Shown here: in pieces, positions 1-64,000 of the stretch
Layout of the letters: the number at the start of each line of letters is the position of its first letter
How positions within the stretch are numbered: position 1 is the first letter of the stretch
Assembly: GCA_963663765.2 (NCBI GenBank)
Contig: CAXXUA010000005.1
Span: 832,001-896,000 of the forward strand
From: Candidatus Poribacteria bacterium
GTDB lineage: Bacteria > Poribacteria > WGA-4E > WGA-3G
DNA: 64,000 nt
Direction: 5' to 3'
Notes under the pieces: model-generated
Told to the model about the DNA's origin: nothing
Databases searched by the model: none
What the model saw: the letters and a program-made list of their open reading frames with translations, nothing else
Translations under genes and position numbers: made by a program

Positions 1-397
1 ACAGTTTTACCTTTACCTTTTCGTGCCGAAGTTGATGTGCTAATTTTCTTAAACCGATTTCGTCCTCACGTGTGGGAATTCCAATGGTCAATTGCTCTCG
101 AAATTCTTCTGCTAATTTCTTTTTTAGACGAAGTGCAGTTTGATTGTCGATACTATCTGTCTCTTTAATGACTCTCATAGCATGGCGTAGTTCTTCTTCA
201 GGTTTTTGATGCATCCCGACGAGTAAACGGCAGCATGCTTCATCTCCACCGTGCCAGTTGTCTATATATTCAGCAATTCGGCGCCACCCTCTGAGGTTAA
301 AATAGCCGACACAGAAGTCGGCATGAGTGGAGGATTCAAGGGTTTGTTTTAGTGCTTGAAGGAGGGGTTGGTTGATATTATCAAAGATTCTAGGCAT
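1..397 (-). CDS. N-terminus of PLD-like domain / SF2 helicase protein (RM-associated), runs off the window edge
   Basis: Manual translation from ATG at 397: MPRIFDNINQPLLQALKQTLESSTHADFCVGYFNLRGWRRIAEYID...CRLLVGM...FREQLTIGIPT...LRKLAHQLRHEKVKVKL, open to base 1. The DFCVGYFNLRGW and CRLLVGM motifs are typical of PLD-helicase proteins paired with type IIG-like methyltransferases. Confidence 0.75.
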   Translation of the reverse strand, partial: MPRIFDNINQPLLQALKQTLESSTHADFCVGYFNLRGWRRIAEYIDNWHGGDEACCRLLVGMHQKPEEELRHAMRVIKETDSIDNQTALRLKKKLAEEFREQLTIGIPTREDEIGLRKLAHQLRHEKVKVKL

Positions 398-481
398 ACG
401 AAGGTATTCCTTACTTTCGTAGATTTTCTTATGGTATTTTAACAAACGCTTCTAATTTCTGCAAGCGTATAACCTGAAATC

Positions 482-910
482 CAGGGTTATTTAGTTTTAG
501 GTTTTTTTGATGATTATTTGCTATAACGTTAATTTTATATGTTGCCATCTTGTCCATGTCTTTAGTCCCGCCAAATGCCATACGGGGAATGCCTTAATGG
601 CATTCATACCGTTGATTTGGCGCATTTGGCGTTGATTTGGTAGGGACGATATGTTTATAGAAAATGTTTTCAACCCCAATTGAGTTCCGTAGGAACGACA
701 TAGAAGAATAAACATATCGTCCCTACGGGACTAAAGAACTGTGGAGGGTATTCGTTTTCTATAAACATATCGTCCCTACGGGACTAAAGAGCGATGTTCA
801 TGTTTCAATAACCTAAAACTGATGCAGAAAGTTCGGTTAGGAAATCGAACCTTGGTATTAACTTTTAGTAAATCTCAATAACAGAAAACTCTTAAAACTA
901 AATAACCCTG
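482..910 (+). mobile_element. MITE family A (CAGGG...CCCTG termini) carrying REP hairpins
   Basis: 18-bp terminal inverted repeat CAGGGTTATTTAGTTTTA / TAAAACTAAATAACCCTG. Homologous copies at 3756-4278, 19415-19697 and 50540-50947. No target duplication in this copy. Confidence 0.85.
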
Positions 911-1031
911 TATTATTGGCGAAGGTATTGCTAATCGTTTACCTAATCGTTTACTTTTGCAATAGATCGGTTTCTATTCTTCGTATTACGAGCAAAAAAC
1001 GGCTATTTAGCACGCGTTTCAGGGAAAATCG

Positions 1032-1144
1032 CTTACCTAATCAGTTACCTAATCAGTTACCTAATCGTTTACCTAATCGTTTACCTAATCGTTTACCTAA
1101 TCGTTTACCTAATCGTTTACCTAATCGTTTACCTAATCGTTTAC
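1032..1144. repeat. 12-bp tandem repeat TTACCTAATC(GT/AG), about 9 copies, plus 2 copies at ~931-954
   Basis: Read directly. On the minus strand the unit is GTA AAC GAT TAG, repeating the stop codon of a remnant winged-helix C-terminus (ELRDMVDKGILTVVGKGRSTKYLQKVND*). Confidence 0.9.
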
Positions 1145-1196
1145 TTTTTGGAGGTATTTAGTGCTTCTTCCCTTTCCTACTACAGTTAATATTCCT

Positions 1197-1514
1197 TTAT
1201 CTACCATATCCCTTAATTCCACATGCTCCTTTCTGAACGATCTTGCATGTGTTAAGTTGAGTATGACGCTCAAGTTTTTCTAACAGAGAATCCAAATCGT
1301 CAACAGTAAAACTATTTAATCGTCCGGTTCTCAGTTGCGTCATTTTGTCAGTCGTGATTCCCAAGCAATGCGCAACTTCTTTTTGAGTCATTCCTTGTTC
1401 AGCAATTAAAGTATTGATCTCATAAGCCAATTTTGCTTTTGCCAATCTTTCATTAGGTGAAGGAAGTCCTAAATCTTTAAATACATTGCCTGAACTTAGC
1501 GTATAATTTGCCAT
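1197..1514 (-). CDS. XRE/HigA-like HTH antitoxin or transcriptional regulator
   Basis: SSGNVFKDLGLP...MTQKEVAHCLGIT...GRLNSFTVDDL, an HTH_37-type pattern. The C-terminal tail runs into the remnant of another gene. Confidence 0.8.
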   Translation of the reverse strand: MANYTLSSGNVFKDLGLPSPNERLAKAKLAYEINTLIAEQGMTQKEVAHCLGITTDKMTQLRTGRLNSFTVDDLDSLLEKLERHTQLNTCKIVQKGACGIKGYGR

Positions 1515-1524
1515 AATCTAATAT

Positions 1525-1728
1525 CTATTCTTCCCAAAAGTTTTCCACCGGAAACGGTTTACTGCGTCCTTTGTATATCAACTAAACCCGGATTGTCCCC
1601 GATCGACGCGGCGGTGGCATGGTTATAGCAGCATCCCAGTCAAGAAGATCTTCTTCGTTGTCCGATAGAATGGTGAAGCGTGTCTCCTGTTTTTTCTTAG
1701 TCGTGTTTGTGCATTGTGGTGTTTTCAT
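1525..1728 (-). pseudogene. Small hypothetical gene with an internal TAG
   Basis: MKTPQCTNTTKKKQETRFTILSDNEEDLLDWDAAITMPPPRRSGTIRV*LIYKGRSKPFPVENFWEE*. An AAGGAG RBS lies upstream and the reading continues in frame past a single stop. Confidence 0.5.
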
Positions 1729-1789
1729 AATCTTTTGTTCTCCTTTTACATAACAATTTTAACAGGAATTGGCAGTGATTGCAACCGTA

Positions 1790-3415
1790 TTACAAAGGAA
1801 AAAACTCACCCTTATTCAGCAGTTGAATGCTATACCATTTTACCTTCCATTTACCGACTGTGGAAGTAGTATTGTGTACCTTAAAATGTTCTCCTTCCTT
1901 CGGTAAATACTTTCTGTTTTTCAACCACTCCGTAGTTGACCGAAGACTGTTTGTCGTTTTTAACTTTGCTATTAGATGGTTAGACCTGATAACAGGAACG
2001 TCAGGAGATTGGACATTAGCATTCCCAATCCAATTCTCCGACACAACTACCCCTTCAAGTTTATAATTTGAATCAATGTTAAGTTTTTCCAATAATTGCT
2101 GGTTGTTGTCGGCATACGCTTGTTTAGATTTTTGGATTTGAGAGATACCCTTTTCAACCTCTTCAGATTTCTCAATAATTTCACGTGCTTCTGCAGGATG
2201 AATGAACCATTTGAGTTCTAACAGTAGACACACTTTTTCGGAATCACTTACAATTGCAAGATCAACATCTGGTAGGTTTGCTACACTTCCCAAAACGAAT
2301 CTAAAATCTTTATTGGACAAATCAGAGGTGATACTTTCTCTCATAAGAGTTTCTTTATTAGTAACTAATTTTTGATAAATATCTTTTTCAGATGGTAACT
2401 TGTTTAGAAGTATGGTTAAATTCCGTTCTGCTGCGGAACATATCCATAAATTCGGCATAATCGCATAGTCATTTGAATTTAGTTTTATTAAAGGTTGTAA
2501 TGCAGGATCAGGATGGCGTATTCCCTTATTTCCATAAGTTAAATCATCAAAGACACTTTGCACCTTTGCTTCTGACAACTTTGAATATCTGACTGTACGT
2601 CTTAATAGATCCTCATAGGCAAATACATAAATACTATCAGGGTAACCCAAACGAACCCGTCCTTGATCTGAAGCAAACTTCCGTGCGGTGAGATGAATAC
2701 CTGCTAACGCTGCAATAACTTCAAAAACTGCTCGAAAATCTTTCAACGTATAGCGACTAAACTCCCAATCTCCAGGTAGTGAAAACACCATGTCTTGGGT
2801 AGGTCTAATTATTGCGGATATCATATCAGAAACCATCCGTGGGTTCAGCTTATAACGGAATCTATCACCTTTTATCCTTAAGGTGTGCCTGATTGCATCG
2901 TTTGGTGATTTATCAAAATTTGCCAAAGACAAAGTTTGTTGCGATGATTCTATTTTATTCAAACGGTTATATGCTTCGTACCCAACGCCACCACAAAGGT
3001 CGTTCTTTGATTGAATAGTAGTTCCTTTAAGTTCTAATTCAATCCAATTGTTGCTGGCGAATGTGTATGCTGTAACAAAATCTGTATATTTTTGTCCTAA
3101 TTTGTACAAATCCTGAGATGCTTTGTGCCGTCTGTCATTATAAGCAAAAGGAACTTTACCACCTCGCTGGCACCCACGGTATAACCAGTTCATTGGATCC
3201 TTAAGTTCATAAACAAAATTATCAACAATCATAGCGCGTTCTTGAAGTGTTGAAGAGCCAATAATATCTTTGAACATCATATCCTCAGCATACGCCAGCA
3301 AATACCACGCAGCAGCTGCAAAAGGGAGTTTGAGAAGTGGATTAGATTTATAGTAGCTATCTATCTCTTTTTCCACTTTTCGCAATTCGGGTGAAACGCT
3401 ATCTGCACTACTCAT
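1790..3415 (-). CDS. Hypothetical protein with C-terminal PD-(D/E)xK (NERD-like) nuclease domain
   Basis: 541-aa ORF with LPDVDLAIV...LLLELKW...KGISQI; large uncharacterised N-terminal region. Confidence 0.6.
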   Translation of the reverse strand: MSSADSVSPELRKVEKEIDSYYKSNPLLKLPFAAAAWYLLAYAEDMMFKDIIGSSTLQERAMIVDNFVYELKDPMNWLYRGCQRGGKVPFAYNDRRHKASQDLYKLGQKYTDFVTAYTFASNNWIELELKGTTIQSKNDLCGGVGYEAYNRLNKIESSQQTLSLANFDKSPNDAIRHTLRIKGDRFRYKLNPRMVSDMISAIIRPTQDMVFSLPGDWEFSRYTLKDFRAVFEVIAALAGIHLTARKFASDQGRVRLGYPDSIYVFAYEDLLRRTVRYSKLSEAKVQSVFDDLTYGNKGIRHPDPALQPLIKLNSNDYAIMPNLWICSAAERNLTILLNKLPSEKDIYQKLVTNKETLMRESITSDLSNKDFRFVLGSVANLPDVDLAIVSDSEKVCLLLELKWFIHPAEAREIIEKSEEVEKGISQIQKSKQAYADNNQQLLEKLNIDSNYKLEGVVVSENWIGNANVQSPDVPVIRSNHLIAKLKTTNSLRSTTEWLKNRKYLPKEGEHFKVHNTTSTVGKWKVKWYSIQLLNKGEFFPL

Positions 3416-3432
3416 AATAAACCTTCTTTACA

Positions 3433-3677
3433 TCAATTCCCAAAACCCATACGATACTTGATGTCGTAGTTGATGATGAAGTCTAATTCCTCGTCTGTGA
3501 AGTTGTAGTGTTCGGCAAAGATACGGTAAATTTTATCAATGATGTGTTTACATTCTGTGAGTCTCCGCCATCCTCTGAGGTTAAAATAACCCACACATCT
3601 GCATGGGTGGAGGATTCAAGGGTTTGTTTTAGTGCTTGAAGGAGCGGTTGGTCAATATTGTCAAAGATTCTGGGCAT
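3433..3677 (-). pseudogene. Deletion scar: helicase 5' end fused to the 3' end of a type IIG/Eco57I-like methyltransferase
   Basis: Near-copy of 282-397 (MPRIFDNIDQPLLQALKQTLESSTHAD) with a small frameshifting deletion, then GYFNLRGWRRL joined to KHIIDKIYRIFAEHYNFTDEELDFIINYDIKYRMGFGN*. Confidence 0.75.
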
Positions 3678-3755
3678 ACGAAGGTATTCCTTATTTTGTG
3701 TAGATTTTCTTATGGTATTTTAACAGACGCTTCCAATTTGTGCAAGTGTATAACC

Positions 3756-4278
3756 CAGGGACCCAGAGTTATTCAGTTTTAAGAGTTTTCTGTTCTTGAG
3801 ATTTACTGAAAGTTAATACCCAGGTTCGGTTTCCTAACCGAATTTTACGCATCATTTTAATTTATTGAAAACTGAATATCGCTCTTTAGTCCCGACAAAT
3901 GCCATACGGGGAATGCCTTAATGGCATTCATACCGTTGATTTGGCGCATTTGGCGTTGATTTGGTAGGGACGATATGTGTATAGATAACGAATACCCTCC
4001 ACAGTTCTTTAGTCCCGACAAATGCCACACGCGCATTTGGCGTTGATTTGGTAGGGACGATATGTGTATAGATAACGAATACCCTCCACAGTTCTTTAGT
4101 CCCGTAGGGACGATATGTTTATTCTTCTATGTCGTTCCTACGGAACTCAATTGGGGTGGAAAACATTTTCTATAAACATATCGTTCCTACGGAACTAAAG
4201 ACATGGACACGAGGGTATTACAAAATATTAACGGTATAACAAAATACTATCAAAAATATTGAAAACTGAATAACCTTG
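3756..4278 (-). mobile_element. MITE family A, inverted copy
   Basis: Reverse-complement homologue of 482-910, flanked by direct repeat TGTATAACC (3747-3755 and 4279-4287). The left end is ragged (extra CAGGGACC). Confidence 0.8.
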
Positions 4279-4458
4279 TGTATAACCTGAAATGTTAACA
4301 CACTACATTTGACTATTTTACCATGTTGGGATATAATAATAACCCGTTGTTGAGAAGAACTCAAATAGAAAATAGAAACTGTGCCGAAATTCATGATGAT
4401 GCCGCCGCAAAGTTCAGAATCGCATACGTGGTCAGTATATCTAACATAAGGAAACCTG

Positions 4459-5961
4459 ATGAAAACGCTATTATTAGTAAATATGTCGACTCTTGCAGAG
4501 ACTTTTCCCGATGATGTCGTGGAAATAGAAAAATCGGTTGAGACGTTTGTACACACCCATAATGCTGAAGTGCTTGATATTGGTGATGTCTACAAGGAAA
4601 AGACAGGGAAGCCAATTGCAATTCCTACTTATCCCGACCCAGAATTAACTGCATTGGCGCGGGACATCAAATCTGAGATTATCTCAAAAACGGATGGAGA
4701 ATTGGATTGTCTCATTCTGGTAGGAGATGAAACCGTAATTCCGATGTGGGAAATTCAGTTGGGTAGACTGCGTATTCACACTGATTCCTTCTATTCAGAC
4801 TTAGATGGAGATGGTCTGCCTGAAGTCGTGACGACGCGTGTCCTTGGAAATCCTGAAGCGATGCAGCTGCAACTTAGTGAAGAATTTGAGACCGCAGGAC
4901 AGAACGCAACGATTTTGTGTTCGGAGGATACCCGTATACATTTAGAAACGCAGCGATTTCTTGATGTGTTGTCACAACAAGGACATGAGGTTGAAGTTCT
5001 CGGTAGGGGTGGGGCAGAATGCTTATCACAGTCGGATTTGATCATTCACTTTGGACATGGAAGTCCTCAAAGTCTAAACAATCGATTTGGTGAAATATTT
5101 GTAAGTGCGAAAGATATGCCAACTTTTCCACAACATCCAATTGCGATCATTAATGGATGTGCTACCACGCCTCCTGGGTCAACGTTGTTACGGGGGTTTT
5201 TGAATAACGGTTGCCGCACTTATCTTGGTAATACTGCAGTCGTTGCAGGAATGATTCCCGCGAGATATACAAACCAACTCATCATGAATTTTCTTACTGC
5301 CTATAAATCACATCCAGATTGGTCGGTTGTGAAATTATTTACAGAAGCTCGAGCAGAATATGCAAGTGTTGCTAAGATTACCAAGACATTATTGAAACTT
5401 GAAAAAACTGGTAGATTAAAGAGATTTAAGGGAGATTTGCAAACGCATCTGCTAACGTTCTTAGAGTGGAATGCCTACGGATCTCCATTATCTCTTCTAC
5501 ATCAAGGTGAAGCGAATCCTGTATTTGTTAAGCATCCACTGGTCAAATCCAAGGAAATTCTTAAAGCAGAAGGACAAAATACAATTGAGACCACTATTGA
5601 CATTACGGAGCAGGATGGCGAACCAATTCTTTATATTCAAGCAGATTGGCTGACTTCCGATTCTTCTTCACTTGTGCTTCGGATCCAACAAAATGGAAAG
5701 GCAATCCATGAATTAAAAGGAGATACACACATTGTTTTTCAACACATTGAAGACATTTGTGTCGGTGGTTATGTTGATGGTGATGTGTATCACGCTTATT
5801 GGTTGTTGCCACTGCAGAGAGTCGTTGGTGTAAACAGATTACGAATTGAACTTGTGACTCAATCGGCAGCGTTAACGATTTTGCCAGAATCAGCAGTCGA
5901 GATTTGGCCTGAATGGAAAACCATTTCTGCACCAGAGAGAAATTCACCAGATGTGTTGTGA
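4459..5961 (+). CDS. C25 (gingipain-like, caspase-hemoglobinase fold) cysteine peptidase
   Basis: LILVGDETVIP, DSFYSDLDGDGLPEV..TRV, catalytic-dyad motifs HFGHGS and IINGC, and late NAYGSP. Confidence 0.7.
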   Translation: MKTLLLVNMSTLAETFPDDVVEIEKSVETFVHTHNAEVLDIGDVYKEKTGKPIAIPTYPDPELTALARDIKSEIISKTDGELDCLILVGDETVIPMWEIQLGRLRIHTDSFYSDLDGDGLPEVVTTRVLGNPEAMQLQLSEEFETAGQNATILCSEDTRIHLETQRFLDVLSQQGHEVEVLGRGGAECLSQSDLIIHFGHGSPQSLNNRFGEIFVSAKDMPTFPQHPIAIINGCATTPPGSTLLRGFLNNGCRTYLGNTAVVAGMIPARYTNQLIMNFLTAYKSHPDWSVVKLFTEARAEYASVAKITKTLLKLEKTGRLKRFKGDLQTHLLTFLEWNAYGSPLSLLHQGEANPVFVKHPLVKSKEILKAEGQNTIETTIDITEQDGEPILYIQADWLTSDSSSLVLRIQQNGKAIHELKGDTHIVFQHIEDICVGGYVDGDVYHAYWLLPLQRVVGVNRLRIELVTQSAALTILPESAVEIWPEWKTISAPERNSPDVL

Positions 5962-5987
5962 TCTCCTAAGAATAGGCGTTGTTTCTG

Positions 5988-7184
5988 CTATAGTTCCTCA
6001 CTGTATTCGGGTTCTTTTGCTGGTCGGATAACCCATTTTTCAAAAATGGATCTGAAGGATTTTGCGTGTTCACCAAAATGGAGATACTGGATACTTTTCG
6101 TTGGGATTGACACCTCTCCGTAGATTGGTGAACGTCCAAACAGTTTTTCGCCTTTAACTTCAATCGGTTCAAAAATAAGGATTGGATTGTGAATCAACGC
6201 AAAACGAACAACGGTTTGTGACTCTTCTGTTTGTGGTTTGTCAGAATCTGTTTGTTGTATTTGGTTTATTTCAGTATTATCCTCACCTATTGCCAATGCC
6301 TCAAAATTCTCCTCACTAATATCTATGATCCGTGCAACCCTCTCTATGGGTATCCTCATCTTCTTCAACCTTGAATCAAACAGAATTGTTTCTTCATTGA
6401 AACTGAGTAGTTTACCTCGTTTTATATCCCCATTGCTTGCTACGAGTATGTGACTCGGTGGATCGTCGCGATTGAATCGTGGTACTGTAAGTGCGCGTTC
6501 AATTTTTTCATCCAAATTCTCAGTTTTGGTTTCAAGAGGGTCAACGTGCAGTTCAACTGCGCGCTTTAGAGCTAATGCATCATTTGCGGCAAAGTTTCCA
6601 CTGACAGCAATGTCTGTCGGTTTTTCCTTAGGGTCTCCAGGTGTGATTTTTATTTCTAAAGTGCCATCTTTGGGTCTACGCACTGTAGCTTCCAAAATAC
6701 GTCCATCTTCTAAAATGATACGGTTTTTATTTCCACCAGTAATAACAATAGGATTTCTGTTTTCCTTTCGTGTTTGTGTTTTTCCCCGAGAGAACTCAAT
6801 ACCTTTGATATGTGTTGCATCCATCCGCGTTGCACTGATAAATGGGGAACGAAAATGAATGTTGATCGCGTCGTAGGATATGACTTGGCATGGTATAACT
6901 TCACCGTTTTTTAAATGCACGAGATGTGGAAACGTATTTACACTAAAAGGTCGTAATCTTGAGATTTGTTTACTATTGCGCTGTATACGAATGGGCTCAT
7001 TTTTTGAAATGTTTACTGGTTCTGACATTCCTATTGGTTGCCATTTTACATTGGATTTGTCGTTAGTATCATATATCACATGTCCTCGGAGACTACCCAT
7101 TGGAAAAAATAATTGGTCATAATCTATGAGTTTACCTCTTGGCTGTTTTTTTTGAACCGAGTTGGAAGAGTGATAGTCCATCAA
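5988..7184 (-). CDS. C-terminal part of a large secreted SHD1-like repeat protein (probably frameshifted from 7132-8472)
   Basis: Repeated VHLKNGEVI / ASNGDIKRGKLL modules. Overlaps the upstream ORF at an A8 run. Confidence 0.55.
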   Translation of the reverse strand: MMDYHSSNSVQKKQPRGKLIDYDQLFFPMGSLRGHVIYDTNDKSNVKWQPIGMSEPVNISKNEPIRIQRNSKQISRLRPFSVNTFPHLVHLKNGEVIPCQVISYDAINIHFRSPFISATRMDATHIKGIEFSRGKTQTRKENRNPIVITGGNKNRIILEDGRILEATVRRPKDGTLEIKITPGDPKEKPTDIAVSGNFAANDALALKRAVELHVDPLETKTENLDEKIERALTVPRFNRDDPPSHILVASNGDIKRGKLLSFNEETILFDSRLKKMRIPIERVARIIDISEENFEALAIGEDNTEINQIQQTDSDKPQTEESQTVVRFALIHNPILIFEPIEVKGEKLFGRSPIYGEVSIPTKSIQYLHFGEHAKSFRSIFEKWVIRPAKEPEYSEEL

Positions 7185-8472
7185 GGGAACAAGTCATGGG
7201 TTCTTCTGTGAAGTTTGTCTGTATTACAACACTATCTTGTTCCATCTGCAGAACTTGACCTTTTATGACAGAACCGTCTAAATATGTTAATGTCATACCT
7301 TGTTTTATCGATGCCAATTCTTGGTCAGGTTGTATGAGTTGATCAATCTGTTGAAGATTGATGTTTGTGCGAGTACCATCCGTACCGAGAACGTAACTGT
7401 TATCATTTTCGACATATAATTTACCGTGATGAACATCACCATTCATCATGTTGACTCTCGGTTTAGTAAAATCAACTTCTTGGTTATTAAATTCCCCTGC
7501 TTGTTTGTAGACTTTTAACCGTTTGATCGTCAGGTCTTGTCCTCGGTTGTAGATATAGGGACCTGAAATCGCGGTAGTGGGACTAACAGTATCAAGTTTC
7601 AACAGCAAATTACCGTTCAGTTCAAAGATTTTCAACGTACTTGAGTTTTGGTCATAAGCAAGTCGCAAACGGAAGTTACGTCGGTCTGGTTCTATTGACA
7701 TGATAGGTTCAAATAGGGTTCCTTGAACGACAACAAGTTCGTTCACCCAGGTTTCTATTCGCAATGCTTCATATAGATTTTTTCCGAGAGCGAAAACAAA
7801 TTCTGGGGGTCGAGTTGTTGATTCAAATTCAAGGTCAATGACAAACTGTGCTGGCCATTTGAGAGGATAGTATAGGTTCGTTTTACCTATATCTGTTCGT
7901 GCCTGTCCGCCTTGGTCGGCATACCAACCGATCTGATGATTGTTTTTGTTGGATTGAATCTGCTGATTGTCTTTACCGTTTCCAACAGTTTCCCAGAAAG
8001 AGAGTTGCGATCCGTCAAAAACGAGATTTGAATGCTCACGACTTTCAAGTGAGTAAATTGAGGAACGGTTCACACGAAATGTGCCGAAGCTTTTACTCTT
8101 AAAAAGCAATGTGTTCTCGTCTGAACCAATTATGTCCGCAGTCCAACTATCCCCCGTCACCGTGGCAATCCGAAATGTCTCAATGTTTTTTGCAGAGGGT
8201 TTGGAGAAGACGATTGAATCCAACACAGACAAGTCAACATTGAGATCGTCTGTAAAGTGCGATGATTCCCATCGAATTTTGCCGGACTTACTGTCTATCA
8301 GTTTGCCGGTAAGGGTATCCCCATTTTTCCAGCGTAAAAGAGTTTCCTGTGCCAGTATTGTAGTAGGAAGCCACAGAACAGCAAGTGTAACGGCAACGAT
8401 GTATATTTTCTTTAGACATTTTCGCATTGGACTTTCCTTTTCTGTAAAATTCACATCATATTTTGGATTCAC
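7132..8472 (-). CDS. N-terminal part of a large secreted protein of the MoxR/vWA operon
   Basis: Signal peptide (MRKCLKKIYIVAVTLAVLWLPTTILA) and LRWKNGDTLTGKL modules. Removing one A from the A8 run at 7146-7153 fuses it to 5988-7184. Confidence 0.6.
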   Translation of the reverse strand: MNPKYDVNFTEKESPMRKCLKKIYIVAVTLAVLWLPTTILAQETLLRWKNGDTLTGKLIDSKSGKIRWESSHFTDDLNVDLSVLDSIVFSKPSAKNIETFRIATVTGDSWTADIIGSDENTLLFKSKSFGTFRVNRSSIYSLESREHSNLVFDGSQLSFWETVGNGKDNQQIQSNKNNHQIGWYADQGGQARTDIGKTNLYYPLKWPAQFVIDLEFESTTRPPEFVFALGKNLYEALRIETWVNELVVVQGTLFEPIMSIEPDRRNFRLRLAYDQNSSTLKIFELNGNLLLKLDTVSPTTAISGPYIYNRGQDLTIKRLKVYKQAGEFNNQEVDFTKPRVNMMNGDVHHGKLYVENDNSYVLGTDGTRTNINLQQIDQLIQPDQELASIKQGMTLTYLDGSVIKGQVLQMEQDSVVIQTNFTEEPMTCSLDGLSLFQLGSKKTAKR

Positions 8473-8505
8473 TTTGGTCTATCTAATTTTCTCGGTTGAT
8501 AGTAT

Positions 8506-9609
8506 CTATCTTTCATAGATGGGTAGCAAACGATAGTTCAAAGCTAAGGTAAGAACTGCCATTCCAGTACCATAGGCTTTGCCATAAGAACTGTTGAAAC
8601 TTCCATCTTGTTGTTGCATTTTTTGTAACCGGGTTATTGTGCGTTCATTCCAAGATTGCCATGCCTCGAAATCAGTTTGAAACAGTGCCTGCGCCATATA
8701 ATATAATGTATAGAACTGATAATGACTACCTATGCTGTGATTTATCCTGCGTTTTATATATTCTGAAGTTGATTTATATTCTGGAGTATCTTTTCTCTTG
8801 CCAATAGCATATACGAGTGTTGCAATAGCAGACCTTGTGAGACCATCACCGTGGCTGCTTGATGGCATATATGAAACGCCCCCTCCTCGTTTTGTGCATG
8901 TTTGGAAAAAGTTGAGTGCTTTGTCAATGGTTTCATTTGAGATTTCAATCCCCGCATTTCGTGCACCGAAGATTCCCATTAGAACGGTTCCAGCGACGGT
9001 TGTATCTGCATCTCTTGCTGTGGGAGAATAACGCCATGCCCCCCAAGGATTCTTTTTTTGTGCAGTCAAAGCGCATCTGACCCCGAGTTCTAATGCTTCA
9101 CTGATTGTGCGTCTACGGCTTTGAGGTATATCACTTTCTTGCCAGAGCAGATCTTCCCTGACTGCACCATACGCTTCTGATAGAGCTAATGTTGCGAAAC
9201 CGTGTTGGTACATTGAGGCGTGTCCCCTCGTTCCCATGTATCCTGTTTTTGGGTTTTGGCTGGCGATCATATTTTGTAAAGCCTTACGTATATGTGTTGC
9301 ATAAGGTCCATAGTCAGGGTCTTCTCCACTTGCCATCAATGCCATCACGCAAATACCTGTTACACCAGGTCCTTTTTGAGATCCTTTCCAACTTCCATCT
9401 TGTAACTGGGTGTTAGCGAGGTATCGTAGACATCGATCATTGATACTCCTTACCGTAGGTGAGACACCAGTTCCGTAACGTAGGGTAGGGTCTTGTGCGT
9501 AGGTTGAATTGCTAAAAGATGTGATTAGCAGGATAAGGAAACCAAGGACACTGAAAATCAATAAGTGATAATGTTTCAGTAAACCTGTAACTTTGTTGTA
9601 TTTTGTCAT
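8506..9609 (-). CDS. Prenyltransferase/squalene-oxidase repeat (QW-motif alpha/alpha barrel) protein
   Basis: YLANTQLQDGSW, MYQHGFATLALSEAYG, GAWRY, LQKMQQQDGSF and terminal YRLLPIYER. Start placed at MTKYNK, which precedes a signal/anchor segment. Confidence 0.85.
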   Translation of the reverse strand: MTKYNKVTGLLKHYHLLIFSVLGFLILLITSFSNSTYAQDPTLRYGTGVSPTVRSINDRCLRYLANTQLQDGSWKGSQKGPGVTGICVMALMASGEDPDYGPYATHIRKALQNMIASQNPKTGYMGTRGHASMYQHGFATLALSEAYGAVREDLLWQESDIPQSRRRTISEALELGVRCALTAQKKNPWGAWRYSPTARDADTTVAGTVLMGIFGARNAGIEISNETIDKALNFFQTCTKRGGGVSYMPSSSHGDGLTRSAIATLVYAIGKRKDTPEYKSTSEYIKRRINHSIGSHYQFYTLYYMAQALFQTDFEAWQSWNERTITRLQKMQQQDGSFNSSYGKAYGTGMAVLTLALNYRLLPIYER

Positions 9610-9611
9610 AA

Positions 9612-11273
9612 TTATCTTCCACCTTTCAATGCACTTTTCTGCCAAGGATTCAATATCTGGTCGTCCATCCAAATGAGATATTCAAGAAACATCACTTGAA
9701 GTCCTTCATTGCTCAACGAGGGTAAAGTCAAATGTGTTGTTATCCTTTTTAGTTTGTTAAGTTGCAAATCGTTAAATAGGAAAATTATATCCCAATAAGC
9801 CACAAGAAAATTTTGTAATGTATTGGCTCTAAATTTCTCTCGTTCCGTTTGTCGTGCTTTATATAGGAAATAAGCATTTTCAGATAGGACGTCTTTGATT
9901 GCTTGTTGGAATAGGGGGTGACTTGTAATCATGTTAAGTTCCGTTGCTTTCCATTGTTCATTTTTGTCACTTTCACCCCATAATTCTTTCTTCAAGGACT
10001 CAAGATTCTCTAAAGCCTGTTCGTGGGAAATATTTTGCAACATGAATTTCTGCGCAAAAAATCCTATTTTTGAAAGGAATTCGGAATTGTCATCAAAGTC
10101 CGGTAATTCCAATTCAATATATTGTTGGCTCACGCCTTTGATAACTATTTCCAAACGTTTTGATGCTTTTTCGTTGAACGTGCCTAACTGCTCAATATGT
10201 GATTTAAGTATTGCTTCAGCCAAAATCCATGTTTGAGAATTGTATGGACTTTCATTTGTCCAATCTTTCTCTGTTGTATTTTCCGATGGCACTTCAGAAA
10301 ATTCAATAGCAAGTAATTCCTTATGATCATCTTGCATATCAACTAATATTTGCCAAATTCTATACTGGGTTTGGTTCAATATAGTATCCATTGGAATTTT
10401 CAATTCATTTTGTAGAAGATTTACCACTCGCTTGCGAAATGATACCCCCATTAACATTCCAATAAAAGAGACACCGTACTTTCCACTTGGGGAGTCAAGC
10501 ATTAATTTTGCAAAGTTTTCGCGCTGACTGACTGTTAGGTTTAGTTTTTGATCAACGAACGCTATTATTAATTGAATATTGGCTTTCTGAAGGTTACGTT
10601 TCCGCGCATTGGTGTAATTGATATAATCTTGAAGTTGTTTTTCTGTGAGGTACTTGGTAAACGTTACCTTGAAATCAGGTTTTGACAACATTGCGACAAT
10701 AAAAGCTGCGCTGACATAATCATTTATCGGTCCGAAGTCTTTCAGTTCTTGGTCTCCCTGTTCCATCACTGTATTGAATGCTTCAAGAATTGACTCTTGT
10801 AGTGTTTCAACAATAGTCTCGTCCAATTTGTAACGTTTACCGATATCTTCTGCGACATGTTGTAATATGCATTGATACACACGGTTCTCAAAATCACCTT
10901 TTTTTAACATTTTGAACCGGTCAAAGATTTCACCCCCAGGAACAACGATCTTCTGTTTTCCACTTCGAGGATGATACCCTTTCTTGGATATACTGATAGT
11001 ATATCGTCCTGCTGTAAGACCTGTAAATTCATATTTACCTTTGGCATCAGTTTTTACTGTCCACTCTTTTCCATCTGAACTAACAATCTTAACTGTAACA
11101 CCTTCAATTGGGTTTAGGTCTTTCGTTGCTTCAATAACTTCGCCTCGGATGGTGCCTCCCTTTGCAGCATTGTCTTCTGCAAGTGCAACGCATGCGGATA
11201 TACCGATACAAATGATTGCTATAAGCACAATACTACAACGGTTCATTTTCTTCATCATCTTCCTCTCATTCAT
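9612..11273 (-). CDS. Secreted protein with carboxypeptidase-regulatory-like (transthyretin-fold) N-domain and helical C-region
   Basis: Signal peptide, then GTIRGEV..PIEGVTVKI..TDAKGKYEFTGLTAGRYTISISKKGY. Confidence 0.7.
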   Translation of the reverse strand: MNERKMMKKMNRCSIVLIAIICIGISACVALAEDNAAKGGTIRGEVIEATKDLNPIEGVTVKIVSSDGKEWTVKTDAKGKYEFTGLTAGRYTISISKKGYHPRSGKQKIVVPGGEIFDRFKMLKKGDFENRVYQCILQHVAEDIGKRYKLDETIVETLQESILEAFNTVMEQGDQELKDFGPINDYVSAAFIVAMLSKPDFKVTFTKYLTEKQLQDYINYTNARKRNLQKANIQLIIAFVDQKLNLTVSQRENFAKLMLDSPSGKYGVSFIGMLMGVSFRKRVVNLLQNELKIPMDTILNQTQYRIWQILVDMQDDHKELLAIEFSEVPSENTTEKDWTNESPYNSQTWILAEAILKSHIEQLGTFNEKASKRLEIVIKGVSQQYIELELPDFDDNSEFLSKIGFFAQKFMLQNISHEQALENLESLKKELWGESDKNEQWKATELNMITSHPLFQQAIKDVLSENAYFLYKARQTEREKFRANTLQNFLVAYWDIIFLFNDLQLNKLKRITTHLTLPSLSNEGLQVMFLEYLIWMDDQILNPWQKSALKGGR

Positions 11274-11291
11274 CTTATACCATAAAATAAG

Positions 11292-11413
11292 CGGGGCTTA
11301 CGCACCCAACGGTAGGCGCGCTTTGTAAGCGCGCTGGAAACCGAAAAAATGCTGAAAATTACACCATTTTCGTCATAATTCTTCATCAAATCATGAAAAC
11401 TGCGTAAGTCCTG
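11292..11413 (+). mobile_element. MITE family B (CAGGACTTACGCA...TGCGTAAGTCCTG)
   Basis: 13-bp terminal inverted repeats, degenerate on the left; 5-bp duplication ATAAG on both sides. Confidence 0.85.
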
Positions 11414-11867
11414 ATAAGATACCATTTGTTGACGTGTTCTTGTAGGAGGGACCTCCCGGTCACTCCTACCTTAGGAAACCTATGTTAGCATGTGTGATTA
11501 ATCAGCAATTGAATGTCTCTGGATAAGGATTATCAACTTATGTATAAAACTGTCCAAACTTTGGTATCAATCAGACATTTTTCTTGTATGTAGGTATTTT
11601 CAATAAGGGTGAATATTAAAAGTTACGTTCAGCGTATAATTGGATTTGTAAAGTTTAGTTGTTTTTTTCGTGTTTTTTATAATTTTTTCAAAAGTCTTTT
11701 CGATCCTGTCGTGGCATGGGTTTATATTGATTTTTTATTTTAACGAAATTTTGAAAAAAACAACTAAATGGCTCATTCGGCAATTAATTTTAGCATAAAA
11801 TAAAAGTCCAATGCTGAAGAACCCAGTAGTCATATGTTTAAGTAGTAGATCGTCAATGGAAACATAT

Positions 11868-12060
11868 CAGGACTTACGCACCCAACGGTAGGCGGTGAAT
11901 GCCTAAATGGCATTCATACCCGGGGAATGCCAAAAGGCATTCATACCGTTGATTTCTTGATTTGGTGCTTTGTAAGCGCGCCGGAAACCTAAAAAATGCT
12001 GAAAATTACATCATTTTCGTCTTAATTCTTGATTGGATCATGAAAACTGCGTAAGTCCTG
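11868..12060 (+). mobile_element. MITE family B with nested mini-elements
   Basis: Perfect 13-bp TIRs and 5-bp duplication CATAT. Two nested GAATGCC..GGCATTC modules at 11894-11964. Confidence 0.9.
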
Positions 12061-12181
12061 CATATAATAAATACTAAGCAAGAAAACAACTAAATGGATT
12101 TTTTATCGTTTTTTTGTTGTGTCTTTTGTTTTGGATTTGTCAACTGTTAATGAATTGTATAATCTACCAAAATTAAAGAAT

Positions 12182-13126
12182 TTAGTCTTGAATATTAGCC
12201 AAACCTGTTTGCCATTCCTTGCCTTTCTTACCCGCATAAAGCATCACGTAGGAATCGTCGATTTTAAGGATTTGACCTGTTAACACACCATCACAATCAA
12301 ATGCATTGGGATCTTCCGAAGGTGTAAATATAGGGTTATATGGGTTCGGTTCAAAGGTATGAAAATCGCGAGTTCTGATATGTCCCATCCGCCACACTTC
12401 TCCATCGAATCCACCGTAGATTACATGGTAATACTGCGGTCCTTTGAACACTTCAGTTTCACGAACACCCTTACTATCCCATGCCTGTCCACTTCCTGTG
12501 AAAACAGGATTGGCAGGATTTTTTGTCACCCACGCAGGATTGTTTGTCGGTGCAGTCGCATGACACATTGTGAGACCATCCTTAAAAGATTGTGTTGCCT
12601 TTCCAGTGTACAAGATGTGTATCGTGTCACCATCTATAGCGACTGAGGGATGGGTTGATCCGTGTCGTTCGTGTTCAGTATCTGCAGGAATGACAGGTGT
12701 GTGTTGGACGCGTCGCCATTCACCCATATCACCATCACTCACAAGTAAGCCAGTCTGTTCAGGAGTAATTTTTCCTTTACCCCGATAATACATATAGTAT
12801 TTATTATCTACAGGATTTAGAAAGGGAAAAGGATATTCAACAGCGGAATTGTCAAAACCGTCCGCTGAAGGTTCAAAAATAGGATTACGCGGATCCTGTG
12901 TGATGTTAGTGATGTCGTTGATAGGAGCAGTTGCGTGCATCATCAACCAACGAATATCTGCTTCACGTTTACACCATAAGTAGTGTAACGTGTCATCAAT
13001 AATTATGGCATGCGTTGCTGCTGCCCAGAGAGGCGGTGCAAGAGAGATGATTGGATTCCTTTCTTTGATCCTCTTGAAATTAGCAAACAACTCAAACGGA
13101 AGAACATCACTATGCAAATCAGTCAT
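12182..13126 (-). CDS. Five-bladed beta-propeller glycosidase (GH32/43/130-like)
   Basis: Repeated blades DPRNPIFEP..FD...VEYP, KNPANPVF..WDSKGV and PNPYNPIF..FDCDGV; YYMYYRG and VMLYAG. Confidence 0.7.
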   Translation of the reverse strand: MTDLHSDVLPFELFANFKRIKERNPIISLAPPLWAAATHAIIIDDTLHYLWCKREADIRWLMMHATAPINDITNITQDPRNPIFEPSADGFDNSAVEYPFPFLNPVDNKYYMYYRGKGKITPEQTGLLVSDGDMGEWRRVQHTPVIPADTEHERHGSTHPSVAIDGDTIHILYTGKATQSFKDGLTMCHATAPTNNPAWVTKNPANPVFTGSGQAWDSKGVRETEVFKGPQYYHVIYGGFDGEVWRMGHIRTRDFHTFEPNPYNPIFTPSEDPNAFDCDGVLTGQILKIDDSYVMLYAGKKGKEWQTGLANIQD

Positions 13127-13156
13127 CGTTTTCCCTCTTTTCAGACTGTCGTATGC

Positions 13157-14383
13157 TTATTGTGTTCCTTCCAATACATTGAAATAAGCATCTAAACCTT
13201 GTCGAAATTCTTCGGGCAATACGCGTCCAGCTTTACCTGTTGCTTGTCTTGGTGAACGTTTTTCAATGAAAGCGGTTCCTGTGTCATCACCTGTGCCGAG
13301 GAGTCTGAGTGCTGACATTAATGAAGCAAGTGCTTTTCCTGATGCGCCGCCACCTGGTGTCTCTCCGCCTCCGCCTCCGCCTCCGCTGCTTGGTGTATTC
13401 GGTTCGCGTTGGGTTTGAAGGAGTATTTCAATCACTTCTGAAATCGCAGCGATTGCTTCAGGTCCCGTGTTAGGTTCTGCGAGAATAGATTCTGCTTCCT
13501 CCATTACTTCAGCTGCCATTCTCACTTTCTGGTATTGTCCTTGGATCTTAGGAGTATTCATGGTTGGCAGCAAACTTATTTCTCTTGCGACTTCACGAGT
13601 ATCCTCTGCGATTTCGTATTGTGTATCACTTAACGCTTCGCTCCGTTCTAAATATATGTCGTTGTTGAGAGCGTTTTTCGCTTGCTCGATCTCGCGCGTC
13701 TCTTCACGCAATTGAATTTCACGATTGATGATACGCAACACATCCAAGATGATTTCCGGTGGCAAGTTTGGCACCTCTCCCTGGCCACCCTCTTCTCCAG
13801 GTGGCGGAGGCTCGTCCATTGGATCAACCAATTGTTCTGCCCACCGATCCAGTGTATCTGCCCAATATTCCGCCTCAATGGTAGATTGTCCTATAAAATT
13901 CATACTGATCGCTCGGACAAGATCGCGCATCTGATTTTCTAAGGAAGCGTCTTCCATTTCTGCCAACACACGCAAGTAATTTGCTGAGGGACGTCGATCC
14001 GTATATGCTGCCATATCCTGTATGATAGTCGCAACATCTTTTGATGCAGTTCCTTCAAGGGTTGCTAAACGTTTGAGTTCCCTTTGATTATCCGCTTCCC
14101 TGTTAGGCACACCAAAACTGTCCAGATTATTCAGGTCAGATGCGATGTCTATTTGCTTCCGTGATGCTGCTTTCAGACGTTTCACAAACGTACTGTTTTC
14201 AAAAGCAACAAGTAGTTTCTTCATTTCATCAGATAATTTGTCAAAAGCGTCCAGCAATTCCTCCTGTTCTTCAAATGCTTGCAAAACTAAGTCTGATGCC
14301 TCTGGCGCAGGTGTGTTTTCTTCTTGAGTTTGGTCTTGATTGTTTCTACCGCTACCCTTTAGTGTCGTGTTAGGAATGCCCAT
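13157..14383 (-). CDS. C-terminal coiled-coil part of a DUF4175-like protein
   Basis: Ends AGRVLPEEFRQGLDAYFNVLE. In frame with 14399-16768 across a single TGA. Confidence 0.65.
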   Translation of the reverse strand: MGIPNTTLKGSGRNNQDQTQEENTPAPEASDLVLQAFEEQEELLDAFDKLSDEMKKLLVAFENSTFVKRLKAASRKQIDIASDLNNLDSFGVPNREADNQRELKRLATLEGTASKDVATIIQDMAAYTDRRPSANYLRVLAEMEDASLENQMRDLVRAISMNFIGQSTIEAEYWADTLDRWAEQLVDPMDEPPPPGEEGGQGEVPNLPPEIILDVLRIINREIQLREETREIEQAKNALNNDIYLERSEALSDTQYEIAEDTREVAREISLLPTMNTPKIQGQYQKVRMAAEVMEEAESILAEPNTGPEAIAAISEVIEILLQTQREPNTPSSGGGGGGGETPGGGASGKALASLMSALRLLGTGDDTGTAFIEKRSPRQATGKAGRVLPEEFRQGLDAYFNVLEGTQ

Positions 14384-14398
14384 TCCTCCAGCCCCTTG

Positions 14399-16768
14399 TC
14401 AGGTAGGACCTTCTCGTGGGTCGTCAAGTGGGTTGAATCCTGATTCAACATCTGATAGGCCGGGGGTTGGATTCGCTGGTGAAAATGTTGGCTTACCGCC
14501 TTGGGGGGGTTTACTGCGGTCAGTACTAACTGAATCACCTTGTTTATTAGGATCGTCAGGCATTTCTTCGTCTGCTTTTTCAGCAGGCACCTTGATATCC
14601 GGTCCATACTTCTCAAGTTCGTCATCAGACTTTTTGGTTTCGCTATCTGATGGTGAGGATTGTCCATCTGCTGCTTGGTTTTGCTGTTGTGATGGGTCAG
14701 TAGCTTTACCATTTTGATCAGATGGACTTGATTGTCCATTTTCTGATTGATTTTGTTGCTGTGATGGATCCGTAGGTTTACCGCTCTGTTCAGAAGGATT
14801 TGATTGTCCATCTGCTGCTTGGTTTTGCTGTTGTGATGGGTCAGTCGGTTTACCATTTTGATCAGATGGACTTGATTGTCCTGGTGCTTCAGCTGCTTGT
14901 GCAAGTAAATCAGCAACAGATGGCATTTGCTTTCCAGCGATCTCTTCTAACTGATTTAGCATTTTAGCCCATGATTCAAGTTGTTTACCATCAAACTCAC
15001 TGTTTTTTGATGCTTCCTGAAGCAATTCTTCCCCAGATCCGATGAGGCTATCAAGTTTTGCTGCGTTAGCGCGTTCCAATGCGGCTTGATTCTGGAGTGT
15101 TTTCCGCTGTGCTGGGTCATCAAGTTCCTCTGGAGACATATCGCGAAGTTCGCTATTGGTTTGGTGTAGCATTAGTTCTTTATCGTGAACATCCTTTGCT
15201 GCACCTGTCCAAAGTTGCATCTGCCCGATGAGCCATTTGTAGTGATCTGCAGGTGAAAGTACGTGCATCACTATCTGCGGAGAATAGATGCGTTCTCGAT
15301 TTGGATAATAATCTTCCACGAAAGCACGCAAACGTAGACTCTGGGGTTTCACATTTTCGCGTTCAACGGAGAATGTTGCGGGGACGATAAGTTCGTCAGA
15401 AGTTGGAGAACCTGCGGACACAGTTTTCTCGCCTATTGCTGGATCAGGATTTTGAATGGGGTTCTTGATACCTTCCCATGCTAAACCGATATGTTTGACA
15501 CCGAAGTCATCTCCCGCTTGAATCTCAAATGTGAGTACGTCTGTAGAGAGATAAACTTGGTTATTTTTTAGTTTGGTGATTGCGACTGTCGGTTCAGCAT
15601 CTTCTTGCGCTTCAAACTGCAGTACTTGTGGTTCACTTGCAGCGAGTCCATAGCGGTCACGCCATGTTAAATGCATCTCCGTAGTGGTATCCACCGAAAT
15701 TGCTTCGGTTATTACACGTTCACCATCTACCTTTTGGGGACGGTTATTTAAGGTTGCTTCTGATAATTCACGCGTCGTCGTTGCTTCCAAAGTTGCGGTG
15801 CTACCTTTGACTAAGTTCACGATACCGCCACGGACATCATCTATTCGTGGTTCTTCGTGCTGCAAGTAGTCGGGGAGTTGGACTTTGGCAATAAGTTCTT
15901 TTAATGCAGGACGCAATTTCGGTTCAATCGGGATTGAACGGCGTGCATCTCCAACTCGTAGTTTGATCTCTCCATCCTCAGTTTGCGGCGGTAATTGGAA
16001 TTTGTAAGTTTCTCCATCTCGTTTTGTGGTTATGGGTTCTTGTTTCGCGTAGCGAGCTTCACCTGCTTCAGGTTTCCATGGGGAATCGTCTTTGAGTTGT
16101 GCTTCAACGTCAAATGGTTCTGCATACGCCACAACGCGCAAGTCAGGTTTTCCATCTAACTGCGCAAAAGTAAGTCGATCCACATCTCGCCAGGGTGTCA
16201 TCCAACGTGCAAGCGCATTCCGCGTCGTAGCAGGAATTACAAGTACGCCGATAAGTACCAACACTAACGGTATACCAGCTGCCAATACCCAACGTCTGTG
16301 CTGTGGATTCGGTACAGCTTCAGAAAGGTTGTGTTTTGCGACCTCTTCATCAACTTGTCGCATAGCTGCTGCAACCAGTGCGGGACTTGCGGATTGATCA
16401 GTCCTTTCCGATGCCAGTTCTATGATGCCAAGGACGTGATCACCAAACCGGGGAAACTTGTGCTGTAACAACCGTGCAATTCCTTCAAGTTGTCTATTTT
16501 GCCACACCCATTTGTGGTATTTCATCGGAAGAAAAACCACCATGCCTACCATGCCTATTACCAAGATGAGTGCGCGTAGAAGTGCTGGCGTATCAATCAG
16601 TCGGTCTAAACCAAACACAATGAGATACGAAATTATGAGTCCGAAGAGTGCTGCTAACGTGCCTTCTGCAAGTTTGATTATCCATACACGTTTTCTGTAT
16701 TTTTCTAATGCGTTTTTCATACGCGGGGGTAGATTGACCCCGCTATTTTGTTGGTGTGTTTGGTTCAT
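14399..16768 (-). CDS. DUF4175-like membrane-anchored coiled-coil protein (N-terminal part)
   Basis: Three N-terminal TM segments, Ig-like middle region (AGDDFGVKHIGL) and a Q/S/P-rich repeat. Typical position in MoxR/vWA operons. Confidence 0.7.
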   Translation of the reverse strand: MNQTHQQNSGVNLPPRMKNALEKYRKRVWIIKLAEGTLAALFGLIISYLIVFGLDRLIDTPALLRALILVIGMVGMVVFLPMKYHKWVWQNRQLEGIARLLQHKFPRFGDHVLGIIELASERTDQSASPALVAAAMRQVDEEVAKHNLSEAVPNPQHRRWVLAAGIPLVLVLIGVLVIPATTRNALARWMTPWRDVDRLTFAQLDGKPDLRVVAYAEPFDVEAQLKDDSPWKPEAGEARYAKQEPITTKRDGETYKFQLPPQTEDGEIKLRVGDARRSIPIEPKLRPALKELIAKVQLPDYLQHEEPRIDDVRGGIVNLVKGSTATLEATTTRELSEATLNNRPQKVDGERVITEAISVDTTTEMHLTWRDRYGLAASEPQVLQFEAQEDAEPTVAITKLKNNQVYLSTDVLTFEIQAGDDFGVKHIGLAWEGIKNPIQNPDPAIGEKTVSAGSPTSDELIVPATFSVERENVKPQSLRLRAFVEDYYPNRERIYSPQIVMHVLSPADHYKWLIGQMQLWTGAAKDVHDKELMLHQTNSELRDMSPEELDDPAQRKTLQNQAALERANAAKLDSLIGSGEELLQEASKNSEFDGKQLESWAKMLNQLEEIAGKQMPSVADLLAQAAEAPGQSSPSDQNGKPTDPSQQQNQAADGQSNPSEQSGKPTDPSQQQNQSENGQSSPSDQNGKATDPSQQQNQAADGQSSPSDSETKKSDDELEKYGPDIKVPAEKADEEMPDDPNKQGDSVSTDRSKPPQGGKPTFSPANPTPGLSDVESGFNPLDDPREGPT
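14650..14880 (-). repeat. Intragenic ~72-bp repeat, about 3 copies (QSSPSDQNGKPTDPSQQQNQAADG)
   Basis: Visible in both DNA and protein translation. Confidence 0.85.
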
Positions 16769-16843
16769 TGAAGTTCTCCTTTGGTGTGCCTATTTGTTTT
16801 CTATTTCAATGTAAATTCTGATAATGTTTTATGAATACTTAAA

Positions 16844-16936
16844 CTATATCGTACCTGCCATCTTTCGTGCAACCCAAAATAACGCAAGCAGTAAGATAAT
16901 CAGTCCGCCCGAAAGCGGGTGCGACCAGATACATGT
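16844..16936 (-). repeat. Duplicated 3' end (93 bp) of the vWA gene 19756-21963
   Basis: Matches 19756-19848 with about 6 mismatches; the two copies bound the defence cassette. Confidence 0.9.
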
Positions 16937-16945
16937 TTGATTTGG

Positions 16946-18124
16946 TTAACGTGACAGGAGATACGACTCTGACTTATAATGTGTATCAATTCGGTGTTCC
17001 CTCGGCAGATAAATTGCAACTGGAATATTGAATCCATGTAGATTCTGACACATTAAGGGACCAACATGTTTCCAATCTAACCCACCCAAACCGCAACCGA
17101 GGGCAGGTATTGCAAGCGACTGTATTCCTTCTTTGCGATAATTGTTTTGAATCCATTTAAGACCACCTTCAATATCATCTAAACGTGAGTTGTCTTTCCA
17201 ATGTCGTTTCGTTGCAAAAAGCAGGAACCACTTCACAGAATTAGGAGTAACAAGTGGTGTCCCAAGGTCAGCTAATTCCTCATCTAATGAACTTTCACGT
17301 TTGTAGAGATAAGGTTTTGTGGCTGTGATGCGCTTTGCACGGCAAACATCTTGGTATGCTACATAGACATCGGGAAACTGATATTTGGCACGTGAGGCTA
17401 ATCCTTTACCCATAATTCCTTGTAGATTAACACTAATTGTTAGTGTTTGTAGGTTTGAGAAGAACATATCTCCATCAATCAGTGAAATGTTGTCTCCTAT
17501 TTTTGTTCGGCTGTAAGGTTGAAAAAACATGTCAGGTTCAGAGCTTACGGCAATATTAGCATCTCCAATATTTTTCTGAATAACTTCTCGCACTGAATTG
17601 TTTGCAACATAGATATTTTGAATATATTCAGGTTTGACATGCTTGGGAATCAGACATTCTGCCATAATTTTACGTTTTGATCCATCATCTCTATTCCACC
17701 AATCGTTCCGAATTATAGACCACTGTTTCCTAATGATTTCTAATCCTTTGGAAGGATAATAAAACTGCGTTGCCTCATGCGCTGCATTTCCATCCGTGAT
17801 AAATACTTCTTGTTCATTCAACACTCTTTTATTGATACCGACAACAGCAAGATTTTTGGAGTCTTTTTCATGGACAACACGGTACATCATTGCATTGCGA
17901 GGTTGGAAGTAAAGGTTAGCATAAGACCAAAGTCTCCTTTTATTAGGTGCCATTATTTGACTACGCCGACTGACGATATCTGCATCATAGATAGGGGTTG
18001 TGTGTACTCCTTCTGTTTCAATTTTTTCGTGTGAGAAAACCCCTCGTGCAAGGATAGAAGGGAGATTGTCTAAGTGCGTGATGTAGTAGAGTTCGTGTAT
18101 GTCTAATTTTGGCATAATATTCAC
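16946..18124 (-). CDS. DarT (DUF4433 DNA ADP-ribosyltransferase) - DarG macrodomain fusion
   Basis: DarT motifs LYYITHLDNLPSIL..G, YANLYFQPRNAMMY, FITDGNAA and KRKIMAECLI. Macrodomain motifs GDMF, SVNLQGIMGKGLA, FATKRHW and SLAIPALGCGLGGLDW. Confidence 0.9.
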   Translation of the reverse strand: MNIMPKLDIHELYYITHLDNLPSILARGVFSHEKIETEGVHTTPIYDADIVSRRSQIMAPNKRRLWSYANLYFQPRNAMMYRVVHEKDSKNLAVVGINKRVLNEQEVFITDGNAAHEATQFYYPSKGLEIIRKQWSIIRNDWWNRDDGSKRKIMAECLIPKHVKPEYIQNIYVANNSVREVIQKNIGDANIAVSSEPDMFFQPYSRTKIGDNISLIDGDMFFSNLQTLTISVNLQGIMGKGLASRAKYQFPDVYVAYQDVCRAKRITATKPYLYKRESSLDEELADLGTPLVTPNSVKWFLLFATKRHWKDNSRLDDIEGGLKWIQNNYRKEGIQSLAIPALGCGLGGLDWKHVGPLMCQNLHGFNIPVAIYLPREHRIDTHYKSESYLLSR

Positions 18125-18140
18125 CTAATACCAGAAACAC

Positions 18141-19267
18141 TTACTCTATTTCCTTAGGATTATTATACAATTCCCAGTAACCTGAGCCTTTCTCAACATT
18201 TTTTGCAGATCCTTGTTTTGCAAGAGCTTGCAATGCGCTATTGAAAAGCTGATCTATAGCCGATTTTGCATCCAGTCCACCCCGAACTTGATGAATTTTA
18301 GTTACTTCATCAGAACTTACGCAAAAACGGTAGGCGTGCTTTGTAAGCGCGCTGGAAACCTATAAAAATACTGATTAATTACATCATTTTCAACATAATT
18401 CTTGATTAAATCAAGAAAACTGCGTAAGTCCTGTTCATTTATAATATCTTGTTTTTTAGTTTTCCCTTTATCTCCGAATAATTCTATAATAAGAGGTCTT
18501 GCCATCTTACCTGTAAGATACTTGCCTGCGTAATCGTACTTGTAACTTGACTGTTTATCAGAAATTACATCCATATTTGGGGTAGGTGTTGGTTCCACTG
18601 GTGGTGCATATAAGTTTTGCAGAAATGTTATCACGTGTTCTGGGGTAGGACGCTTGCCACATAGTTCTGATGTCTTTTCAACAATGATTTTCAGTAGAAG
18701 TTCATTCTGTTCTTTTACTAAAAGGTTCCATGCTTCTGGTACCCCTTTTTGAATCTGTCTTTCATAAACCACGTTCTGATAGTCTTCAGCAATGACTTTC
18801 ACCATCTTTCCTGTCTTTACACTTTCATAATTCAGGTACCTGTTTAGGCGTTCGGCGATTTCATCGCTTTTTCCACCGATAAGATCCAATTCGTGTACCA
18901 GCCGGTCTTTGTAATTCCCGGTACCTGCGGGGTAAAAAAAACGCCATTTCTGCCCATCAGTAAGAACAACAATCGGAACCCCTTCAATAAAAGCATATTC
19001 AAACAGCTGCTTTTCTGCTCCTTGAATTTTTCCCACCTGCTTAACTTCAATAAAAATGATGGGCTTTTCTGGTGGATGACAAAGTGCAAAGTCAACTCTC
19101 CTTCCCTCAACTGAGTATTCAGAGATGATAATTTGAGGACTGAACATTGGCCATTGCAATACCTGAAGCAGTCTATTCACAATATGATTAGAAACAGCAG
19201 ACTCATCTTTATATGCGTTTTTTTCTAAATTATTACGAATATCATCAATATGTTCTATAAGTGTCAT
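18141..19267 (-). pseudogene. HsdR-N-like PD-(D/E)xK endonuclease with C-terminal winged helix, interrupted by a MITE
   Basis: EYSVEGRRVDFAL..IFIEVK..QLFEYA..VLTDG..WRF. Removing 18311-18433 plus one TSD restores NEVTKIHQVRGGLDAKSAIDQLFNSALQALAKQGSAKNVEKGSGYWELYNNPKEIE*. Confidence 0.8.
18311..18433 (+). mobile_element. MITE family B inside the endonuclease gene
   Basis: CAGAACTTACGCA...TGCGTAAGTCCTG with 5-bp duplication TTCAT. Confidence 0.9.
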
Positions 19268-19414
19268 TCGTATTCAATGCCTCTAATAAAAGTAAAGGTT
19301 TTGAGCATTTAATGGTACGGCATGAGTGTAAGATTACCTTCAATAACGCGACACATTCAATTGGTAAAATGATAGCATATTGTAGGAAATATTGCCATGA
19401 AATAACAAACCGAC

Positions 19415-19697
19415 CAGGGATATTCAGTTTTCAATATTTTTGATAGTATTTTGCTATGTCGTTAATTTTATGTGTTGCCATCTTGTCCGTGTCTTTAGTC
19501 CCGTAGGGACAATATGTTTATAGAAAAATGGTATATAACACTCTTGAGTTCCGTAGGAACGGCATAGAAGAATAAACATATCGTCCCTGCGGGACTAAAG
19601 AGCGATGTTCATGTTTCAATAATCTAAAATTGATGTATTGGGTATTAACTTTCAGTAAATCTCAATAACAGAAAACTTTTAAAACTGAATAACCCTA
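19415..19697 (+). mobile_element. MITE family A (shortened)
   Basis: CAGGGATATTCAGTTTT...AAAACTGAATAACCCTA, flanked by CAAACCGAC on both sides (19406-19414, 19698-19706). Confidence 0.9.
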
Positions 19698-19755
19698 CAA
19701 ACCGACCAAGAACACACATTGCAAGACTACAACGATTAATGTACTGCGTTTGGCA

Positions 19756-21963
19756 TCATATCGTACCTGCCATCTTGCGTGCAACCCAAAATAACGCAAG
19801 CAGTAAGATAATCAGTCCGCCCCAAAGCGGGTGTGACCAGATACGTGTGCGTTTATCAATCGGTTCAGGTTCTGGGATCGCTGCCAGATGATCTAACAAC
19901 GTTCCTACTTCATCAACTTTTACTAACTTTCCTTTAGTGATTTGTGATATTTCGTCAAGGACATCAAAACGTGCCAATCGTCCTTGCTGCTCTCTGTTCA
20001 ATCCTTGTACTGAAAGTTCTGTTTGCACAGCAGCACCTGTTTCACTGCTTGTCGCGACAAGACGGTAATTTCCAGATTCTTTCGGTTCAAATGTTCCAAC
20101 AAACAATCCTAAAGCATCCTCTATCCCTGGTTGTAACCGAATTGTCTCAGTTTTTCCAGTAGGAGAAATCGCTTGGACAGTGACTGTACCTCTATCCAAA
20201 GGACCACCGACATTGTCCATCACGTTAGCATTCAATGTTAGGATATCATCCACATGGGGTCGATCAGGTGAGTAGAATAGTCGTATGGCTTCTCCTTGTG
20301 CCATCTGTCTGCGATATGCCATCCAACGTGCGACTTGACTCCAGAAACGGTAGTGATACTTGTCTTCTACACCGTGTCGCCACCGCCATGCACTGTCCGT
20401 TCCCATAAACAACACTTTACCTGTGCCGTAAGTTTTTGTAACGATAAGCGGTACTCTCCCAGAAATTGTGGAAGCTTGGTCGTGCACTGCCAATATCTCT
20501 GTGCCTACTTTTGCACGTTCAATACCCGCGTACCAGTAAAACCCTGGCAGTGTGCGCCACACATCGCTATTGTCAAGGTCAGTATCACCGAGACGTGTTA
20601 ACAAACTACGTTGTCCGGGTTCAGTGAGAGTGAAATATCCTTGAACACTTGAACCGAATCCATTCGGTTTTGCGGCGTCTATAACAACTGGATAAAGATC
20701 CGCAAGTGGACCGGTCATCAATGAACTTTGTCCCCCAGTGCGACCCGGAATGAAGACGATACCCGAGGCTTGTGCACTAACGAGTTGTCGTAAGTCTTGT
20801 GCTTGTTCAGCAGTGAGTTGTTCGGGCGATATACCCACATCTCCAAGAAACACAACGTCAAATTCGCTGAGTTCTCTTGCATCGGGGAAATGTTTGATGT
20901 AACTGCGACCTCCTCCGACCTGCGGTAATTTCGGATGATATAATAGACAAGTTAATTCAACACCTGCATCCCGTTCTAAAGCATTGCGTAAGTATCGGTA
21001 CTCCCACCGTGGGTAGGATTCAATGACAAGAACTTTCAACTGCTCTTTACGAATAGATATAGGTGCGGAAAGCTCATTATTTTCCGGGATCAACTCTCTT
21101 ATATCTGGTGTAACACGCAGATTGAGGGTATACTCTCCTGTTTCCTGCGGTGTCCACGCGATATTGTCTTGGGCTTGTCCCATAGCAGGCACAGTGATAA
21201 CTTTGGTAACCGTTGATTTATCATCAATACTTAATGTAAGGTTGACATCTCTGTCTTGTCCAATAGTGTTTCGGACGACAAATGGGATACGCAATTGCTT
21301 TTTTGTTACGCCATACGTTGGTGCGTCTATACTGACTAACTCAATATCGGGTAAGGGAACTTCACTGCCAACACTAACCGTGAAAACCGGCACCCCTTGC
21401 ATGAGAAACCGTCTTGCAGCCTTCTCAGGTGAGTCACCGATATTCCAATCCCCATCAGATAGAAGGACTACGCCTCGAAGGTTAGAATAGTTATCTAAAA
21501 TGTGCGACAGTCCAGCGTTTATGTCTGTGGCTTCTTCTGCGGGGTCTATCAATGAAGAAAATGACTCAAATACTACGGTGAGATCAGTATCTTCTTCTGT
21601 TTTCCAAACTTCCTCGGACAGCAGTGGTTGTATTATTTCTTCGCGACTTCTGCGTTTGGCAGCGGTGTCTTTTTCGTCAATTATATCTTGCGTTTTCATA
21701 CTGTTTGATTTATCCCATAGCACAGCAAGTGTTGAACGGAGTTCAGGAGGTTGGGATTCAATCCATTCGGGTTGATTTAGTGTTGCAACCACGAGACAAA
21801 CGAGTGCAAACCGAAGAAATTCAAGCAATGCGATACGTTTTCGGTAGCCGCTGCGGTGCCATGCAAATACGCACAGCGCAGCGGTTATGATGACAACGAT
21901 CAATCCTAAAATGAGGATGGAGTTGTTTGTGAAGAATTCTATGTGTCCTTGTGGGTCTTGCAT
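19756..21963 (-). CDS. Membrane vWA + glutamine-amidotransferase-like domain protein
   Basis: VLWDKSNSM (MIDAS), VVLLSDGDWN, KVLVIESYPRWEYRYLRNAL, YGTGKVLFMGTDSAWRWR; TM segments at both ends. Confidence 0.85.
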   Translation of the reverse strand: MQDPQGHIEFFTNNSILILGLIVVIITAALCVFAWHRSGYRKRIALLEFLRFALVCLVVATLNQPEWIESQPPELRSTLAVLWDKSNSMKTQDIIDEKDTAAKRRSREEIIQPLLSEEVWKTEEDTDLTVVFESFSSLIDPAEEATDINAGLSHILDNYSNLRGVVLLSDGDWNIGDSPEKAARRFLMQGVPVFTVSVGSEVPLPDIELVSIDAPTYGVTKKQLRIPFVVRNTIGQDRDVNLTLSIDDKSTVTKVITVPAMGQAQDNIAWTPQETGEYTLNLRVTPDIRELIPENNELSAPISIRKEQLKVLVIESYPRWEYRYLRNALERDAGVELTCLLYHPKLPQVGGGRSYIKHFPDARELSEFDVVFLGDVGISPEQLTAEQAQDLRQLVSAQASGIVFIPGRTGGQSSLMTGPLADLYPVVIDAAKPNGFGSSVQGYFTLTEPGQRSLLTRLGDTDLDNSDVWRTLPGFYWYAGIERAKVGTEILAVHDQASTISGRVPLIVTKTYGTGKVLFMGTDSAWRWRHGVEDKYHYRFWSQVARWMAYRRQMAQGEAIRLFYSPDRPHVDDILTLNANVMDNVGGPLDRGTVTVQAISPTGKTETIRLQPGIEDALGLFVGTFEPKESGNYRLVATSSETGAAVQTELSVQGLNREQQGRLARFDVLDEISQITKGKLVKVDEVGTLLDHLAAIPEPEPIDKRTRIWSHPLWGGLIILLLALFWVARKMAGTI

Positions 21964-21987
21964 GTTTGTTGTGTATCTCCGAATATG

Positions 21988-24900
21988 TTAAAACATTCTT
22001 TCTTCGCGGATTTTTGAATGTTCAATTTGCTCTTTGAGAAAAGGTACAAATTCGTTAATCCAACGATTGACTCTATCATCATTATCGTTGTTTTGAATGT
22101 CAACTAATTTTTGAACTTTCTCTTCGTAGTGTAGACTAGCAGGTCCCCAGAATGCTTCTGATGAATAATTTGATATCAATGTATTTCTAACATCTTCTCT
22201 ATCTCCATATCTTACAAGAAGATCGCGTGCCAGCGAATCATTCCATTCTTCAATCAATAGAGTTTTTGGGACAAATTCACTTGCAAGATACCACGCGCGG
22301 TTTTCCACGTCTTTGTTAATCCATTCCCAGATATATTCGCGTGGGATTAAGGTTAATGCTCCTTTTTCTTTATCTTCTTCTTTATCCGATAGATCTGCTT
22401 CTCTAAGCCAATTTCCTATGGATATGGTTCTTGAAAAATTGTCATATTTCCCCAAGTATTTACTAACGTAATTCCATACTTCAGCGGGATGTTGTTTAGT
22501 TGCCTCTGTGAGGAATGTGCAACTCTGTGAGAAAGAATCAAACATTGTTTTATCGTTTCCAAAGGAAACTAGCATGAGTTTTGCTAATTCTAAAGCTTTC
22601 TGTGGATTGAGGGATAGAAATGTTTTTGCAATTTCTGTCCAATAGAAATCTGTCATTGTACTATAATGATAATTGTCGGAATCATTATATAATTCTGAGT
22701 GTGAAAGGAGGCAATATGTAGTTTCATCCGGTAAAGTAGGTTCTGGTTTTTGAGAAATGTAGTAATTGTAGAACAACTTTAATGCGATTTCTACGGCTGA
22801 TCTGTCTGATTTTTTCAATAGAAATTCTATCCAAGTCTTAAACACATTTTCAGATAAACTGGTTATTGCATTTCGGAATATGAAAATTTCAAAATCATAG
22901 ATATTAATAATACCGCTTTTTGCAAGGTTAAGAATGCGAAGTCCAGCTTGATCAGTAAGACCTGAATAATGTGTGAGTGATGGAACGATTGTATTCAGTG
23001 TAGTATCCTTACGGAGATTGTCAAGTTGTGCTTCCCATTGTTTCATGTCTTTATCAAATATTGCATGGAAATAACCACCCAGAAAATAAGTGCTCGCATT
23101 GTCTACCGCGCTTCGTTGAGCATCAAGAAGCGTTGGTAAAAGTGATAGTTCCTCATCTTGCTGTCCGAGTTCATTCCCAAATCTATTTCCATTCTTTGCG
23201 TCTGTAGTAACAAGCCATGATAATTCTGATTTTAAAAGGTCCGGATTATCAATAGATTGCTTAGCAAGTGTTTCAAGATACAGTTGTGTAGGATTAACTC
23301 CCTCCTCGTGTTCAAGCAGTTCGTCTTCAAGGAGATCCATCCCAACATAACGTTGCATTTGCGAATGATAGTCGGAACCAATCAATCCATCTCTTATTTC
23401 CTCAAAACGTTGACGAACTACAGAAGGTAGTCCCTTATTGTCAATATAAGAATCATCATGAAACAAGATACGACTAATAGTTTCAATGATTTGTTTTCCA
23501 CTTGCATATTTCTTTTCGGTTATTGTTTCAACCGTATTCACAATCATATCACCTAATGCAGGAATTCTTCCAAGCGATCCTGCACGCCCAAGAAGAATTC
23601 CTACTGCTTCTTTACGTTCTCCTTCAGGTAAATGTTCTAATTGTTCGGATAAAAGTTGCCATATTTGACTGTACGCATCCCACCATTCACCGTAAGTCTT
23701 AGGTTCCCAAAGTTTAGGTATTCCGCGTAATCCTTGATATTCTGCTCCGGAAGTCCGTGAGAAATGATCGGATATTAAACCTTTATTACAAGCTTTAATC
23801 GCAAGGGTTTGACGTTCTTTTGAACCAGACTCAAATGCTTCCTTTAAAATTGGCAAACGTTCTATTGGGGATGCTTCTGTGGGTGCTACTCCACCTGGTC
23901 CTAATGAGAAAAGATCAGCAAAAACTCCGCTTGCATTGTTTGATATTCTTTCATTCTCCGCTTCGCCGAGTGCAAGGAGTAATCTTGCTGCATCAGGAAA
24001 CAACTTTTGCCATATAGCAATCTTTTCAAGTGCCCAAATCACCAATCTCCGTCCATCAGTGAATTTCAAAAGGGTTTCTTTATCCCAAGTACCGATTGTT
24101 CGCATTAAACACTTTAAAGCAGATTCTGGATCTGCCTCACTCAAAGCGAGAAAAAAACGACTACCCATCCTTGTCTTCAAATATTTATTATCCTGAAATG
24201 GCCCATTTGGTCCAAGCAGTTTCTTGACAACATTTAATGCCGCTTCTGACTCAGCTGCATAGACAAACATATCATAGAAATATTCTACCAATTCTGGTTC
24301 TAAATCTTGAGTAAAGGTTTCAAGATTGAAGGTCAGGCGGCGAATTTCCCACCACTGCGTCCATAGTTTAATGTGAAGTGCTTTTGGAGTAATATAAAGT
24401 GTAAACTCACCTTGAAGGATCTTTCGATCTCTCAGCTGATGGATTATTGAGTGAAACTTATCCAAAGTGATCCGATTGTCAGCCTCTATAACTTTTTTGG
24501 CAATTGCTTCAGCCTCTGAAGCAACAGTCCTTTCAAATCCGAATCGCTTAAAAAGTGATAGATATTGAAGTACCAATCTCCGTTGTTCTGTCTGTTCTCT
24601 GTTTGGCTCATCTCCAGCAACAATATAGCGTTCCCAGATATCAACTGTTCCGGGAGGTTTAAGCAAATCTTCTGGATGATTTACTAAGTTCTCACCGATG
24701 ACGTGTGCAACTCTTGGTGAACCACTACAGAGTTCAGCCCATCTATTAGCATCAGCATTGGATATATTAGTATAACTCTGAACAATACTACAAATCTGTT
24801 CATTATCCAGCGGTGGGGCATCATAGTAGTTAATATCTCCAGATTTTTCCTCATAGTCATTATAGATAGTGATCAATTTTATCTTTGAACCACGATGTTT

Positions 24901-25806
24901 AAGTTTATTCCAGAAATATGATCTATTGTCGGGATTACACTCATCTATTATTAGCACAACTGAGAAAGAGTTATCGTCTCGGAGAATTTCATTCAGTAAA
25001 ACACTATCTAAGAATTGAGAGGCGGTACAGTAAACAACAAGTGGAGATAAATCATCAACCTTCGTTGCTTCTAAGACAAGTTTAGTTTTTCCGATGCCAG
25101 GTTCACCCAACACCCGCAGGTGAACTGTGTCGTTGTTTCGTCTTAATTCATCTTGGATTTCTAATATCTGATCGTTCTGTGATTCTCCTGAGACAAATGA
25201 GAGCTGCATAGTTGCATCTTCAGACCAACTCTGATGGGTTTGGAAAAATCCTCTATCATTTCCATTGACCCACAATGCTAATGATGGAAACATCTCAAGG
25301 AAGGTTATAAGAGTATTCTGACTCCACACTTCAACCTTCGGAGTTTGATAACCACATTGCTCTAAATACCCTTTAATTTTATTCAAAATTTCTCTATATT
25401 CGCTATCAACAAGATCGATTCCGGTGCAGACTAATACGTAGGTTCCTCCCGATTCATCTTCAAGACATGCTCGAATGCCATCTTTAAGATTTTGTTCATT
25501 AGCCTCATTTTCGCTGCCGAAGAGTTCATCCTTAATATTTGGCTTTGTTTTCCCAGACTTTATCTGGTAACTGGTTTTTCCTTGCTGAATTAATCCGCTT
25601 CCTATTGGCATCTGAGTATCACTAACAGATGCATCGATACCACCGTCTCGGACATTAACACGGTGTGAGATATTAATCTTGCTTAGTTCTATTCCGAGTT
25701 TGCGCGCTTCTGCCCAAAGCAGCTTCCGGCAAAATTCGACAGATGTTTTTTGATCAAGTTGGTTTAGATGATGATTGTTTACGGTAAAAATAGTATCAAT
25801 ATTCAT
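21988..25806 (-). CDS. Mrr-like nuclease - STAND NTPase - helical repeat protein (Avs-like candidate)
   Basis: N-terminal RDGGIDA...YQIKS, Walker A GEPGIGKT, Walker B VLIIDEC, LCSGSPRVA (GxP), and a long alpha-helical C-terminus. Confidence 0.7.
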   Translation of the reverse strand: MNIDTIFTVNNHHLNQLDQKTSVEFCRKLLWAEARKLGIELSKINISHRVNVRDGGIDASVSDTQMPIGSGLIQQGKTSYQIKSGKTKPNIKDELFGSENEANEQNLKDGIRACLEDESGGTYVLVCTGIDLVDSEYREILNKIKGYLEQCGYQTPKVEVWSQNTLITFLEMFPSLALWVNGNDRGFFQTHQSWSEDATMQLSFVSGESQNDQILEIQDELRRNNDTVHLRVLGEPGIGKTKLVLEATKVDDLSPLVVYCTASQFLDSVLLNEILRDDNSFSVVLIIDECNPDNRSYFWNKLKHRGSKIKLITIYNDYEEKSGDINYYDAPPLDNEQICSIVQSYTNISNADANRWAELCSGSPRVAHVIGENLVNHPEDLLKPPGTVDIWERYIVAGDEPNREQTEQRRLVLQYLSLFKRFGFERTVASEAEAIAKKVIEADNRITLDKFHSIIHQLRDRKILQGEFTLYITPKALHIKLWTQWWEIRRLTFNLETFTQDLEPELVEYFYDMFVYAAESEAALNVVKKLLGPNGPFQDNKYLKTRMGSRFFLALSEADPESALKCLMRTIGTWDKETLLKFTDGRRLVIWALEKIAIWQKLFPDAARLLLALGEAENERISNNASGVFADLFSLGPGGVAPTEASPIERLPILKEAFESGSKERQTLAIKACNKGLISDHFSRTSGAEYQGLRGIPKLWEPKTYGEWWDAYSQIWQLLSEQLEHLPEGERKEAVGILLGRAGSLGRIPALGDMIVNTVETITEKKYASGKQIIETISRILFHDDSYIDNKGLPSVVRQRFEEIRDGLIGSDYHSQMQRYVGMDLLEDELLEHEEGVNPTQLYLETLAKQSIDNPDLLKSELSWLVTTDAKNGNRFGNELGQQDEELSLLPTLLDAQRSAVDNASTYFLGGYFHAIFDKDMKQWEAQLDNLRKDTTLNTIVPSLTHYSGLTDQAGLRILNLAKSGIINIYDFEIFIFRNAITSLSENVFKTWIEFLLKKSDRSAVEIALKLFYNYYISQKPEPTLPDETTYCLLSHSELYNDSDNYHYSTMTDFYWTEIAKTFLSLNPQKALELAKLMLVSFGNDKTMFDSFSQSCTFLTEATKQHPAEVWNYVSKYLGKYDNFSRTISIGNWLREADLSDKEEDKEKGALTLIPREYIWEWINKDVENRAWYLASEFVPKTLLIEEWNDSLARDLLVRYGDREDVRNTLISNYSSEAFWGPASLHYEEKVQKLVDIQNNDNDDRVNRWINEFVPFLKEQIEHSKIREERMF

Positions 25807-25832
25807 TGTTTTCTCCTACAATCTTTTAAAGT

Positions 25833-27854
25833 TCAATCAGCCTCACTGCCAGCAGGGGCAAATTCAACTGCAGGATTACTCTCAACTCGCTTACTTGGCA
25901 GACTTAACACCGCTTCCACAATGAGTGCTACCAACATTGCAATAAGAAAAATACGCCAGAGTTCATTCGCTAACGAGGAGGTATCTCCAACCTCAACATC
26001 TATACGTCGGTAGGACAAATCACCAAAGAGGGCATCAACCTTCTCAACGGGTGCTGCGTTAGCAATATCTTCCGCATGACTTCGATTTACTGCCACCCAA
26101 TACGCTTCATCTTGATAGACACCAGCGTGCAATCCACGTTGTGAAAGCGATGCAGCATTTTCTTTGGGGGCAACCACTTCCCATTGTTCTCGGTCTGCAA
26201 GTGCATCAGAAGCAGCATCGCGTTGGGAGGCATCTGTCAATGCACGACATCCTTCCGCTAAAGCACGTTGCAACATCACATAAAACACCACCCCATCACG
26301 TTCAAAAGACGAAAACTGAGCGGTTGGAAGGGTGCTACAAAAATACACTGCCCCAGAGTCAGTATTGACACGGGTTAACAGCGGTGAATCGTCACCAAAC
26401 CGTGCTAATGTTGTTCCTATGCTATCGTGAGAACGATATTGGTAGGTGCGTAGGTCGTTTAACGGCAAAGGATCACCACTGTCTGTATGTGATAGTAAGT
26501 CTGTATCACTACGCCACCATGAAACTTCAGAACTTTGCTCATCCTCAGGTTTTTGCCAGTCACTCCAACGTGTTTCAAACATCTGTCCACCAGCATTCTG
26601 ATGTGGCGGAAAGAAGATAACAACACGGCCACTGTTGACAAAACTCTGTATCTGTTCAGCAACCAATTCATTGGGTAATGCTGCCTGCCAAATCAATAAG
26701 CCTGAGTTTTCCCAATCAATCTCACCGATGCGTTTCGTTTGATACACCTCTGCCTGATGTTGAAGTCGTGCGTCTGGTGGAATAGTAAGTGCTCGCCGAA
26801 AGGTCTCCCCTGTTCTGGCATCATCAGTGACAATTACTGTTTTTCGCACTGGTGGTTCAGAAAAGACAAAGAAAAACCGGTTGTCCAATGGGTTTGCATC
26901 CCCCGGTAACCCGACTGAACCCCATCCAGATGTTAACGAACCATCAATAGGAATACTGTGTCCCTGTATAGATCCACCAAGCAGGTCAAGTTCTATTTCC
27001 ACGACTGATCGAACATTATTTACTTCAAACTCAATCGGTACTTTTCGCGTTGCAGTATTATTACCATCACTGCGAACCATGACATCAAGTATCAATTCCC
27101 CCTCATTTGCTCTGTGCCAACGCTGCACGTTTTCCACCCTAACCGATAAGTTGTTAGAAGATGGTGCTGAGTATGCAAGTAGGAAATGATGTACATTGTC
27201 TAATTGGGCAAATTCCTCACGTATGGCATCCCAACGTCCACTGCCCACAGTCCAATCGTTTTCGTGCAGGTCGGAACAGAGCCATATTTCAGCGCGTCCA
27301 GAATTGTTTGCCTTTAGATAAGTTAATGCTGACTCATACATGCCCGGTATATTGGCACTCGTGGCACTTGCTTCGGTCATAGGAAGGCTTAGTAATGCTT
27401 GAGGAGAGTCTACTTCTTGTAGTTCTCCGGTCGCACTATCAATTAGGATCAACTGTGTCCCATAATCCCCTTGTTCCAGTAAGTCTACCAACCTTTTAAG
27501 TGCCGTGGATCTTTTTGACTCTCCTGCCTGTAGGTCTTGTGTCTCCATACTTGCAGATCGGTCAAGGAGCACCATCGTAATATCAGGTTTTGCAAATCCT
27601 ATACTCCCTAACCATCCACCAGAAAGGGGTCTACTGATGGCAAAAATAAGTGCTGCAATGGCAAGGACACGCATCAACAAAATGAGTATATGACGTATGC
27701 GTGCCATACCCTTGCTCATGCGTTTCGCGGTCATGAGAAACATCATTGCTGCCCACGCCACAGTACGGTGTCGTTGTTGATTGATAAGATGAATGATAAC
27801 TGGTAGCAACACTAAAGGAAGTGCTATTAATGTAAGTGGTTGTAAGAAATTCAT
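25833..27854 (-). CDS. BatA-N / vWA domain membrane protein
   Basis: MNFLQP..LPVIIHLINQ...WAAMMFL (BatA N-terminus), VLLDRSASM, LCSDL, and a C-terminal TM after ELWR. Confidence 0.9.
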   Translation of the reverse strand: MNFLQPLTLIALPLVLLPVIIHLINQQRHRTVAWAAMMFLMTAKRMSKGMARIRHILILLMRVLAIAALIFAISRPLSGGWLGSIGFAKPDITMVLLDRSASMETQDLQAGESKRSTALKRLVDLLEQGDYGTQLILIDSATGELQEVDSPQALLSLPMTEASATSANIPGMYESALTYLKANNSGRAEIWLCSDLHENDWTVGSGRWDAIREEFAQLDNVHHFLLAYSAPSSNNLSVRVENVQRWHRANEGELILDVMVRSDGNNTATRKVPIEFEVNNVRSVVEIELDLLGGSIQGHSIPIDGSLTSGWGSVGLPGDANPLDNRFFFVFSEPPVRKTVIVTDDARTGETFRRALTIPPDARLQHQAEVYQTKRIGEIDWENSGLLIWQAALPNELVAEQIQSFVNSGRVVIFFPPHQNAGGQMFETRWSDWQKPEDEQSSEVSWWRSDTDLLSHTDSGDPLPLNDLRTYQYRSHDSIGTTLARFGDDSPLLTRVNTDSGAVYFCSTLPTAQFSSFERDGVVFYVMLQRALAEGCRALTDASQRDAASDALADREQWEVVAPKENAASLSQRGLHAGVYQDEAYWVAVNRSHAEDIANAAPVEKVDALFGDLSYRRIDVEVGDTSSLANELWRIFLIAMLVALIVEAVLSLPSKRVESNPAVEFAPAGSEAD

Positions 27855-27938
27855 AGTTTTTTGGCTTTTAATTATCGGTTGTCAACTATCAGTTCTCAGT
27901 CTTTTTTGAAAGCCGATAGCCGATTGCTGATTGTCATA

Positions 27939-28844
27939 TTACGCTCGTTTCTTGGGTGTTCGTCCTAAAAGAAATTTTGCTAAAACATCCCCATAGTCAT
28001 CATTGATACAGATGCGATGATAATCAATTTCGGTGTCTTGGATTACCTCATTCATGCTTTCAAGGTAAACATCAAGTGCACGTCGGTACTGCTCACCGAT
28101 AATGATAGGATCCGCTAAGATAGCTTCACCACCCTCCATGTCAACAAAACGTACCGGACGATCAAAATCAAAATCAAGTTCGTTTTGCTCCATAAGATGG
28201 AACACTGCCACATCATGCTTACGGAAACGCAAATGCTCAAAACAGTTTCTGACGACTTCAGGATCAATGAACAGATCAGATATGATAATGATGAGAGCTC
28301 TTTGCGGGACACGTTCAGCAGCTTCGTGAAGAGCTTCTGCGAACCCTGTTTCTCCGGACGGTTCTACCGTTCCGAGTTCATCAAGGACAGCACTGAGATG
28401 TGTGGCACTTCGTTTTGGTGGGATTTCTTTGTGGAATTGTGTCCCCGCGCAGTAGAGTCCAACAGCATCGCCTTGAAGCGCAGCAATATAGGCTAAAGTG
28501 CCACCAATACGGCGTGCATAATCAAGTTTGCTCATACCGTTGTACGCATACCCCATGGAACCGCTGGTATCAACCATTAAGCACATACGAAGGTTTGTAT
28601 CTGCTTCAAACTCTTTGATATAGTAGCGGTCATTACGGGCATAAGCACGCCAGTCCAGACGGCGAGTATCATCACCCGGTACATATTTGCGGTACTCAGC
28701 AAACTCAAGACTTGAACCCCGAATCGGACTGCGATGTTTGCCAGATACATTCCCTATCATAGGTAGACGGGCATGCAGTTGCAACGTAGACAGACGTTCA
28801 AGCACTTTCTGGTCGAGATAATCCCGTTTGAGTTGTAGTGCCAT
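27939..28844 (-). CDS. DUF58 (vWA-like) protein
   Basis: GKHRS..GSSLEFAEYRKYVPGDD.RRLDWR.YAR, VDTSGSM and IISDL. Confidence 0.95.
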   Translation of the reverse strand: MALQLKRDYLDQKVLERLSTLQLHARLPMIGNVSGKHRSPIRGSSLEFAEYRKYVPGDDTRRLDWRAYARNDRYYIKEFEADTNLRMCLMVDTSGSMGYAYNGMSKLDYARRIGGTLAYIAALQGDAVGLYCAGTQFHKEIPPKRSATHLSAVLDELGTVEPSGETGFAEALHEAAERVPQRALIIIISDLFIDPEVVRNCFEHLRFRKHDVAVFHLMEQNELDFDFDRPVRFVDMEGGEAILADPIIIGEQYRRALDVYLESMNEVIQDTEIDYHRICINDDYGDVLAKFLLGRTPKKRA

Positions 28845-28846
28845 AA

Positions 28847-29866
28847 CTAACCTTGCTCAGACAATTCTTCAACGAGACGTTCAACGATGTCCTGACTGGT
28901 AATGTTTTCTGATTCAGCGGCAAAGGATGTAATAACACGGTGGGATAACACCGGATTTGCAACAGCAGCAACATCTTCCAGTCGTGCCATATAACTACCG
29001 CTGAGTGCTGCGCGGGCTTTAGCACCTAAAATCAGGTATTGAACAGCTCGCGGACCAGCACCCCAAGCAACAAGCGGTTTTAGCCAGTCAGGGGACGCAT
29101 CCGTTTTTGGACGCGTACTACGTGACAAGTCAACGGCAAATTCATAGATATGTTCGGGGACAGGAACTCGTCTAACAAGATTTTGGAAGGCTATTACACG
29201 TTCACCTGTTAGCACGTGTTCTAATGTCGGTAGCGACATACCTGTGGTTGTTCTGGCAATTTCAATCTCTTCAGACCTTGATGGATAGTCCACCTCAATC
29301 CTGAACATAAAGCGGTCTAACTGAGCTTCAGGCAACGGGTACGTGCCTTCCTGCTCAATGGGATTTTGTGTTGCTAACACAAAGAATGGTGGTTCTAACT
29401 GGTAGGTTCTGCCGATGACAGTAATCTTATACTCCTGCATCGCTTCAAGCATTGCTGCTTGCGTTTTGGAAGGTGCACGGTTAATCTCGTCTGCAAGAAT
29501 TAGGTTCGCAAATAGAGGTCCCTTTGCAAACTCAAACTCGCGTCGTCCCCCTGGTGCCTCTTGAAGAATGTCAGTACCAGTGATGTCCATCGGCATAAGG
29601 TCAGGTGTGAATTGGATACGACTAAACTCCAAAGCCATTGTCTCTGCAAACTCTTTTACCAAAAGTGTTTTCGCCAATCCAGGAACACCCATTAGCAAGG
29701 CATGTCCTTGGGCAAAAAGACAAATTGACAAGTTTTCAATGACCTGTTCCTGACCGATAATTATCTTAGCAAGTGTTTGTTTTAGTTGAGCATAGACATC
29801 CCGCAACTCATCTATCGCGGTAACGTCATCAGCATCCATTTGGTCAATATGTTGTGTGTCTTGCAT
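28847..29866 (-). CDS. moxR: MoxR-family AAA+ ATPase
   Basis: GVPGLAKT, RIQFTPDLMP.DITG, LADEINRA and ATQNPIEQEGTYPLPEAQLDRF. Confidence 0.95.
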   Translation of the reverse strand: MQDTQHIDQMDADDVTAIDELRDVYAQLKQTLAKIIIGQEQVIENLSICLFAQGHALLMGVPGLAKTLLVKEFAETMALEFSRIQFTPDLMPMDITGTDILQEAPGGRREFEFAKGPLFANLILADEINRAPSKTQAAMLEAMQEYKITVIGRTYQLEPPFFVLATQNPIEQEGTYPLPEAQLDRFMFRIEVDYPSRSEEIEIARTTTGMSLPTLEHVLTGERVIAFQNLVRRVPVPEHIYEFAVDLSRSTRPKTDASPDWLKPLVAWGAGPRAVQYLILGAKARAALSGSYMARLEDVAAVANPVLSHRVITSFAAESENITSQDIVERLVEELSEQG

Positions 29867-29909
29867 TTTATTCCTTTATGTTTAAGTGTTATTAGTTTAG
29901 TTTTCAATA

Positions 29910-30067
29910 CAGGACTTACGCACCAAACGGTAGGCGGGGAATGCCTAAATGGCATTCATACCGTTGATTTGGCGCTTTGTAAGCGCGCTGGAAACCGAAA
30001 AAATGCTGAAAATTACACCATTTTCGTCATAATTCTTCATCAAATCATGAAAACTGCGTAAGTCCTG
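29910..30067 (+). mobile_element. MITE family B with one 36-nt mini-element
   Basis: Perfect 13-bp TIRs. Essentially the same as 11292-11413 apart from a few substitutions and the insertion at 29936-29971. No clear TSD. Confidence 0.85.
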
Positions 30068-30094
30068 AAACAAAATATGTGAAATTGTATCGGA

Positions 30095-30766
30095 TTATGA
30101 GGAATCTTGATTAACAACGTCAATATCTGATGTGCATTTTTCTTGTAACACAAGCGAGTGATGTCCATTGCAGTTCGCTTTAAAAACTGCATCAACTGCT
30201 CCGAAGAGACGTGGCAAATTATCCATCGTTACACTTGTTCTGTTTCGGGTGAAGGCATCGTCAACGAGTAATCCAAATTCCCACCATTTTCCATCGCTGA
30301 CAATGCCGTAGATAGGAATATCAGGATCTCCCTTTATTTTTTGTGCTGCAAGCATCTCTGCTATGCATTGTCCCCAACCTTGATCAAAATCATTCTTCTT
30401 TGCTTCGACGAGGATGATCAACGGTATTCCAACAACAGGAATACCCAATTCAGACCGTGTAGAGATAAGGTAATCAGGTGTGCCACTCAATGTTTCATCG
30501 TAGGTGATGGTTTTCTTAATCCAGAGTGCGTAATCATTCGCGTACGCTTTATAGACCTCCTTCAAAATCGGAAAAATGATAGCCTCACAACGTGCTGCTT
30601 CTGATGCAAAAACATCAATGTATTGTGTACAAAACTCAAATTCTTCTAAAAATTGTTCTGAAGGGACGCATGCAGTTTCCTCAATTTGGACGAAATCTTT
30701 TACTGCGTATGTAATTCTAAATTTTTCCAGCACTTCTGGTACTGTTTTAAAATCACTAAAAGACTT
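30095..30766 (-). pseudogene. HsdR-N-like PD-(D/E)xK protein, apparent start-codon loss (AAG)
   Basis: SFSDFK...SEAARCE.IIFPIL...GTPDYLI...VEAKKNDFDQGWGQCIAEM...YGIVSDG..WEF. The RBS GGAGG lies 7 nt before AAG-TCT-TTT. Confidence 0.55.
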
Positions 30767-30786
30767 GTGTCTACCTCCTGCAAAAT

Positions 30787-30815
30787 AGTGTAGCATATTC
30801 TGGGGAATATGTCAA
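30787..30815 (-). promoter_or_regulatory. sigma70-type promoter TTGACA-N17-TACACT
   Basis: Near-consensus hexamers with 17-bp spacing upstream of the RBS of 30095-30766. Confidence 0.6.
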
Positions 30816-30818
30816 GTG

Positions 30819-30975
30819 GTGATACTCACGACGACAAAAGTCGTGTGCTTCTTTGAAACACATAACTCTCCTGTGTGTGATTCCTGCTTCCGTCTCTCGT
30901 GCCTCTATCCTGAACTGCGTGAGGTCTTATTCGGACTCCACAAGCGTTTATGCTCTCTGTCTATCCGACAGCGAG
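30819..30975 (-). ncRNA. Putative TnpB omega/reRNA scaffold
   Basis: Lies between the tnpB stop and the right-end TCAC. Inferred from known TnpB biology, not from a covariance model. Confidence 0.5.
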
Positions 30976-32067
30976 GGTTCTTAGGTTGATTGCAGCATTT
31001 ATGTCTCTATCTATTTGATAGTCGCATTGACTGCAATGATAAGTTCTCTCTGATAACGTCAAATCATCTTTCTTGTGTCTACAACGACTACAAGTTTTGC
31101 TTGAAGCATAGAATTTTGGTGCTTGTAATACAGGTATTCCGAAAGCATCTGCTTTCGTTTTTAGCTTATTGAGAAACCCACCTAACGCTGAATCCGATAA
31201 TGCCTTTGCGAGTTTTCTTTTCTTTAGCATGTTCGTTATTTTTAGTGTCTCAATGCTGATAGTAGATGCAAGGTTGACGATCTCTGTAGTTGCTTTGTGG
31301 TGTGCATCATTTCGGATACAAGCGATACGATAGTGGATACGTTCTAACTTGCGTTTCTGCTTGAACCAGTTTTTTGACTTGAAAACACGCCGACTCAACT
31401 TGCGTTGTTCCCTCTTTAGTTTTCTCTCATAGCGTTTCAGAGGTCTTGGATTATCATATTTCATACCATTACTCAAGGTGGCAAGGGTGTTGATGCCTAC
31501 ATCTATACCGATAACAGGGTGCGTTGAATTGTCAACGACTTCGGTGTCCTCTGTTTCTACAGTGATAGATATAAACCAACGATGTGCTGTCCTTGAAATC
31601 GTCACGCTGATAATCTTCCCTACAAAACGCAATGCTTGACGCATTTTGACCCAACCAACCTTAGGCAACCGGACCTTCTTGCCTTCAACTTTCACAGATT
31701 GTTCGTCTGTTGTCCATGCGTCCCTAATCCCACGCTTTTTGAATCGAGGAAACCTCGCACGTTTGCTAACCCAATTCGTAATCGCTTGACCCAAATTCTT
31801 GATCGCATATAACGCTGCACCTTGATCTTGGGAACGTGTCCAATCATACTCTTTCTTCGTTTTATTGAAGTTAACGTTTAATGTCCGCCATGATTGGAAG
31901 GTGTCCTGATCTAAACTCGCCTTAAAATCTGATAACGCTTGATTGTAGGCAAACCTCACATAACCACATTGCTGAGCAAACCATGTGCGTTGTTTGTTGT
32001 TCGGATTCAATGTAATCTTGTGTGTTTTGTAGGGCATACCTGACTCCTGTAGGGTGCCGACTTCCAT
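30961..32067 (-). CDS. tnpB: RNA-guided endonuclease TnpB
   Basis: N-terminal HTH (KITLNPN..Q), RuvC motifs IGIDVG, ISIETL and DRDINAAINL, and Zn ribbon CSRC...CSQC. Probable start at MPYK. Confidence 0.92.
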   Translation of the reverse strand: MEVGTLQESGMPYKTHKITLNPNNKQRTWFAQQCGYVRFAYNQALSDFKASLDQDTFQSWRTLNVNFNKTKKEYDWTRSQDQGAALYAIKNLGQAITNWVSKRARFPRFKKRGIRDAWTTDEQSVKVEGKKVRLPKVGWVKMRQALRFVGKIISVTISRTAHRWFISITVETEDTEVVDNSTHPVIGIDVGINTLATLSNGMKYDNPRPLKRYERKLKREQRKLSRRVFKSKNWFKQKRKLERIHYRIACIRNDAHHKATTEIVNLASTISIETLKITNMLKKRKLAKALSDSALGGFLNKLKTKADAFGIPVLQAPKFYASSKTCSRCRHKKDDLTLSERTYHCSQCDYQIDRDINAAINLRTLAVG

Positions 32068-32329
32068 TGACGTGGTGTGATAGGTGCGTCAACACCAATC
32101 ACTGGGTCAGTCCTATAAGGATACCATAGAAGACATATAAATGTCAACGTTTTTTGACCCAAGCATAAATGCTTGGGATTGTCAGTTAATTCCCTTCATC
32201 AGAACCGTTAAAATAGTCCGAGAACTGATCATGTATTCACATGGATGATGCCGGTTTGTCGCATCATTACCATTGCTTTATCAAGCATGTTATTTTGACT
32301 GTAGGCTTCAGACAAGTTGAGGTTGACAT

Positions 32330-35300
32330 TTATTCGGTAGACATTTGCACAGAACTCGCATAGTCCTGTGGAATGGAATTTTTCAACGTTTCTAACATTT
32401 GTTTGTAACGTGTTTTGTCATTTGAATTCTTGCTTGCATCAGCGACTTGTTTCCAAAAATAGTCCAATGAATCGTTGGCAGTGAGAATACTTAGCGCATA
32501 TTTGAAATATCTAAGTGCATCGTCATAACGATCATTCGCGACATACGCACGTCCAAGTGTAAGTGGGAACCGATAACTAATTTCTTCATAGTTTTGTATC
32601 GCACGTGTTGCATGTTTTAGTGTTGTTTCTGGAAAGATTCCTTTATCAAGAAGTTCTTCAGCAAACCAACGTTGGTGATTTGTATCCTGTCCGTTAACCT
32701 CTTGCTTTCTCAATTTCAACCACTTAGCGTAGGCGATCTCAGCTCTATCGACATCACCTGTTTTTTTGTAGAGATCTCCTAAAAGTTCGTGCAGGACGAT
32801 ACTCTCCAGCATTTTCGGTTTTACTTCCTCAAGGATAGCAATGAGTTTATCATCTTGTCCTTCATCAGTGTAAAGTTCAGAGATAGCGCGAATTAGTGTT
32901 TCATGGGTTGTTTGTCCAAAAGGTGCGTCTAATGCTCGTAGATATACAAATGCAGCATCTGATATCTGGTTCTGATCCATATATAATTTTGCTAACCGAT
33001 CATAATACTGGTATATAGTCGGTCTGAGTTCAATCGCTTTTTCATAATAGAATGCAGCCTTTGTCACGTTATCAGCCTTTAAACTTGCTAAAATTGTACG
33101 GTTGTAAGGTTCAAGTTTAGCATTTCCAACAAGTTTACCATCATTTTTATTGAGTGAACTATCAAAAACGCGTCCTTCAGTTTCTACATCAAATTTCCAA
33201 TATCCTACTAAACCGGCTTCATCTCCTTTCAGCTGCTTATACATATCGGAACGAATTTGATTTTCAGTACGCGCAATGTTCCAAACCCGCACTTCATCAA
33301 TGAGTCCAGCAAATGATGCGTGCTCAGATATTTCTTCTTCATGTGAACAACCTATACGCAATGGCAGTGTGGTCTTAGTCAAATTGCTCTGCCCCTTAAA
33401 ATTACTTCTTCTGACTTCAGCACCGTTTAGATATAACTTGATGCTGTCATTCCTTGCATCAATGGTTGCGGAAACGTGGTACCATTCATTTCTTTGGATA
33501 GTTTCACTTGCAGAGGCAATCCATCTTATAAAAAGTCCGTCAGGGGATGCATCAAAATAAACACAACCTTCATCAAATAACCAGAGCGCGAATTGACGAT
33601 GAGAATGATTAGGTATTCGTTTGTTGCCTTTGAAAAGTATCGTCGTACAGGTGTTTGGAAAATCTGTTGGTTTGATCCATGCAGAAATTGTAACTTGTTC
33701 GGAGATATTGTTAATAATCTCACTATCCACAATTTCTACGTAACTCCCGTCTCCATCTAAGCTAAGGGCATTACTTTCTATTACTTCGTCAATCTCAAGA
33801 TCCACTTTTTGATACAGATCCCCCAACTTTCTGTAGACGTAGTTTCTTTCAGGTTCCAGTTCCGCAAGTTTTTCATACTGCTCAATTGCTTCTTTGATTC
33901 TATCTATGGCTTCATAACTTTCAGCAAGTTCCAAGATCAACTCTGGATTATGAGGGTTTTTCTCAACACTCTTCAGTTGTTCCGGTATCAATTTTTCATA
34001 GAGTTTTCCTTCTTTGGTGATTTCAGTGATCGCGTTATTTGCCCTATTTCGTATGCTGTTATTGCTGTCTTCGCTTGCCATTCGCTGATATATGTCAAGA
34101 GCTTCTTCGTACTGTTTTGTCTCACGGTAACTTTTCGCAAGTATTTCATGCAAAGTATCCAGCATCCTACTATTTCCTTCGTTGTCACTCTTATCAATCG
34201 CAGCTTTGGATAGTTCAATTGCCGGCTCAAACATCCTATTTTCAATGCAGATTGTTGCGAGTGTGCCAAGAAACCACACATCATCTTTTTCACTACAGGC
34301 AGCAAGTGCCTGTTCAGCTTGGTTGAGCATCTCTTTGGCTAAATCAGCTTGTTTGTTTCTTTTCAACGCAGCTGCAGCATAATAGAAATAACGGACATCG
34401 TTAGATTCTGCTTTGCCAAGTGCTTCATACATTTCAGCAGCTTTTTGATAATCCCTTTCATCCCAATATATTCTTGCTAATATTGTTTGTGCTACAGGAT
34501 TCTCTTTACGTTCTCTAAGTTTACCTTCATAATGTGTTTTTAACACTTCCAGTTTATCTTGGCTCTTGAAAGCATCAATCAATGAATTACGTGCAGACTC
34601 AAATTCGTATATCGCTGCAATTCTTGCAGATGTCACTGTAATTCTTTCCGAAGTGTAGAGCCATATATTGCTGTTTATATACGAATTCACCTCATTTTCA
34701 TAAGGTTTTACTACTGAGTCCATATCACCGAGTTGAATATATACCTTGAACAATTCAGCAGAGATTCTAACATTCTCAGAAAAACTGGTTGTCATGTCGA
34801 GTGCATGCCTATAGGCATTAGCAGCTTTTTCCAATTCACCAATTTTGTGATAGTACTCAGCAAGTGCTTTCTGCATCTCGAATGTGATTGTCCCATCATT
34901 TTTAGCTTGTTGTAACTTCTCTTTTAAATTCCCATAATAGCGATAGAAACTGATCAATTGCAGTTCAACATTCTGCCGCTCCGATGCTGATGTGGCTGAT
35001 AGAATTGCATTCTTCAATGCAATTTCAGCTGCATCTATGTCCTTATTGAGAATACAAAGTTTTGCGAGCCTAAGATACGTTTGTTTATCACCAGGTGCCA
35101 ATTCAATTGATTTGTTATAGTTAGCGATGGCAGCATGTTCATTACCCTCAACTTCATATAACCTTGCGAGTCGTGCGTAATGTTCGCCTACTGTTGGATT
35201 TGTTTGGATGTATGCCTGCGCGATTTCAAATGCCTCGTTGCGTTTGCCAGCAGCTTGCAAACTATAGGTGAGTCCGTCTTGATATTTAATGTTTTCTGGA

Positions 35301-35602
35301 TCATCTTCAAGCAGTTTGCTGTAGGTTTTCGCAGCTTTTTCGTGCTGATTTGTACGGGTGTAAAGTGTTGCAAGTTGCACGCGAGATTCAAAATCTTCAG
35401 GTGCTCCCTTCACAATTCGTTCGTAGTATTCTATTGCTTCCTCAAATTGGTTCTGCCGCACTAACGTTTGTGCTATATTGATGAATTCTTGTAGAGGGAC
35501 ATTATTTTCTTCGACGTCTTGTGGTTCAAGTTCTGCAATTAAAGCACCTACTGTGATAAACAAAAGTATGACGAAGAAGAAAGACATTTTCGAGTGTGTC
35601 AT
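32330..35602 (-). CDS. Secreted TPR-repeat protein with LamG (concanavalin-like) domain
   Basis: Signal peptide, many TPRs, and ALSLDGDGSYVEI..TISAWIKP..WYHV..LYLNG..FAGLIDEVRVWN. Confidence 0.9.
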   Translation of the reverse strand: MTHSKMSFFFVILLFITVGALIAELEPQDVEENNVPLQEFINIAQTLVRQNQFEEAIEYYERIVKGAPEDFESRVQLATLYTRTNQHEKAAKTYSKLLEDDPENIKYQDGLTYSLQAAGKRNEAFEIAQAYIQTNPTVGEHYARLARLYEVEGNEHAAIANYNKSIELAPGDKQTYLRLAKLCILNKDIDAAEIALKNAILSATSASERQNVELQLISFYRYYGNLKEKLQQAKNDGTITFEMQKALAEYYHKIGELEKAANAYRHALDMTTSFSENVRISAELFKVYIQLGDMDSVVKPYENEVNSYINSNIWLYTSERITVTSARIAAIYEFESARNSLIDAFKSQDKLEVLKTHYEGKLRERKENPVAQTILARIYWDERDYQKAAEMYEALGKAESNDVRYFYYAAAALKRNKQADLAKEMLNQAEQALAACSEKDDVWFLGTLATICIENRMFEPAIELSKAAIDKSDNEGNSRMLDTLHEILAKSYRETKQYEEALDIYQRMASEDSNNSIRNRANNAITEITKEGKLYEKLIPEQLKSVEKNPHNPELILELAESYEAIDRIKEAIEQYEKLAELEPERNYVYRKLGDLYQKVDLEIDEVIESNALSLDGDGSYVEIVDSEIINNISEQVTISAWIKPTDFPNTCTTILFKGNKRIPNHSHRQFALWLFDEGCVYFDASPDGLFIRWIASASETIQRNEWYHVSATIDARNDSIKLYLNGAEVRRSNFKGQSNLTKTTLPLRIGCSHEEEISEHASFAGLIDEVRVWNIARTENQIRSDMYKQLKGDEAGLVGYWKFDVETEGRVFDSSLNKNDGKLVGNAKLEPYNRTILASLKADNVTKAAFYYEKAIELRPTIYQYYDRLAKLYMDQNQISDAAFVYLRALDAPFGQTTHETLIRAISELYTDEGQDDKLIAILEEVKPKMLESIVLHELLGDLYKKTGDVDRAEIAYAKWLKLRKQEVNGQDTNHQRWFAEELLDKGIFPETTLKHATRAIQNYEEISYRFPLTLGRAYVANDRYDDALRYFKYALSILTANDSLDYFWKQVADASKNSNDKTRYKQMLETLKNSIPQDYASSVQMSTE

Positions 35603-35649
35603 TGAAAGATTTCTCCTTTTGGAGTTAGCAGTTATCTACGTTTACTTTA

Positions 35650-35803
35650 TACCAATTCAAATAAATCTTGTCTCATTAAGGAATTCTACTGTTTACTGGC
35701 AGGGGGTTACTCTCTTCGGTAGGAGCGACCTCCAGGTCGCGACAGTGAGATCGCACCTACCAGTTTTCATGTGATAATGAGACATTATCACATGAAAATG
35801 GTA
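35650..35803 (+). mobile_element. MITE family C (TACCA...TGGTA) with a REP doublet, abutting the right half of a family B MITE (to 35870)
   Basis: Left ~90 bp match the copy starting at 39345. Right end ATGAGACATTATCACATGAAAATGGTA is shared with 39345-39851 and 51333-51377. Confidence 0.8.
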
Positions 35804-35977
35804 TAATGTTGAAAATTACATCATTTTCATCACAATTCTTGATTAAATCATGAAAACTGCGTAAGTCCTGACAAATTAAGGTGGTTTAACGAGTTGTGCT
35901 AAATAACTATATGTTAATCATTGTTTCACATAAGCATGACGTTTTGCAGGTGTCCTTCATAGTTTGAAACGATCTTC

Positions 35978-36195
35978 AGTCCCGACAAATGCCATACGGG
36001 GAATGCCTTAATGGCATTCATACCGTTGATTTGGCGCATTTGGCGTTGATTTGGTAGGGACGATAGGTTTATAGAAAAACGTCATAGTACATCCTCTTTA
36101 GTCCCGACAAATGCCATACGGGGAATGCCTTAATGGCATTCATACCGTTGATTTGGCGCATTTGGCGTTGATTTGGTAGGGACGATATGTGTGCA
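35978..36195. repeat. Two CCCGTAGGGACGAT REP-like units, each split by a 70-nt nested mini-element
   Basis: Inserts at 35984-36053 and 36106-36175 are identical to 3894-3963. Confidence 0.85.
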
Positions 36196-36411
36196 TTATA
36201 AACCTAATATATGTAAAAACTTGGAAAACAATGGGTTAACTGGTACAAGTCGTTGGTTTAACAAAGAAATATACAAAGACCGATATAAAGTGAGAGTAGA
36301 TTTTTGGTTGGCAAGATACTTATGCGTAACTCTTTATGAGTTCAACAATATATTTTATGCGGGTATTCAGTTATTGATAATCCACTACTGGGGATAAGTC
36401 ACAACTATTCC

Positions 36412-37917
36412 TCAGAAACGTCTATACCTTTGCGTATATTGATTTTGTTGTGGTAGTAGTTCTATGTTTTTATCCATCCACTGCAGTCGAGTTTGAAGCC
36501 AAGATTTCATATCGTCTACTTCCCCTTGGTATGTTAAACGTCCAGGTCCCGGGTTCCCAAAAAGAGAACTACCCAACACACGCCAACGTTGAAAGTTCCG
36601 TTTTTGTGCTTCGGACAGAAATTCAGTTGTTTGATCTATTTCATCAAGGATTTTAGTCGTAGCAAGTTCACTTTTGCGTAACGTCTTCCATCTCTTGACC
36701 AGTTTTGCTTTGAAACTTTTGTCTGTGAGCAACCGATGCCACCAGAAAGGAACAGGATTTGTATACACTAACCAACTATCGGTTTCCCAACCGTCATGGA
36801 AAACTGTATTCCCTGATGATAGGTTGAAATCCCATACCGGTCCAGCCATTAACTTGCCGCCTCGATCTTTGTACATATATGCACTGAACCGAAACCCATC
36901 CGTGTTTTTAAATAGTTCATTGATGATGAAATGATCTATAAAAGAATCTATATCAATATATTTTGCATATCCCTGCTTTAGGTCACTGAATTTAGAACTT
37001 GATAAGGATGCTTCAAATTTGTTTATATAGTTTCTTATCCACAATCTTTGTTCAGCAGACATTTCGCGTCCTTTTGGATATACATGCGCAAGATGAGTAC
37101 CACGTTGTGTATAGAAAAAAGTTTCATTTGAATCCATCTTATCAATTTTTATGATATACCCACCAGTTATTTCGGGAGAATCGGTTTGATTGGGATTTAG
37201 CGATTCTATAGCAACGCGATCTTTTCCACGCTTAATCTTCTCAATAAGTAGATAGACACCAACATAATGTCCTGATAGAATTGTCTTGTCACCTCTATTA
37301 TTGAGAAACACCTCAACAAACTTGGTTCTACTTGCATATCTGCCAATTCGGTTGCTGAACTCAAAAGCCAAGTAGTTTCGCATTAAAGTCTTGTCCGAGT
37401 AGGGTCCATTCAGCACCCAGTCCGATTCAGCCGGTAAGTTGAATATAGACACATCTTTGTCATTGCCTTGCGTATCCCGAAACTCAAATCCGTACTGTTT
37501 TTTCGGAAACATTTGTGAGGTCTGTCCTCTAACTTCTATTCCTATTTTACCTTCAAAATGAATATTGGAACTATCCAAACTATTCTTACCACCCGATTCA
37601 TCATAAATAATTTTCATGTTTGCAGGTATTTTAGGTTCATTAGGTACCCATCGTCCATGCGTATCAATTATAACAAGTGGTAGATTTGATTGGTGAGTCC
37701 ATGGTCGGTTATCCGTATAAGTTGAACGGTTTGCATAATTTTGACGGTTCCACTTATTTCTACGGTTAGGAGTATACCGACGGTTAGGGACATTTCGACG
37801 CTCAACCAATTTATCAGATTGAGCAAATTGATGTCTGTTATCAGTTAGGAAACTTATAATTGTAAATAAGATGACACTACCCAGAAGCAGAAGTATTGTT
37901 TTTTTTGTAGGAAACAT
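36412..37917 (-). CDS. CotH-family protein kinase, exported
   Basis: IEVRGQTS..FPKKQY, DWVLNGPYSDKTLMRNYL, YVGVYLLIEKIKR, NTDG and GPVWDFN. Confidence 0.9.
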   Translation of the reverse strand: MFPTKKTILLLLGSVILFTIISFLTDNRHQFAQSDKLVERRNVPNRRYTPNRRNKWNRQNYANRSTYTDNRPWTHQSNLPLVIIDTHGRWVPNEPKIPANMKIIYDESGGKNSLDSSNIHFEGKIGIEVRGQTSQMFPKKQYGFEFRDTQGNDKDVSIFNLPAESDWVLNGPYSDKTLMRNYLAFEFSNRIGRYASRTKFVEVFLNNRGDKTILSGHYVGVYLLIEKIKRGKDRVAIESLNPNQTDSPEITGGYIIKIDKMDSNETFFYTQRGTHLAHVYPKGREMSAEQRLWIRNYINKFEASLSSSKFSDLKQGYAKYIDIDSFIDHFIINELFKNTDGFRFSAYMYKDRGGKLMAGPVWDFNLSSGNTVFHDGWETDSWLVYTNPVPFWWHRLLTDKSFKAKLVKRWKTLRKSELATTKILDEIDQTTEFLSEAQKRNFQRWRVLGSSLFGNPGPGRLTYQGEVDDMKSWLQTRLQWMDKNIELLPQQNQYTQRYRRF

Positions 37918-38006
37918 TGTTGGTACTTACCTTCAGATTAAGATTGAATCCCCAACTACAAAACGGTGTCGTAACAAATTACACATAACAACAATGACAA
38001 TATATC

Positions 38007-38864
38007 CTACCACATCTCAAGCCATTGTTGTAACGTTGTCACTGGTTGTGTTTGGCTGCGAATCACCCACTTAAATTCAGGATCCTTCCAGTAAATACTA
38101 CCCGGATGATCACCATCCCGAAGGTACCGAATATCAATCGCCCATCGGATTATCTCGCTTGTCGTATGCTGTAGAGATCGGTGAAGCGTTAAGTTGTGAA
38201 ACACCAACGCATCTCCTACATCCATCGGACAAGTCACAATACGAGAGTCCTCCACAAGTTCGTCCATCACTTCAAGAAATCTACCTTCCCGATTTTCTGT
38301 CCGATGGTCAATCACACCTAACCGATGTGACCCAGCAACTACCTGCATACATCCATTGGTATCATCTACAGGCACAAGCGGTATCCATGCAGTCGGAATA
38401 AGCGATTCCTCACTGACTTTGCCAAAATAGCCGCTATCTTGATGCCATGGAACTACTGTCAATTGCTGACCGGGTAGTTTAGGACGTGCATTGAAAACTG
38501 GGTGTCCAATAACGTCGGTGCCTGTCAGTTGACTGATAGCATCTACGAGGGGACCAGCGTAATGCAGATCGAAGATTTCAGATGTCGCTATCTGTCCACG
38601 CCAAGACCGACCAAAACGGTTCGCATGGTCACCAGCAACTTGCCAGTAACGTTTTTCAAATGGAAGTTTGGCACCGTCATCTTCAACAACACCTTGATCC
38701 TTCAGTTGCCGGATGATACCATCTACAACATCCGCAAACCTGTCGCGCACACCGTTAATAAGAGGTTTTGGAACTACATCTTTAAGTAACAAATATCCAT
38801 CATTTTCCCATTGATGCATCTGTTCGGATGAAAGCGGGGTTGGTTGTTTTTGATCTGTTGTCAT
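38007..38864 (-). CDS. Phytanoyl-CoA dioxygenase (PhyH) family 2OG-Fe(II) oxygenase
   Basis: PWHQDSGY, WIPL....NGCMQVVAGSH, FHNLTLHRS and RWAIDIRY. Confidence 0.9.
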   Translation of the reverse strand: MTTDQKQPTPLSSEQMHQWENDGYLLLKDVVPKPLINGVRDRFADVVDGIIRQLKDQGVVEDDGAKLPFEKRYWQVAGDHANRFGRSWRGQIATSEIFDLHYAGPLVDAISQLTGTDVIGHPVFNARPKLPGQQLTVVPWHQDSGYFGKVSEESLIPTAWIPLVPVDDTNGCMQVVAGSHRLGVIDHRTENREGRFLEVMDELVEDSRIVTCPMDVGDALVFHNLTLHRSLQHTTSEIIRWAIDIRYLRDGDHPGSIYWKDPEFKWVIRSQTQPVTTLQQWLEMW

Positions 38865-38905
38865 TTTTTCTCACTTCTGTCTCAGTATTTTCTTAAGTTA
38901 ATGAT

Positions 38906-39146
38906 TTACCTATGGGTCTCCATATACTGCCGGAGTACAGTATTTACAAGCGTATGGTAATTTTGTCCCTGCTCATTGAACCATTCTATTATCTCAGGTT
39001 CAATTTGGAGGTAATTCTCAGGAACAATCATATCGGCATTTTCCCAAAAATCTTCATCCAGTTCGGGAATTTCTGATGTGTCAATAGCGTCTTCAGGGGG
39101 TCTCGCTATTTCAGAGAGGCGTGTCTTTGATAACTGATAGCTTCAT
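38906..39146 (-). pseudogene. BrnA-like antitoxin, frameshifted near start
   Basis: RLSEIARPPEDAIDTSEIPELDEDFWENA...IEPEIIEWFNEQGQNYHTLVNTVLRQYM. The ATG at 39146 is out of frame. Confidence 0.7.
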
Positions 39147-39344
39147 TGTACCTTCTCCTTTCTTTAGTGGTTGCTTTTCTTGCAGAGATAATTCGCTTTT
39201 TCCTATTCCGATGCGTGTGACAAACTACCAATACTGTTCCACCGCCAAATGTCCCAACAGTAATCCCTCGTATCTCTATTTGACCTTGTTCGTCATAATA
39301 GTCTCTGGGATCAACCTTTGTAAAATGAATATTTGCAAATATAA

Positions 39345-39851
39345 TACCAATTCAAATAAATCTTGTCTCATTAAGGAATTCTACTGTTTACTGGCAGGGG
39401 GTTACTCTCTTCGGTAGGAGCGACCTCCAGGTCGCGAACGTCAACCCAAACCTACAACTCTTCGGTAGGAGCGACCTCCAGGTCGCGAACGTCAGCCCAA
39501 ACCTACAACTCCTGGTAGGAGCGACCTCCAGGTCGCGACCGTCAACCCAAACCTACAACTCTTGGTAGGAGCGACCTCACGGTCGCGAACGTCAGCCCAA
39601 ACCTACAACTCTTCGGTAGGAGCGACCTCCCGGTCGCGACCGTCAGCCCAAACCTACAACTCTTGGTAGGAGCGACCTCACGGTCGCGAACGTCAGCCCA
39701 AACCTACAACTCTTCGGTAGGAGCGACCTCCCGGTCGCGAACGTCAACCCAAACCTACAACTCTTGGTAGGAGCGACCTCCCGGTCGCGACCGTGAGGTC
39801 GCTCCTACCAAATTTCCGCTGCTAATGAGACATTATCACATGAAAATGGTA
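39345..39851 (+). mobile_element. MITE family C expanded by a REP tandem array
   Basis: TACCA...TGGTA ends with a TAA duplication. Excision restores the brnT frame. Confidence 0.85.
39414..39808 (+). repeat. Tandem array of 8 GTAG-REP hairpins in 50-51-bp units plus one inverted REP
   Basis: GTAGGAGCGACCTC(CA/AC/CC)GGTCGCGA(A/C)CGTCA(A/G)CCCAAACCTACAACTC; unit starts at 39414, 39465, 39515, 39565, 39616, 39666, 39717 and 39767. Confidence 0.92.
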
Positions 39852-40366
39852 TAAGTATAGCTTCCTCAAAGCGCACCCCATGCTTTTTATAGTTTGATCA
39901 GTTTTTGTTTTCATCCCATTCGAATTTCATAACACCACATCGGTTTATTTCAAATAACGATTCTCAATGAGAATTATACCATTTTTTCAAAAAAATGACG
40001 AATCTTTTCAAGCCAAAGTTATAATGTTAAGAACAATCATACGGGTGTGTAAAGTTTTTTTCACCCTTTTTGTCAGAATCACGAATTTCGCAGATAAGAC
40101 CTCTGCAACTAAATGTATTGCTTAGAGAAAACTTATCCGCTGCCATACGATTTCATGCTAGTGTTGAGTCAACATACTATTGTAGGTTGAGAATCGGAGA
40201 TCGCTCCTACAGAAGTCTTGTGTATTGTGTGTATTGTAGGAGGGAACTCCGATTCCCGACTTCTTTTTAGACCCATCATTAAGCACGTGACTAAGCACTA
40301 GTATCTTATCCGCTAACTCCGTGAAATCCGCGAAATCCGGGGTGTGTAAAGTTTTTGGCATGGACA

Positions 40367-41500
40367 TCATGCTGCTTTTGTGTTTGGATACCAATATCTG
40401 TCCCAAGCCTTATTCTTTGACAAACATCTCCACTTTAGCACAGCATTGATGCCCGGTTGCTCCCATCTCATAGCTGCTTGTTTACACCTTTCTCCGACAA
40501 CATGTTTACATGCACTTTCAATCACACCACTTCCAATCATATACCCTTTTTCTCTAAACGCTTTATACTGCATGCGGTTTGCATGTTTTTCAAAATATCT
40601 TGCTTCTCTTTCTAAACTCTCTGACACCTCTGCGTGCTGTGTGGCTAAGGCACGAATGCTTGAGGCAACTTCTGCGATGTTCCCATCATGCAGAAAACAT
40701 TCTGTTTCTTTTATCCACGCTTCAAACAGCTCCGTTTCTGTCTCTTCAAACACAAGTTTCGCAACATCATACAGATGAGACACGGCGTGTGGATAATCCA
40801 CAATCTGAACAGCATTCGGAAAGTATTCTTTACAAAGGTTCCAAATCCACGCAGCACCATCTCCGATAAATACAATCTCTTGTGTATTTATATCTTTTTG
40901 ATAGATGCCACTTTGTAGTGCTAACGCATACAACTTTTTACCAAATGCGGCGGCATTTTGACGACCCGCAACATACCGAATACTTTCTGTTCTCACACTC
41001 GGGGTCCCACCCGAAACAGGTTGTGGATAATCTCTGTAAATACACCCCACTTTCACCTCTTTCCACCCATCCGGAGAGTTCGTGTGGCACCCATCGCAAC
41101 TCACATACCAACGCTGATTTTCCGCAAGTTCTTGAGCCTCTACTTGTTCACATACATCCAAATCTTCTGCCAACTTACACACACTTTGATGAAGTGTCGT
41201 GTGACTCACTTCTATCCCTTGATGAGACAACTCCTCTGATGCTTCCCTATAGTCAAGCCGCGCAGACAAACGACACATCGCTTCAACAACACGATGCGTG
41301 TATTGATCCGATAACTTCTGTTTGACTTCCCACGGGGCATGCCTATGTCCGTGTTCACAACAATACACCCAACGCCTTGGACTTATTTTGCCACAAAGAG
41401 TTGTTAGATGTTTCGCACGCTTGCGTAATGGACGACAAGGTGCTTGACACTCTGGACATTCAACAGGTTCACTCTCTTTCTTACCTGCCTTTTTAGACAC
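40367..41500 (-). CDS. ISKra4/UPF0236-family DDE transposase
   Basis: CPEC Zn finger, SCDG, WKEVKVG, GDGAAWIW, DYPHA and IGSGVIESACK..VGERCK..MRW. Confidence 0.88.
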   Translation of the reverse strand: MSKKAGKKESEPVECPECQAPCRPLRKRAKHLTTLCGKISPRRWVYCCEHGHRHAPWEVKQKLSDQYTHRVVEAMCRLSARLDYREASEELSHQGIEVSHTTLHQSVCKLAEDLDVCEQVEAQELAENQRWYVSCDGCHTNSPDGWKEVKVGCIYRDYPQPVSGGTPSVRTESIRYVAGRQNAAAFGKKLYALALQSGIYQKDINTQEIVFIGDGAAWIWNLCKEYFPNAVQIVDYPHAVSHLYDVAKLVFEETETELFEAWIKETECFLHDGNIAEVASSIRALATQHAEVSESLEREARYFEKHANRMQYKAFREKGYMIGSGVIESACKHVVGERCKQAAMRWEQPGINAVLKWRCLSKNKAWDRYWYPNTKAA

Positions 41501-41684
41501 ACACTTCTAAAAACTTTTGTTCAAGAGAACGAAATGCTTCGGAAACACGAACTTCAACATCATCTAAAGATAAACTCTCGTCAGCATCAATGTCTCCATA
41601 GAGATCGGTTACTTCTTTGACAATCTTTCTAAAATCATCTTCCCAATCATTGCTTTCATGAACACTTAATGATATACTTGACAT
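41493..41684 (-). CDS. Short upstream ORF of the IS, probably the transposase N-terminus (frameshift)
   Basis: RBS GGAGAGG; overlaps the transposase ORF by 8 nt. Confidence 0.55.
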   Translation of the reverse strand: MSSISLSVHESNDWEDDFRKIVKEVTDLYGDIDADESLSLDDVEVRVSEAFRSLEQKFLEVCV

Positions 41685-41867
41685 TGGTATCCTCTCCTAA
41701 AATTGAAATTTATTAGGTTAGGATACCATGTGTATACATTCTGAGCAAGAACTCCATTCAAGGCATTTTCATGCCAAAAACTTTACACACCCACCCTGCT
41801 TAAACATTTGACTTCAACAAAAGATATGTGATACAATTAGATATAGAAAAACCTTTTTATAAAAAAC

Positions 41868-41893
41868 GAACCTTTTACATTTTCATTCGTCTA
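41868..41893 (+). promoter_or_regulatory. ECF-type promoter GAAC-N16-CGTCTA (plus sigma70-like TTGACT-N18-TACAAT at 41808-41837)
   Basis: The same AAC-N16-CGTCTA arrangement recurs at 42928-42953 before the paralogue. Confidence 0.5.
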
Positions 41894-41960
41894 ACCTGAC
41901 AAGAACACATTATCAGATATTTATTTTCATTTCACTTGCACTGAGTATAAGGAGAAAACA

Positions 41961-42809
41961 GTGAAATTTTCAAGAGTCCTCAGTATATTGGGAATAGTTT
42001 GTGTATTAGGTTTATTGCTTATTTTTGGAATACATCTGCAGGCACAGAATGAAGCCAAGGAAAAACTGATTGCGACAGAAAGCAATCAGCAAATGCAACG
42101 TTCCGCGCAGTTTCGCAACCGCCAACAAGGTTCAAACAAGAGCGGAGAAGGACGACAGCAGAATTGGGGTGGACAACAACGCCAACAGAACTGGGGTGGA
42201 CAACAACGTTCAAATGAGTCTAACTCCTCAGGTAGCACTGATTATTACCGCGTAATAGTGGACAACAATATATTTCGCCCTCTCGGTTGGAGACCCCCGA
42301 AAAGTGAACCTGAATATACTTTCATTGGCACATCTACCTCCGCTGACGGTTCTAAAGTGGAAGGATACATCTTGGAGAGACGTTCAAATAAGTTTTATAC
42401 CGCAGTGATCGGCGATAAAATCGGAGACGCAGTTGTTACAGACATCAAACAGAAGCAGATCTTATTAGACAAAGATGGAGAGGTGATTACCCTAAAAGCC
42501 GGAAATATGCAGTTTCTACAAGGCAGTAACTCTCGCGGCAGTTCATCCAGAGGAAACAACAGTAGAGATAACAACAGAGATGAAGATAGGAGAGCTTCCG
42601 AATCAAGTTCTTCTGATAGAAATAAAGCAGCTGCAGAAGCAAAAGCCAAAGAAGAAGCTGAACGGAGAGCCAGAGAAGAAATGAGGCGTAGATGGCAAGA
42701 AGGTATGAATAGATTCCGAAGTGCTTCTACTGAGCAACGTGAACGCATGATGCGTGAATACCGTGAACGTTCCAGAGGTGGTGATCGCCGCGGCGGTAGA
42801 GATCGTTAA
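41961..42809 (+). CDS. Membrane-anchored/secreted protein with GspC/PilP-like beta domain and R/E-rich tail
   Basis: N-terminal TM; YYRVIVDNNIFRPLGW.PP..YTFIGT...IGDKIGDAVVTDI..KQILL. Confidence 0.55.
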   Translation: MKFSRVLSILGIVCVLGLLLIFGIHLQAQNEAKEKLIATESNQQMQRSAQFRNRQQGSNKSGEGRQQNWGGQQRQQNWGGQQRSNESNSSGSTDYYRVIVDNNIFRPLGWRPPKSEPEYTFIGTSTSADGSKVEGYILERRSNKFYTAVIGDKIGDAVVTDIKQKQILLDKDGEVITLKAGNMQFLQGSNSRGSSSRGNNSRDNNRDEDRRASESSSSDRNKAAAEAKAKEEAERRAREEMRRRWQEGMNRFRSASTEQRERMMREYRERSRGGDRRGGRDR

Positions 42810-42927
42810 TATAACGTTACTATCATAATCTCCTTTTGTATTTAATCTAAAACAACCCTAACCCTATAAGTGACGTATGTCCTTATAGGGTTTGTTGTTA
42901 TTTTCCTATTTTGGACGTAAATAATAT

Positions 42928-42953
42928 AAACATTATTAAAACGTTTGCGTCTA
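42928..42953 (+). promoter_or_regulatory. ECF-type promoter AAAC-N16-CGTCTA
   Basis: Matches the motif upstream of 41961. Confidence 0.5.
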
Positions 42954-43009
42954 TAGTAATTGATTTTTCGTGTTGAAAGTTCGTGTTGATAGATTGAAAG
43001 GAGAATAAT

Positions 43010-43807
43010 GTGAAAATTTCGAAGATTATAGTTTTTTTGGGAATCGGTTGCATCATAGGTCTGTTCCTTGTTTTTGGAGTTGGACTTCACGCAAAATATT
43101 CAGACAAAAAGGGAAGTACACAGGTAAAAGCAGAAGAACTGAAATCAGAAGCCATGTCTCATAATGGACAGTCTTCAACCCATCAACAAACATCCTATTG
43201 GAGTTCAAAGGAACCTTCAGAAAACATAGAATCCGATGATAACTCGGATTATTATCAGGTGATTGTTGACAATAACCTATTTCGACCACTTGGTTGGAAA
43301 CCACCACATGAAGAAACCGCATATACATTGATCGGTACTGCTATTGATCCGAATGGTAATCAATCGGAAGCATTTGTGTTGGAAAAAAGCAGTAATCAAT
43401 TCTATGTTGTCGGAATTGGTGAAACAGTCGGTGATATGGTCGTCACGGATATTGATCAGAAAGAGGTTAGTTTGGTTAGTTTGAACAATGATGGTGAAAC
43501 GATCACCCTTAGCAGTGGCAATGTGCAGTTCCTCAGCAATGATGGTGAACGCGGTTCACGTGATTCCAACCGCTCAGAGTCTTATCAGCGGAACGAAAGT
43601 AACAACGAAAAGTCCAGAAGATCGGCTGAAATCGCAGCTGAAAGGAAAAAGATACAACAAGTCTTGAATGAAAGAAAAAATCGGATAAAAGATATGTGGA
43701 GAAATGCTTCACGAGAGAAAAGAGAATCTTCTCGTTTCAGACGTGTAATTGAGAATGAAAAGAAAAAATATCAAGCACTTGAACGTAAATTAGAATCCAT
43801 TAAGTGA
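43010..43807 (+). CDS. Tandem paralogue of 41961-42809
   Basis: Shared core YYQVIVDNNLFRPLGWKPP..YTLIGT...GETVGDMVVTDI. Confidence 0.6.
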   Translation: MKISKIIVFLGIGCIIGLFLVFGVGLHAKYSDKKGSTQVKAEELKSEAMSHNGQSSTHQQTSYWSSKEPSENIESDDNSDYYQVIVDNNLFRPLGWKPPHEETAYTLIGTAIDPNGNQSEAFVLEKSSNQFYVVGIGETVGDMVVTDIDQKEVSLVSLNNDGETITLSSGNVQFLSNDGERGSRDSNRSESYQRNESNNEKSRRSAEIAAERKKIQQVLNERKNRIKDMWRNASREKRESSRFRRVIENEKKKYQALERKLESIK

Positions 43808-43983
43808 TAAGTAAGTGCTACAAGGTTGATTCTGAAACATTTTTAGTTGATGTCGACAATCATCGGTAGATGCGATTAGAAACCGCATCTACCGATGATT
43901 GTTTTATTACCTCACAAGAGATAATAAAATCCTTGTGAGGTATTTTTATGCTGTAGGTTGTGTGACGGCTTCTAATCTGAGTG

Positions 43984-44802
43984 CTATGCGACGTTTTGCA
44001 CGTTTTCTGGCATGTTTTCCAGACGGGACAACCAATAACCGACATCATAGGACTCATCACCGATGAGGAAACGCCATAGTTTTATTCGGTTCACAATTTC
44101 AAGTCGCACATCATTTCCGTACCATCTGTGATTCCTGCTTAAAATGCCGCGGACGCCAGTAGTATCCAAGTCATCTGTATTCCAAAGTTTAAGTTGGCGT
44201 ACAGTTGGGTTTAGACGTAATTTGAACATATACCGTGTTTGGTCGGTAAGGTTCGGTTGTGCGCAGTGCCACATCCCGTGATGGACGACAAGGAGTGTGC
44301 CGGCATTACAAACGACTGCATGTTGACTGAGGAAGTTTTGATAGCGTGCGATGTCAGTCTCACAGACACGTCTGAAATGGCTGCCGGGTAAGATCATAGT
44401 GCCGCCCATTTCTCGGGGTGTGTCGTGTGAAAAATAGAAGAACTGAATATCAAAGTGCATGCGTAAGTCAATGATTGCATCCGCGTGCCATATTTGTCCG
44501 ATGTCACTATTTGGACGGACGATGTGCACAGCATGATGGTCGTATAAGGGTTTTTCACCGACAAGACTTTGGATAATGCCTTGTACTTTTGGTAATCGGA
44601 AAACATTTCCGACTGCGGACTCTTCTCCCCACACATCATCTAAGACGGTTCCACCGCCACCGCGCGTTGACACCCCTGAAGCCATTTCCTCATGTGCGGC
44701 TTTATTGTGTTCATCAGGGATAAAGTCATCAAAGCGAAGGTAGCCATCAGCTACGAAACTCGCCATCTGTTCTGTTGTTAGGAGATGTTGTTTATCAACC
44801 AT
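43984..44802 (-). CDS. PhyH-family dioxygenase
   Basis: FVADGYL, WHADA, GGTMILPGSH, HHGMWHCA and RYMFKLR. Confidence 0.85.
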   Translation of the reverse strand: MVDKQHLLTTEQMASFVADGYLRFDDFIPDEHNKAAHEEMASGVSTRGGGGTVLDDVWGEESAVGNVFRLPKVQGIIQSLVGEKPLYDHHAVHIVRPNSDIGQIWHADAIIDLRMHFDIQFFYFSHDTPREMGGTMILPGSHFRRVCETDIARYQNFLSQHAVVCNAGTLLVVHHGMWHCAQPNLTDQTRYMFKLRLNPTVRQLKLWNTDDLDTTGVRGILSRNHRWYGNDVRLEIVNRIKLWRFLIGDESYDVGYWLSRLENMPENVQNVA

Positions 44803-45077
44803 TAGATTTCCTCCATTTTCTCTAAGATATATTCAAATCTTAGATATGAAGTGTGATACTCCATACCGGGAAAAGCGGGGAATTGTTGTGGAAATTGTAT
44901 AACCCGCCACCCATCCTGCATTGCTTCCACAACGGAGTTATAGGGTGGGGCATCACTATCCCCAGTGGTATAACGTTTATTGCCAGTGCCGTCGTACATT
45001 GCCCATGCGACGACGTGGCTGTTTAGGTCTGGTGTGTGTAAATGTAACACCAGAAGTTGCTGTCTTAATTCAGCCAT
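44802..45077 (-). CDS. Small hypothetical protein translationally coupled to the PhyH gene
   Basis: Stop/start overlap at 44802; PPYNSVVEAMQDGWRVIQFP motif. Confidence 0.7.
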   Translation of the reverse strand: MAELRQQLLVLHLHTPDLNSHVVAWAMYDGTGNKRYTTGDSDAPPYNSVVEAMQDGWRVIQFPQQFPAFPGMEYHTSYLRFEYILEKMEEI

Positions 45078-45134
45078 ATAGTGTATCTGCCTTTCTGTTA
45101 TAAAAGCAGTGATGTTGTAAAATATTTATTAGGA

Positions 45135-45246
45135 CAAGACTTATGTATTTCCTCTTAAAGTCACTTTGATAAGAGGAGGTTAAATAACTAATATAACGAT
45201 TTGTTAACCCCCTACCCCTTTATCAAGGAGGAATGCGTAAGTCATG
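45135..45246. mobile_element. Degenerate family-B-ended MITE with different internal sequence
   Basis: CAAGACTTATGTA...TGCGTAAGTCATG with 5-bp duplication TAGGA. Confidence 0.7.
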
Positions 45247-45252
45247 TAGGAA

Positions 45253-46545
45253 TTAGATCACTGTATCGGGAGGGATTGTAGCGTCTTTTGGTACGATAAC
45301 GATCCCGTCCCGAATATAATAGTTGTCTGCATCATAATTGTCAAGGTTTTTTGTATTTGCGATGACGGCATTATCCCCGATTCGTGCGTTTTTGTCAATA
45401 ATTGCGTTTTGAATGAGGCATTTATTTCCGATGCCGACATTTGGTATACCGTTTAGTTTGTTCTCTGCACGTAGTGTATCGGACTCATAGAAATCAGCGC
45501 CCATGAGGACAGATTGGTAAATACGACTTCCGTTTGCGATGCTGCTGCGTATGCCGACGATAGTTCTGTCGATTTCCGAGTCGTCAATGATGGATCCTTC
45601 TGCGAGGATAGAAGAGCGTATACTACTGCTGTTGACTTTTGTGCTGGGTAAATGCCTTCTGTTTGTGTATATTGGTGCTTGCTCATTGTAAAAGTTGAAT
45701 TCTGGTGAGACATCGGTAAGTGCGATGTTAGCAGCGTAAAAAGCTCGGATGGTACCTATGTCTTCCCAGTATCCATCAAAGAAGTATGCGGAGACTTTGC
45801 ATGCTTTAATGCACTTTGGTAGAATATCTCTGCCGAAGTCCACATTGGTATCATCTTGTAAGACATCCTTTAAGATTTTCCTGTTGAAGATATAGATTCC
45901 CATAGAAGCGATATATTCTCTCTGTTTTGGGTCAATCCCACGTGAAATAAACACCTCGGGTTCAACCCGTAGTTGTTGTAATTCTTCCTCAGTCTGCGGT
46001 TTTTCAATAAAATCTGTGATTTGTCCGTTTGCATCAGTTTGGAGTATTCCGAGTCCGTTTGTAGCTTCTTTGTTGACAGGAATGACAGAAACGGTGATGT
46101 CTGCGTTGGTTTCGGTGTGAACGGCAAGCATTTTTTGATAATCCATCCGATAGAGATGGTCGCCAGCGAGGATAAGTACGTATTCGTCTGAGAACCGTGG
46201 ATTTAGGATATATGGTTGATTGTGTTTGACTGCGTCTGCGGTTCCTTGATACCATTCATCACCCATTAGTGTTTGTTGTGCTGCCAAGATCTGCACGAAC
46301 CCGCTGCGGTAGCTATCAAATCGGTAAGCTTGTGCGATGTGTCTGTTTAGCGATACGGAGTTAAATTGCGTGAGCACATATATTTTATCCAATCCTGAGT
46401 GTAGGCAGTTGCTAATGGGTATGTCTACGAGTCTGAATTTTCCTGCGATTGGAACACTGGGTTTTGCGCGGTCGCGTGTGAGTGGAAATAGACGTGTGCC
46501 GCGACCACCTCCGAGTATAACAGCGATGACGTTTCCTGTGCTCAT
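45253..46545 (-). CDS. glgC: Glucose-1-phosphate adenylyltransferase
   Basis: ILGGGRGTRLFPLTRDRAKPSVP, WYQGTADAV, ILAGDHLYRMDY, FIEKP and YWEDIGT. Confidence 0.97.
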   Translation of the reverse strand: MSTGNVIAVILGGGRGTRLFPLTRDRAKPSVPIAGKFRLVDIPISNCLHSGLDKIYVLTQFNSVSLNRHIAQAYRFDSYRSGFVQILAAQQTLMGDEWYQGTADAVKHNQPYILNPRFSDEYVLILAGDHLYRMDYQKMLAVHTETNADITVSVIPVNKEATNGLGILQTDANGQITDFIEKPQTEEELQQLRVEPEVFISRGIDPKQREYIASMGIYIFNRKILKDVLQDDTNVDFGRDILPKCIKACKVSAYFFDGYWEDIGTIRAFYAANIALTDVSPEFNFYNEQAPIYTNRRHLPSTKVNSSSIRSSILAEGSIIDDSEIDRTIVGIRSSIANGSRIYQSVLMGADFYESDTLRAENKLNGIPNVGIGNKCLIQNAIIDKNARIGDNAVIANTKNLDNYDADNYYIRDGIVIVPKDATIPPDTVI

Positions 46546-46635
46546 TTAGTTCTCCTATGTTGTGAATTCGGTTTTTTATGAGGTGTGTATTGGACTTAAG
46601 GCGTTTTTTGAACTCAAATAATTAGATGAAATATT

Positions 46636-46832
46636 TTATACACATATCGTTCCTACGGAACTCAAGAGAAAGGCGAAGATAGGTATTTCTATAAACATAT
46701 CGTCCCTACGGGACTACGAGTTCAAATTAACGTTGAATGTATATATAATAGCATTCAGTGGGTTGAAAACCCCTCAAACAAGAGGAAGTAGATGTCAAAA
46801 ATCGGGGTTACAAATCCCTTCCACAAGAGGTA
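46636..46832. repeat. REP-like cluster
   Basis: CATATCGT(T/C)CCTACGG(A/G)ACT twice and GGGGTT..AA.CCCT..CACAAGAGG twice; the latter also occurs at ~51592-51620. Confidence 0.65.
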
Positions 46833-46865
46833 AATCAGCTGATCATGGTTTGTGAGTTCGGTATT

Positions 46866-47486
46866 CTATAAACTTCCTTTGGTTGATTGGACACCTGTGA
46901 TGCGATTGTCCGTTTGTGTTGCGATGTCTAATGCTTTTGCGACTGCCTTAAAGATTGCTTCAATGATGTGATGCTGGTTTGTGCCATAGGGAACATTTAT
47001 GTGTAATGTTGTACCGCTGTGGTTGACGAATCCATGGAAGAATTCCTCTGTAAGTTCAATGTCAAATTCCCCGACTTTGCCGAATTCAAGTGGTGTTTTA
47101 TAGTGTAGAAAGGGTCGTCCGCAGATGTCCAGATCAACTTTTGCGAGTGCTTCGTACATAGAGACGGTGAAACTTCCGAAGCGGACCATTCCAGTTTTGT
47201 CACCGACTGCTTGATGGAATGCTTGTCCTAAACAGATTCCGACATCTTCGGTTGTGTGATGTGCGTCAACATGTAGGTCTCCTTTTGCTTGTACTTCCAG
47301 GTCGAAGAACCCGTGTTTTGCGAAGAGTTCTAACATGTGGTCTAAGAATCCAACACCTGTGTCAATTTTGGAATTTCCGTTTCCATCAAGGTTTAGACTG
47401 AGTTGTATTTGAGTTTCTTTTGTTTCTCTTGAGATTTGTGCTTTTCTTTTCATTTGAGTTTTTGCCATTTGAGTCTTGGCGTCCAA
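46866..47486 (-). CDS. hisB: Imidazoleglycerol-phosphate dehydratase
   Basis: [45 protein letters not shown] and STKGSL. True start probably a downstream Met. Confidence 0.97.
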
Positions 47487-47608
47487 TCTATTGGGTTTAA
47501 ATCAGTTGTTTCCGTTTAAGTGATTTCAATTTGGTTTCAATCTAATCAATTATACGTTGTAATAGTTGTTTTCGTAACGACATAGTATAAATCTGGCACA
47601 TTATTTGA

Positions 47609-50221
47609 TTATGCCCAGGTGATGAGTCCGAGATCGTAGATAGATTGTAAGTCCTCGTGGTGTGGTAATACACGTAGTGTGTATCCGTGCAGTCCCGTTT
47701 GATTTAGTGTGAGTTGTGCTTCGAAGAGGAATTTTCCATTAGCGATGTTTTCTTTGTATTCCATTTGTGTTACGTTTCCGTTTTGGATTTCCCCTGTTGC
47801 TTGCACTACACCGTGATAGATTTGGACCGCGAGTTCGTTTGGGAAAAACGTATCGGTATGAACAACCGCTTGGATTGTAATTGATTCACCGACAGCGTGT
47901 GCGTGAACATTTTTTTGTGATGTCTCTGTTTTTTCGTTAGTTGTTCGTTCGTCAATTTTTAAGTTATTCCAATGTTTTTGTATGTTTGCTTTCCAGTTTG
48001 CGAGAGCGATGCTGCGTTGTGCGTTATCGTTGTTTAGTTTTGTCCATCTTTTGTGTGCGGGAAAATAGAGGCGTTCAGCATATTCTGCGACCATTCGTTT
48101 TGTGTTGAAGACGGGTGCGAGTAGTTGCATTGCGAATTTCATCTTTGCGACCCAACCGTAGGGTATATCATCAACTGGGTGTCGGTCATAGAACAGGGGT
48201 ACAACTTCGTTTTCGAGCAGGTCATAGATAGCGTTTGCGTGTGCTTTATTAATCGCTTTTTGGTCTTCAGCTTCTGGAGTTGCGTCAATAGTCCATCCAC
48301 CGCCGAGTTTTTCGGCTTCAGCCCACCACCCATCAGACATACTGAGATTGAGTGCGCCGTTTGCGGCTGCTTTCATTCCGCTTGTGCCACTTGCTTCGTT
48401 GGGAGGCATAGGTGTGTTTAGCCATACATCAACGCCTTCAACGAGGTAGCGTCCGACACAGATGTCATAATTTTCTATGAATAGGATTTTATGACGGAAG
48501 CGTGATTCTGCGGCGATGCGGTGTATATGTTGAATTAGGACTTTACCTTCATAATCGTGAGGGTGTGCTTTACCTGCGAAGATGAGTTGCACGGGTCTCT
48601 CTGTGTCGTTGAGAATTTTTTCGAGTCGGTCAAGGTCGTTGAAGAGGAGTGTTGCGCGTTTATATGTTGCGAATCTTCGTGCAAAACCGATTGTGAGAGC
48701 TTCGGGATTTAGTATTTTTGCAGTTGCCCCTGTTTCTTGATGTGTTTCCTGTTTTGTGAGGCTATGCTCTGCCTGTTTTCGGCGTTTTTGGCTTTGTCGG
48801 TGTAATGCGAAAGCGATGAGTCGTTCGCGTCGGCGTTCATGCGTTCTCCACAGTTCTGTATCTGGAATATGTGATATTTGTGTCCAGACATCTTGGTTTG
48901 TGAGGTCAACGATCCATTTTGGACCGAGGTATCTGTTGAATAGGCTTTGCATATCTTCAGACACCCAGGAACGTGTATGTATTCCGTTTGTGATTGCTTT
49001 GATTGGGACTTCATGGATGGGAAGATTGTTCCAGAGTGCGTTCCACATTTTTCGTGAGACTTGTCCGTGTAATTGGCTGACTGCGTTTGACATTGTTGAG
49101 AGTCGTAGTGCGACTAATGCGGGACTGAATTCGCTGGTGTTATCGTTAGGATTTTTTCTTCCTAATCCGAGGAATTTTTCTTCAGAGATTGCGAGTCCGC
49201 TCAAGTAATTTTTAAAATAATGCATGACTAAATCGGGTGGAAACCAATCAATGCCTGCGGGGACTGGTGTGTGTGTAGTGAAGATATTGCCTGCGGTTGT
49301 TGCTTCTCGTGCCTCGTCGAACGTTATGTCAGTATCATCCATCAGTTGTCGTATTCGTTCAAGAGCTAAGAATGCTGCGTGTCCTTCGTTCATGTGGCAG
49401 ACGGTGGGTTTAATTCCGATTTCGGACAAAACCTTGTATCCGCCGATTCCGAGTAGTATTTCTTGTTTGATTCGCATGCGTTCGTCGCCGCCGTAGAGGT
49501 AATCTGTGATGTCGCGTAGTCCGGTATTCTGGTTTTCAGGAATATTTGTGTCCAATAGGTATAGTGAGGTGCGTCCGACTTGTGCGCGCCAGACTTTTGC
49601 GATTGCTTTTCCTTCAGGGTACTCAACTTCAATCAGAAGTTGGCTACCATCTGGTTTCAGTTCAGGTTTAATTGGCATGTTGTAAAAGTCATTTGTTGGG
49701 TAATCAGCCATTTGCCATCCGTCTGATGTTAGCGTTTGGCGGAAGTATCCGTGTTGATAGAGTAGACCGACACCGACAAAGGGCAGTCCGAGGTAGCTGG
49801 TGGATTTTAGGTGGTCACCTGCTAAGACGCCGAGTCCGCCTGAGTAGAGTGGCATGCATTCAGTCAATCCGAATTCCATTGAAAAGTATGCGATTTTTAT
49901 ATTCTCCAGAGATTTTTCTTGAGCATAATTTTCGAACCACGATGGTGAAGTTAGGTATGCTTTAAACTTGTTGTGTATGACATCAAGGTGTGCTAAAAAG
50001 ACTTCGTTTTGTGCGGCGGTTTGTAGTTTTTCCTGTGAGATTTTTCCGAGCATTGCGATGGGATTGTGGTATGTTTCTTCCCAGAGTTCAGCGTCGAGGT
50101 GTCGAAAGAGGCTGAGTGCGTCGTTGTCCCATGTCCACCACAAGTTTAATGCCAATTCCCGCAAGGGTTCAAGATTTTTTGGGAGTGTTGGCACTACGGA
50201 TAATTGGCGAATTGGCTTCAT
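47609..50221 (-). CDS. glgP: Alpha-glucan (glycogen) phosphorylase
   Basis: LALNLWWTW, YFSMEFGL..YSGGLGVLAGD, HMNEGH, GFARRFATYKR and EASGTSGMKA. Confidence 0.97.
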   Translation of the reverse strand: MKPIRQLSVVPTLPKNLEPLRELALNLWWTWDNDALSLFRHLDAELWEETYHNPIAMLGKISQEKLQTAAQNEVFLAHLDVIHNKFKAYLTSPSWFENYAQEKSLENIKIAYFSMEFGLTECMPLYSGGLGVLAGDHLKSTSYLGLPFVGVGLLYQHGYFRQTLTSDGWQMADYPTNDFYNMPIKPELKPDGSQLLIEVEYPEGKAIAKVWRAQVGRTSLYLLDTNIPENQNTGLRDITDYLYGGDERMRIKQEILLGIGGYKVLSEIGIKPTVCHMNEGHAAFLALERIRQLMDDTDITFDEAREATTAGNIFTTHTPVPAGIDWFPPDLVMHYFKNYLSGLAISEEKFLGLGRKNPNDNTSEFSPALVALRLSTMSNAVSQLHGQVSRKMWNALWNNLPIHEVPIKAITNGIHTRSWVSEDMQSLFNRYLGPKWIVDLTNQDVWTQISHIPDTELWRTHERRRERLIAFALHRQSQKRRKQAEHSLTKQETHQETGATAKILNPEALTIGFARRFATYKRATLLFNDLDRLEKILNDTERPVQLIFAGKAHPHDYEGKVLIQHIHRIAAESRFRHKILFIENYDICVGRYLVEGVDVWLNTPMPPNEASGTSGMKAAANGALNLSMSDGWWAEAEKLGGGWTIDATPEAEDQKAINKAHANAIYDLLENEVVPLFYDRHPVDDIPYGWVAKMKFAMQLLAPVFNTKRMVAEYAERLYFPAHKRWTKLNNDNAQRSIALANWKANIQKHWNNLKIDERTTNEKTETSQKNVHAHAVGESITIQAVVHTDTFFPNELAVQIYHGVVQATGEIQNGNVTQMEYKENIANGKFLFEAQLTLNQTGLHGYTLRVLPHHEDLQSIYDLGLITWA

Positions 50222-50454
50222 TCTGCGGCGTTCTCCCAGTTTGTGATTGTTGCGATCTTATTTAGCATGAAATATGTTGCTCTTTTTCGTTTTTCTATGT
50301 TGAGTTTTCCTTCTCGTGCTAACCATCCGATGCCGAGGAGGACCATTCGTTCGGTTTTCCTCAGTTCTTTTGTTAGTTTTCCGATTGATGCTTCGTCATT
50401 TTTTTCAAGGTACTTCCAGATTTCACCTGCTGTTTTTCCGATTTCGTCAAACAT
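50218..50454 (-). CDS. Winged-helix protein (DUF2582-like)
   Basis: IGKTAGEIWKYL...LGIGWLAREGK. Start placed at MFDEIG after GGAGGG. Confidence 0.8.
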   Translation of the reverse strand: MFDEIGKTAGEIWKYLEKNDEASIGKLTKELRKTERMVLLGIGWLAREGKLNIEKRKRATYFMLNKIATITNWENAAE

Positions 50455-50539
50455 TTTTCCCTCCAGTTGAAGTGTGATTTTTGTGCATGTTTCTATTGTA
50501 ATTATACTTTTATTTAGATGTTGTGTCAAAGATTTATAG

Positions 50540-50947
50540 CAAGGTTATTTAGTTTTCTATATTTTTCATAGTATTTTGTTATACCGTTAATATTTTGTAA
50601 TACCATCTTGTCCATGTCTTTAGTTCCGTAGGAACGATATGTTTATAGAAAATGTTTTCAACACCAATAGAGTTCCGTAGGAACGATATGTTTATAGAAA
50701 ATGTTTTCAACACCAATAGAGTTCCGTAGGAACGACATAGAAGAATACACATATCGTCCTTATGGGACTAAAGACATGGGGAGGGTAATCGTTATCTATA
50801 AGCATATCGTCCTTACGGGACTAAAGAGCGATATTCAGTTTTCAATAAATTAATATTGATGCGTAAAATTCGGTTAGGAAACCGAACCTGGGTATTAACT
50901 TTCAGTAAATCTCAAGAACAGAAAACTCTTAAAACTGAATAACCCTG
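50540..50947 (+). mobile_element. MITE family A with an internal ~42-bp duplication
   Basis: CAAGGTTATTTAGTTTT...AAAACTGAATAACCCTG, flanked by (G/A)ATTTATAG. Confidence 0.85.
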
Positions 50948-51011
50948 AATTTATAGGTGTGTCATAGTTTTTTGTTTGGTTCTCGTGTTTTTTGCGGAAT
51001 CGCAGATTACG

Positions 51012-51312
51012 CGGATAAGATATTTGCATTAGGTTTTTTGGCTAGTTTTTTTATCTGAACCAGGATTTCCAGGATTTACAGATTTTCAGGATAAGACCTC
51101 TGTATTAGGTTTTTTTGCTTGTTTTTTACTCTGAACCAGGATTTACAAATCAACGGCATGAATGCTATAAAGCATTCCCAGGTATTTACAGATTTTCAGG
51201 ATAAGACCTCTGCATTAGGTTTTTTTGCTTGTTTTTTGTCTGAACCAGGATTTACAGGATTTACAGGATTTACAGATTTTCAGGATAAGACATTTGCATT
51301 AGGTTTTTTTGC
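51012..51312. repeat. ~76-bp tandem units, about 4 copies, with internal CAGGATTTA 9-mers
   Basis: TCTGAACCAGGATTTAC...GATTTTCAGGATAAGAC..TGCATTAGGTTTTTTTGC repeated; another copy at ~51488-51540. Confidence 0.8.
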
Positions 51313-51332
51313 ATAGAATAAGCATTTTCTTA

Positions 51333-51377
51333 TACCATTTTCATGTGATAATGTCTCATTATCACATGAAAATGGTA
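51333..51377. mobile_element. Minimal 45-bp family C MITE (two right ends)
   Basis: 21-bp perfect inverted repeat TACCATTTTCATGTGATAATG with a 3-nt loop, flanked by TTA on both sides. Confidence 0.75.
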
Positions 51378-51815
51378 TTATAATTGGTGTGGGGTGCGGA
51401 TGGGAGATTATGTGGGGATGAGGACAAGGGTTTTCTAATAGATATACATTGGATTTGGGGGATTGTCTGAATCTGGATTGCGGATTCTGTCTGAACCGGG
51501 ATTTACAGGATTTACAGGATTTACAGATTTTCAGGATTTACTTCATCAAGGATTTTTGATGTGTGCATTTCGCGTCATACATGATTCAGAAATCGGGGTT
51601 GAAAACCCCTCCCACAAGAGGTCAATATCCTTAGATTGACGTTTATGGTGGGGTTAGGAAACCGTACCTACCTTTGAAAAAAGATAAAATTCCGTTAATT
51701 GGTATAAATCCTGTTCAGGAAAATCCCAAAGTAATAGGACGGTTGAATTTTCTAACCGAGTCAGACCATCGTTTAGAAGATTGATTGAGATTGTTGGGAA
51801 GATGGAACGAAACTA

Positions 51816-52757
51816 TCAGGATTCATCGTCATCTCTTGTATTGGTTAGCGTCTCACAGAATTCACGAGCTTCTTTGACTGCTTCCGCATCTCCGTGACAT
51901 ATTTCTATAACTTTCAGGATGTCTGATGGGAGTTGTGTTAACAACAGCTTCCATGTGATGTCACCTGTACCTGGCGGATGGTATGGATCAAGTTCTTGTA
52001 GATCATACAGTGTAGCACCAATGGTGTGTTCACTGTAAGCATCAATCCATTCATGTGACCAACAGAGACCGAGTTTTTCCTGTAGTGCAGCATGTCCGAC
52101 ATTGTGCCAATAATGCATTGGACTGCCGTAGAATTCATTGATAAATAGTTCTACTTCATCAAAATTAGGGATTTGGTAATAGTGCGGTTGATTTTCAATA
52201 GCGATGCGGAGTTCCATTTTTAAGGCGCGTTCATTTAGTTCGTCGAGGCTTCTCAAGACTGCATCGCGATGTTTTTCTTCTTTGCGTTTTCGCCACTCAG
52301 TTGCTTCAGTCACCTTTTTACTGAAAGCTTCAAATTCGCGTTCTCCGTAGTCGTAAAGGTCGGTCATCAGTGACGATCTGTCGTTAGTATCAACTTTTCC
52401 AAGTCGTAGCAACACTGTTGTTACTTCCATTTCAACCGCAAGTTCCATTGTCTGACTAGTTCTACGAATTGCCTCTTTGCGTTCATCGTTATCAAGACTG
52501 GATAGGAGGATGATGTCATTTTCGGCTTCAACTATTGGGTTTCTGGGTAGGACTGGACAGAAATTCTGTATAACACAAGGTGGTATTTGTCCAATTTGAC
52601 GAAACAACGGATTGAGTTGTTGGATCTGTTCAAGCGTGAGATGACGACTGAGTGCGATGGCTTCAAAACCGAGGTCCTTCAATTCATCAAACAGTGATGC
52701 GCCGTCCGGTTGCTTCAAAGCGTTCCACATTGTAGAGATTGCTAACATTGTTTTCAA
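51816..52757 (-). CDS. Sugar phosphate isomerase/epimerase TIM-barrel protein (several metal ligands degenerate)
   Basis: LGFEAIAL, LSSLDNDERKEAI, IAIEN, YWHNVGHA and HPPGTGDITW. Confidence 0.75.
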   Translation of the reverse strand: MKTMLAISTMWNALKQPDGASLFDELKDLGFEAIALSRHLTLEQIQQLNPLFRQIGQIPPCVIQNFCPVLPRNPIVEAENDIILLSSLDNDERKEAIRRTSQTMELAVEMEVTTVLLRLGKVDTNDRSSLMTDLYDYGEREFEAFSKKVTEATEWRKRKEEKHRDAVLRSLDELNERALKMELRIAIENQPHYYQIPNFDEVELFINEFYGSPMHYWHNVGHAALQEKLGLCWSHEWIDAYSEHTIGATLYDLQELDPYHPPGTGDITWKLLLTQLPSDILKVIEICHGDAEAVKEAREFCETLTNTRDDDES

Positions 52758-52811
52758 TAGTTTTCGGGGTAAATATAGCGTTTGTGTTGAAAAAAGGTTT
52801 TGGTATTACAA

Positions 52812-53438
52812 TTACTCTGTTGTGTTGTTTTTACCAGTTATTTTGATTACATTTCGTCCTTTAACTTTGATTTTGCCTTGTGCGTATTGTTTGATAACTT
52901 TTGGGTAGAGTTTATGTTCCTCAATTTGAATTCGTTTGTGTAGACTTTCTTCGTCGTCTATATCGTAGACTGGGACAACCACTTGTTCAATAATAGGTCC
53001 AGAATCGACACCTTCGTCAACAAAGTGGACGGTGACTCCTGTAACTTTTGCTCCGTAAGCCAAAGTATCATCAACGGGTGTTGCCCCTGGAAACGCTGGG
53101 AGTAGACTGGGGTGTACGTTAATAATCTGATTGTGATATTTGCGTACGAATGGGGGTTGGAATATCCTCATAAATCCAGCGAGGACAATTAACTCAACTG
53201 CGTAGTTATCAATATGTTCTGATATTGCCTCATCAAACGCTATTCGTGTATCAAAATCGTTTGTTTTGACAATTTGTGTTGGTATTCCAACGTGCTTTGC
53301 GCGTGTTAAGGCATAAGCTTCCTGTCGGTCACTAATTACGACTGCGATTTCAATGTCGCTGGTTTCGTCTTGGTGTAGCTGCTCAATGAGGGTTTGCAGA
53401 TTAGTACCGCTGCCTGAAACGAGTACCGCAATATTCAC
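52812..53438 (-). CDS. purN: Phosphoribosylglycinamide formyltransferase
   Basis: IAVLVSGSGTNLQ, VLAGFMRI, INVHPSLLPAFPG and GVTVHFVDEGVDSGPII. Confidence 0.97.
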   Translation of the reverse strand: MNIAVLVSGSGTNLQTLIEQLHQDETSDIEIAVVISDRQEAYALTRAKHVGIPTQIVKTNDFDTRIAFDEAISEHIDNYAVELIVLAGFMRIFQPPFVRKYHNQIINVHPSLLPAFPGATPVDDTLAYGAKVTGVTVHFVDEGVDSGPIIEQVVVPVYDIDDEESLHKRIQIEEHKLYPKVIKQYAQGKIKVKGRNVIKITGKNNTTE

Positions 53439-53479
53439 TGTTTATCTCTTTCTATGTCACAGAACATGTAGTAACACCA

Positions 53480-55264
53480 TTACCAGTTGGTGTTGTTAGT
53501 TATGTGTCCTTCTGGGATCGGGACCCACATGCCCCCAGTTTTATTTGCCGCTTCTACCTGAAATTTACCATAAGTTCCGATGACACTGACGACGATATGT
53601 TTATCCATCAAATATTGTAGCGTCCCTGAAGTTTGGATGTTTTCATCTAAAGGTTCATCGGTAACGAGGATGAGATGCGTTTGCGCCTTCTGACGTAATT
53701 TTATTCTCCGTAATCCTTCAGGAATAGCATGTAAGAGGTTTTCATTGTCTTGGCAAGGTAACGCAACGATCTTTCGTATCTGTTCAAGTGTCTGTGGTGG
53801 ATTGAAGGCGTTCACGATGTTCATGGAGGTGCGTGTCCGGAACCTAACGACACCTATCTGATAGTCAATGAGTGCGTTATCCCAGTCTCGAACCCAAACA
53901 TCCAGTTGGTTTAGGAATTTAGGTAATTTATCTTCCATGCTTTTACTTCCATCAATAAACAAAACAATATCCACAGGGGATTGTGCGTGTTTTTGTAGTA
54001 CGGATTTACCGATTTTTTGAGCATCTTTCCATTGTGCCTTTCTAAGCGATTTTCCTTGACCCTGTGGTGTTTTTTGTAGTGTAAATCGAGCTTGTTGTTT
54101 CCTTGGGTCTTGTGGAATTGCGTGCCATTTTCCATCAGTTGCTGCTGCGAGGTTTTTGTGTTCTTGGCTTGGGAGTCCGAGCACATTGACATAGACTCCA
54201 TATTCATTACACAACCCTATTATATCGCTATTTTTCAACCCTTCAAAACTGGTGAATGGTTCATCTGTGACAATTATAAGATGTTTCTTAGACGTTGCTC
54301 GGAACTTCATTTCATTGACAGTTTTTGCGATAGCATCTAAGGCATTTTCGTCACCTCGCACTTGAATAGCGAGGATACTGCGTTTGAATTCGGATGCGCT
54401 TTGTGTCAATTGTAGCACTTCAATATCGTTTTTCTTCTGACGTGCGGCAAATTCTGTTAGACCGAGTGCGTAGTCAATACCAGAAGATTTATAGATATCA
54501 ACCATGTCTACGAGATGCTCTGCGACAGATTTGATATTATCTCCCATACTTCCACTTGCATCAATGACAAAAACGACATCAATAGGGCCACCTTCAGCGG
54601 TTTCAACGATTTGATGTCCGAGTTGCTGCATGACAGTCCCGAAAGGCACATAAGGTACTGAGGGTAAGTCACCTTGTGTGTTTCCTAAATTGAGTTTAAC
54701 ATCGTCATCACCGTAGGATGCGTCCGGTACATCAAGGGAAGAACGGATAGGTCTGCGTTGAACGCCTGGTGCGCCTGAACGTTTTGTGCCGAAAGAACTG
54801 CCGACTGCGGGTTCAGAAGTTTCAGTTCTTGATAATCCATTTTCCACATCAAGTAGTGTGTCACGTGCGGTGCTAATATCCGTTTGTATCTCTGGAGTTG
54901 TATTGGTTTCTTTGAATCTTGCATCTTCTGTAATTACATCTACGATAGGAGTATTCGTGGGTTTGAACTGAATTTGTGGCGTAATCGCTTCCACTTGAGC
55001 GAGAGGTTTTTGTGCGGGTTCAAATATATTTGTTTTTCGCTGTTGTAAGATTGGTGGTTTATCTGGTTTTGTTGTCAGTGGTGGTTTCGGTGCGATAGTA
55101 AGTGCCACATCCAGTTTATCCTGAAAAGATAATAGGGGTTGGTTACGCACTGAAAAATAAAATAACATAGTTAGAAGGATGACGTGCAGTATCATTGATA
55201 TCAACAATGCGTGGCGCGTTATAGATTTCACAGCACGATGTGTCATAAATTTCATGGTGTACAC
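53480..55264 (-). CDS. Membrane-anchored protein with Pro-rich linker and two vWA domains
   Basis: N-terminal TM LISMILHVILL; DVVFVIDASGSM..IVTDE; DIVLFIDGSKSM..LVTDE. Confidence 0.85.
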   Translation of the reverse strand: MYTMKFMTHRAVKSITRHALLISMILHVILLTMLFYFSVRNQPLLSFQDKLDVALTIAPKPPLTTKPDKPPILQQRKTNIFEPAQKPLAQVEAITPQIQFKPTNTPIVDVITEDARFKETNTTPEIQTDISTARDTLLDVENGLSRTETSEPAVGSSFGTKRSGAPGVQRRPIRSSLDVPDASYGDDDVKLNLGNTQGDLPSVPYVPFGTVMQQLGHQIVETAEGGPIDVVFVIDASGSMGDNIKSVAEHLVDMVDIYKSSGIDYALGLTEFAARQKKNDIEVLQLTQSASEFKRSILAIQVRGDENALDAIAKTVNEMKFRATSKKHLIIVTDEPFTSFEGLKNSDIIGLCNEYGVYVNVLGLPSQEHKNLAAATDGKWHAIPQDPRKQQARFTLQKTPQGQGKSLRKAQWKDAQKIGKSVLQKHAQSPVDIVLFIDGSKSMEDKLPKFLNQLDVWVRDWDNALIDYQIGVVRFRTRTSMNIVNAFNPPQTLEQIRKIVALPCQDNENLLHAIPEGLRRIKLRQKAQTHLILVTDEPLDENIQTSGTLQYLMDKHIVVSVIGTYGKFQVEAANKTGGMWVPIPEGHITNNTNW

Positions 55265-55410
55265 CGATTATTTTATCTATACATTTCCAGAGGACACTAT
55301 GTGTATCTGTTCCTGCATAGTTTGCAAGTTGCTTATATTTAGCAACCGAGGTTATTTCTCAAGCATGTGTAAATACCTACGTATCGTTGAACGTCTTTGA
55401 ATTCAGTTTC

Positions 55411-55938
55411 TCAACGGATCTTTAGGAAACGTTTAGGTTGATCTTGTGGAATGACTTCAAATGAAATAAGTTTTTCGTCGTTAACTTCTGATGCTTCAGC
55501 ATTGGACTGGTTAAACGGATTTAGTTTTTCAATTTTGGGTGAATAGAGCGTTACACCTACCATCATTACTACGCCGAATACAAAGCCTGTCATATAAAGT
55601 GGATTATATGCACGAATGTTACCACGTATCCAGGATTTCATATTCTCAACTGCAGAACCTATACGGTTAATCACTGATCGTTGAGCATTTTCATAAGTTT
55701 GCATCGTCTTTACACGCGACATGACGTTTGACAGAAAATATTCAGAGGTATTGACAGGTTCTAAATAGTTGAGAAGTTTATCTGTTTGTTGAATTGTAGC
55801 GTATCGGTCGGTACAATTCGCACACCGTTTTAGATGCCAACGGATAATATGCCGTTTCCATGTTGGCAGTTCGTTGTCAAAGTAGGCTGAGAGTTGTGAT
55901 TGATAGTTTTGGCAGTTGTTTATTTTAGATTTGGGCAT
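55411..55938 (-). CDS. Zinc-finger (ZAS, zf-HC2) membrane anti-sigma factor
   Basis: C....QLSAYFDNEL...HLKRCANC plus a TM helix; overlaps the sigma gene stop. Confidence 0.9.
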   Translation of the reverse strand: MPKSKINNCQNYQSQLSAYFDNELPTWKRHIIRWHLKRCANCTDRYATIQQTDKLLNYLEPVNTSEYFLSNVMSRVKTMQTYENAQRSVINRIGSAVENMKSWIRGNIRAYNPLYMTGFVFGVVMMVGVTLYSPKIEKLNPFNQSNAEASEVNDEKLISFEVIPQDQPKRFLKIR

Positions 55939-56524
55939 TTACACTTTCTCCTATTCCAACCTTGATAAGCAATTTTTTCATGTTTTGTCGTGCTCGGTGG
56001 ATTAGTGATTTTACTGCTCCGACAGAACAGTTTAGTATTTCAGATATTTCTTCATAACTAAGTTCTTGGTATGTTACCAGCGTCAATGCTAAACGTTGAT
56101 TTTCAGGGAGTTGTTTCAGCGTTTTTCTGATAAGTTGTTGCCGTTCTTTTTTTTCATATAGGATGTCGGGTTGAAAACGTGTATCTACCATATATTGAGA
56201 ATGATAAACATCCTCATTTTCGTCAACCATATCTTCCAGATAGTAGGTTTTTCGTCGTGCGCGATTTCGGATTTCATTTCGGGACAAATTGGTTGCGATC
56301 GTGTAAAGCCAACTTTTAAAGGAGGCTCTTGGTTCATAACGACTTGCGCTTTTGTAAACCCGTAGAAACGTCTCTTGTGCTAAGTCTTCAGCGCGATGAA
56401 AGTCGCTGATAATATAATAGATATAGTTTACAAGTGCATCTTGATACCTTCTGACAAGCAGCTCAAACGCACTCATATCACCTTTACGACATTCTAACAT
56501 TAAATCTTCATCAGAAACAATCAT
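55925..56524 (-). CDS. ECF sigma-70 factor
   Basis: GDMSAFELLVRRY, AEDLAQETFLR, FKSWLYTIATN and LSYEEIS..L.CSVGAVKSLIHRAR. Confidence 0.95.
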   Translation of the reverse strand: MIVSDEDLMLECRKGDMSAFELLVRRYQDALVNYIYYIISDFHRAEDLAQETFLRVYKSASRYEPRASFKSWLYTIATNLSRNEIRNRARRKTYYLEDMVDENEDVYHSQYMVDTRFQPDILYEKKERQQLIRKTLKQLPENQRLALTLVTYQELSYEEISEILNCSVGAVKSLIHRARQNMKKLLIKVGIGESVNAQI

Positions 56525-56578
56525 AATGTTCTCCTGTCAATGCAGAGATGTGTTTAGCACTCTCATAGGGTGTCTGAT

Positions 56579-57202
56579 TTATTCTTCTTCCGTGCTTGCT
56601 TTTTTTGTTGACTGGTGATCTCTTGTAGGTGTAAACTTCAGACGCATTGCTGTTTTAAAGGCTGTGATCGCTTTTCGTCGCTTTCCCTGAATTGAGTAAA
56701 CGGCTCCGAGTTCAGAATGCAATTCTGGGTGATTCGGAATAAATTGGATTGCTCGTTCATAGACGTCAATAGCCTCATCGTAACGCTTCAACATTCTATA
56801 GATCGATGCAAGATTGATATACACAGTGATTTCAGTTGGTTCACATGTAATTGCTTTCTTGTAAGCATCTATTGCTTTCTCATAGTTGTCTAACATGAAG
56901 TATGCTAAACCGAGATGAAAATGTGCTTCAGCGGATTCACGATTATGTTGAATGACGAGAAGGAATTCTTCAATTGCTTTTTTGTAGTCACGAGCATTTA
57001 GGGCATCCGCTCCCTGTTTTAGATGCTTTTCTGCGGTTTGGTGGTGATGAATATCCAATCTGCCACTTTGTATAAACTTGTTTTGCAATCTTTCAGAAGA
57101 GATAGTTGAATCATCACGTCGTAGGGAGGAGTTCACGGTTTGAATTTTATCTGCTGCATTGCTTTTTTTGTTTCTCATCTGTAAACTCCGTTCTCCATTC
57201 AC
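56579..57202 (-). CDS. TPR protein
   Basis: About four TPR motifs (AHFHLGLAYF, VYINLASIY, LHSELGAVY). Confidence 0.85.
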   Translation of the reverse strand: MNGERSLQMRNKKSNAADKIQTVNSSLRRDDSTISSERLQNKFIQSGRLDIHHHQTAEKHLKQGADALNARDYKKAIEEFLLVIQHNRESAEAHFHLGLAYFMLDNYEKAIDAYKKAITCEPTEITVYINLASIYRMLKRYDEAIDVYERAIQFIPNHPELHSELGAVYSIQGKRRKAITAFKTAMRLKFTPTRDHQSTKKASTEEE

Positions 57203-57261
57203 TGAGCAACTATTATAACATTAACACCTATGTTCCAAAAAAGTGGCATTTTATTAACAAC

Positions 57262-57443
57262 CAGAACTTACGCAGTTTTCATGATTTAATCAAGAAATGT
57301 GCTGAAAATGATGTAATTTTCAGCATTATTTATGTTTCCAGTGCGCTTACAAAGCACCAAATCAACGGTATGAATCATGGAGCATGCCATACGCGCATGC
57401 TTCTTTAGGCATTCCCCGTCTACCGCTGGGTGCATAAGTCCTG
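57262..57443 (-). mobile_element. MITE family B (inverted) with a doubly nested mini-element
   Basis: CAGAACTTACGCA...TGCATAAGTCCTG; insert at 57358-57417. Confidence 0.8.
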
Positions 57444-57475
57444 AAAAACTTTTCTTCGTTGTACGGGAACATACA

Positions 57476-58540
57476 TCAATGTGCAATTCTAAACCCTATG
57501 ACAAATTCTGCGTAGTTTGCACTAAAAAAATCAAAACTGGTACAGGTACTATAGTCATGGTTGTAATACCATGCACCCCCGCAAGCCACACGGAAGTTTT
57601 CCTCATTGTCATAAGGGGTATTTGTCCATTCCCAAACATTACCTATCATATCAAAGCATCCGAATGGACTGGTACCGTCCTTAAATGCTACGACAGGCGT
57701 AGTGTCTTCCGCTCCCAACTCGGCAGTATTGCACCGTGGTTTATCTATTTCGTTCCCCCATGGAAAAAGTCTATTATCTGTGCCGCGCGCTGCGTACTGC
57801 CATTCCGCAAACGATGGCAATCTACCTCCGTAATATTCCGCATAAGCTTCTGCATCTTCGCAACTTACCCACACAACAGGATGGTCACCTTTTAGTCCGT
57901 ATATTTCATAATTTTGTTTTGGTTTCTCCATCCAATCTTTTGGCATCTTATGTCCAGTTTCCTGAATGAATCGTTGATATTGAGCATTGGTTACGGGGTA
58001 GACACCTATTTCAAATGCGTCAATTTCCAGCGGGTGACATTCTTCACCGATGCGTGCCGTTCCTGTAGGAATAGATATAGTAACATCTAAGATTTTGAGT
58101 GCTGCCTTGCGCACTTCCTGTTCAGTATCAGCGAGTGCATATCCTAATTGTGAAATAGTCTCTCCGACAGGTGGTGTTGTAAGTTGTAGTGCTTTCTCCC
58201 ATCCTAAATCGGTGTTTAACAACAATTTGACAGCATCGTAGAGTGAGTCGTTGTAATGCCAAGTCCAGTAATCTTGAAGCAGTTGTTGAAATGCCTCTGG
58301 GTTATCACTTTCAATAAGTGCAATTCGGGATGCTTTCGGCTTTTTGACATCTAATAATATATTCTTCAATTCCAACACCGTCTGACTTTTTCTTGGTTTG
58401 AGATTAACTTTATATTCCACATCGTGAGTTTCATCCCAATAATCAGCAAGACTATGTGTATCCCAAAATTCACCAATTTCCTCTGGTGTGGCATCAGGTG
58501 AAGGCATTGGGTCTCGTTTTTTATCTTTTTCTCCCATCAT
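57476..58540 (-). CDS. CopG/BrnA-like antitoxin N-terminus fused to an FGE-sulfatase (C-type lectin fold) domain
   Basis: TPEEIGEFWDTHSLADYWDE; then YPVTNAQY, HPVVWVS, RLPSFAEW, FPWG, DMIGNVWEW and GFR. Confidence 0.8.
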   Translation of the reverse strand: MMGEKDKKRDPMPSPDATPEEIGEFWDTHSLADYWDETHDVEYKVNLKPRKSQTVLELKNILLDVKKPKASRIALIESDNPEAFQQLLQDYWTWHYNDSLYDAVKLLLNTDLGWEKALQLTTPPVGETISQLGYALADTEQEVRKAALKILDVTISIPTGTARIGEECHPLEIDAFEIGVYPVTNAQYQRFIQETGHKMPKDWMEKPKQNYEIYGLKGDHPVVWVSCEDAEAYAEYYGGRLPSFAEWQYAARGTDNRLFPWGNEIDKPRCNTAELGAEDTTPVVAFKDGTSPFGCFDMIGNVWEWTNTPYDNEENFRVACGGAWYYNHDYSTCTSFDFFSANYAEFVIGFRIAH

Positions 58541-58543
58541 ATC

Positions 58544-58685
58544 TCAGTCAGTTCGCTTGCCTTTGGAAACAAAACGGAAGTAAGGACGATTAGCTAAGAC
58601 TGCTTCAACTTCCGTTGTTTTTACACCGTGTTTGATTGTTAATTTCTCAACAAATTGCGGTAGTCATCACCTCATCAATCTGCAA
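58544..58685 (-). pseudogene. Truncated BrnT-like toxin
   Basis: LPQFVEKLTIKHGVKTTEVEAVLANRPYFRFVSKGKRTD*, with a frameshift near the start and the C-terminal half missing. Confidence 0.6.
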
Positions 58686-58899
58686 GTTTTTTCCTATTTT
58701 ATCTAAAATTAGATTAACGTTGGACAAGATATTAAAAATTAATTTGAATGTCTTGTTTTTACAGTATTATACCACATTTTCTGGGAAGATGCTATATCTT
58801 GTAAAATCGTTATTCTGTCATACTATGGTAAAATTTTAAAATAAGGTTACATTTCTAAAATTTACCATATTAACTGTTATGTAAGTATTCTATTCTTAT

Positions 58900-59090
58900 A
58901 GGTAGGCATTCCCAGGGTCGCTCCTACCAATGCGGGGAACGGTCACGACCAGGAGGTCGCTCCTAGCTGTGCAAGTTTGTAAGCGCACTAGCACATCAAG
59001 TCCCAACAGAGCGCTTACAAGCACGCCTACCGAGTGAGAAATATTTATTACCGAATTAATAAATTAATCTTCATACGGGACTAAAGAACG
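58900..59090. repeat. Degenerate cluster of mixed REP types
   Basis: GGTCGCTCCTAC, GCGACC/GGTCGC-like, GCGCTTACAAGCACGCCTAC and ACGGGACTAAAG fragments. Confidence 0.55.
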
Positions 59091-59314
59091 TACCAACTAA
59101 TGAAGGATACTCACATAAATCTTTGTTTATGTGAAGCAATTGGTTACTAAAAGTTATTTAGCTCAACTCGTAAAATAAATCTTCATATAGTTTGTGTTAT
59201 TGTAAACCGCCTTTCATAATAACGATTAATACGACATTAATGTTTATAAATGGTATAGAACTTGTGGCCATTGTGATTGATGGTAAACTGTGCAATTATA
59301 CAGACTCAAAATAG

Positions 59315-61861
59315 TTATGAACCAAATGCGTTGGCGACTGCTACGAGATCGAGGATATTTACATTGCCGTCGTTGTTTACATCTGCTGTGTCGTTCTCTG
59401 TTCCGAAGACGTTAGAGACGACGACGAGATCAAGGATGTTTATTTCACCGTCTTGATTTACATCTAAGTTTGTGGTCGCGGATACGTCTTCTACTTCAAA
59501 TCTGACGATTTCGGTGAAGTCTGCGGTAAGGCGGTTATATGCCCGATCAGCTACTATCATTTGCGCAAGTCCCCACGTTCCTGGGACGCTGCCAACTGGT
59601 AATAGGATTGTCTTGTCGTATGTCTGAAAGATTGTGGGGTCGCCTTGAAAATAGAGTTTATGCGGATATGGAGCCGAATGCCCGAATTTGTATACGACAC
59701 CTTGCGGGTCTCGCAACAATATATCTGCATTTTTATATCCACTAATATTGTCTTTTATCTTGAAAGTGATAAAAACGTGTGTCTCACCGTTGGGATCATC
59801 GGGTCGCGTGGGTTCTGCGGTTATGGTAATGTTGTTTAGGTCGAGTTCGGGTGGTGTGAAGTCGGGGTTTTTGGTTTGAATATCAATGGTTGCGGGTGGT
59901 TCGTCATTTAGTATTTTGACGTGTGGCACCCATGCTTCTGTGTAATATGGATGTGTGAAAAACACGTCGCGGATATTGCCTGCAACATCTACCATACAGA
60001 TCCGATTCAACTGATATGTCCCGGTAGGCATATAATCAGCAATTTTTATTTCAACGCTGGCGTTGCCGGTATCATTGTCAAATACGCCGTAATCAAAACG
60101 ACTGTAAGTTTCGGTGTGTTCGTCGTTCATGCCCGCACAAACGCTTTTTACGCCGGTGTCTTCAATATATTCCCATTGGGCAGTTACGACTTGATAGGGT
60201 CTCCCGTCTTCATCTGCTTGTGATAAAGATAGTGTCATAGAGTTTTTGACATATTCTGGTGGATTACAATCTGCAAGTGGATTATCAACATAGAGTACCC
60301 ATCCGAAATCTGCAAGTCCGTTATGGCGTTGGTTCTCGTTGGCATCTTTTAAAGTGATTGTGGCGGGTGTCCAGTATGCGTTTGCAGCGTATTTTGATAA
60401 CGTGACAGGATAGCTGCGTAAAATGTGTCCTGCGGTAATGCGATTTCCGTTTTCGTCTACCGGATAGAAGCCGATGTCAAAATAAGTGCTTTTCTCGCTG
60501 TAGACTCTGGCATTTGCGCTGTGTGCTGTGTCAAGATCGCTCTCACTATGGATTTCTATTTCTACTGTTATCTGCTTGTCTTGTTCAGGTTCACCTGTGA
60601 CGTTTATGTCTAGGCGGACGATTCGCCCTGGATACACATAATCTGGATATAGATTGTATACCTCAAAAGTGAGATCCTCGCGTATTTCTGAGATGTATCG
60701 TGTGCCGTGCATGATCCTGTTCTGTATAAACTCGTATTTTGCGGGTGAACGGGATCGGAGCTTGTCGGGACGGATAATGTAAAAACTGATACTCTCAGCC
60801 ATATCTTCATTTGGTGAATGTGCGTGCGCATAGGCTGATACAAATTCTGTCTGTTTAGTGGTGAGCCATTTATCAGGATCGTCTGGATTTTTATACCAGC
60901 CGCCTAATTCTATCCAGTCTTGTTTCAACTGTTCATCAAAGAGATGTGCCCACAAAAAGTGTGCTTTTTCGTGTAGAATTAGGCGATGTGTGTAGTCAAG
61001 ATTCCCGGCTTCAAATGCGCTATCCATAAATTCGATATATCCGGAGCCTGTCCACGCAACTGCGGCTGCTCCTGGATATACTGGGTTGTGTATACCGTCT
61101 AAACGTCTAACGAGATATTTAAGACCTTGTATTTTGTGCATGCCGGCTGGCATTTCCTCAAACATTGATATTATAGCGATTAATTCTCTGTTCTTGAATT
61201 CTGAGAAACGACCAGCATGTTCAGCTGTTGTGTATCTCGTGAGTTCGACGTAGTCTGGCACGTCTATGCTCACTGAAAACCTTTCCCGCAGTATACGTCT
61301 GATTGCGTTTCTGTCTGCACCGTGATCAGTTATAAATCGCACGACAGCATGATGTAGTCGTTTTGAGAAGTATCTACCGCGCACGCCTTCAATTTCTGCT
61401 AATAGGGGTGTTGCGTGGACGAATGCGTCTGCGGCAATGGTTACGAGTCGGACTTCGCCGTGAAATTGTATGTTGATGTCATCTTGAATATGTTGGTTAG
61501 TAAGTGTCCACATGGAAGCGGGCACTTTTGGCTCGGCGTCGGCTAAATTATTTGGGATTTGTGGTATTGTTTCGAATGTCTCAAGTAGCCTGTATGCGTG
61601 TGCTGGACTCCAATCATCTGTGAGATGGACGGAGTATTTTTTCATGAGCTGTATGGCTGCACTGTGGGGTGGGATTTCTACCTGTTCGTCTAATATTTCG
61701 ACGTGGATGAGTTTGACGATTGTAGAGATGTCTTGTCCCTCTGGAGTTTCGTCAAGTTCCCAGTGGTAGGTGTAGGCGAGGCATTTGGTGACAAGAGAGC
61801 TGAGGATTGTGAATGTTAAGACAAGAAATAGGTTTTTTATGTGTGTTGTTTTGTGGGTCAT
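59315..61861 (-). CDS. Secreted zinc metallopeptidase-like protein with C-terminal dockerin-like repeat
   Basis: Signal peptide, LILHEKAH, SAYA..SPNEDMAES, Ig-like repeats, and DVNQDGEINILDL / DVNNDGNVNILDL. Confidence 0.75.
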   Translation of the reverse strand: MTHKTTHIKNLFLVLTFTILSSLVTKCLAYTYHWELDETPEGQDISTIVKLIHVEILDEQVEIPPHSAAIQLMKKYSVHLTDDWSPAHAYRLLETFETIPQIPNNLADAEPKVPASMWTLTNQHIQDDINIQFHGEVRLVTIAADAFVHATPLLAEIEGVRGRYFSKRLHHAVVRFITDHGADRNAIRRILRERFSVSIDVPDYVELTRYTTAEHAGRFSEFKNRELIAIISMFEEMPAGMHKIQGLKYLVRRLDGIHNPVYPGAAAVAWTGSGYIEFMDSAFEAGNLDYTHRLILHEKAHFLWAHLFDEQLKQDWIELGGWYKNPDDPDKWLTTKQTEFVSAYAHAHSPNEDMAESISFYIIRPDKLRSRSPAKYEFIQNRIMHGTRYISEIREDLTFEVYNLYPDYVYPGRIVRLDINVTGEPEQDKQITVEIEIHSESDLDTAHSANARVYSEKSTYFDIGFYPVDENGNRITAGHILRSYPVTLSKYAANAYWTPATITLKDANENQRHNGLADFGWVLYVDNPLADCNPPEYVKNSMTLSLSQADEDGRPYQVVTAQWEYIEDTGVKSVCAGMNDEHTETYSRFDYGVFDNDTGNASVEIKIADYMPTGTYQLNRICMVDVAGNIRDVFFTHPYYTEAWVPHVKILNDEPPATIDIQTKNPDFTPPELDLNNITITAEPTRPDDPNGETHVFITFKIKDNISGYKNADILLRDPQGVVYKFGHSAPYPHKLYFQGDPTIFQTYDKTILLPVGSVPGTWGLAQMIVADRAYNRLTADFTEIVRFEVEDVSATTNLDVNQDGEINILDLVVVSNVFGTENDTADVNNDGNVNILDLVAVANAFGS

Positions 61862-62159
61862 AAATGGATCCTTTTTTAATAATCTTTGTCATAATCTCCC
61901 TTTTATAGCATGTAGTCGTTGTGATAGTTAATAGACATTATAACTAATCTGAAAATGTCAGCTGTGTTTTTATTAGACATTATGTGAACGACTTGTGCCA
62001 GTTAACATTTTGTTTTGTTGGTCTTCACATATATTTGCATTAGTGTATCAACATAGCGTCCCTACTGGACTAAAGAAGGTGTCAATATAAGTGAAATAAC
62101 GAAAATTCATTCTACTTGTGTGAATAACATTATTACAATATGTTATTCAGCAAAACTCG

Positions 62160-63236
62160 TTAAGGTACCAACTGGACTTTGATAGAATCGTCACCTTTTT
62201 GAACCATCTCAAAGGCAGTGAGATAGTCTTCCAAAGGTAATTGATGGGTGACCATAAGGCTTACATCAATTGCACCGCTTTGAATATAATCTATTGCAAG
62301 AGGATACGCGTAGGGACCTAAATGAGAACCGTGAATATTTAGTTCTTTTGTATCACCTATGATAGTCCAATCAACAGTTACCGGTTCCCGCATGACACTG
62401 AATTCTACGAAGGTACCCGCTTTGCGGATCATGTGGAGTCCCTGTTCTACTGCCTTCGGATGTCCCGTTGCTTCAATATAGACATCACAACCGTAACCAT
62501 CCGTTAGGTCCAGGACCTGTTGAACTGCGTCCGTTTCAGAAGGGTTGATGATAGTATCTGCGCCTAATTTCTTTGCGACATTTAACCGTTGCGGGATAAG
62601 GTCAATAGAGATGAGTGTAGCTGGATTTTTCAACTTCGCCGCGCCGACCATGCCGAGACCGAGTGTGCCAGCACCTGCTACGACAACTACATCTCCGAAC
62701 TCAATGTTACCTCGTTGAACAGCGTGGATGGAACAAGCAAGCGGTTCAATCATTGCTGCATTTGCTGTCGGTATGTCAGATGGCACCTTGTAGACAAGTG
62801 AACGTGCAGGAAACTTCATATAGTCTGCCATGCCACCGTTGACAATTGGTTGAAAACCGTAGATGTTATGGACTTGACAGAGCCAGTACTTGCCTGTTTT
62901 GCAATAACGACATTCCCAACACGGTACGATCTGTTCTGCTATTGCTGTGTCTCCGAGTTGCAGTCCGTACTTTTCACCTGCACCTTCCCCGAGTTGAACG
63001 ACTTCTCCAATAAATTCATGCCCAGGGATGACAGGGGTTTCCACATAAGGTTTTCGGAGTTCATCACCCCAGAATAGAGGTGCGCCGCTATAGCATTTGA
63101 TGTCACTTGCGCACACACCACATGCATTGACCTTGATAACGACTTCACCGTGACCTGCTTGAGGTACTGGCACCTCTTCAAGTTGATAGTCCATTGGAGC
63201 ATGGCACATTATCGCACGCATCGTTTCTGACATCAA
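62160..63236 (-). CDS. Zinc-dependent polyol dehydrogenase (erythritol/L-threitol dehydrogenase-like)
   Basis: CGVCASD, GHEF.G, CWECRYC.....LC, GAGTLG and HGSHLGPY. Confidence 0.88.
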   Translation of the reverse strand: MMSETMRAIMCHAPMDYQLEEVPVPQAGHGEVVIKVNACGVCASDIKCYSGAPLFWGDELRKPYVETPVIPGHEFIGEVVQLGEGAGEKYGLQLGDTAIAEQIVPCWECRYCKTGKYWLCQVHNIYGFQPIVNGGMADYMKFPARSLVYKVPSDIPTANAAMIEPLACSIHAVQRGNIEFGDVVVVAGAGTLGLGMVGAAKLKNPATLISIDLIPQRLNVAKKLGADTIINPSETDAVQQVLDLTDGYGCDVYIEATGHPKAVEQGLHMIRKAGTFVEFSVMREPVTVDWTIIGDTKELNIHGSHLGPYAYPLAIDYIQSGAIDVSLMVTHQLPLEDYLTAFEMVQKGDDSIKVQLVP

Positions 63237-63256
63237 ATTCTCCGGTGATGAGTAAA

Positions 63257-64000
63257 TTATGCTGCTTTTCGCTGAATAAGTCTTCTTCTTGCACTTTCAC
63301 GTGCCAGTCCAACATCCAGTGTTATATGCCTATCTTCAGTAATGCCGAGATTGATAGCGTGTGCTGTTTCAAGGTTGAAACCCCATTCAATCCATTCAGG
63401 CATGTCTTGCTCAGGAATATCTCCTGCCACGACAACCTTCATAATACTAATGCCTTTTCCGAGTTTATATGCGCGTTGTATATATTCAAGGTGTTTATCA
63501 AGTGGTCCGCCTTCCAACATCCTACCTTCCTTGTTCGCTGTAGTGAGGATAACATCAATCTCTGGGTGATCGATGACAGCATCCATCACGTCGCCAGTAT
63601 ATATGTGTGTGGAACAGCCGATGACACGGATTTTACCGGCGGTTTTTGCTTCTCGGAATGCGTCAAACGCGCCCTCACTTTCTCTGCTTGCTAAATCGTC
63701 TGGTGAAGAAATTGCGTGCAACAACATGACATCTATGTATTCTGTTTGCAGTTCACGTAATGCTTTTTCAATGCTTGCAGCTGCGCTTTCGTGATCTTTG
63801 TTGGCAGTTTTTGTTTGGATGACGATTTCATCTCGGTTAATCTGTTGGACTGCTTCACCGACATGCGGTTGCGTTCCATAACCTTCGGCGGTATCCCAAA
63901 ATGTAATTCCTTCGTCAAGTGCTTTTAACATGAGCTTAGCACCCGCTTCATAGGTCTTGCAGGTGTTCGTGAGACGTCCTGCTCCGAAGCAGAGTCGTGA
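63257..64000 (-). CDS. Aldo/keto reductase, 5' end beyond the window
   Basis: Frame open to 64000 (SRLCFGAG...); GITFWDTAEGYG, IQTK, LQTEYIDVMLLH and GKIRVIGCSTH. Confidence 0.9.
   Translation of the reverse strand, partial: SRLCFGAGRLTNTCKTYEAGAKLMLKALDEGITFWDTAEGYGTQPHVGEAVQQINRDEIVIQTKTANKDHESAAASIEKALRELQTEYIDVMLLHAISSPDDLASRESEGAFDAFREAKTAGKIRVIGCSTHIYTGDVMDAVIDHPEIDVILTTANKEGRMLEGGPLDKHLEYIQRAYKLGKGISIMKVVVAGDIPEQDMPEWIEWGFNLETAHAINLGITEDRHITLDVGLARESARRRLIQRKAA

Follow-up and report, generated by a model that had tools for sequence, protein, structure and literature searches.

Ultra-small hairpin-and-tail units with mobile-like behaviour, nested in small repeats of a Candidatus Poribacteria genome

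How small can a mobile DNA element be? The question is raised by a 64,000-nucleotide stretch (hereafter the window) of the genome of a sponge symbiont, a Candidatus Poribacteria MAG (G000, 6.35 Mb), where hairpin units that test the lower size limit of mobile DNA interrupt other small repeats and one another (Table 1). To our knowledge, the small dispersed repeats of the Nostocaceae are the sole comparable case, and a mechanism for them has been lacking since 2008. The Poribacteria units are a second, independent instance, from another phylum, and they make the question tractable by offering many complete long-read genomes, clear filled and empty sites, family-specific target motifs and a strict junction grammar. 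Here we show that these units are real and mobile-like, and that they are closest in kind to the cyanobacterial repeats. The initial annotation of the window, which was made from its letters alone, had already drawn this likeness; it is apt as an analogy, although the host is a member of the Poribacteria and not a cyanobacterium.

Table 1. Units, nests and empty target sites in the window
Position	Strand	Feature	Setting
570..639	+	Y unit (34 nt minus inner unit) with X (584-619, 36 nt) in its loop	REP, ...AGTCCC^GTAGGG...
3894..3963	+	Y unit with X (3908-3943) in its loop	Tandem REP array
4017..4050	+	Simple Y unit	Next REP of the array holding the 3894..3963 unit
4094..4117	+	Empty REP site; unit-free junction at ~4100-4104	Third repeat of the array holding the 3894..3963 and 4017..4050 units
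11292..11413	+	MITE copy with site 1 empty	...GGTAGGC^GCGCTTTG...
11894..11964	+	X-in-X nest: outer hairpin, C, inner unit (11922-11956), C, outer tail	MITE site 1
18330..18345	+	Further empty copy of the site-1 target motif	
19498..19510	+	Further empty REP target	
29936..29971	+	Simple X unit, 36 nt	Site 1 of the MITE at ~29910-30068
35984..36053	+	Y unit with X (35998-36033) in its loop	
36106..36175	+	Y unit with X (36120-36155) in its loop	
51146..51180	-	X variant: compensated stem change, different loop	Between short tandem repeats of another repeat family
57358..57417	-	X-like unit; further hairpin in its loop, in opposite orientation	MITE

Comparison of filled and empty copies defined the units within the window. 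The MITEs at 11292 and 29910 differ by a single clean 36-nt indel, between ...GGTAGGC and GCGCTTTG..., confirming the initial proposal that X is absent from the former and present in the latter. Most other readings made from the letters also held: X sits inside another X, a variant of X lies in an unrelated repeat, the simple Y unit splits a REP of which the same array retains the empty form, and X occupies the loop of Y at all four of the places proposed. The third hairpin reported inside X at 57358-57417 is indeed present, but it lies in the opposite orientation, its loop is the reverse complement of the Y loop on the X strand, and it lacks a tail. The window contains 12 copies of the tail 10-mer where 0.23 would be expected, a number that none of 100 shuffles reached; the whole 6.35-Mb genome contains 462, compared with about 12 under a uniform model.

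A genome-wide search for hairpin plus tail, as the initial annotation had suggested, parsed 669 units (0.37% of G000) in many unrelated hosts, with abundant empty sites. The full unit is 34-36 nt long, the hairpin portion by itself being 25-27 nt; it opens with a 5' G, continues with a hairpin of 7-9 bp closed by C, and ends in the constant tail GTTGATTT with one further base. This tail of 9 nt lies downstream of the hairpin at a spacing of 0-5 nt. The stems differ between unit families and one constant 3' tail is common to all, bearing out the notion of a family of tiny units with different stems and a common 3' end. The units have asymmetric ends without inverted terminal repeats, and no target duplication exceeds 1 nt; in these respects they differ from DDE MITEs, as had been argued. 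A hairpin of at least 6 bp is retained in 646 of the 669 units, over stems that differ on both sides. Taken from six species, 18 X-type units show pairing in 99.2% of cells and changes on both sides in four of the seven pairs; the covariation score was 0.330 as compared to 0.146 ± 0.024 for shuffles, none of which (0/500) scored as high. The covariance model matched all 30 genomes of genus g1 and 36 of the 38 genomes of genus g9, and the unit architecture is the same in these two genera of one family. Conservation of a constant tail and of compensated stems over two genera points to a recognition constraint.

The units reside in MITEs, REPs, other repeats and the units themselves, always in one orientation. 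The sites are short, family-specific and mostly of the form C^G: (T/C)AGGC^G(C/T)GC and CATAC^GCGC for X, GTCCC^GTAGGG for Y, and AACCCC^GATTT for W. Empty sites are abundant, and the majority (consensus) form of each host is the empty one. We counted 598 empty and about 125 Y-filled REP sites, 358 empty and 204 filled sites of the MITE site-1 type, 594 empty and 32 filled copies of the CTGCAGGC repeat, and 232 empty and 15 filled W sites. Distinct flanking contexts of 8+8 nt numbered 192. The left flank ends in C for 611 of the 669 units. Insertion at C^G, as proposed initially, describes the 379 units with the clean form C^[G..G]^G, but 185 of the 669 have a C-type 3' junction. Since the clean junctions are ambiguous by one base, a 1-nt G duplication is possible, so that the claimed lack of target duplication stands for anything longer than 1 nt. 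At MITE site 2, the filled copies carry the site-1-like hexamer GTAGGC, whereas the empty copies carry GTAAGC in 198 cases and GTAGGC in just one. When X loop variants were scored by stem end plus loop, counting host classes with at least two copies, a single variant was found to span many classes (at least 10 for TAAAT and at least 13 for AAAA). At least seven clean host classes, unrelated to one another and alike in only 1 nt of flank, hold units with exactly the same 5' and 3' ends, and some minor hosts have unclean junctions.

Nesting of the units inside one another, which the initial annotation had recognised, proved extensive: 130 of the 669 units lie at nesting level 2 or 3, three being the deepest, and are complete only once the inner unit is removed. 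X-in-X nests have C...C where a G would otherwise join the outer hairpin to its tail. Such nests differ from plain C^G insertions and obey a fixed grammar of hairpins and tails, with C for G at the junctions. All blocks of hairpins (H) and tails (T) are direct, being single, tandem or nested (among them HT 297, HTT 64, HHTT 38, HTTT 16), with no inverted doublets; head-to-tail tandem arrays of units are present, and in tail arrays (HTT and HTTT) tails outnumber hairpins. The X 3' arm with its spacer occurs 563 times. It is followed by a tail in 413 cases (GTTGATTT plus G or C in 394, close tail variants in 19) and by C plus a new hairpin in 101, and no intermediate 5' truncations were seen in the sequence after these 563 occurrences.

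The history of gain and loss was read from a tree of 227 near-full-length MITE copies, in which all 71 insertions have the same orientation. Occupancy of site 1 required 42 changes on this tree as compared to 43.0 ± 1.9 for shuffled labels, with 74 of 200 shuffles needing no more. Six control SNP columns, each omitted from its own tree, required 6-31 changes against 35-59 for shuffled labels, with 0 of 100 shuffles as low. The filled state is thus scattered like shuffled labels while SNPs cluster, showing that gain or loss of units is independent of the MITE lineages. Spread only as MITE passengers, which the initial annotation had named as one finding that would overturn its view, is accordingly not what the tree shows. 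Between strains, no filled/empty polymorphism at an orthologous locus was demonstrated.

We propose, at a probability of about 0.4, that the units are non-autonomous, ultra-small mobile DNA modules moved by a trans-acting activity that recognises hairpin and tail. Such an activity would read shape in the hairpin and sequence in the tail, and would place the module directly after C at short family-specific sites, in one orientation and with a duplication of at most 1 nt, the targets being other small repeats and the modules themselves. Most likely, an enzyme would insert single-stranded DNA in a strand-specific manner directed by the hairpin; we infer the involvement of an enzyme, the single-stranded substrate and the direction of the event (insertion, not excision). 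Copies may have increased later by amplification of host repeats, recombination between repeat copies and tail slippage. Profile searches of G000 and the genus genomes gave no candidate for a mobilising enzyme, and the two large tandem arrays of units have ordinary neighbour genes; both observations count against an enzymatic model. The C...C junction of X-in-X nests and the unclean junctions of minor hosts count against it too, as they are not expected from simple cut-and-paste.

It is possible, though we lean against it, that no dedicated enzyme is involved and that units pass from one small-repeat copy to another by template switching or short-tract gene conversion. Replication would stall at a hairpin and the nascent strand would re-anneal on another copy; new hosts would be reached by rare illegitimate events, and tail and tandem arrays would form by slippage. 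This explanation gains from the finding that no transposase or reverse transcriptase correlates with the units, and conversion between copies also predicts the scattered occupancy on the MITE tree. Each host has a preferred loop variant (TAAAT in 48 of 66 at site 1, TTAAT in 35 of 47 in the Y loop, AAAA in 45 of 94 in nests), as expected of homology-driven spread within a host family. The invariant C...C nest junction could be one pre-formed junction, copied with 3' arm and tail as homology; the recipient X would then keep its own outer loop, and simple X units with the C variant, the would-be empty nest sites, would be nearly absent (the genome has four). The unclean junctions at some hosts and the surplus tails of the tail arrays agree with such copying, as does the resemblance of the right flank to the tail at the main X host (7/8 with one gap; 1.2% of control sites reach at least 7) and at the Y loop (6/9). 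However, tail-like right flanks are confined to two of about eight independent host modules, and microhomology should vary the unit ends, whereas exact ends recur in unrelated clean host classes. The homology arms needed for nest conversion are only about 12 and about 8 nt, and the retention of tail and compensated stems across two genera also speaks against an enzyme-free origin.

Mobilisation by a Y1 HUH enzyme, either RAYT/REPIN-like or derived from IS200/IS605, had been suggested for these units at the outset, but now appears improbable. IS200/IS605 elements insert 3' of a short specific sequence without target duplication, have no terminal inverted repeats, and carry a hairpin at each end, the subterminal hairpin lying some bases upstream of the 3' end. 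The units likewise insert 3' of a short sequence in one orientation, as clean 34- and 36-nt indels without duplication above 1 nt, and they lack terminal inverted repeats and have a subterminal hairpin, close upstream of the tail, with the 3' end some bases beyond. Y1 genes do exist in G000, with six Y1_Tnp matches (four IS200/IS605, one RAYT and one fragment), and many of the targets are GTAG-type REP modules. However, the units have one hairpin and not two. The resident IS200/IS605 elements were rejected as a source because the ends of all four copies are unrelated to the units and their end hairpins lack the tail; RAYT was rejected because its sole copy in G000 is flanked by a different REP type, in GTAGGAG-type arrays. 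No unit or tail lies within 3.3 kb of the RAYT and IS200/IS605 loci, save one at a contig-end fragment.

A search of 40 genus genomes gave the same answer. Y1_Tnp was not found in G024, G001 and G010, which carry 89 (on one contig), 81 (on four contigs) and 94 X copies, respectively, whereas G009 has 21 Y1 matches yet three X copies. RAYT is strong in G020 and G007 despite two and eight X copies, and was not found in seven of the 40 genomes, including carriers of 81-94 X copies. Across these genomes neither Y1_Tnp nor RAYT matches correlated with unit abundance. REP/REPIN elements, which RAYT mobilises, are described as short, strand-specific extragenic hairpin repeats in hundreds of copies that probably move in single-stranded form (Bertels and Rainey 2011, PMC3116915; Di Nocera et al. 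2013, PMC3733652). The Poribacteria units, too, are short strand-specific extragenic hairpins in hundreds of copies, for which we think single-strand movement likely, as it is for REPs, and their genome has a RAYT with its own GTAG-type REP arrays. They differ in that their consensus sequences lack a GTAG or CGTC tag, they form no inverted doublets, they are not beside the RAYT gene, and their abundance is independent of its presence; they insert into REPs but are not REPs.

The units are very unlikely to be an immobile functional motif, such as a protein-binding site or an RNA structure, carried passively by amplification of host repeats and lost from the empty sites by deletion. Most copies do lie within multi-copy repeats, 449 of the 482 outermost units are outside long ORFs, and the hairpin is conserved. 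However, SNPs follow the MITE lineages and occupancy does not, the units occur in at least 10 unrelated host contexts, and the majority form of every host is empty. A precise 34-36-nt deletion with 1 nt of flanking homology would have been needed dozens of times, and three-level nests would have to be accounted for.

RNA-mediated spread, raised initially as RNA-templated insertion, whereby reverse transcription would copy a transcribed unit into new sites or the tail would be added in a telomerase-like manner, is hardly credible, for although the 3' tail is complete in every case and tail-only repeats (H-T-T) could be extreme 5' truncations or repeated additions, the unit-bearing genome (97.8% complete) has no match to the RVT_1 reverse transcriptase (a control search gave matches in 3 of 14 genomes), which also sets the units apart from retroelement-derived repeats, intermediate 5' truncations are absent, orientation relative to neighbouring genes is unbiased (133 same, 146 opposite), and no Rfam family matched in the window.

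Carrier genomes free of Y1 matches, together with the lack of any reverse transcriptase match in the window's genome, narrow the field of candidates. IS110 gave no match in G000. Tentatively, the units could represent a new class of structure-defined mobile DNA of 34-36 nt that needs only a hairpin and an 8-nt tail in cis and uses machinery that is neither Y1 HUH nor reverse transcriptase, a reading we hold to be possible but doubtful. Each event at a hairpin/tail junction would then add one hairpin and one tail, with C for G at the joints, and this junction signature would point to a not-yet-described strand-transfer or copying reaction, which might also explain the cyanobacterial small dispersed repeats.

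Among larger elements, Helitrons and IS91/ISCR are kilobase-sized, have asymmetric ends, insert between two fixed bases without duplication, carry a hairpin that precedes the 3' end by about 10 nt and form head-to-tail tandem arrays. The units resemble these rolling-circle elements in their asymmetric ends, insertion between two fixed bases, lack of duplication, hairpin about 10 nt before the 3' end and tandem arrays, but measure about 35 nt as against kilobases. Searches for Y2_Tnp, Zn_Tnp_IS91 and Helitron_like_N gave no matches, and the control searches were likewise without matches.

The closest parallel is offered by the small dispersed repeats SDR1-8 of Nostocaceae, which Elhai and colleagues are said to have described in 2008. 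These are reportedly 21-27 nt long and confined to a coherent cyanobacterial subgroup. That work is cited in PMC5861425, PMC4390886 and PMC3116915, and one citing text places the SDR5 insertion point between bases three and four of HIP1. The Poribacteria units have in common with them the very small size, a secondary structure shared between copies and backed by compensatory changes, precise placement at short specific sites, self-nesting, residence in mini-transposons, proximity to short tandem repeats and no known mobilising enzyme. Compared by description, they differ in being 34-36 nt long as against 21-27 nt. They also belong to another phylum, where they occupy two genera of one family; their families with different stems have one constant tail in common; and the order of their hairpins and tails, joined by C or G, obeys a fixed grammar. 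A text search of the literature for the unit strings returned no relevant paper. Every copy of a unit, together with its host repeat, is a point at which short-read assemblies of these sponge symbionts break.

The units, 34-36-nt modules of a hairpin and a constant 3' tail, behave as discrete modules under structural constraint, with precise gain and loss at specific sites, and this behaviour fits that of a very small non-autonomous mobile element. All features listed in the initial annotation, which had described such units inserted at C^G and inside one another, were confirmed at their positions in the window. Alignment of the window MITEs at 11292 and 29910 revealed one clean 36-nt indel, and alignment of three window MITEs placed the extra 35 nt of the copy at 11868 within its 36-nt unit. 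The window contained 12 copies of the tail 10-mer where 0.23 were expected, and 0 of 100 shuffles reached this number. No Rfam family matched anywhere in the window. The assembly (G000) comprises 6.35 Mb in 15 contigs. For one neighbouring gene, the nearest relatives in the genome collection were without exception from Candidatus Poribacteria MAGs (83-97% amino-acid identity), followed by Planctomycetota (74-79%). The host of the units is a sponge symbiont and not a cyanobacterium.

Positions of units, host repeats and candidate genes (window coordinates unless a contig of G000 is named)
Feature	Position	Remarks
MITE copy	11292-11413	
MITE copy	11868-12050	
MITE copy	29910-30068	36-nt indel at 29936-29971
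MITE copy	about 57300-57470	
REP with Y split by 36-nt X	3894-3963	one array with the next two; Y identical to that at 4017-4050; alignment
REP with 34-nt Y	4017-4050	same array; alignment
Empty REP	4094-4117	one of three consecutive REPs of the array; alignment
Y split by X, fourth example	570-639	alignment with REP array 3894-4117
Long-stem form	57358-57417	under-counted by the parser
Tandem arrays, ~53-nt REP-containing unit	3960-4120	
Tandem arrays, ~57 nt, containing X target hairpin	C5, near 1822000	
Apparently unique hairpin site	C5:500154	junction described from filled copy
IS200/IS605 element	C5:687426-689182	~1.75 kb; tnpA 139 aa, tnpB 370 aa; three further copies (L013-L016)
RAYT-type Y1 gene	C4:620161-623487	L017; outside the window
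2.1-kb repeat	C2:64500-66600	ORFs of 279 and 304 aa; four further copies; tail 10-mer within or between ORFs

In the whole genome the tail 10-mer was present in 462 copies, as compared to ~12 expected. A family-free hairpin search anchored on the tail alone recovered a few stem types: X, with a 7-bp stem, a 4-5-nt loop and a 5-nt spacer; an X variant whose 7-nt loop is the one typical of Y; and Y, W and V, which have 9-bp stems closed by G...C, 7-nt loops and the tail immediately after the stem. Parsing with family-specific fuzzy patterns, removed layer by layer, yielded 669 units. Of these, 539 lay at nesting level 1, 120 at level 2 and 10 at level 3, and 130 became complete only after an inner unit had been removed. 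Together the units span 23,555 nt and make up 0.37% of the genome. Hairpins of 6 bp or more were kept in 646 of the 669 units, and the inner six pairs formed stems that differed on both sides of the helix: AATGCC/GGCATT (391 units), AAATGC/GCATTT (123), GAATGC/GCATTC (65), AATGCT/AGCATT (19), AGAAGC/GCTTCT (15) and AATACC/GGTATT (8). Since the parser patterns presuppose these stems, other stem families are under-counted, among them the long-stem form in the window and a GCAGCATGC-stem family found in other species. Covariation was determined on 18 X-type units with a detectable hairpin (4 taken from the window, the remaining 14 from five other species). Pairing was retained in 99.2% of the cells, both sides had changed in 4 of 7 pairs, and the covariation score was 0.330 as compared to 0.146 ± 0.024 for shuffled units (0/500 as high); slid controls paired in only 26-43% of the cells. 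Folded as single-stranded DNA, X gave a z of -3.5. Layered small repeats in general were unusually abundant in this genome.

The left flank ended in C at 611 of the 669 units and the right flank started with G at 438, the clean junction C^[G...G]^G being found at 379 and a C-type 3' end at 185. Each family had its own target sites. Y was inserted at ...GTCCC^GTAG... of one REP in 124 of 127 copies and W at ...ACCC(C/T)^GATTT in 15 of 15, while the X target, (T/C)AGGC^G(C/T)GC, was a hairpin module found in the MITE and in a tandem repeat. X was also inserted in the Y loop, at CATAC^GCGC, between the hairpin and the tail of X units, and in several minor hosts. Sites without a unit were plentiful, the empty ones numbering 598 against about 125 filled for the REP and 358 against 204 for the MITE-type site 1, and, with filled counts from a separate host tally that partly merges V units and X units with a Y-type loop into X, 594 against 32 for the CTGCAGGC repeat and 232 against 15 for W. 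At MITE site 2 the filled copies read GTAGGC^GCGCTGG, and the empty ones GTAAGC in 198 cases and GTAGGC in one. The junctions of three minor host repeats, like that of the apparently unique hairpin site, were described from filled copies, and in some minor hosts they were unclean. Tail-like right flanks were discarded as a general target rule, as they recurred in just 2 of some 8 independent host modules. Outermost units lay outside long ORFs in 449 of 482 cases and showed no orientation bias relative to neighbouring genes (133 same, 146 opposite); a mild bias against the G-rich strand (191/482) was confounded by clustered arrays.

To compare occupancy with descent, we gathered 227 near-full-length MITE copies from the unit-stripped genome. 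The family measures ~122 nt without units, has terminal inverted repeats and clear subfamilies, and its copies share a mean identity of 89.5% with the window copy. Among the 227, 157 were empty, 47 had a unit at site 1 and 22 had one at site 2, and all 71 insertions had one common orientation. On a maximum-likelihood tree of the unit-stripped copies, six common SNP columns, each omitted from its own tree, required 6-31 changes as compared to 35-59 after label shuffling (0/100 as low); the tree therefore holds strong lineage signal. Site-1 occupancy nevertheless required 42 changes, as compared to 43.0 ± 1.9 for shuffled labels (74/200 as low), and is thus decoupled from MITE descent. This pattern implies some 40 independent events of gain or loss, or else of transfer from copy to copy. 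Site-2 occupancy was partly clustered (17 changes versus 21.3 ± 0.8; 1/200). A single X loop variant spanned many hosts, with at least 10 host classes for the TAAAT loop and 13 for the AAAA loop, and every host had a variant that predominated in it.

Nested units followed a strict grammar. With H for the hairpin and T for TTGATTT, a simple unit reads g-H-g-T-g and the joint of tandem units ...T-g-g-H..., while a nest in X reads g-H-c-[g-H-g-T]-c-T-g, the outer G being changed to C on both sides. Of 563 occurrences of the X 3' arm and spacer, 394 were followed by the tail (413 including close tail variants), 101 by C and a new hairpin, and one by a plain G and a hairpin. Simple X units of the C variant, the would-be empty sites for nests, numbered 4 in the genome. 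The blocks were HT (297), HTT (64), HHTT (38), HTTT (16), HHTTT (6) and HHT (2); tail number thus tracks hairpin number, with some surplus tails, which were always joined by C. Nests displayed at least 30 pairings of outer and inner loop, the outer loop being host-typical and the inner mostly AAAA. The full grammar recurred in other species of the genus with additional compensated stems, and there the tail-tail joiner was exclusively C among about 150 matches listed. The nest rule would be explained most simply if one pre-formed junction had been copied by homology; the more interesting possibility is that it is a reaction-specific signature.

Of 24 other genomes of the genus, 23 contained the exact X 20-mer (range 0-164 copies per genome, against 338 in G000, the highest), while 16 genomes taken from the order's three other families had no copy. 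Units were nearly lacking in G003, G009 and G020 and plentiful, besides G000, in G022 and G017. The tail was enriched in the window's genus only (29-550 per genome versus about 11-58 elsewhere; reversed control about 1-21). An X covariance model matched in 30/30 genomes of this genus, in 36/38 of the sister genus g9 and in 1/2 of g10, and outside the family, where 47 genomes from three other families were searched, it gave one hit each in 3. Units of g9 had the same hairpin, a tail often one base shorter, 6-nt arrays and different hosts. One near-perfect match (E = 3.8e-15) came from G086, a member of another family of the order that is otherwise free of units; it could reflect MAG contamination (5% is listed) or transfer.

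Several sequencing runs shared 45-94% of the words of window 3001-13000; none of those listed was an RNA data set. Short-read contigs from four of the runs, aligned to window 1-20000, all ended at repeats and none spanned a unit. In two runs, X6 and X7, the contigs over this stretch differed from the window by ~2% in coding DNA, so related strains or species are present in other samples. The nearest genomes, G045 and G016, were only 91-92% identical to G000 in coding DNA, too distant for a locus-by-locus comparison; their counterpart of the intergenic region around MITE 29910 was not alignable and lacked the MITE family.

We prefer the account in which a putative strand-transfer activity, specific for hairpin and tail, would move the units, because unrelated hosts share the same unit ends and because the features to be recognised have been conserved over two genera. 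The alternative is that they spread by template switching or short-tract conversion with no enzyme involved; this explains why hosts prefer certain loop variants, why the nest junction is constant and why no mobilising enzyme was found. The initial annotation had suggested a Y1 (RAYT or IS200-like) or an RNA-templated route, and both are weakened by gene content, since carriers negative for Y1_Tnp exist and RVT_1 has no match in G000.

G000 has four IS200/IS605 copies (tnpA and tnpB), 98-99% identical, one of them broken by another multi-copy IS, and their end hairpins are unrelated to the units. It has one RAYT-type Y1 gene, besides fragments, with long arrays of GTAGGAG-type REPs, which are GTAG-tagged, on either side. 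Such REPs also host X units elsewhere in the genome. No units or tails were found in the RAYT and IS200/IS605 loci, bar one fragment at a contig end. Of 40 genomes of the genus, 7 gave no RAYT homologue and 4 no Y1_Tnp match; among the Y1_Tnp-negative genomes are G024, a single contig with 89 X copies, and G001, assembled in four contigs with 81, and G009 has 21 Y1 matches and 3 X copies. RVT_1 had no match in G000 and IS110 none either, and profile searches with Y2_Tnp, Zn_Tnp_IS91 and Helitron_like_N gave zero matches, as did their controls. The two largest tandem arrays were neighboured by ordinary genes, with no autonomous partner. As leads to such a partner, 42 tails lacking a recognised upstream hairpin were rejected, being mostly nest remainders or chance hits; two four-copy groups among them were a composite of other repeats and the two-ORF repeat of 2.1 kb.

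Literature searches, whether under mobile elements, REP/MITE-type repeats or nested small stem-loops, turned up no description of such elements from Poribacteria. Among known systems, the small dispersed repeats of Nostocaceae come closest in kind. The cyanobacterial repeats reportedly occur in a heptamer context. At two loci of the sister genus (L146 and L150), X units lie within tandem heptamer arrays, which recalls that context.

Follow-up and report, generated by a model that had tools for sequence, protein, structure and literature searches.

The window, the whole 64,000-nt stretch of Candidatus Poribacteria DNA that was analysed, carries on its minus strand a gene encoding a DarT domain fused to a macrodomain, with a broken nuclease gene directly upstream and a VWA/CARDB gene beyond it. 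The features of this region, in order of coordinate, are listed here.

16846..16936, no strand assigned: VWA/CARDB 3' end duplicated as non-coding sequence shortly downstream of the fusion; distal unit of the 91-nt direct repeat
16946..18115, minus strand: fused DarT-macrodomain coding sequence, 389 aa from ATG, stop included; homologues are 389 aa
16982..17488, minus strand: DarG/TARG1-type macrodomain, residues 213-381 (392-aa numbering), by the PADLOC and NCBIfam DarG models
17207-17209, minus strand: codon of the macrodomain catalytic Lys in the FATK motif, K303 (389-aa numbering)
17489..17521, minus strand: short interdomain linker, directly 3' of a near-invariant FF-x-P segment
17522..18088, minus strand: DarT ADP-ribosyltransferase domain, residues 13-201 (392-aa numbering), by Pfam PF14487 and the PADLOC DarT model
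17657-17659, minus strand: codon of the catalytic Glu in the MAEC motif, E153 (389-aa) or E156 (392-aa)
18121..18126, minus strand: candidate Shine-Dalgarno-like AGGTGA, read from the sequence, 5 nt 5' of the ATG at 18115
18150..18305, minus strand: displaced, out-of-frame winged-helix remnant of the nuclease C terminus, corresponding to orthologue residues 279-330
18306..18439, no strand assigned: 134-nt insertion breaking the nuclease gene, with a change from frame -3 to frame -2 between the matching pieces
18440..19267, minus strand: PD-(D/E)xK (HSDR_N-like) nuclease, N-terminal 276 codons, D...ExK retained, HSDR_N E 4.6e-7
19756..21963, minus strand: VWA/CARDB gene
19758..19848, no strand assigned: proximal copy of the 91-nt direct repeat, within the 3' end of the VWA/CARDB gene

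The frame 16946..18124 on the minus strand is open throughout and appears in the mechanical ORF listing as 392 aa from a GTG codon. This GTG falls within the AGGTGA element (18126-18121) and the listed homologues are 389 aa long, so the sequence indicates that the true start is most likely the ATG at 18115, giving a protein of 389 aa. Residue numbers in the 392-aa series count from the GTG at 18124 and those in the 389-aa series from the ATG at 18115. The strand of the fused gene is absent from the first-pass annotation of this DNA.

The N-terminal part of the protein matches the entire Pfam DarT profile (PF14487, positions 1-201 of 201; residues 13-201, E 2.3e-48, 165 bits against a cut-off of 22.5) and the PADLOC DarT model (residues 9-201 in 392-aa numbering, E 7e-41). 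Near its end, residues F197, F198, Q199, and P200 are invariant across 29 sequences, with F197 and F198 present in 149 of 151 fusions. Beyond the linker, the PADLOC DarG model is matched by residues 213-381 over model positions 2-152 of 329 only (E 1e-43), the NCBIfam DarG model over positions 1-155 of 338, and Pfam Macro by residues 304-355 (E 5e-6). The protein stops 11 residues past the macrodomain, and the C-terminal half of DarG is therefore absent. No stop codon lies between the DarT domain and the macrodomain in the frame 16946..18124, which is one gene and not two. The Glu of the MAEC motif aligns with an Ala in the crystallized chains 7OMU and 7OMV, this being the mutated position in 7OMV, and the Lys of the FATK motif aligns with the TK of the Thermus aquaticus and Mycobacterium tuberculosis DarG macrodomains. 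The Pfam, PADLOC, and NCBIfam matches on this single ORF bear out the claim of the first-pass annotation that a DarT domain and a DarG-type macrodomain share one polypeptide; both catalytic residues stand in the motifs it named and are kept across the family, and the absence it reported of the DarG C-terminal domain agrees with only the N-terminal parts of the two DarG models being matched. Against the NCBIfam equivalog cut-offs the protein scores 107.1 for toxin_DarT (cut-off 150) and 135.3 for antitoxin_DarG (cut-off 250), below both, so the base specificity of the fusion cannot be assumed. The Pfam, PADLOC, and NCBIfam scans reported no NADAR match in the fusion, its second domain being a macrodomain. 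The product of 16946..18115 is a fused DarT-DarG family member with intact active sites.

The best 120 database homologues are colinear with the fusion and 346-397 aa long (about 389 aa), and the same unbroken fused frame is found in 25 of 27 related genomic loci. The PDB entry 7OMU, "Thermosipho africanus DarTG in complex with ADP-ribose" (released 2021-06-23), aligns end to end in a single stretch, query residues 9-390 against residues 23-404 of the 406-residue chain, with 51% identity and an E value of 2.6e-131. We take the paper describing this structure to be Schuller et al., Nature 2021. A template-free predicted model of the fusion (pLDDT 85.5, pTM 0.77) superposes on 7OMU across 384 columns with TM scores of 0.88/0.90 and a root mean square deviation of 2.6 Å, indicating that the placement of the two domains relative to each other in the model matches that in 7OMU. 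Of the 151 fusions that are full length, 148 retain the catalytic Glu, 150 the macrodomain Lys, and 146 R51, so both activities are under selection. The Glu is lost and the Lys kept in two natural fusions, P0014, where Lys takes its place, and P0016, where Ala does. Members of the family occur in one archaeon as well as in several bacterial phyla. Since natural fusions form a large family with one solved crystal structure, deposited simply as 'DarTG', the architecture is already known and the gene is an ordinary new member, nothing new in kind; the rarity implied by the first-pass annotation does not hold. The open literature that was searched contained no discussion of a natural DarT-DarG fusion, and it yielded neither activity, toxicity, or phage assays on any natural fusion nor an account of how the fused toxin is controlled.

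When 57 DarT domains are placed in a tree, fused forms are interspersed with stand-alone ones, and at least three changes are forced by the starred branches; the tree was made by a quick method and is mostly unresolved, with 28 of 54 inner branches left open and two long branches joined. It samples only representatives with a DarT match over at least 85% of the domain, and some of the entries counted as stand-alone may come from genes that were called too short. The plasmid search matched 115 records, all below 60% identity; those listed that cover both domains are all annotated as two genes, the one examined encoding 201 aa and 341 aa, and no single fused gene is annotated among the plasmid records listed. 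Among the 203 phage records matched, only one, an unannotated 7.5-kb contig, covers at least 80% of the query, and the remaining phage records listed match the macrodomain part only.

The nuclease piece at 18440..19267 matches residues 1-276 of the orthologues at three of the related loci (L001, L003, and L008), with D59, E74, and K76 invariant and a fold like that of the HsdR, DrdV, and BpuSI nucleases. In the L003 orthologue, which is intact, the C-terminal domain is similar to the winged helices of Fur, Pex, and Z-alpha. The Pfam HSDR_N match and the fold comparison thus support the earlier description of the upstream gene as a restriction-type nuclease with a winged helix, and in the window that gene is indeed broken, by the 134-nt insertion together with the frameshift. 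The insertion contains a dispersed repeat of ~120 nt (about 18316-18433), further copies of which lie at 11297-11413, 11965-12060, 29974-30067, 35814-35870, and 57248-57357. The nuclease family has 952 matches, variable C termini, and a paralogue elsewhere on the contig of the window, and it is for these reasons regarded as a widespread independent module.

In Candidatus Poribacteria the fused gene occupies a conserved slot at 13 loci within a MoxR/Bat-like operon (MoxR-DUF58-BatA-VWA), with which it is co-oriented. At 12 of the 13 syntenic loci the identity of the fusion to that of the window tracks the identity of the flanking VWA gene closely (e.g. 86/87, 76/76, and 75/77%). This sequence pattern resembles prolonged vertical descent within the operon and fits a housekeeping role equally as well as defense. 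Between the window and L023, the fusion alleles are only 79% identical, compared with 96% and 90% for the flanking genes. The two copies of the 91-nt repeat (family D2, 96% identity, spacing 2912) flank a 2.9-kb cassette, and L023 is the only one of the 27 loci with a second 91-nt copy of this kind. The GC fraction is 0.355-0.415 in sliding windows starting from 16900 to 19000, compared with 0.44-0.49 in the flanks, and a scan of 16600-19900 for promoters and terminators gave 8 promoter-like sites against 10.4 expected. A PD-Lambda-4_A-like gene adjoins the slot according to the PADLOC scan. Across the related loci the neighbors vary and include GmrSD, DNA methylases, T5orf172, WYL-HNH, an AAA_35 ATPase, and a TOTE primase-helicase, as well as the non-defense genes aspS, nadA, and yebC (L024), uvrB (L019), and a DinG-like helicase with a sigma-54 activator (L021). 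Judged from the sequence, the context is probably defense-like, considering the PD-Lambda-4_A and other defense neighbors, the low GC content, the repeats, the allele difference from L023, and the patchy spread of the family. The Poribacteria slot also takes other defense genes and thereby provides a convenient natural allele series for comparison.

DarTG is an anti-phage defense system that protects through modification of viral DNA. We give about an even chance to the reading that the fusion is a stand-alone, DarTG2-like writer and eraser of ADP-ribose on ssDNA, which is controlled by tethering, probably serves in defense, and is triggered by something other than antitoxin loss. The N-terminal DarT domain would add ADP-ribose to a base of ssDNA, using NAD+ as the donor and most likely thymidine as the target base, as in DarTG2, and the covalently tethered DarG/TARG1-type macrodomain would remove the same mark. 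Tethered to the writer in a set geometry, the eraser would hold net DNA modification low while the cell is at rest, and so cover the role that canonical DarG fills by hydrolysis and C-terminal sequestration. The module probably counters invading DNA, phage DNA included, or else serves as a self-stabilizing element. Both active sites are kept almost without exception in the family and the DarG sequestration domain is dispensed with, so control of the toxin must differ from that in canonical systems. It is reasonable to hold, with the first-pass annotation, that selective antitoxin loss cannot unleash a tethered 1:1 writer and eraser and that activation would need another switch. What the trigger would be we purely infer: a flood of target ssDNA during phage replication may activate the fusion, or, by analogy with CapRel, a factor obstructing or dislodging the macrodomain. 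That the fusion forms a stand-alone unit is supported by the neighbors varying by locus and by the nuclease being present at so few of the loci.

The nuclease was weighed as a partner of the fusion in a two-gene restriction system, in which the fusion marks DNA and the upstream nuclease reads or spares the ADP-ribose marks. At L001, L003, and L008 the nuclease immediately precedes the fusion on a shared strand, at a distance of 23-56 nt, and in the window its C-terminal remnant ends 35 nt before the fusion ATG. Seven of the 12 closest nuclease orthologues (at least 66% identity) lie on a sequence equal in size to that of a fused homologue, which is a match of size only and not of adjacency, and the review PMC8385414 describes DarTG as often standing beside restriction-modification genes. 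Against these points, only 3 of the 27 related loci have the nuclease, the window copy is broken by the repeat insertion and the frameshift while the fusion beside it is intact, the nuclease family is a widespread independent module, and a built-in eraser argues against stable marks; we consider such a system very unlikely. A survey of the neighbors of fused homologues, which the first-pass annotation had called for, shows across the 27 loci that co-occurrence is not conserved, and the functional partnership it had raised is not borne out by the intact fusion next to a disrupted nuclease. Because the nuclease so rarely accompanies fused homologues, which the first-pass annotation had itself named as a refuting outcome, the idea of a coupling to restriction largely fails and survives only as a sub-lineage cassette. 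That the fusion and the tightly linked PD-(D/E)xK/winged-helix nuclease form a two-gene, ADP-ribosylation-based restriction-like system within the sub-lineage of the window, L001, L003, and L008 we regard as a long shot. If true, ADP-ribosylation would stand in the role of methylation, with the nuclease aimed at marked DNA or held off by the mark, and the window copy would be a recently disabled example. The nuclease is probably an accessory of this one sub-lineage, and the fusion would work alone.

A physiological role without defense would have the fusion cycle ADP-ribose on host ssDNA and so tune replication or transcription, an effect that DarT/DarG reportedly has in Mycobacterium, with fusion of the genes ensuring joint production of writer and eraser. 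Butler et al. 2025 (PMC12170906) describe reversible inhibition of replication by DarT/DarG, ADP-ribosylation of OriC, and effects on transcription, and the single conserved slot at 13 Poribacteria loci, where divergence follows the flanking genes and the gene is co-oriented inside the operon, together with the housekeeping and DNA-repair neighbors at L024, L019, and L021, favors such a regulator. The patchy spread over distant phyla including an archaeon, the GC content of the cassette below that of its flanks, the replacement of the allele between two close relatives, the repeats flanking the cassette, and the frequency of adjoining defense genes speak against it, and we hold it to be rather unlikely. 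It is improbable that the fusion acts chiefly as an antitoxin or eraser, with its DarT domain reduced to a weak or regulatory vestige, and neutralizes a separate DarT of its own genome or a phage ADP-ribosyltransferase. A separate DarT gene of 209-217 aa with His and Glu retained does lie immediately upstream of the fusion at L017 and L022, P0014 and P0016 keep the Lys without the Glu, and phages carry stand-alone DarG-like macrodomains; however, almost all fusions keep the Glu, the DarT domain is conserved as much as the macrodomain, and Pfam scans of 40 window ORFs found no second DarT gene beside the fusion, as is the case at all but 2 of the 27 loci. A merger of adjacent darT and short darG genes by a sequencing or assembly error has a practically negligible probability. 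Split two-gene relatives exist, at L026 (218 aa and 176 aa) and on plasmids, but an artifact or frameshift of this kind is ruled out by the same frame recurring in independent loci, by the matching lengths of the best 120 homologues, and by the single chain that was crystallized.

The preferred reading of a tethered, DarTG2-like writer and eraser can be set against systems already described. T. africanus DarTG (7OMU) is likewise a single chain with an N-terminal DarT domain, a C-terminal DarG-type macrodomain, and no DarG C-terminal domain. It differs in that the crystallized chain has Ala at the position of the catalytic Glu of the window protein, which is about half identical to it and comes from a Poribacteria-like genome. 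Canonical DarTG2 (T. aquaticus, M. tuberculosis, and EPEC) shares with the fusion the DarT fold with the same His, Arg, and Glu positions and a macrodomain with the same Lys and glycine-rich loops. DarTG2 is described as carrying out reversible ADP-ribosylation of thymidine in ssDNA (PMC5179494), and the sequence leads us to expect the same chemistry of the fusion. In contrast to the one gene of the window, canonical DarTG2 consists of two, and it has the DarG C-terminal domain, reported to bind DarT and to neutralize it by itself (PMC7003065), which the fusion lacks. The fusion also falls under the NCBIfam cut-offs set for DarT and DarG, and its DarT domain is only ~20% identical to the solved DarT2 proteins.

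The DarT domain of the fusion compares with the Thermus and M. tuberculosis DarT proteins with E values of 3e-5 and 5e-4 and TMt values of 0.78-0.80 and 0.70, respectively, whereas the comparison with E. coli C7 DarT1 (8baq) is marginal (E 0.06, TMt 0.66). Its macrodomain matches 5m3i and 5m31 (E about 1e-17) and reaches TMt values of 0.87-0.89 against DarG macrodomains. With an eraser of the DarG macrodomain type and a DarT domain closer to the Thermus and M. tuberculosis proteins than to DarT1, the fusion is most likely DarTG2-like rather than DarTG1-like by sequence. DarTG1 belongs to the same DarT superfamily but has, instead of a macrodomain, a NADAR domain as the partner of DarT1, described as removing guanine-linked ADP-ribose (PMC11543638). 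CapRel, a fused toxin-antitoxin reported to be switched on by a phage protein (PMC9712102), serves only as a working analogy, that of a toxin and an antitoxin in one chain whose activation cannot proceed through decay of the antitoxin; it has no sequence or fold relation to the fusion, and the antitoxin portion of CapRel does not undo the product of the toxin enzymatically. Human TARG1 (C6orf130/OARD1) has a macrodomain of the same subtype as the fusion (E about 3e-5, TMt 0.82-0.85), but it is a stand-alone eukaryotic hydrolase without a transferase, whereas the macrodomain of the fusion is tethered to DarT.

The fused gene lies on the minus strand of the window, and its sequence encodes both catalytic motifs:

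16946..18124, minus strand: fused open reading frame (ORF listing; 392 aa counted from a GTG)
17657-17659, minus strand: Glu codon of the MAEC motif
17207-17209, minus strand: Lys codon of the FATK motif

The GTG sits within AGGTGA, and an ATG follows 5 nt downstream of it, at 18115. Given this ATG and the 389-aa length of the fused homologues found by protein similarity search, the protein most likely starts there and comprises 389 rather than 392 aa. Residues such as H14, E153, and K303 are numbered accordingly below; adding 3 gives the 392-aa numbering, which applies to the following matches. The Pfam DarT domain is complete (residues 13-201, profile positions 1-201 of 201, E 2.3e-48), a Pfam macro domain covers residues 304-355, and the PADLOC DarT and DarG models match residues 9-201 (E 7e-41) and 213-381 (E 1e-43), respectively. 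The DarG models are covered only at positions 2-152 of 329 (PADLOC) and 1-155 of 338 (NCBIfam), and the chain stops 11 residues past the macrodomain; the C-terminal half of DarG is therefore absent. The first-pass annotation, which had described DarT and a DarG macrodomain in one 392-aa ORF with MAEC and FATK motifs and no DarG C-terminal domain, was right overall in both observation and domain reading; its open frame is present, with the start shifted. The protein belongs to the fused DarT-DarG family and has both predicted active sites intact.

Both sites are strongly conserved. In a 29-sequence alignment (49-86% identity to the window protein), H14, R51, Y69, F70, and R73 of DarT and G233, G236-K237-G238, T302-K303, and A338-L-G-C-(x2)-G344 of the macrodomain are invariant, and E153 is kept in 28 sequences. 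A broader alignment covered 151 full-length fusions (340-620 aa), made up of the query, its best 120 homologues, and 30 two-domain representatives. Here the catalytic Glu is kept in 148 (Lys, Ala, and a gap once each in the others), the catalytic Lys in 150 (Thr once), and R51 in 146, which indicates that both predicted activities are under selection and that the fusion does not represent toxin decay with a residual antitoxin. Among the best-conserved segments is F197-F198-x-P200, at the end of DarT directly before the linker (149, 149, and 137 of 151). Two natural 389-aa fusions (P0014 and P0016), 81-83% identical to the window protein, carry Lys or Ala at the Glu position, keep the macrodomain Lys, and may be eraser-only derivatives.

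Of 3847 candidate proteins (215-686 aa) in a word-indexed search, 2572 reached E ≤ 1e-3, a total that also counts canonical DarG proteins matching the macrodomain alone. The best 120 of these are 346-397 aa long with 87-99% query coverage and 64-100% identity; 108 carry both Pfam labels and 12 the DarT label alone. Searching the 50%-identity representatives exhaustively yielded 7595 matches with E ≤ 1e-3, of which 3502 reached 1e-10 or better and 98 reached 1e-30 or better. When the best 150 representatives were sorted with phmmer, 30 had both domains near-complete, 42 DarT only, 54 the macrodomain only, and 24 parts of both, many of these resembling fragments. A genome scan yielded 27 related loci (L001-L027), 17 from Candidatus Poribacteria and others including a Nitrososphaerota archaeon, Zixiibacteriota, Planctomycetota, and Candidatus Ruthturnera. 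The survey of fused homologues proposed with the first-pass annotation bears out the layout: it is shared by the best 120 homologues and encoded without interruption in 25 of the 27 loci. Judged from these sequences, the DarT-DarG fusion is genuine and not rare. L027 holds merely a 40-residue remnant. L026, from a Bdellovibrio MAG (5977-7167), is a split relative, in which a 218-aa DarT is separated by 3 nt from a 176-aa macrodomain-only protein without the DarG C-terminal domain.

All genes of the ORF set from 12182 to 41500 are on the minus strand. In transcription order, the series around the fusion in the Pfam and PADLOC scans is:

28847-29866, minus strand: MoxR-type AAA ATPase
27939-28844, minus strand: DUF58 gene
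25833-27854, minus strand: BatA gene
21988-25806, minus strand: PD-Lambda-4_A-like protein, 1272 aa (PADLOC E 1.6e-31, residues 6-704)
19756-21963, minus strand: VWA/CARDB protein
18317-19267, minus strand: nuclease gene
16946-18115, minus strand: fusion
14399-16768, minus strand: 789-aa protein
13157-14383, minus strand: 408-aa protein

A 91-nt direct repeat flanks the stretch that holds the nuclease gene and the fusion; its copies, at 16846-16936 and 19758-19848, are 96% identical with a spacing of 2912 nt, and the proximal one coincides with the VWA gene's 3' end. The GC content is 0.355-0.415 in sliding windows starting at 16900-19000, compared with 0.44-0.49 in the flanking genes. In 13 loci (L001, 2, 3, 5, 6, 9, 10, 11, 13, 14, 15, 16, and 23) the fusion sits between the same VWA and 789-aa orthologues, and in 12 of them the fusion and the VWA protein are about equally identical to their window counterparts (86/87% in L001, 83/85% in L006, 76/76% in L014, 75/77% in L016), suggesting that the gene has long been passed on vertically within Poribacteria. 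L023, a close relative of the window, departs from this pattern: its flanks share 96% and 90% identity with those of the window, its fusion only 79%. Among the 27 loci it is also the only one, besides the window, with the second 91-nt copy downstream of the fusion. The allele was thus probably swapped by recombination at this slot in the window, in L023, or in both. In three other Poribacteria loci (L004, L007, and L012) the fusion lies elsewhere, beside DNA methylase genes or an IS1595 transposase.

The operon has further features. The 1272-aa protein, which had no Pfam match, is encoded between batA and the VWA gene at low GC (0.34-0.41), and its orthologues in 7 of the 27 loci mark a second insertion hotspot of the same operon. 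Three tandem 72-nt units (14658-14881, minus strand; 81-98% identical) in the 789-aa gene downstream of the fusion encode a repeated Ser/Pro/Gln-rich segment. Near the MoxR operon lies a TnpB/OrfB_IS605-type gene (30961-32067, minus strand; OrfB_IS605 E 9e-29, Cas12f1-like TNB domain E 1e-19).

The gene upstream of the fusion was fairly described as REase-wHTH in the first-pass annotation. It matches HSDR_N (E 4.6e-7), and D59, E74, and K76 are invariant in a 28-sequence alignment, giving a D...ExK nuclease motif. In the model of the L003 orthologue (pLDDT 86.4), the first part resembles the nuclease domains of HsdR, DrdV, and BpuSI and the last 80 residues resemble winged helices (Fur, Pex, and Z-alpha), all weak matches (best E overall 7e-4). 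In L001, L003, and L008, intact orthologues of 329-332 aa precede the fusion by 23-56 nt in the same orientation. The window copy is broken: orthologue residues 1-276 run in one frame from 19267 down to 18440 and residues 279-330 in a different frame from 18305 down to 18150, separated by 134 extra bases that hold a dispersed repeat of ~120 nt. This copy (18316-18433) belongs to a MITE- or REP-like family of ~100-120 nt, 85-95% identical, with five others at 11297-11413, 11965-12060, 29974-30067, 35814-35870, and 57248-57357. A second dispersed family fills the VWA-nuclease intergenic space (19268-19755), has 30-nt palindromic arms (19492-19521/19572-19601, 93% complementary), and recurs at 481-909, 3765-4278, 46638-46716, 50540-50946, and 62038-62076.

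The proposed coupling of this nuclease to the fusion is weak, since it is present in only 3 of the 27 loci and broken in the window. The nuclease family, which some sources call 'type I restriction endonuclease' and others 'predicted type IV restriction endonuclease', has 952 matches of its own, and a paralogue lies elsewhere on the window's own contig. For 7 of the 12 closest relatives (≥ 66% identity) the contig size equals that of a fused homologue, suggesting that the pair travels together in one sub-lineage; adjacency itself is seen in the window, L001, L003, and L008 only. The nuclease is an occasional neighbour and not a required partner, and the fusion is an independent unit.

Pfam scans of 47 adjacent ORFs gave the following neighbours:

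L005: GmrSD
L004 and L007: N6/N4 methylases, that of L007 fused to DUF559
L009: T5orf172
L017: HNH-WYL protein and a separate DarT
L018: AAA_35 ATPase and WYL protein
L022: separate DarT
L019: UvrB
L021: DinG-like exonuclease-helicase and sigma-54 activator
L024: aspS, nadA, and yebC
L026: TOTE primase-helicase

The separate DarT genes of L017 (5232-5885, preceded by the HNH-WYL protein) and L022 (43-672) encode 209-217 aa, keep the His and Glu, and lie directly upstream of the fusion, forming a cassette of two writers and one eraser. In L024, a Candidatus Ruthturnera MAG (3237-7908), the fusion is flanked by aspS-nadA and yebC, away from any defence gene; this is the single case in which it adjoins an NAD-biosynthesis gene.

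This mix of neighbours leans towards defence islands, though not at every locus, and we consider defence about as likely as not. As the leading alternative, the fusion could act physiologically in the control of replication and transcription, which would fit the vertical inheritance in Poribacteria well and which is described for DarT/DarG in mycobacteria (PMC12170906). Canonical DarG has two means of neutralising DarT, hydrolysis and binding via its C-terminal domain (PMC7003065, PMC8385414). In the fusion, the macrodomain would erase what the DarT domain writes, and the covalent tether and fixed domain packing could take over the role of the sequestration domain. Because toxin and antitoxin cannot separate, activation would have to come from substrate load or interference with the macrodomain; in CapRel, which likewise joins toxin and antitoxin in one chain, a phage protein acts as the switch (PMC9712102).

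Canonical DarT ADP-ribosylates thymidine of ssDNA at TNTC, and its Glu mutant is non-toxic (PMC5179494). The partner of DarT1 is a NADAR domain that strips guanine-linked ADP-ribose (PMC11543638, PMC11125620), whereas the window eraser is a DarG/TARG1-type macrodomain. The window DarT is closer in sequence to the DarT2 proteins of Thermus (E 3e-5) and M. tuberculosis (E 5e-4) than to DarT1 (E 0.06), and comparison of the predicted fold agrees. Thymidine is our best guess for the target base; it stays a guess because identity to DarT2 proteins is ~20% and scores fall below the NCBIfam equivalog cut-offs.

A PDB sequence search aligned query residues 9-390 in one stretch with residues 23-404 of chain 7omu_AAA (406 residues, E 2.6e-131). 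The window protein was predicted template-free from the 29-sequence alignment (pLDDT 85.5, pTM 0.77), and the top Foldseek match of the model was again 7OMU (E 4e-47, TM 0.88/0.90), with an rmsd of 2.6 Å across 384 columns at 51% identity. The whole-chain TM of 0.88 indicates that the relative placement of the domains also agrees. The AlphaFold2 weights presumably predate this entry ("Thermosipho africanus DarTG in complex with ADP-ribose", release date 2021-06-23), and the agreement is therefore not a product of memorisation. We attribute the structure to Schuller et al. (Nature 2021). Our search of the open literature found no paper discussing natural DarT-DarG fusions. The DarT part of the model matches Thermus DarT (TMt 0.78-0.80), M. 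tuberculosis DarT within the DarTG complex (0.70), and E. coli C7 DarT1 (0.66), and the macrodomain matches the DarG macrodomains of T. aquaticus and M. tuberculosis (0.87-0.89) and human TARG1 (0.82-0.85). Where the window has MAEC, the crystallised 7OMU chain has MAAC, with Ala in place of the Glu, as do the Thermus DarT entries at the same position. The fused architecture is already known and common, and the window adds another case to it.
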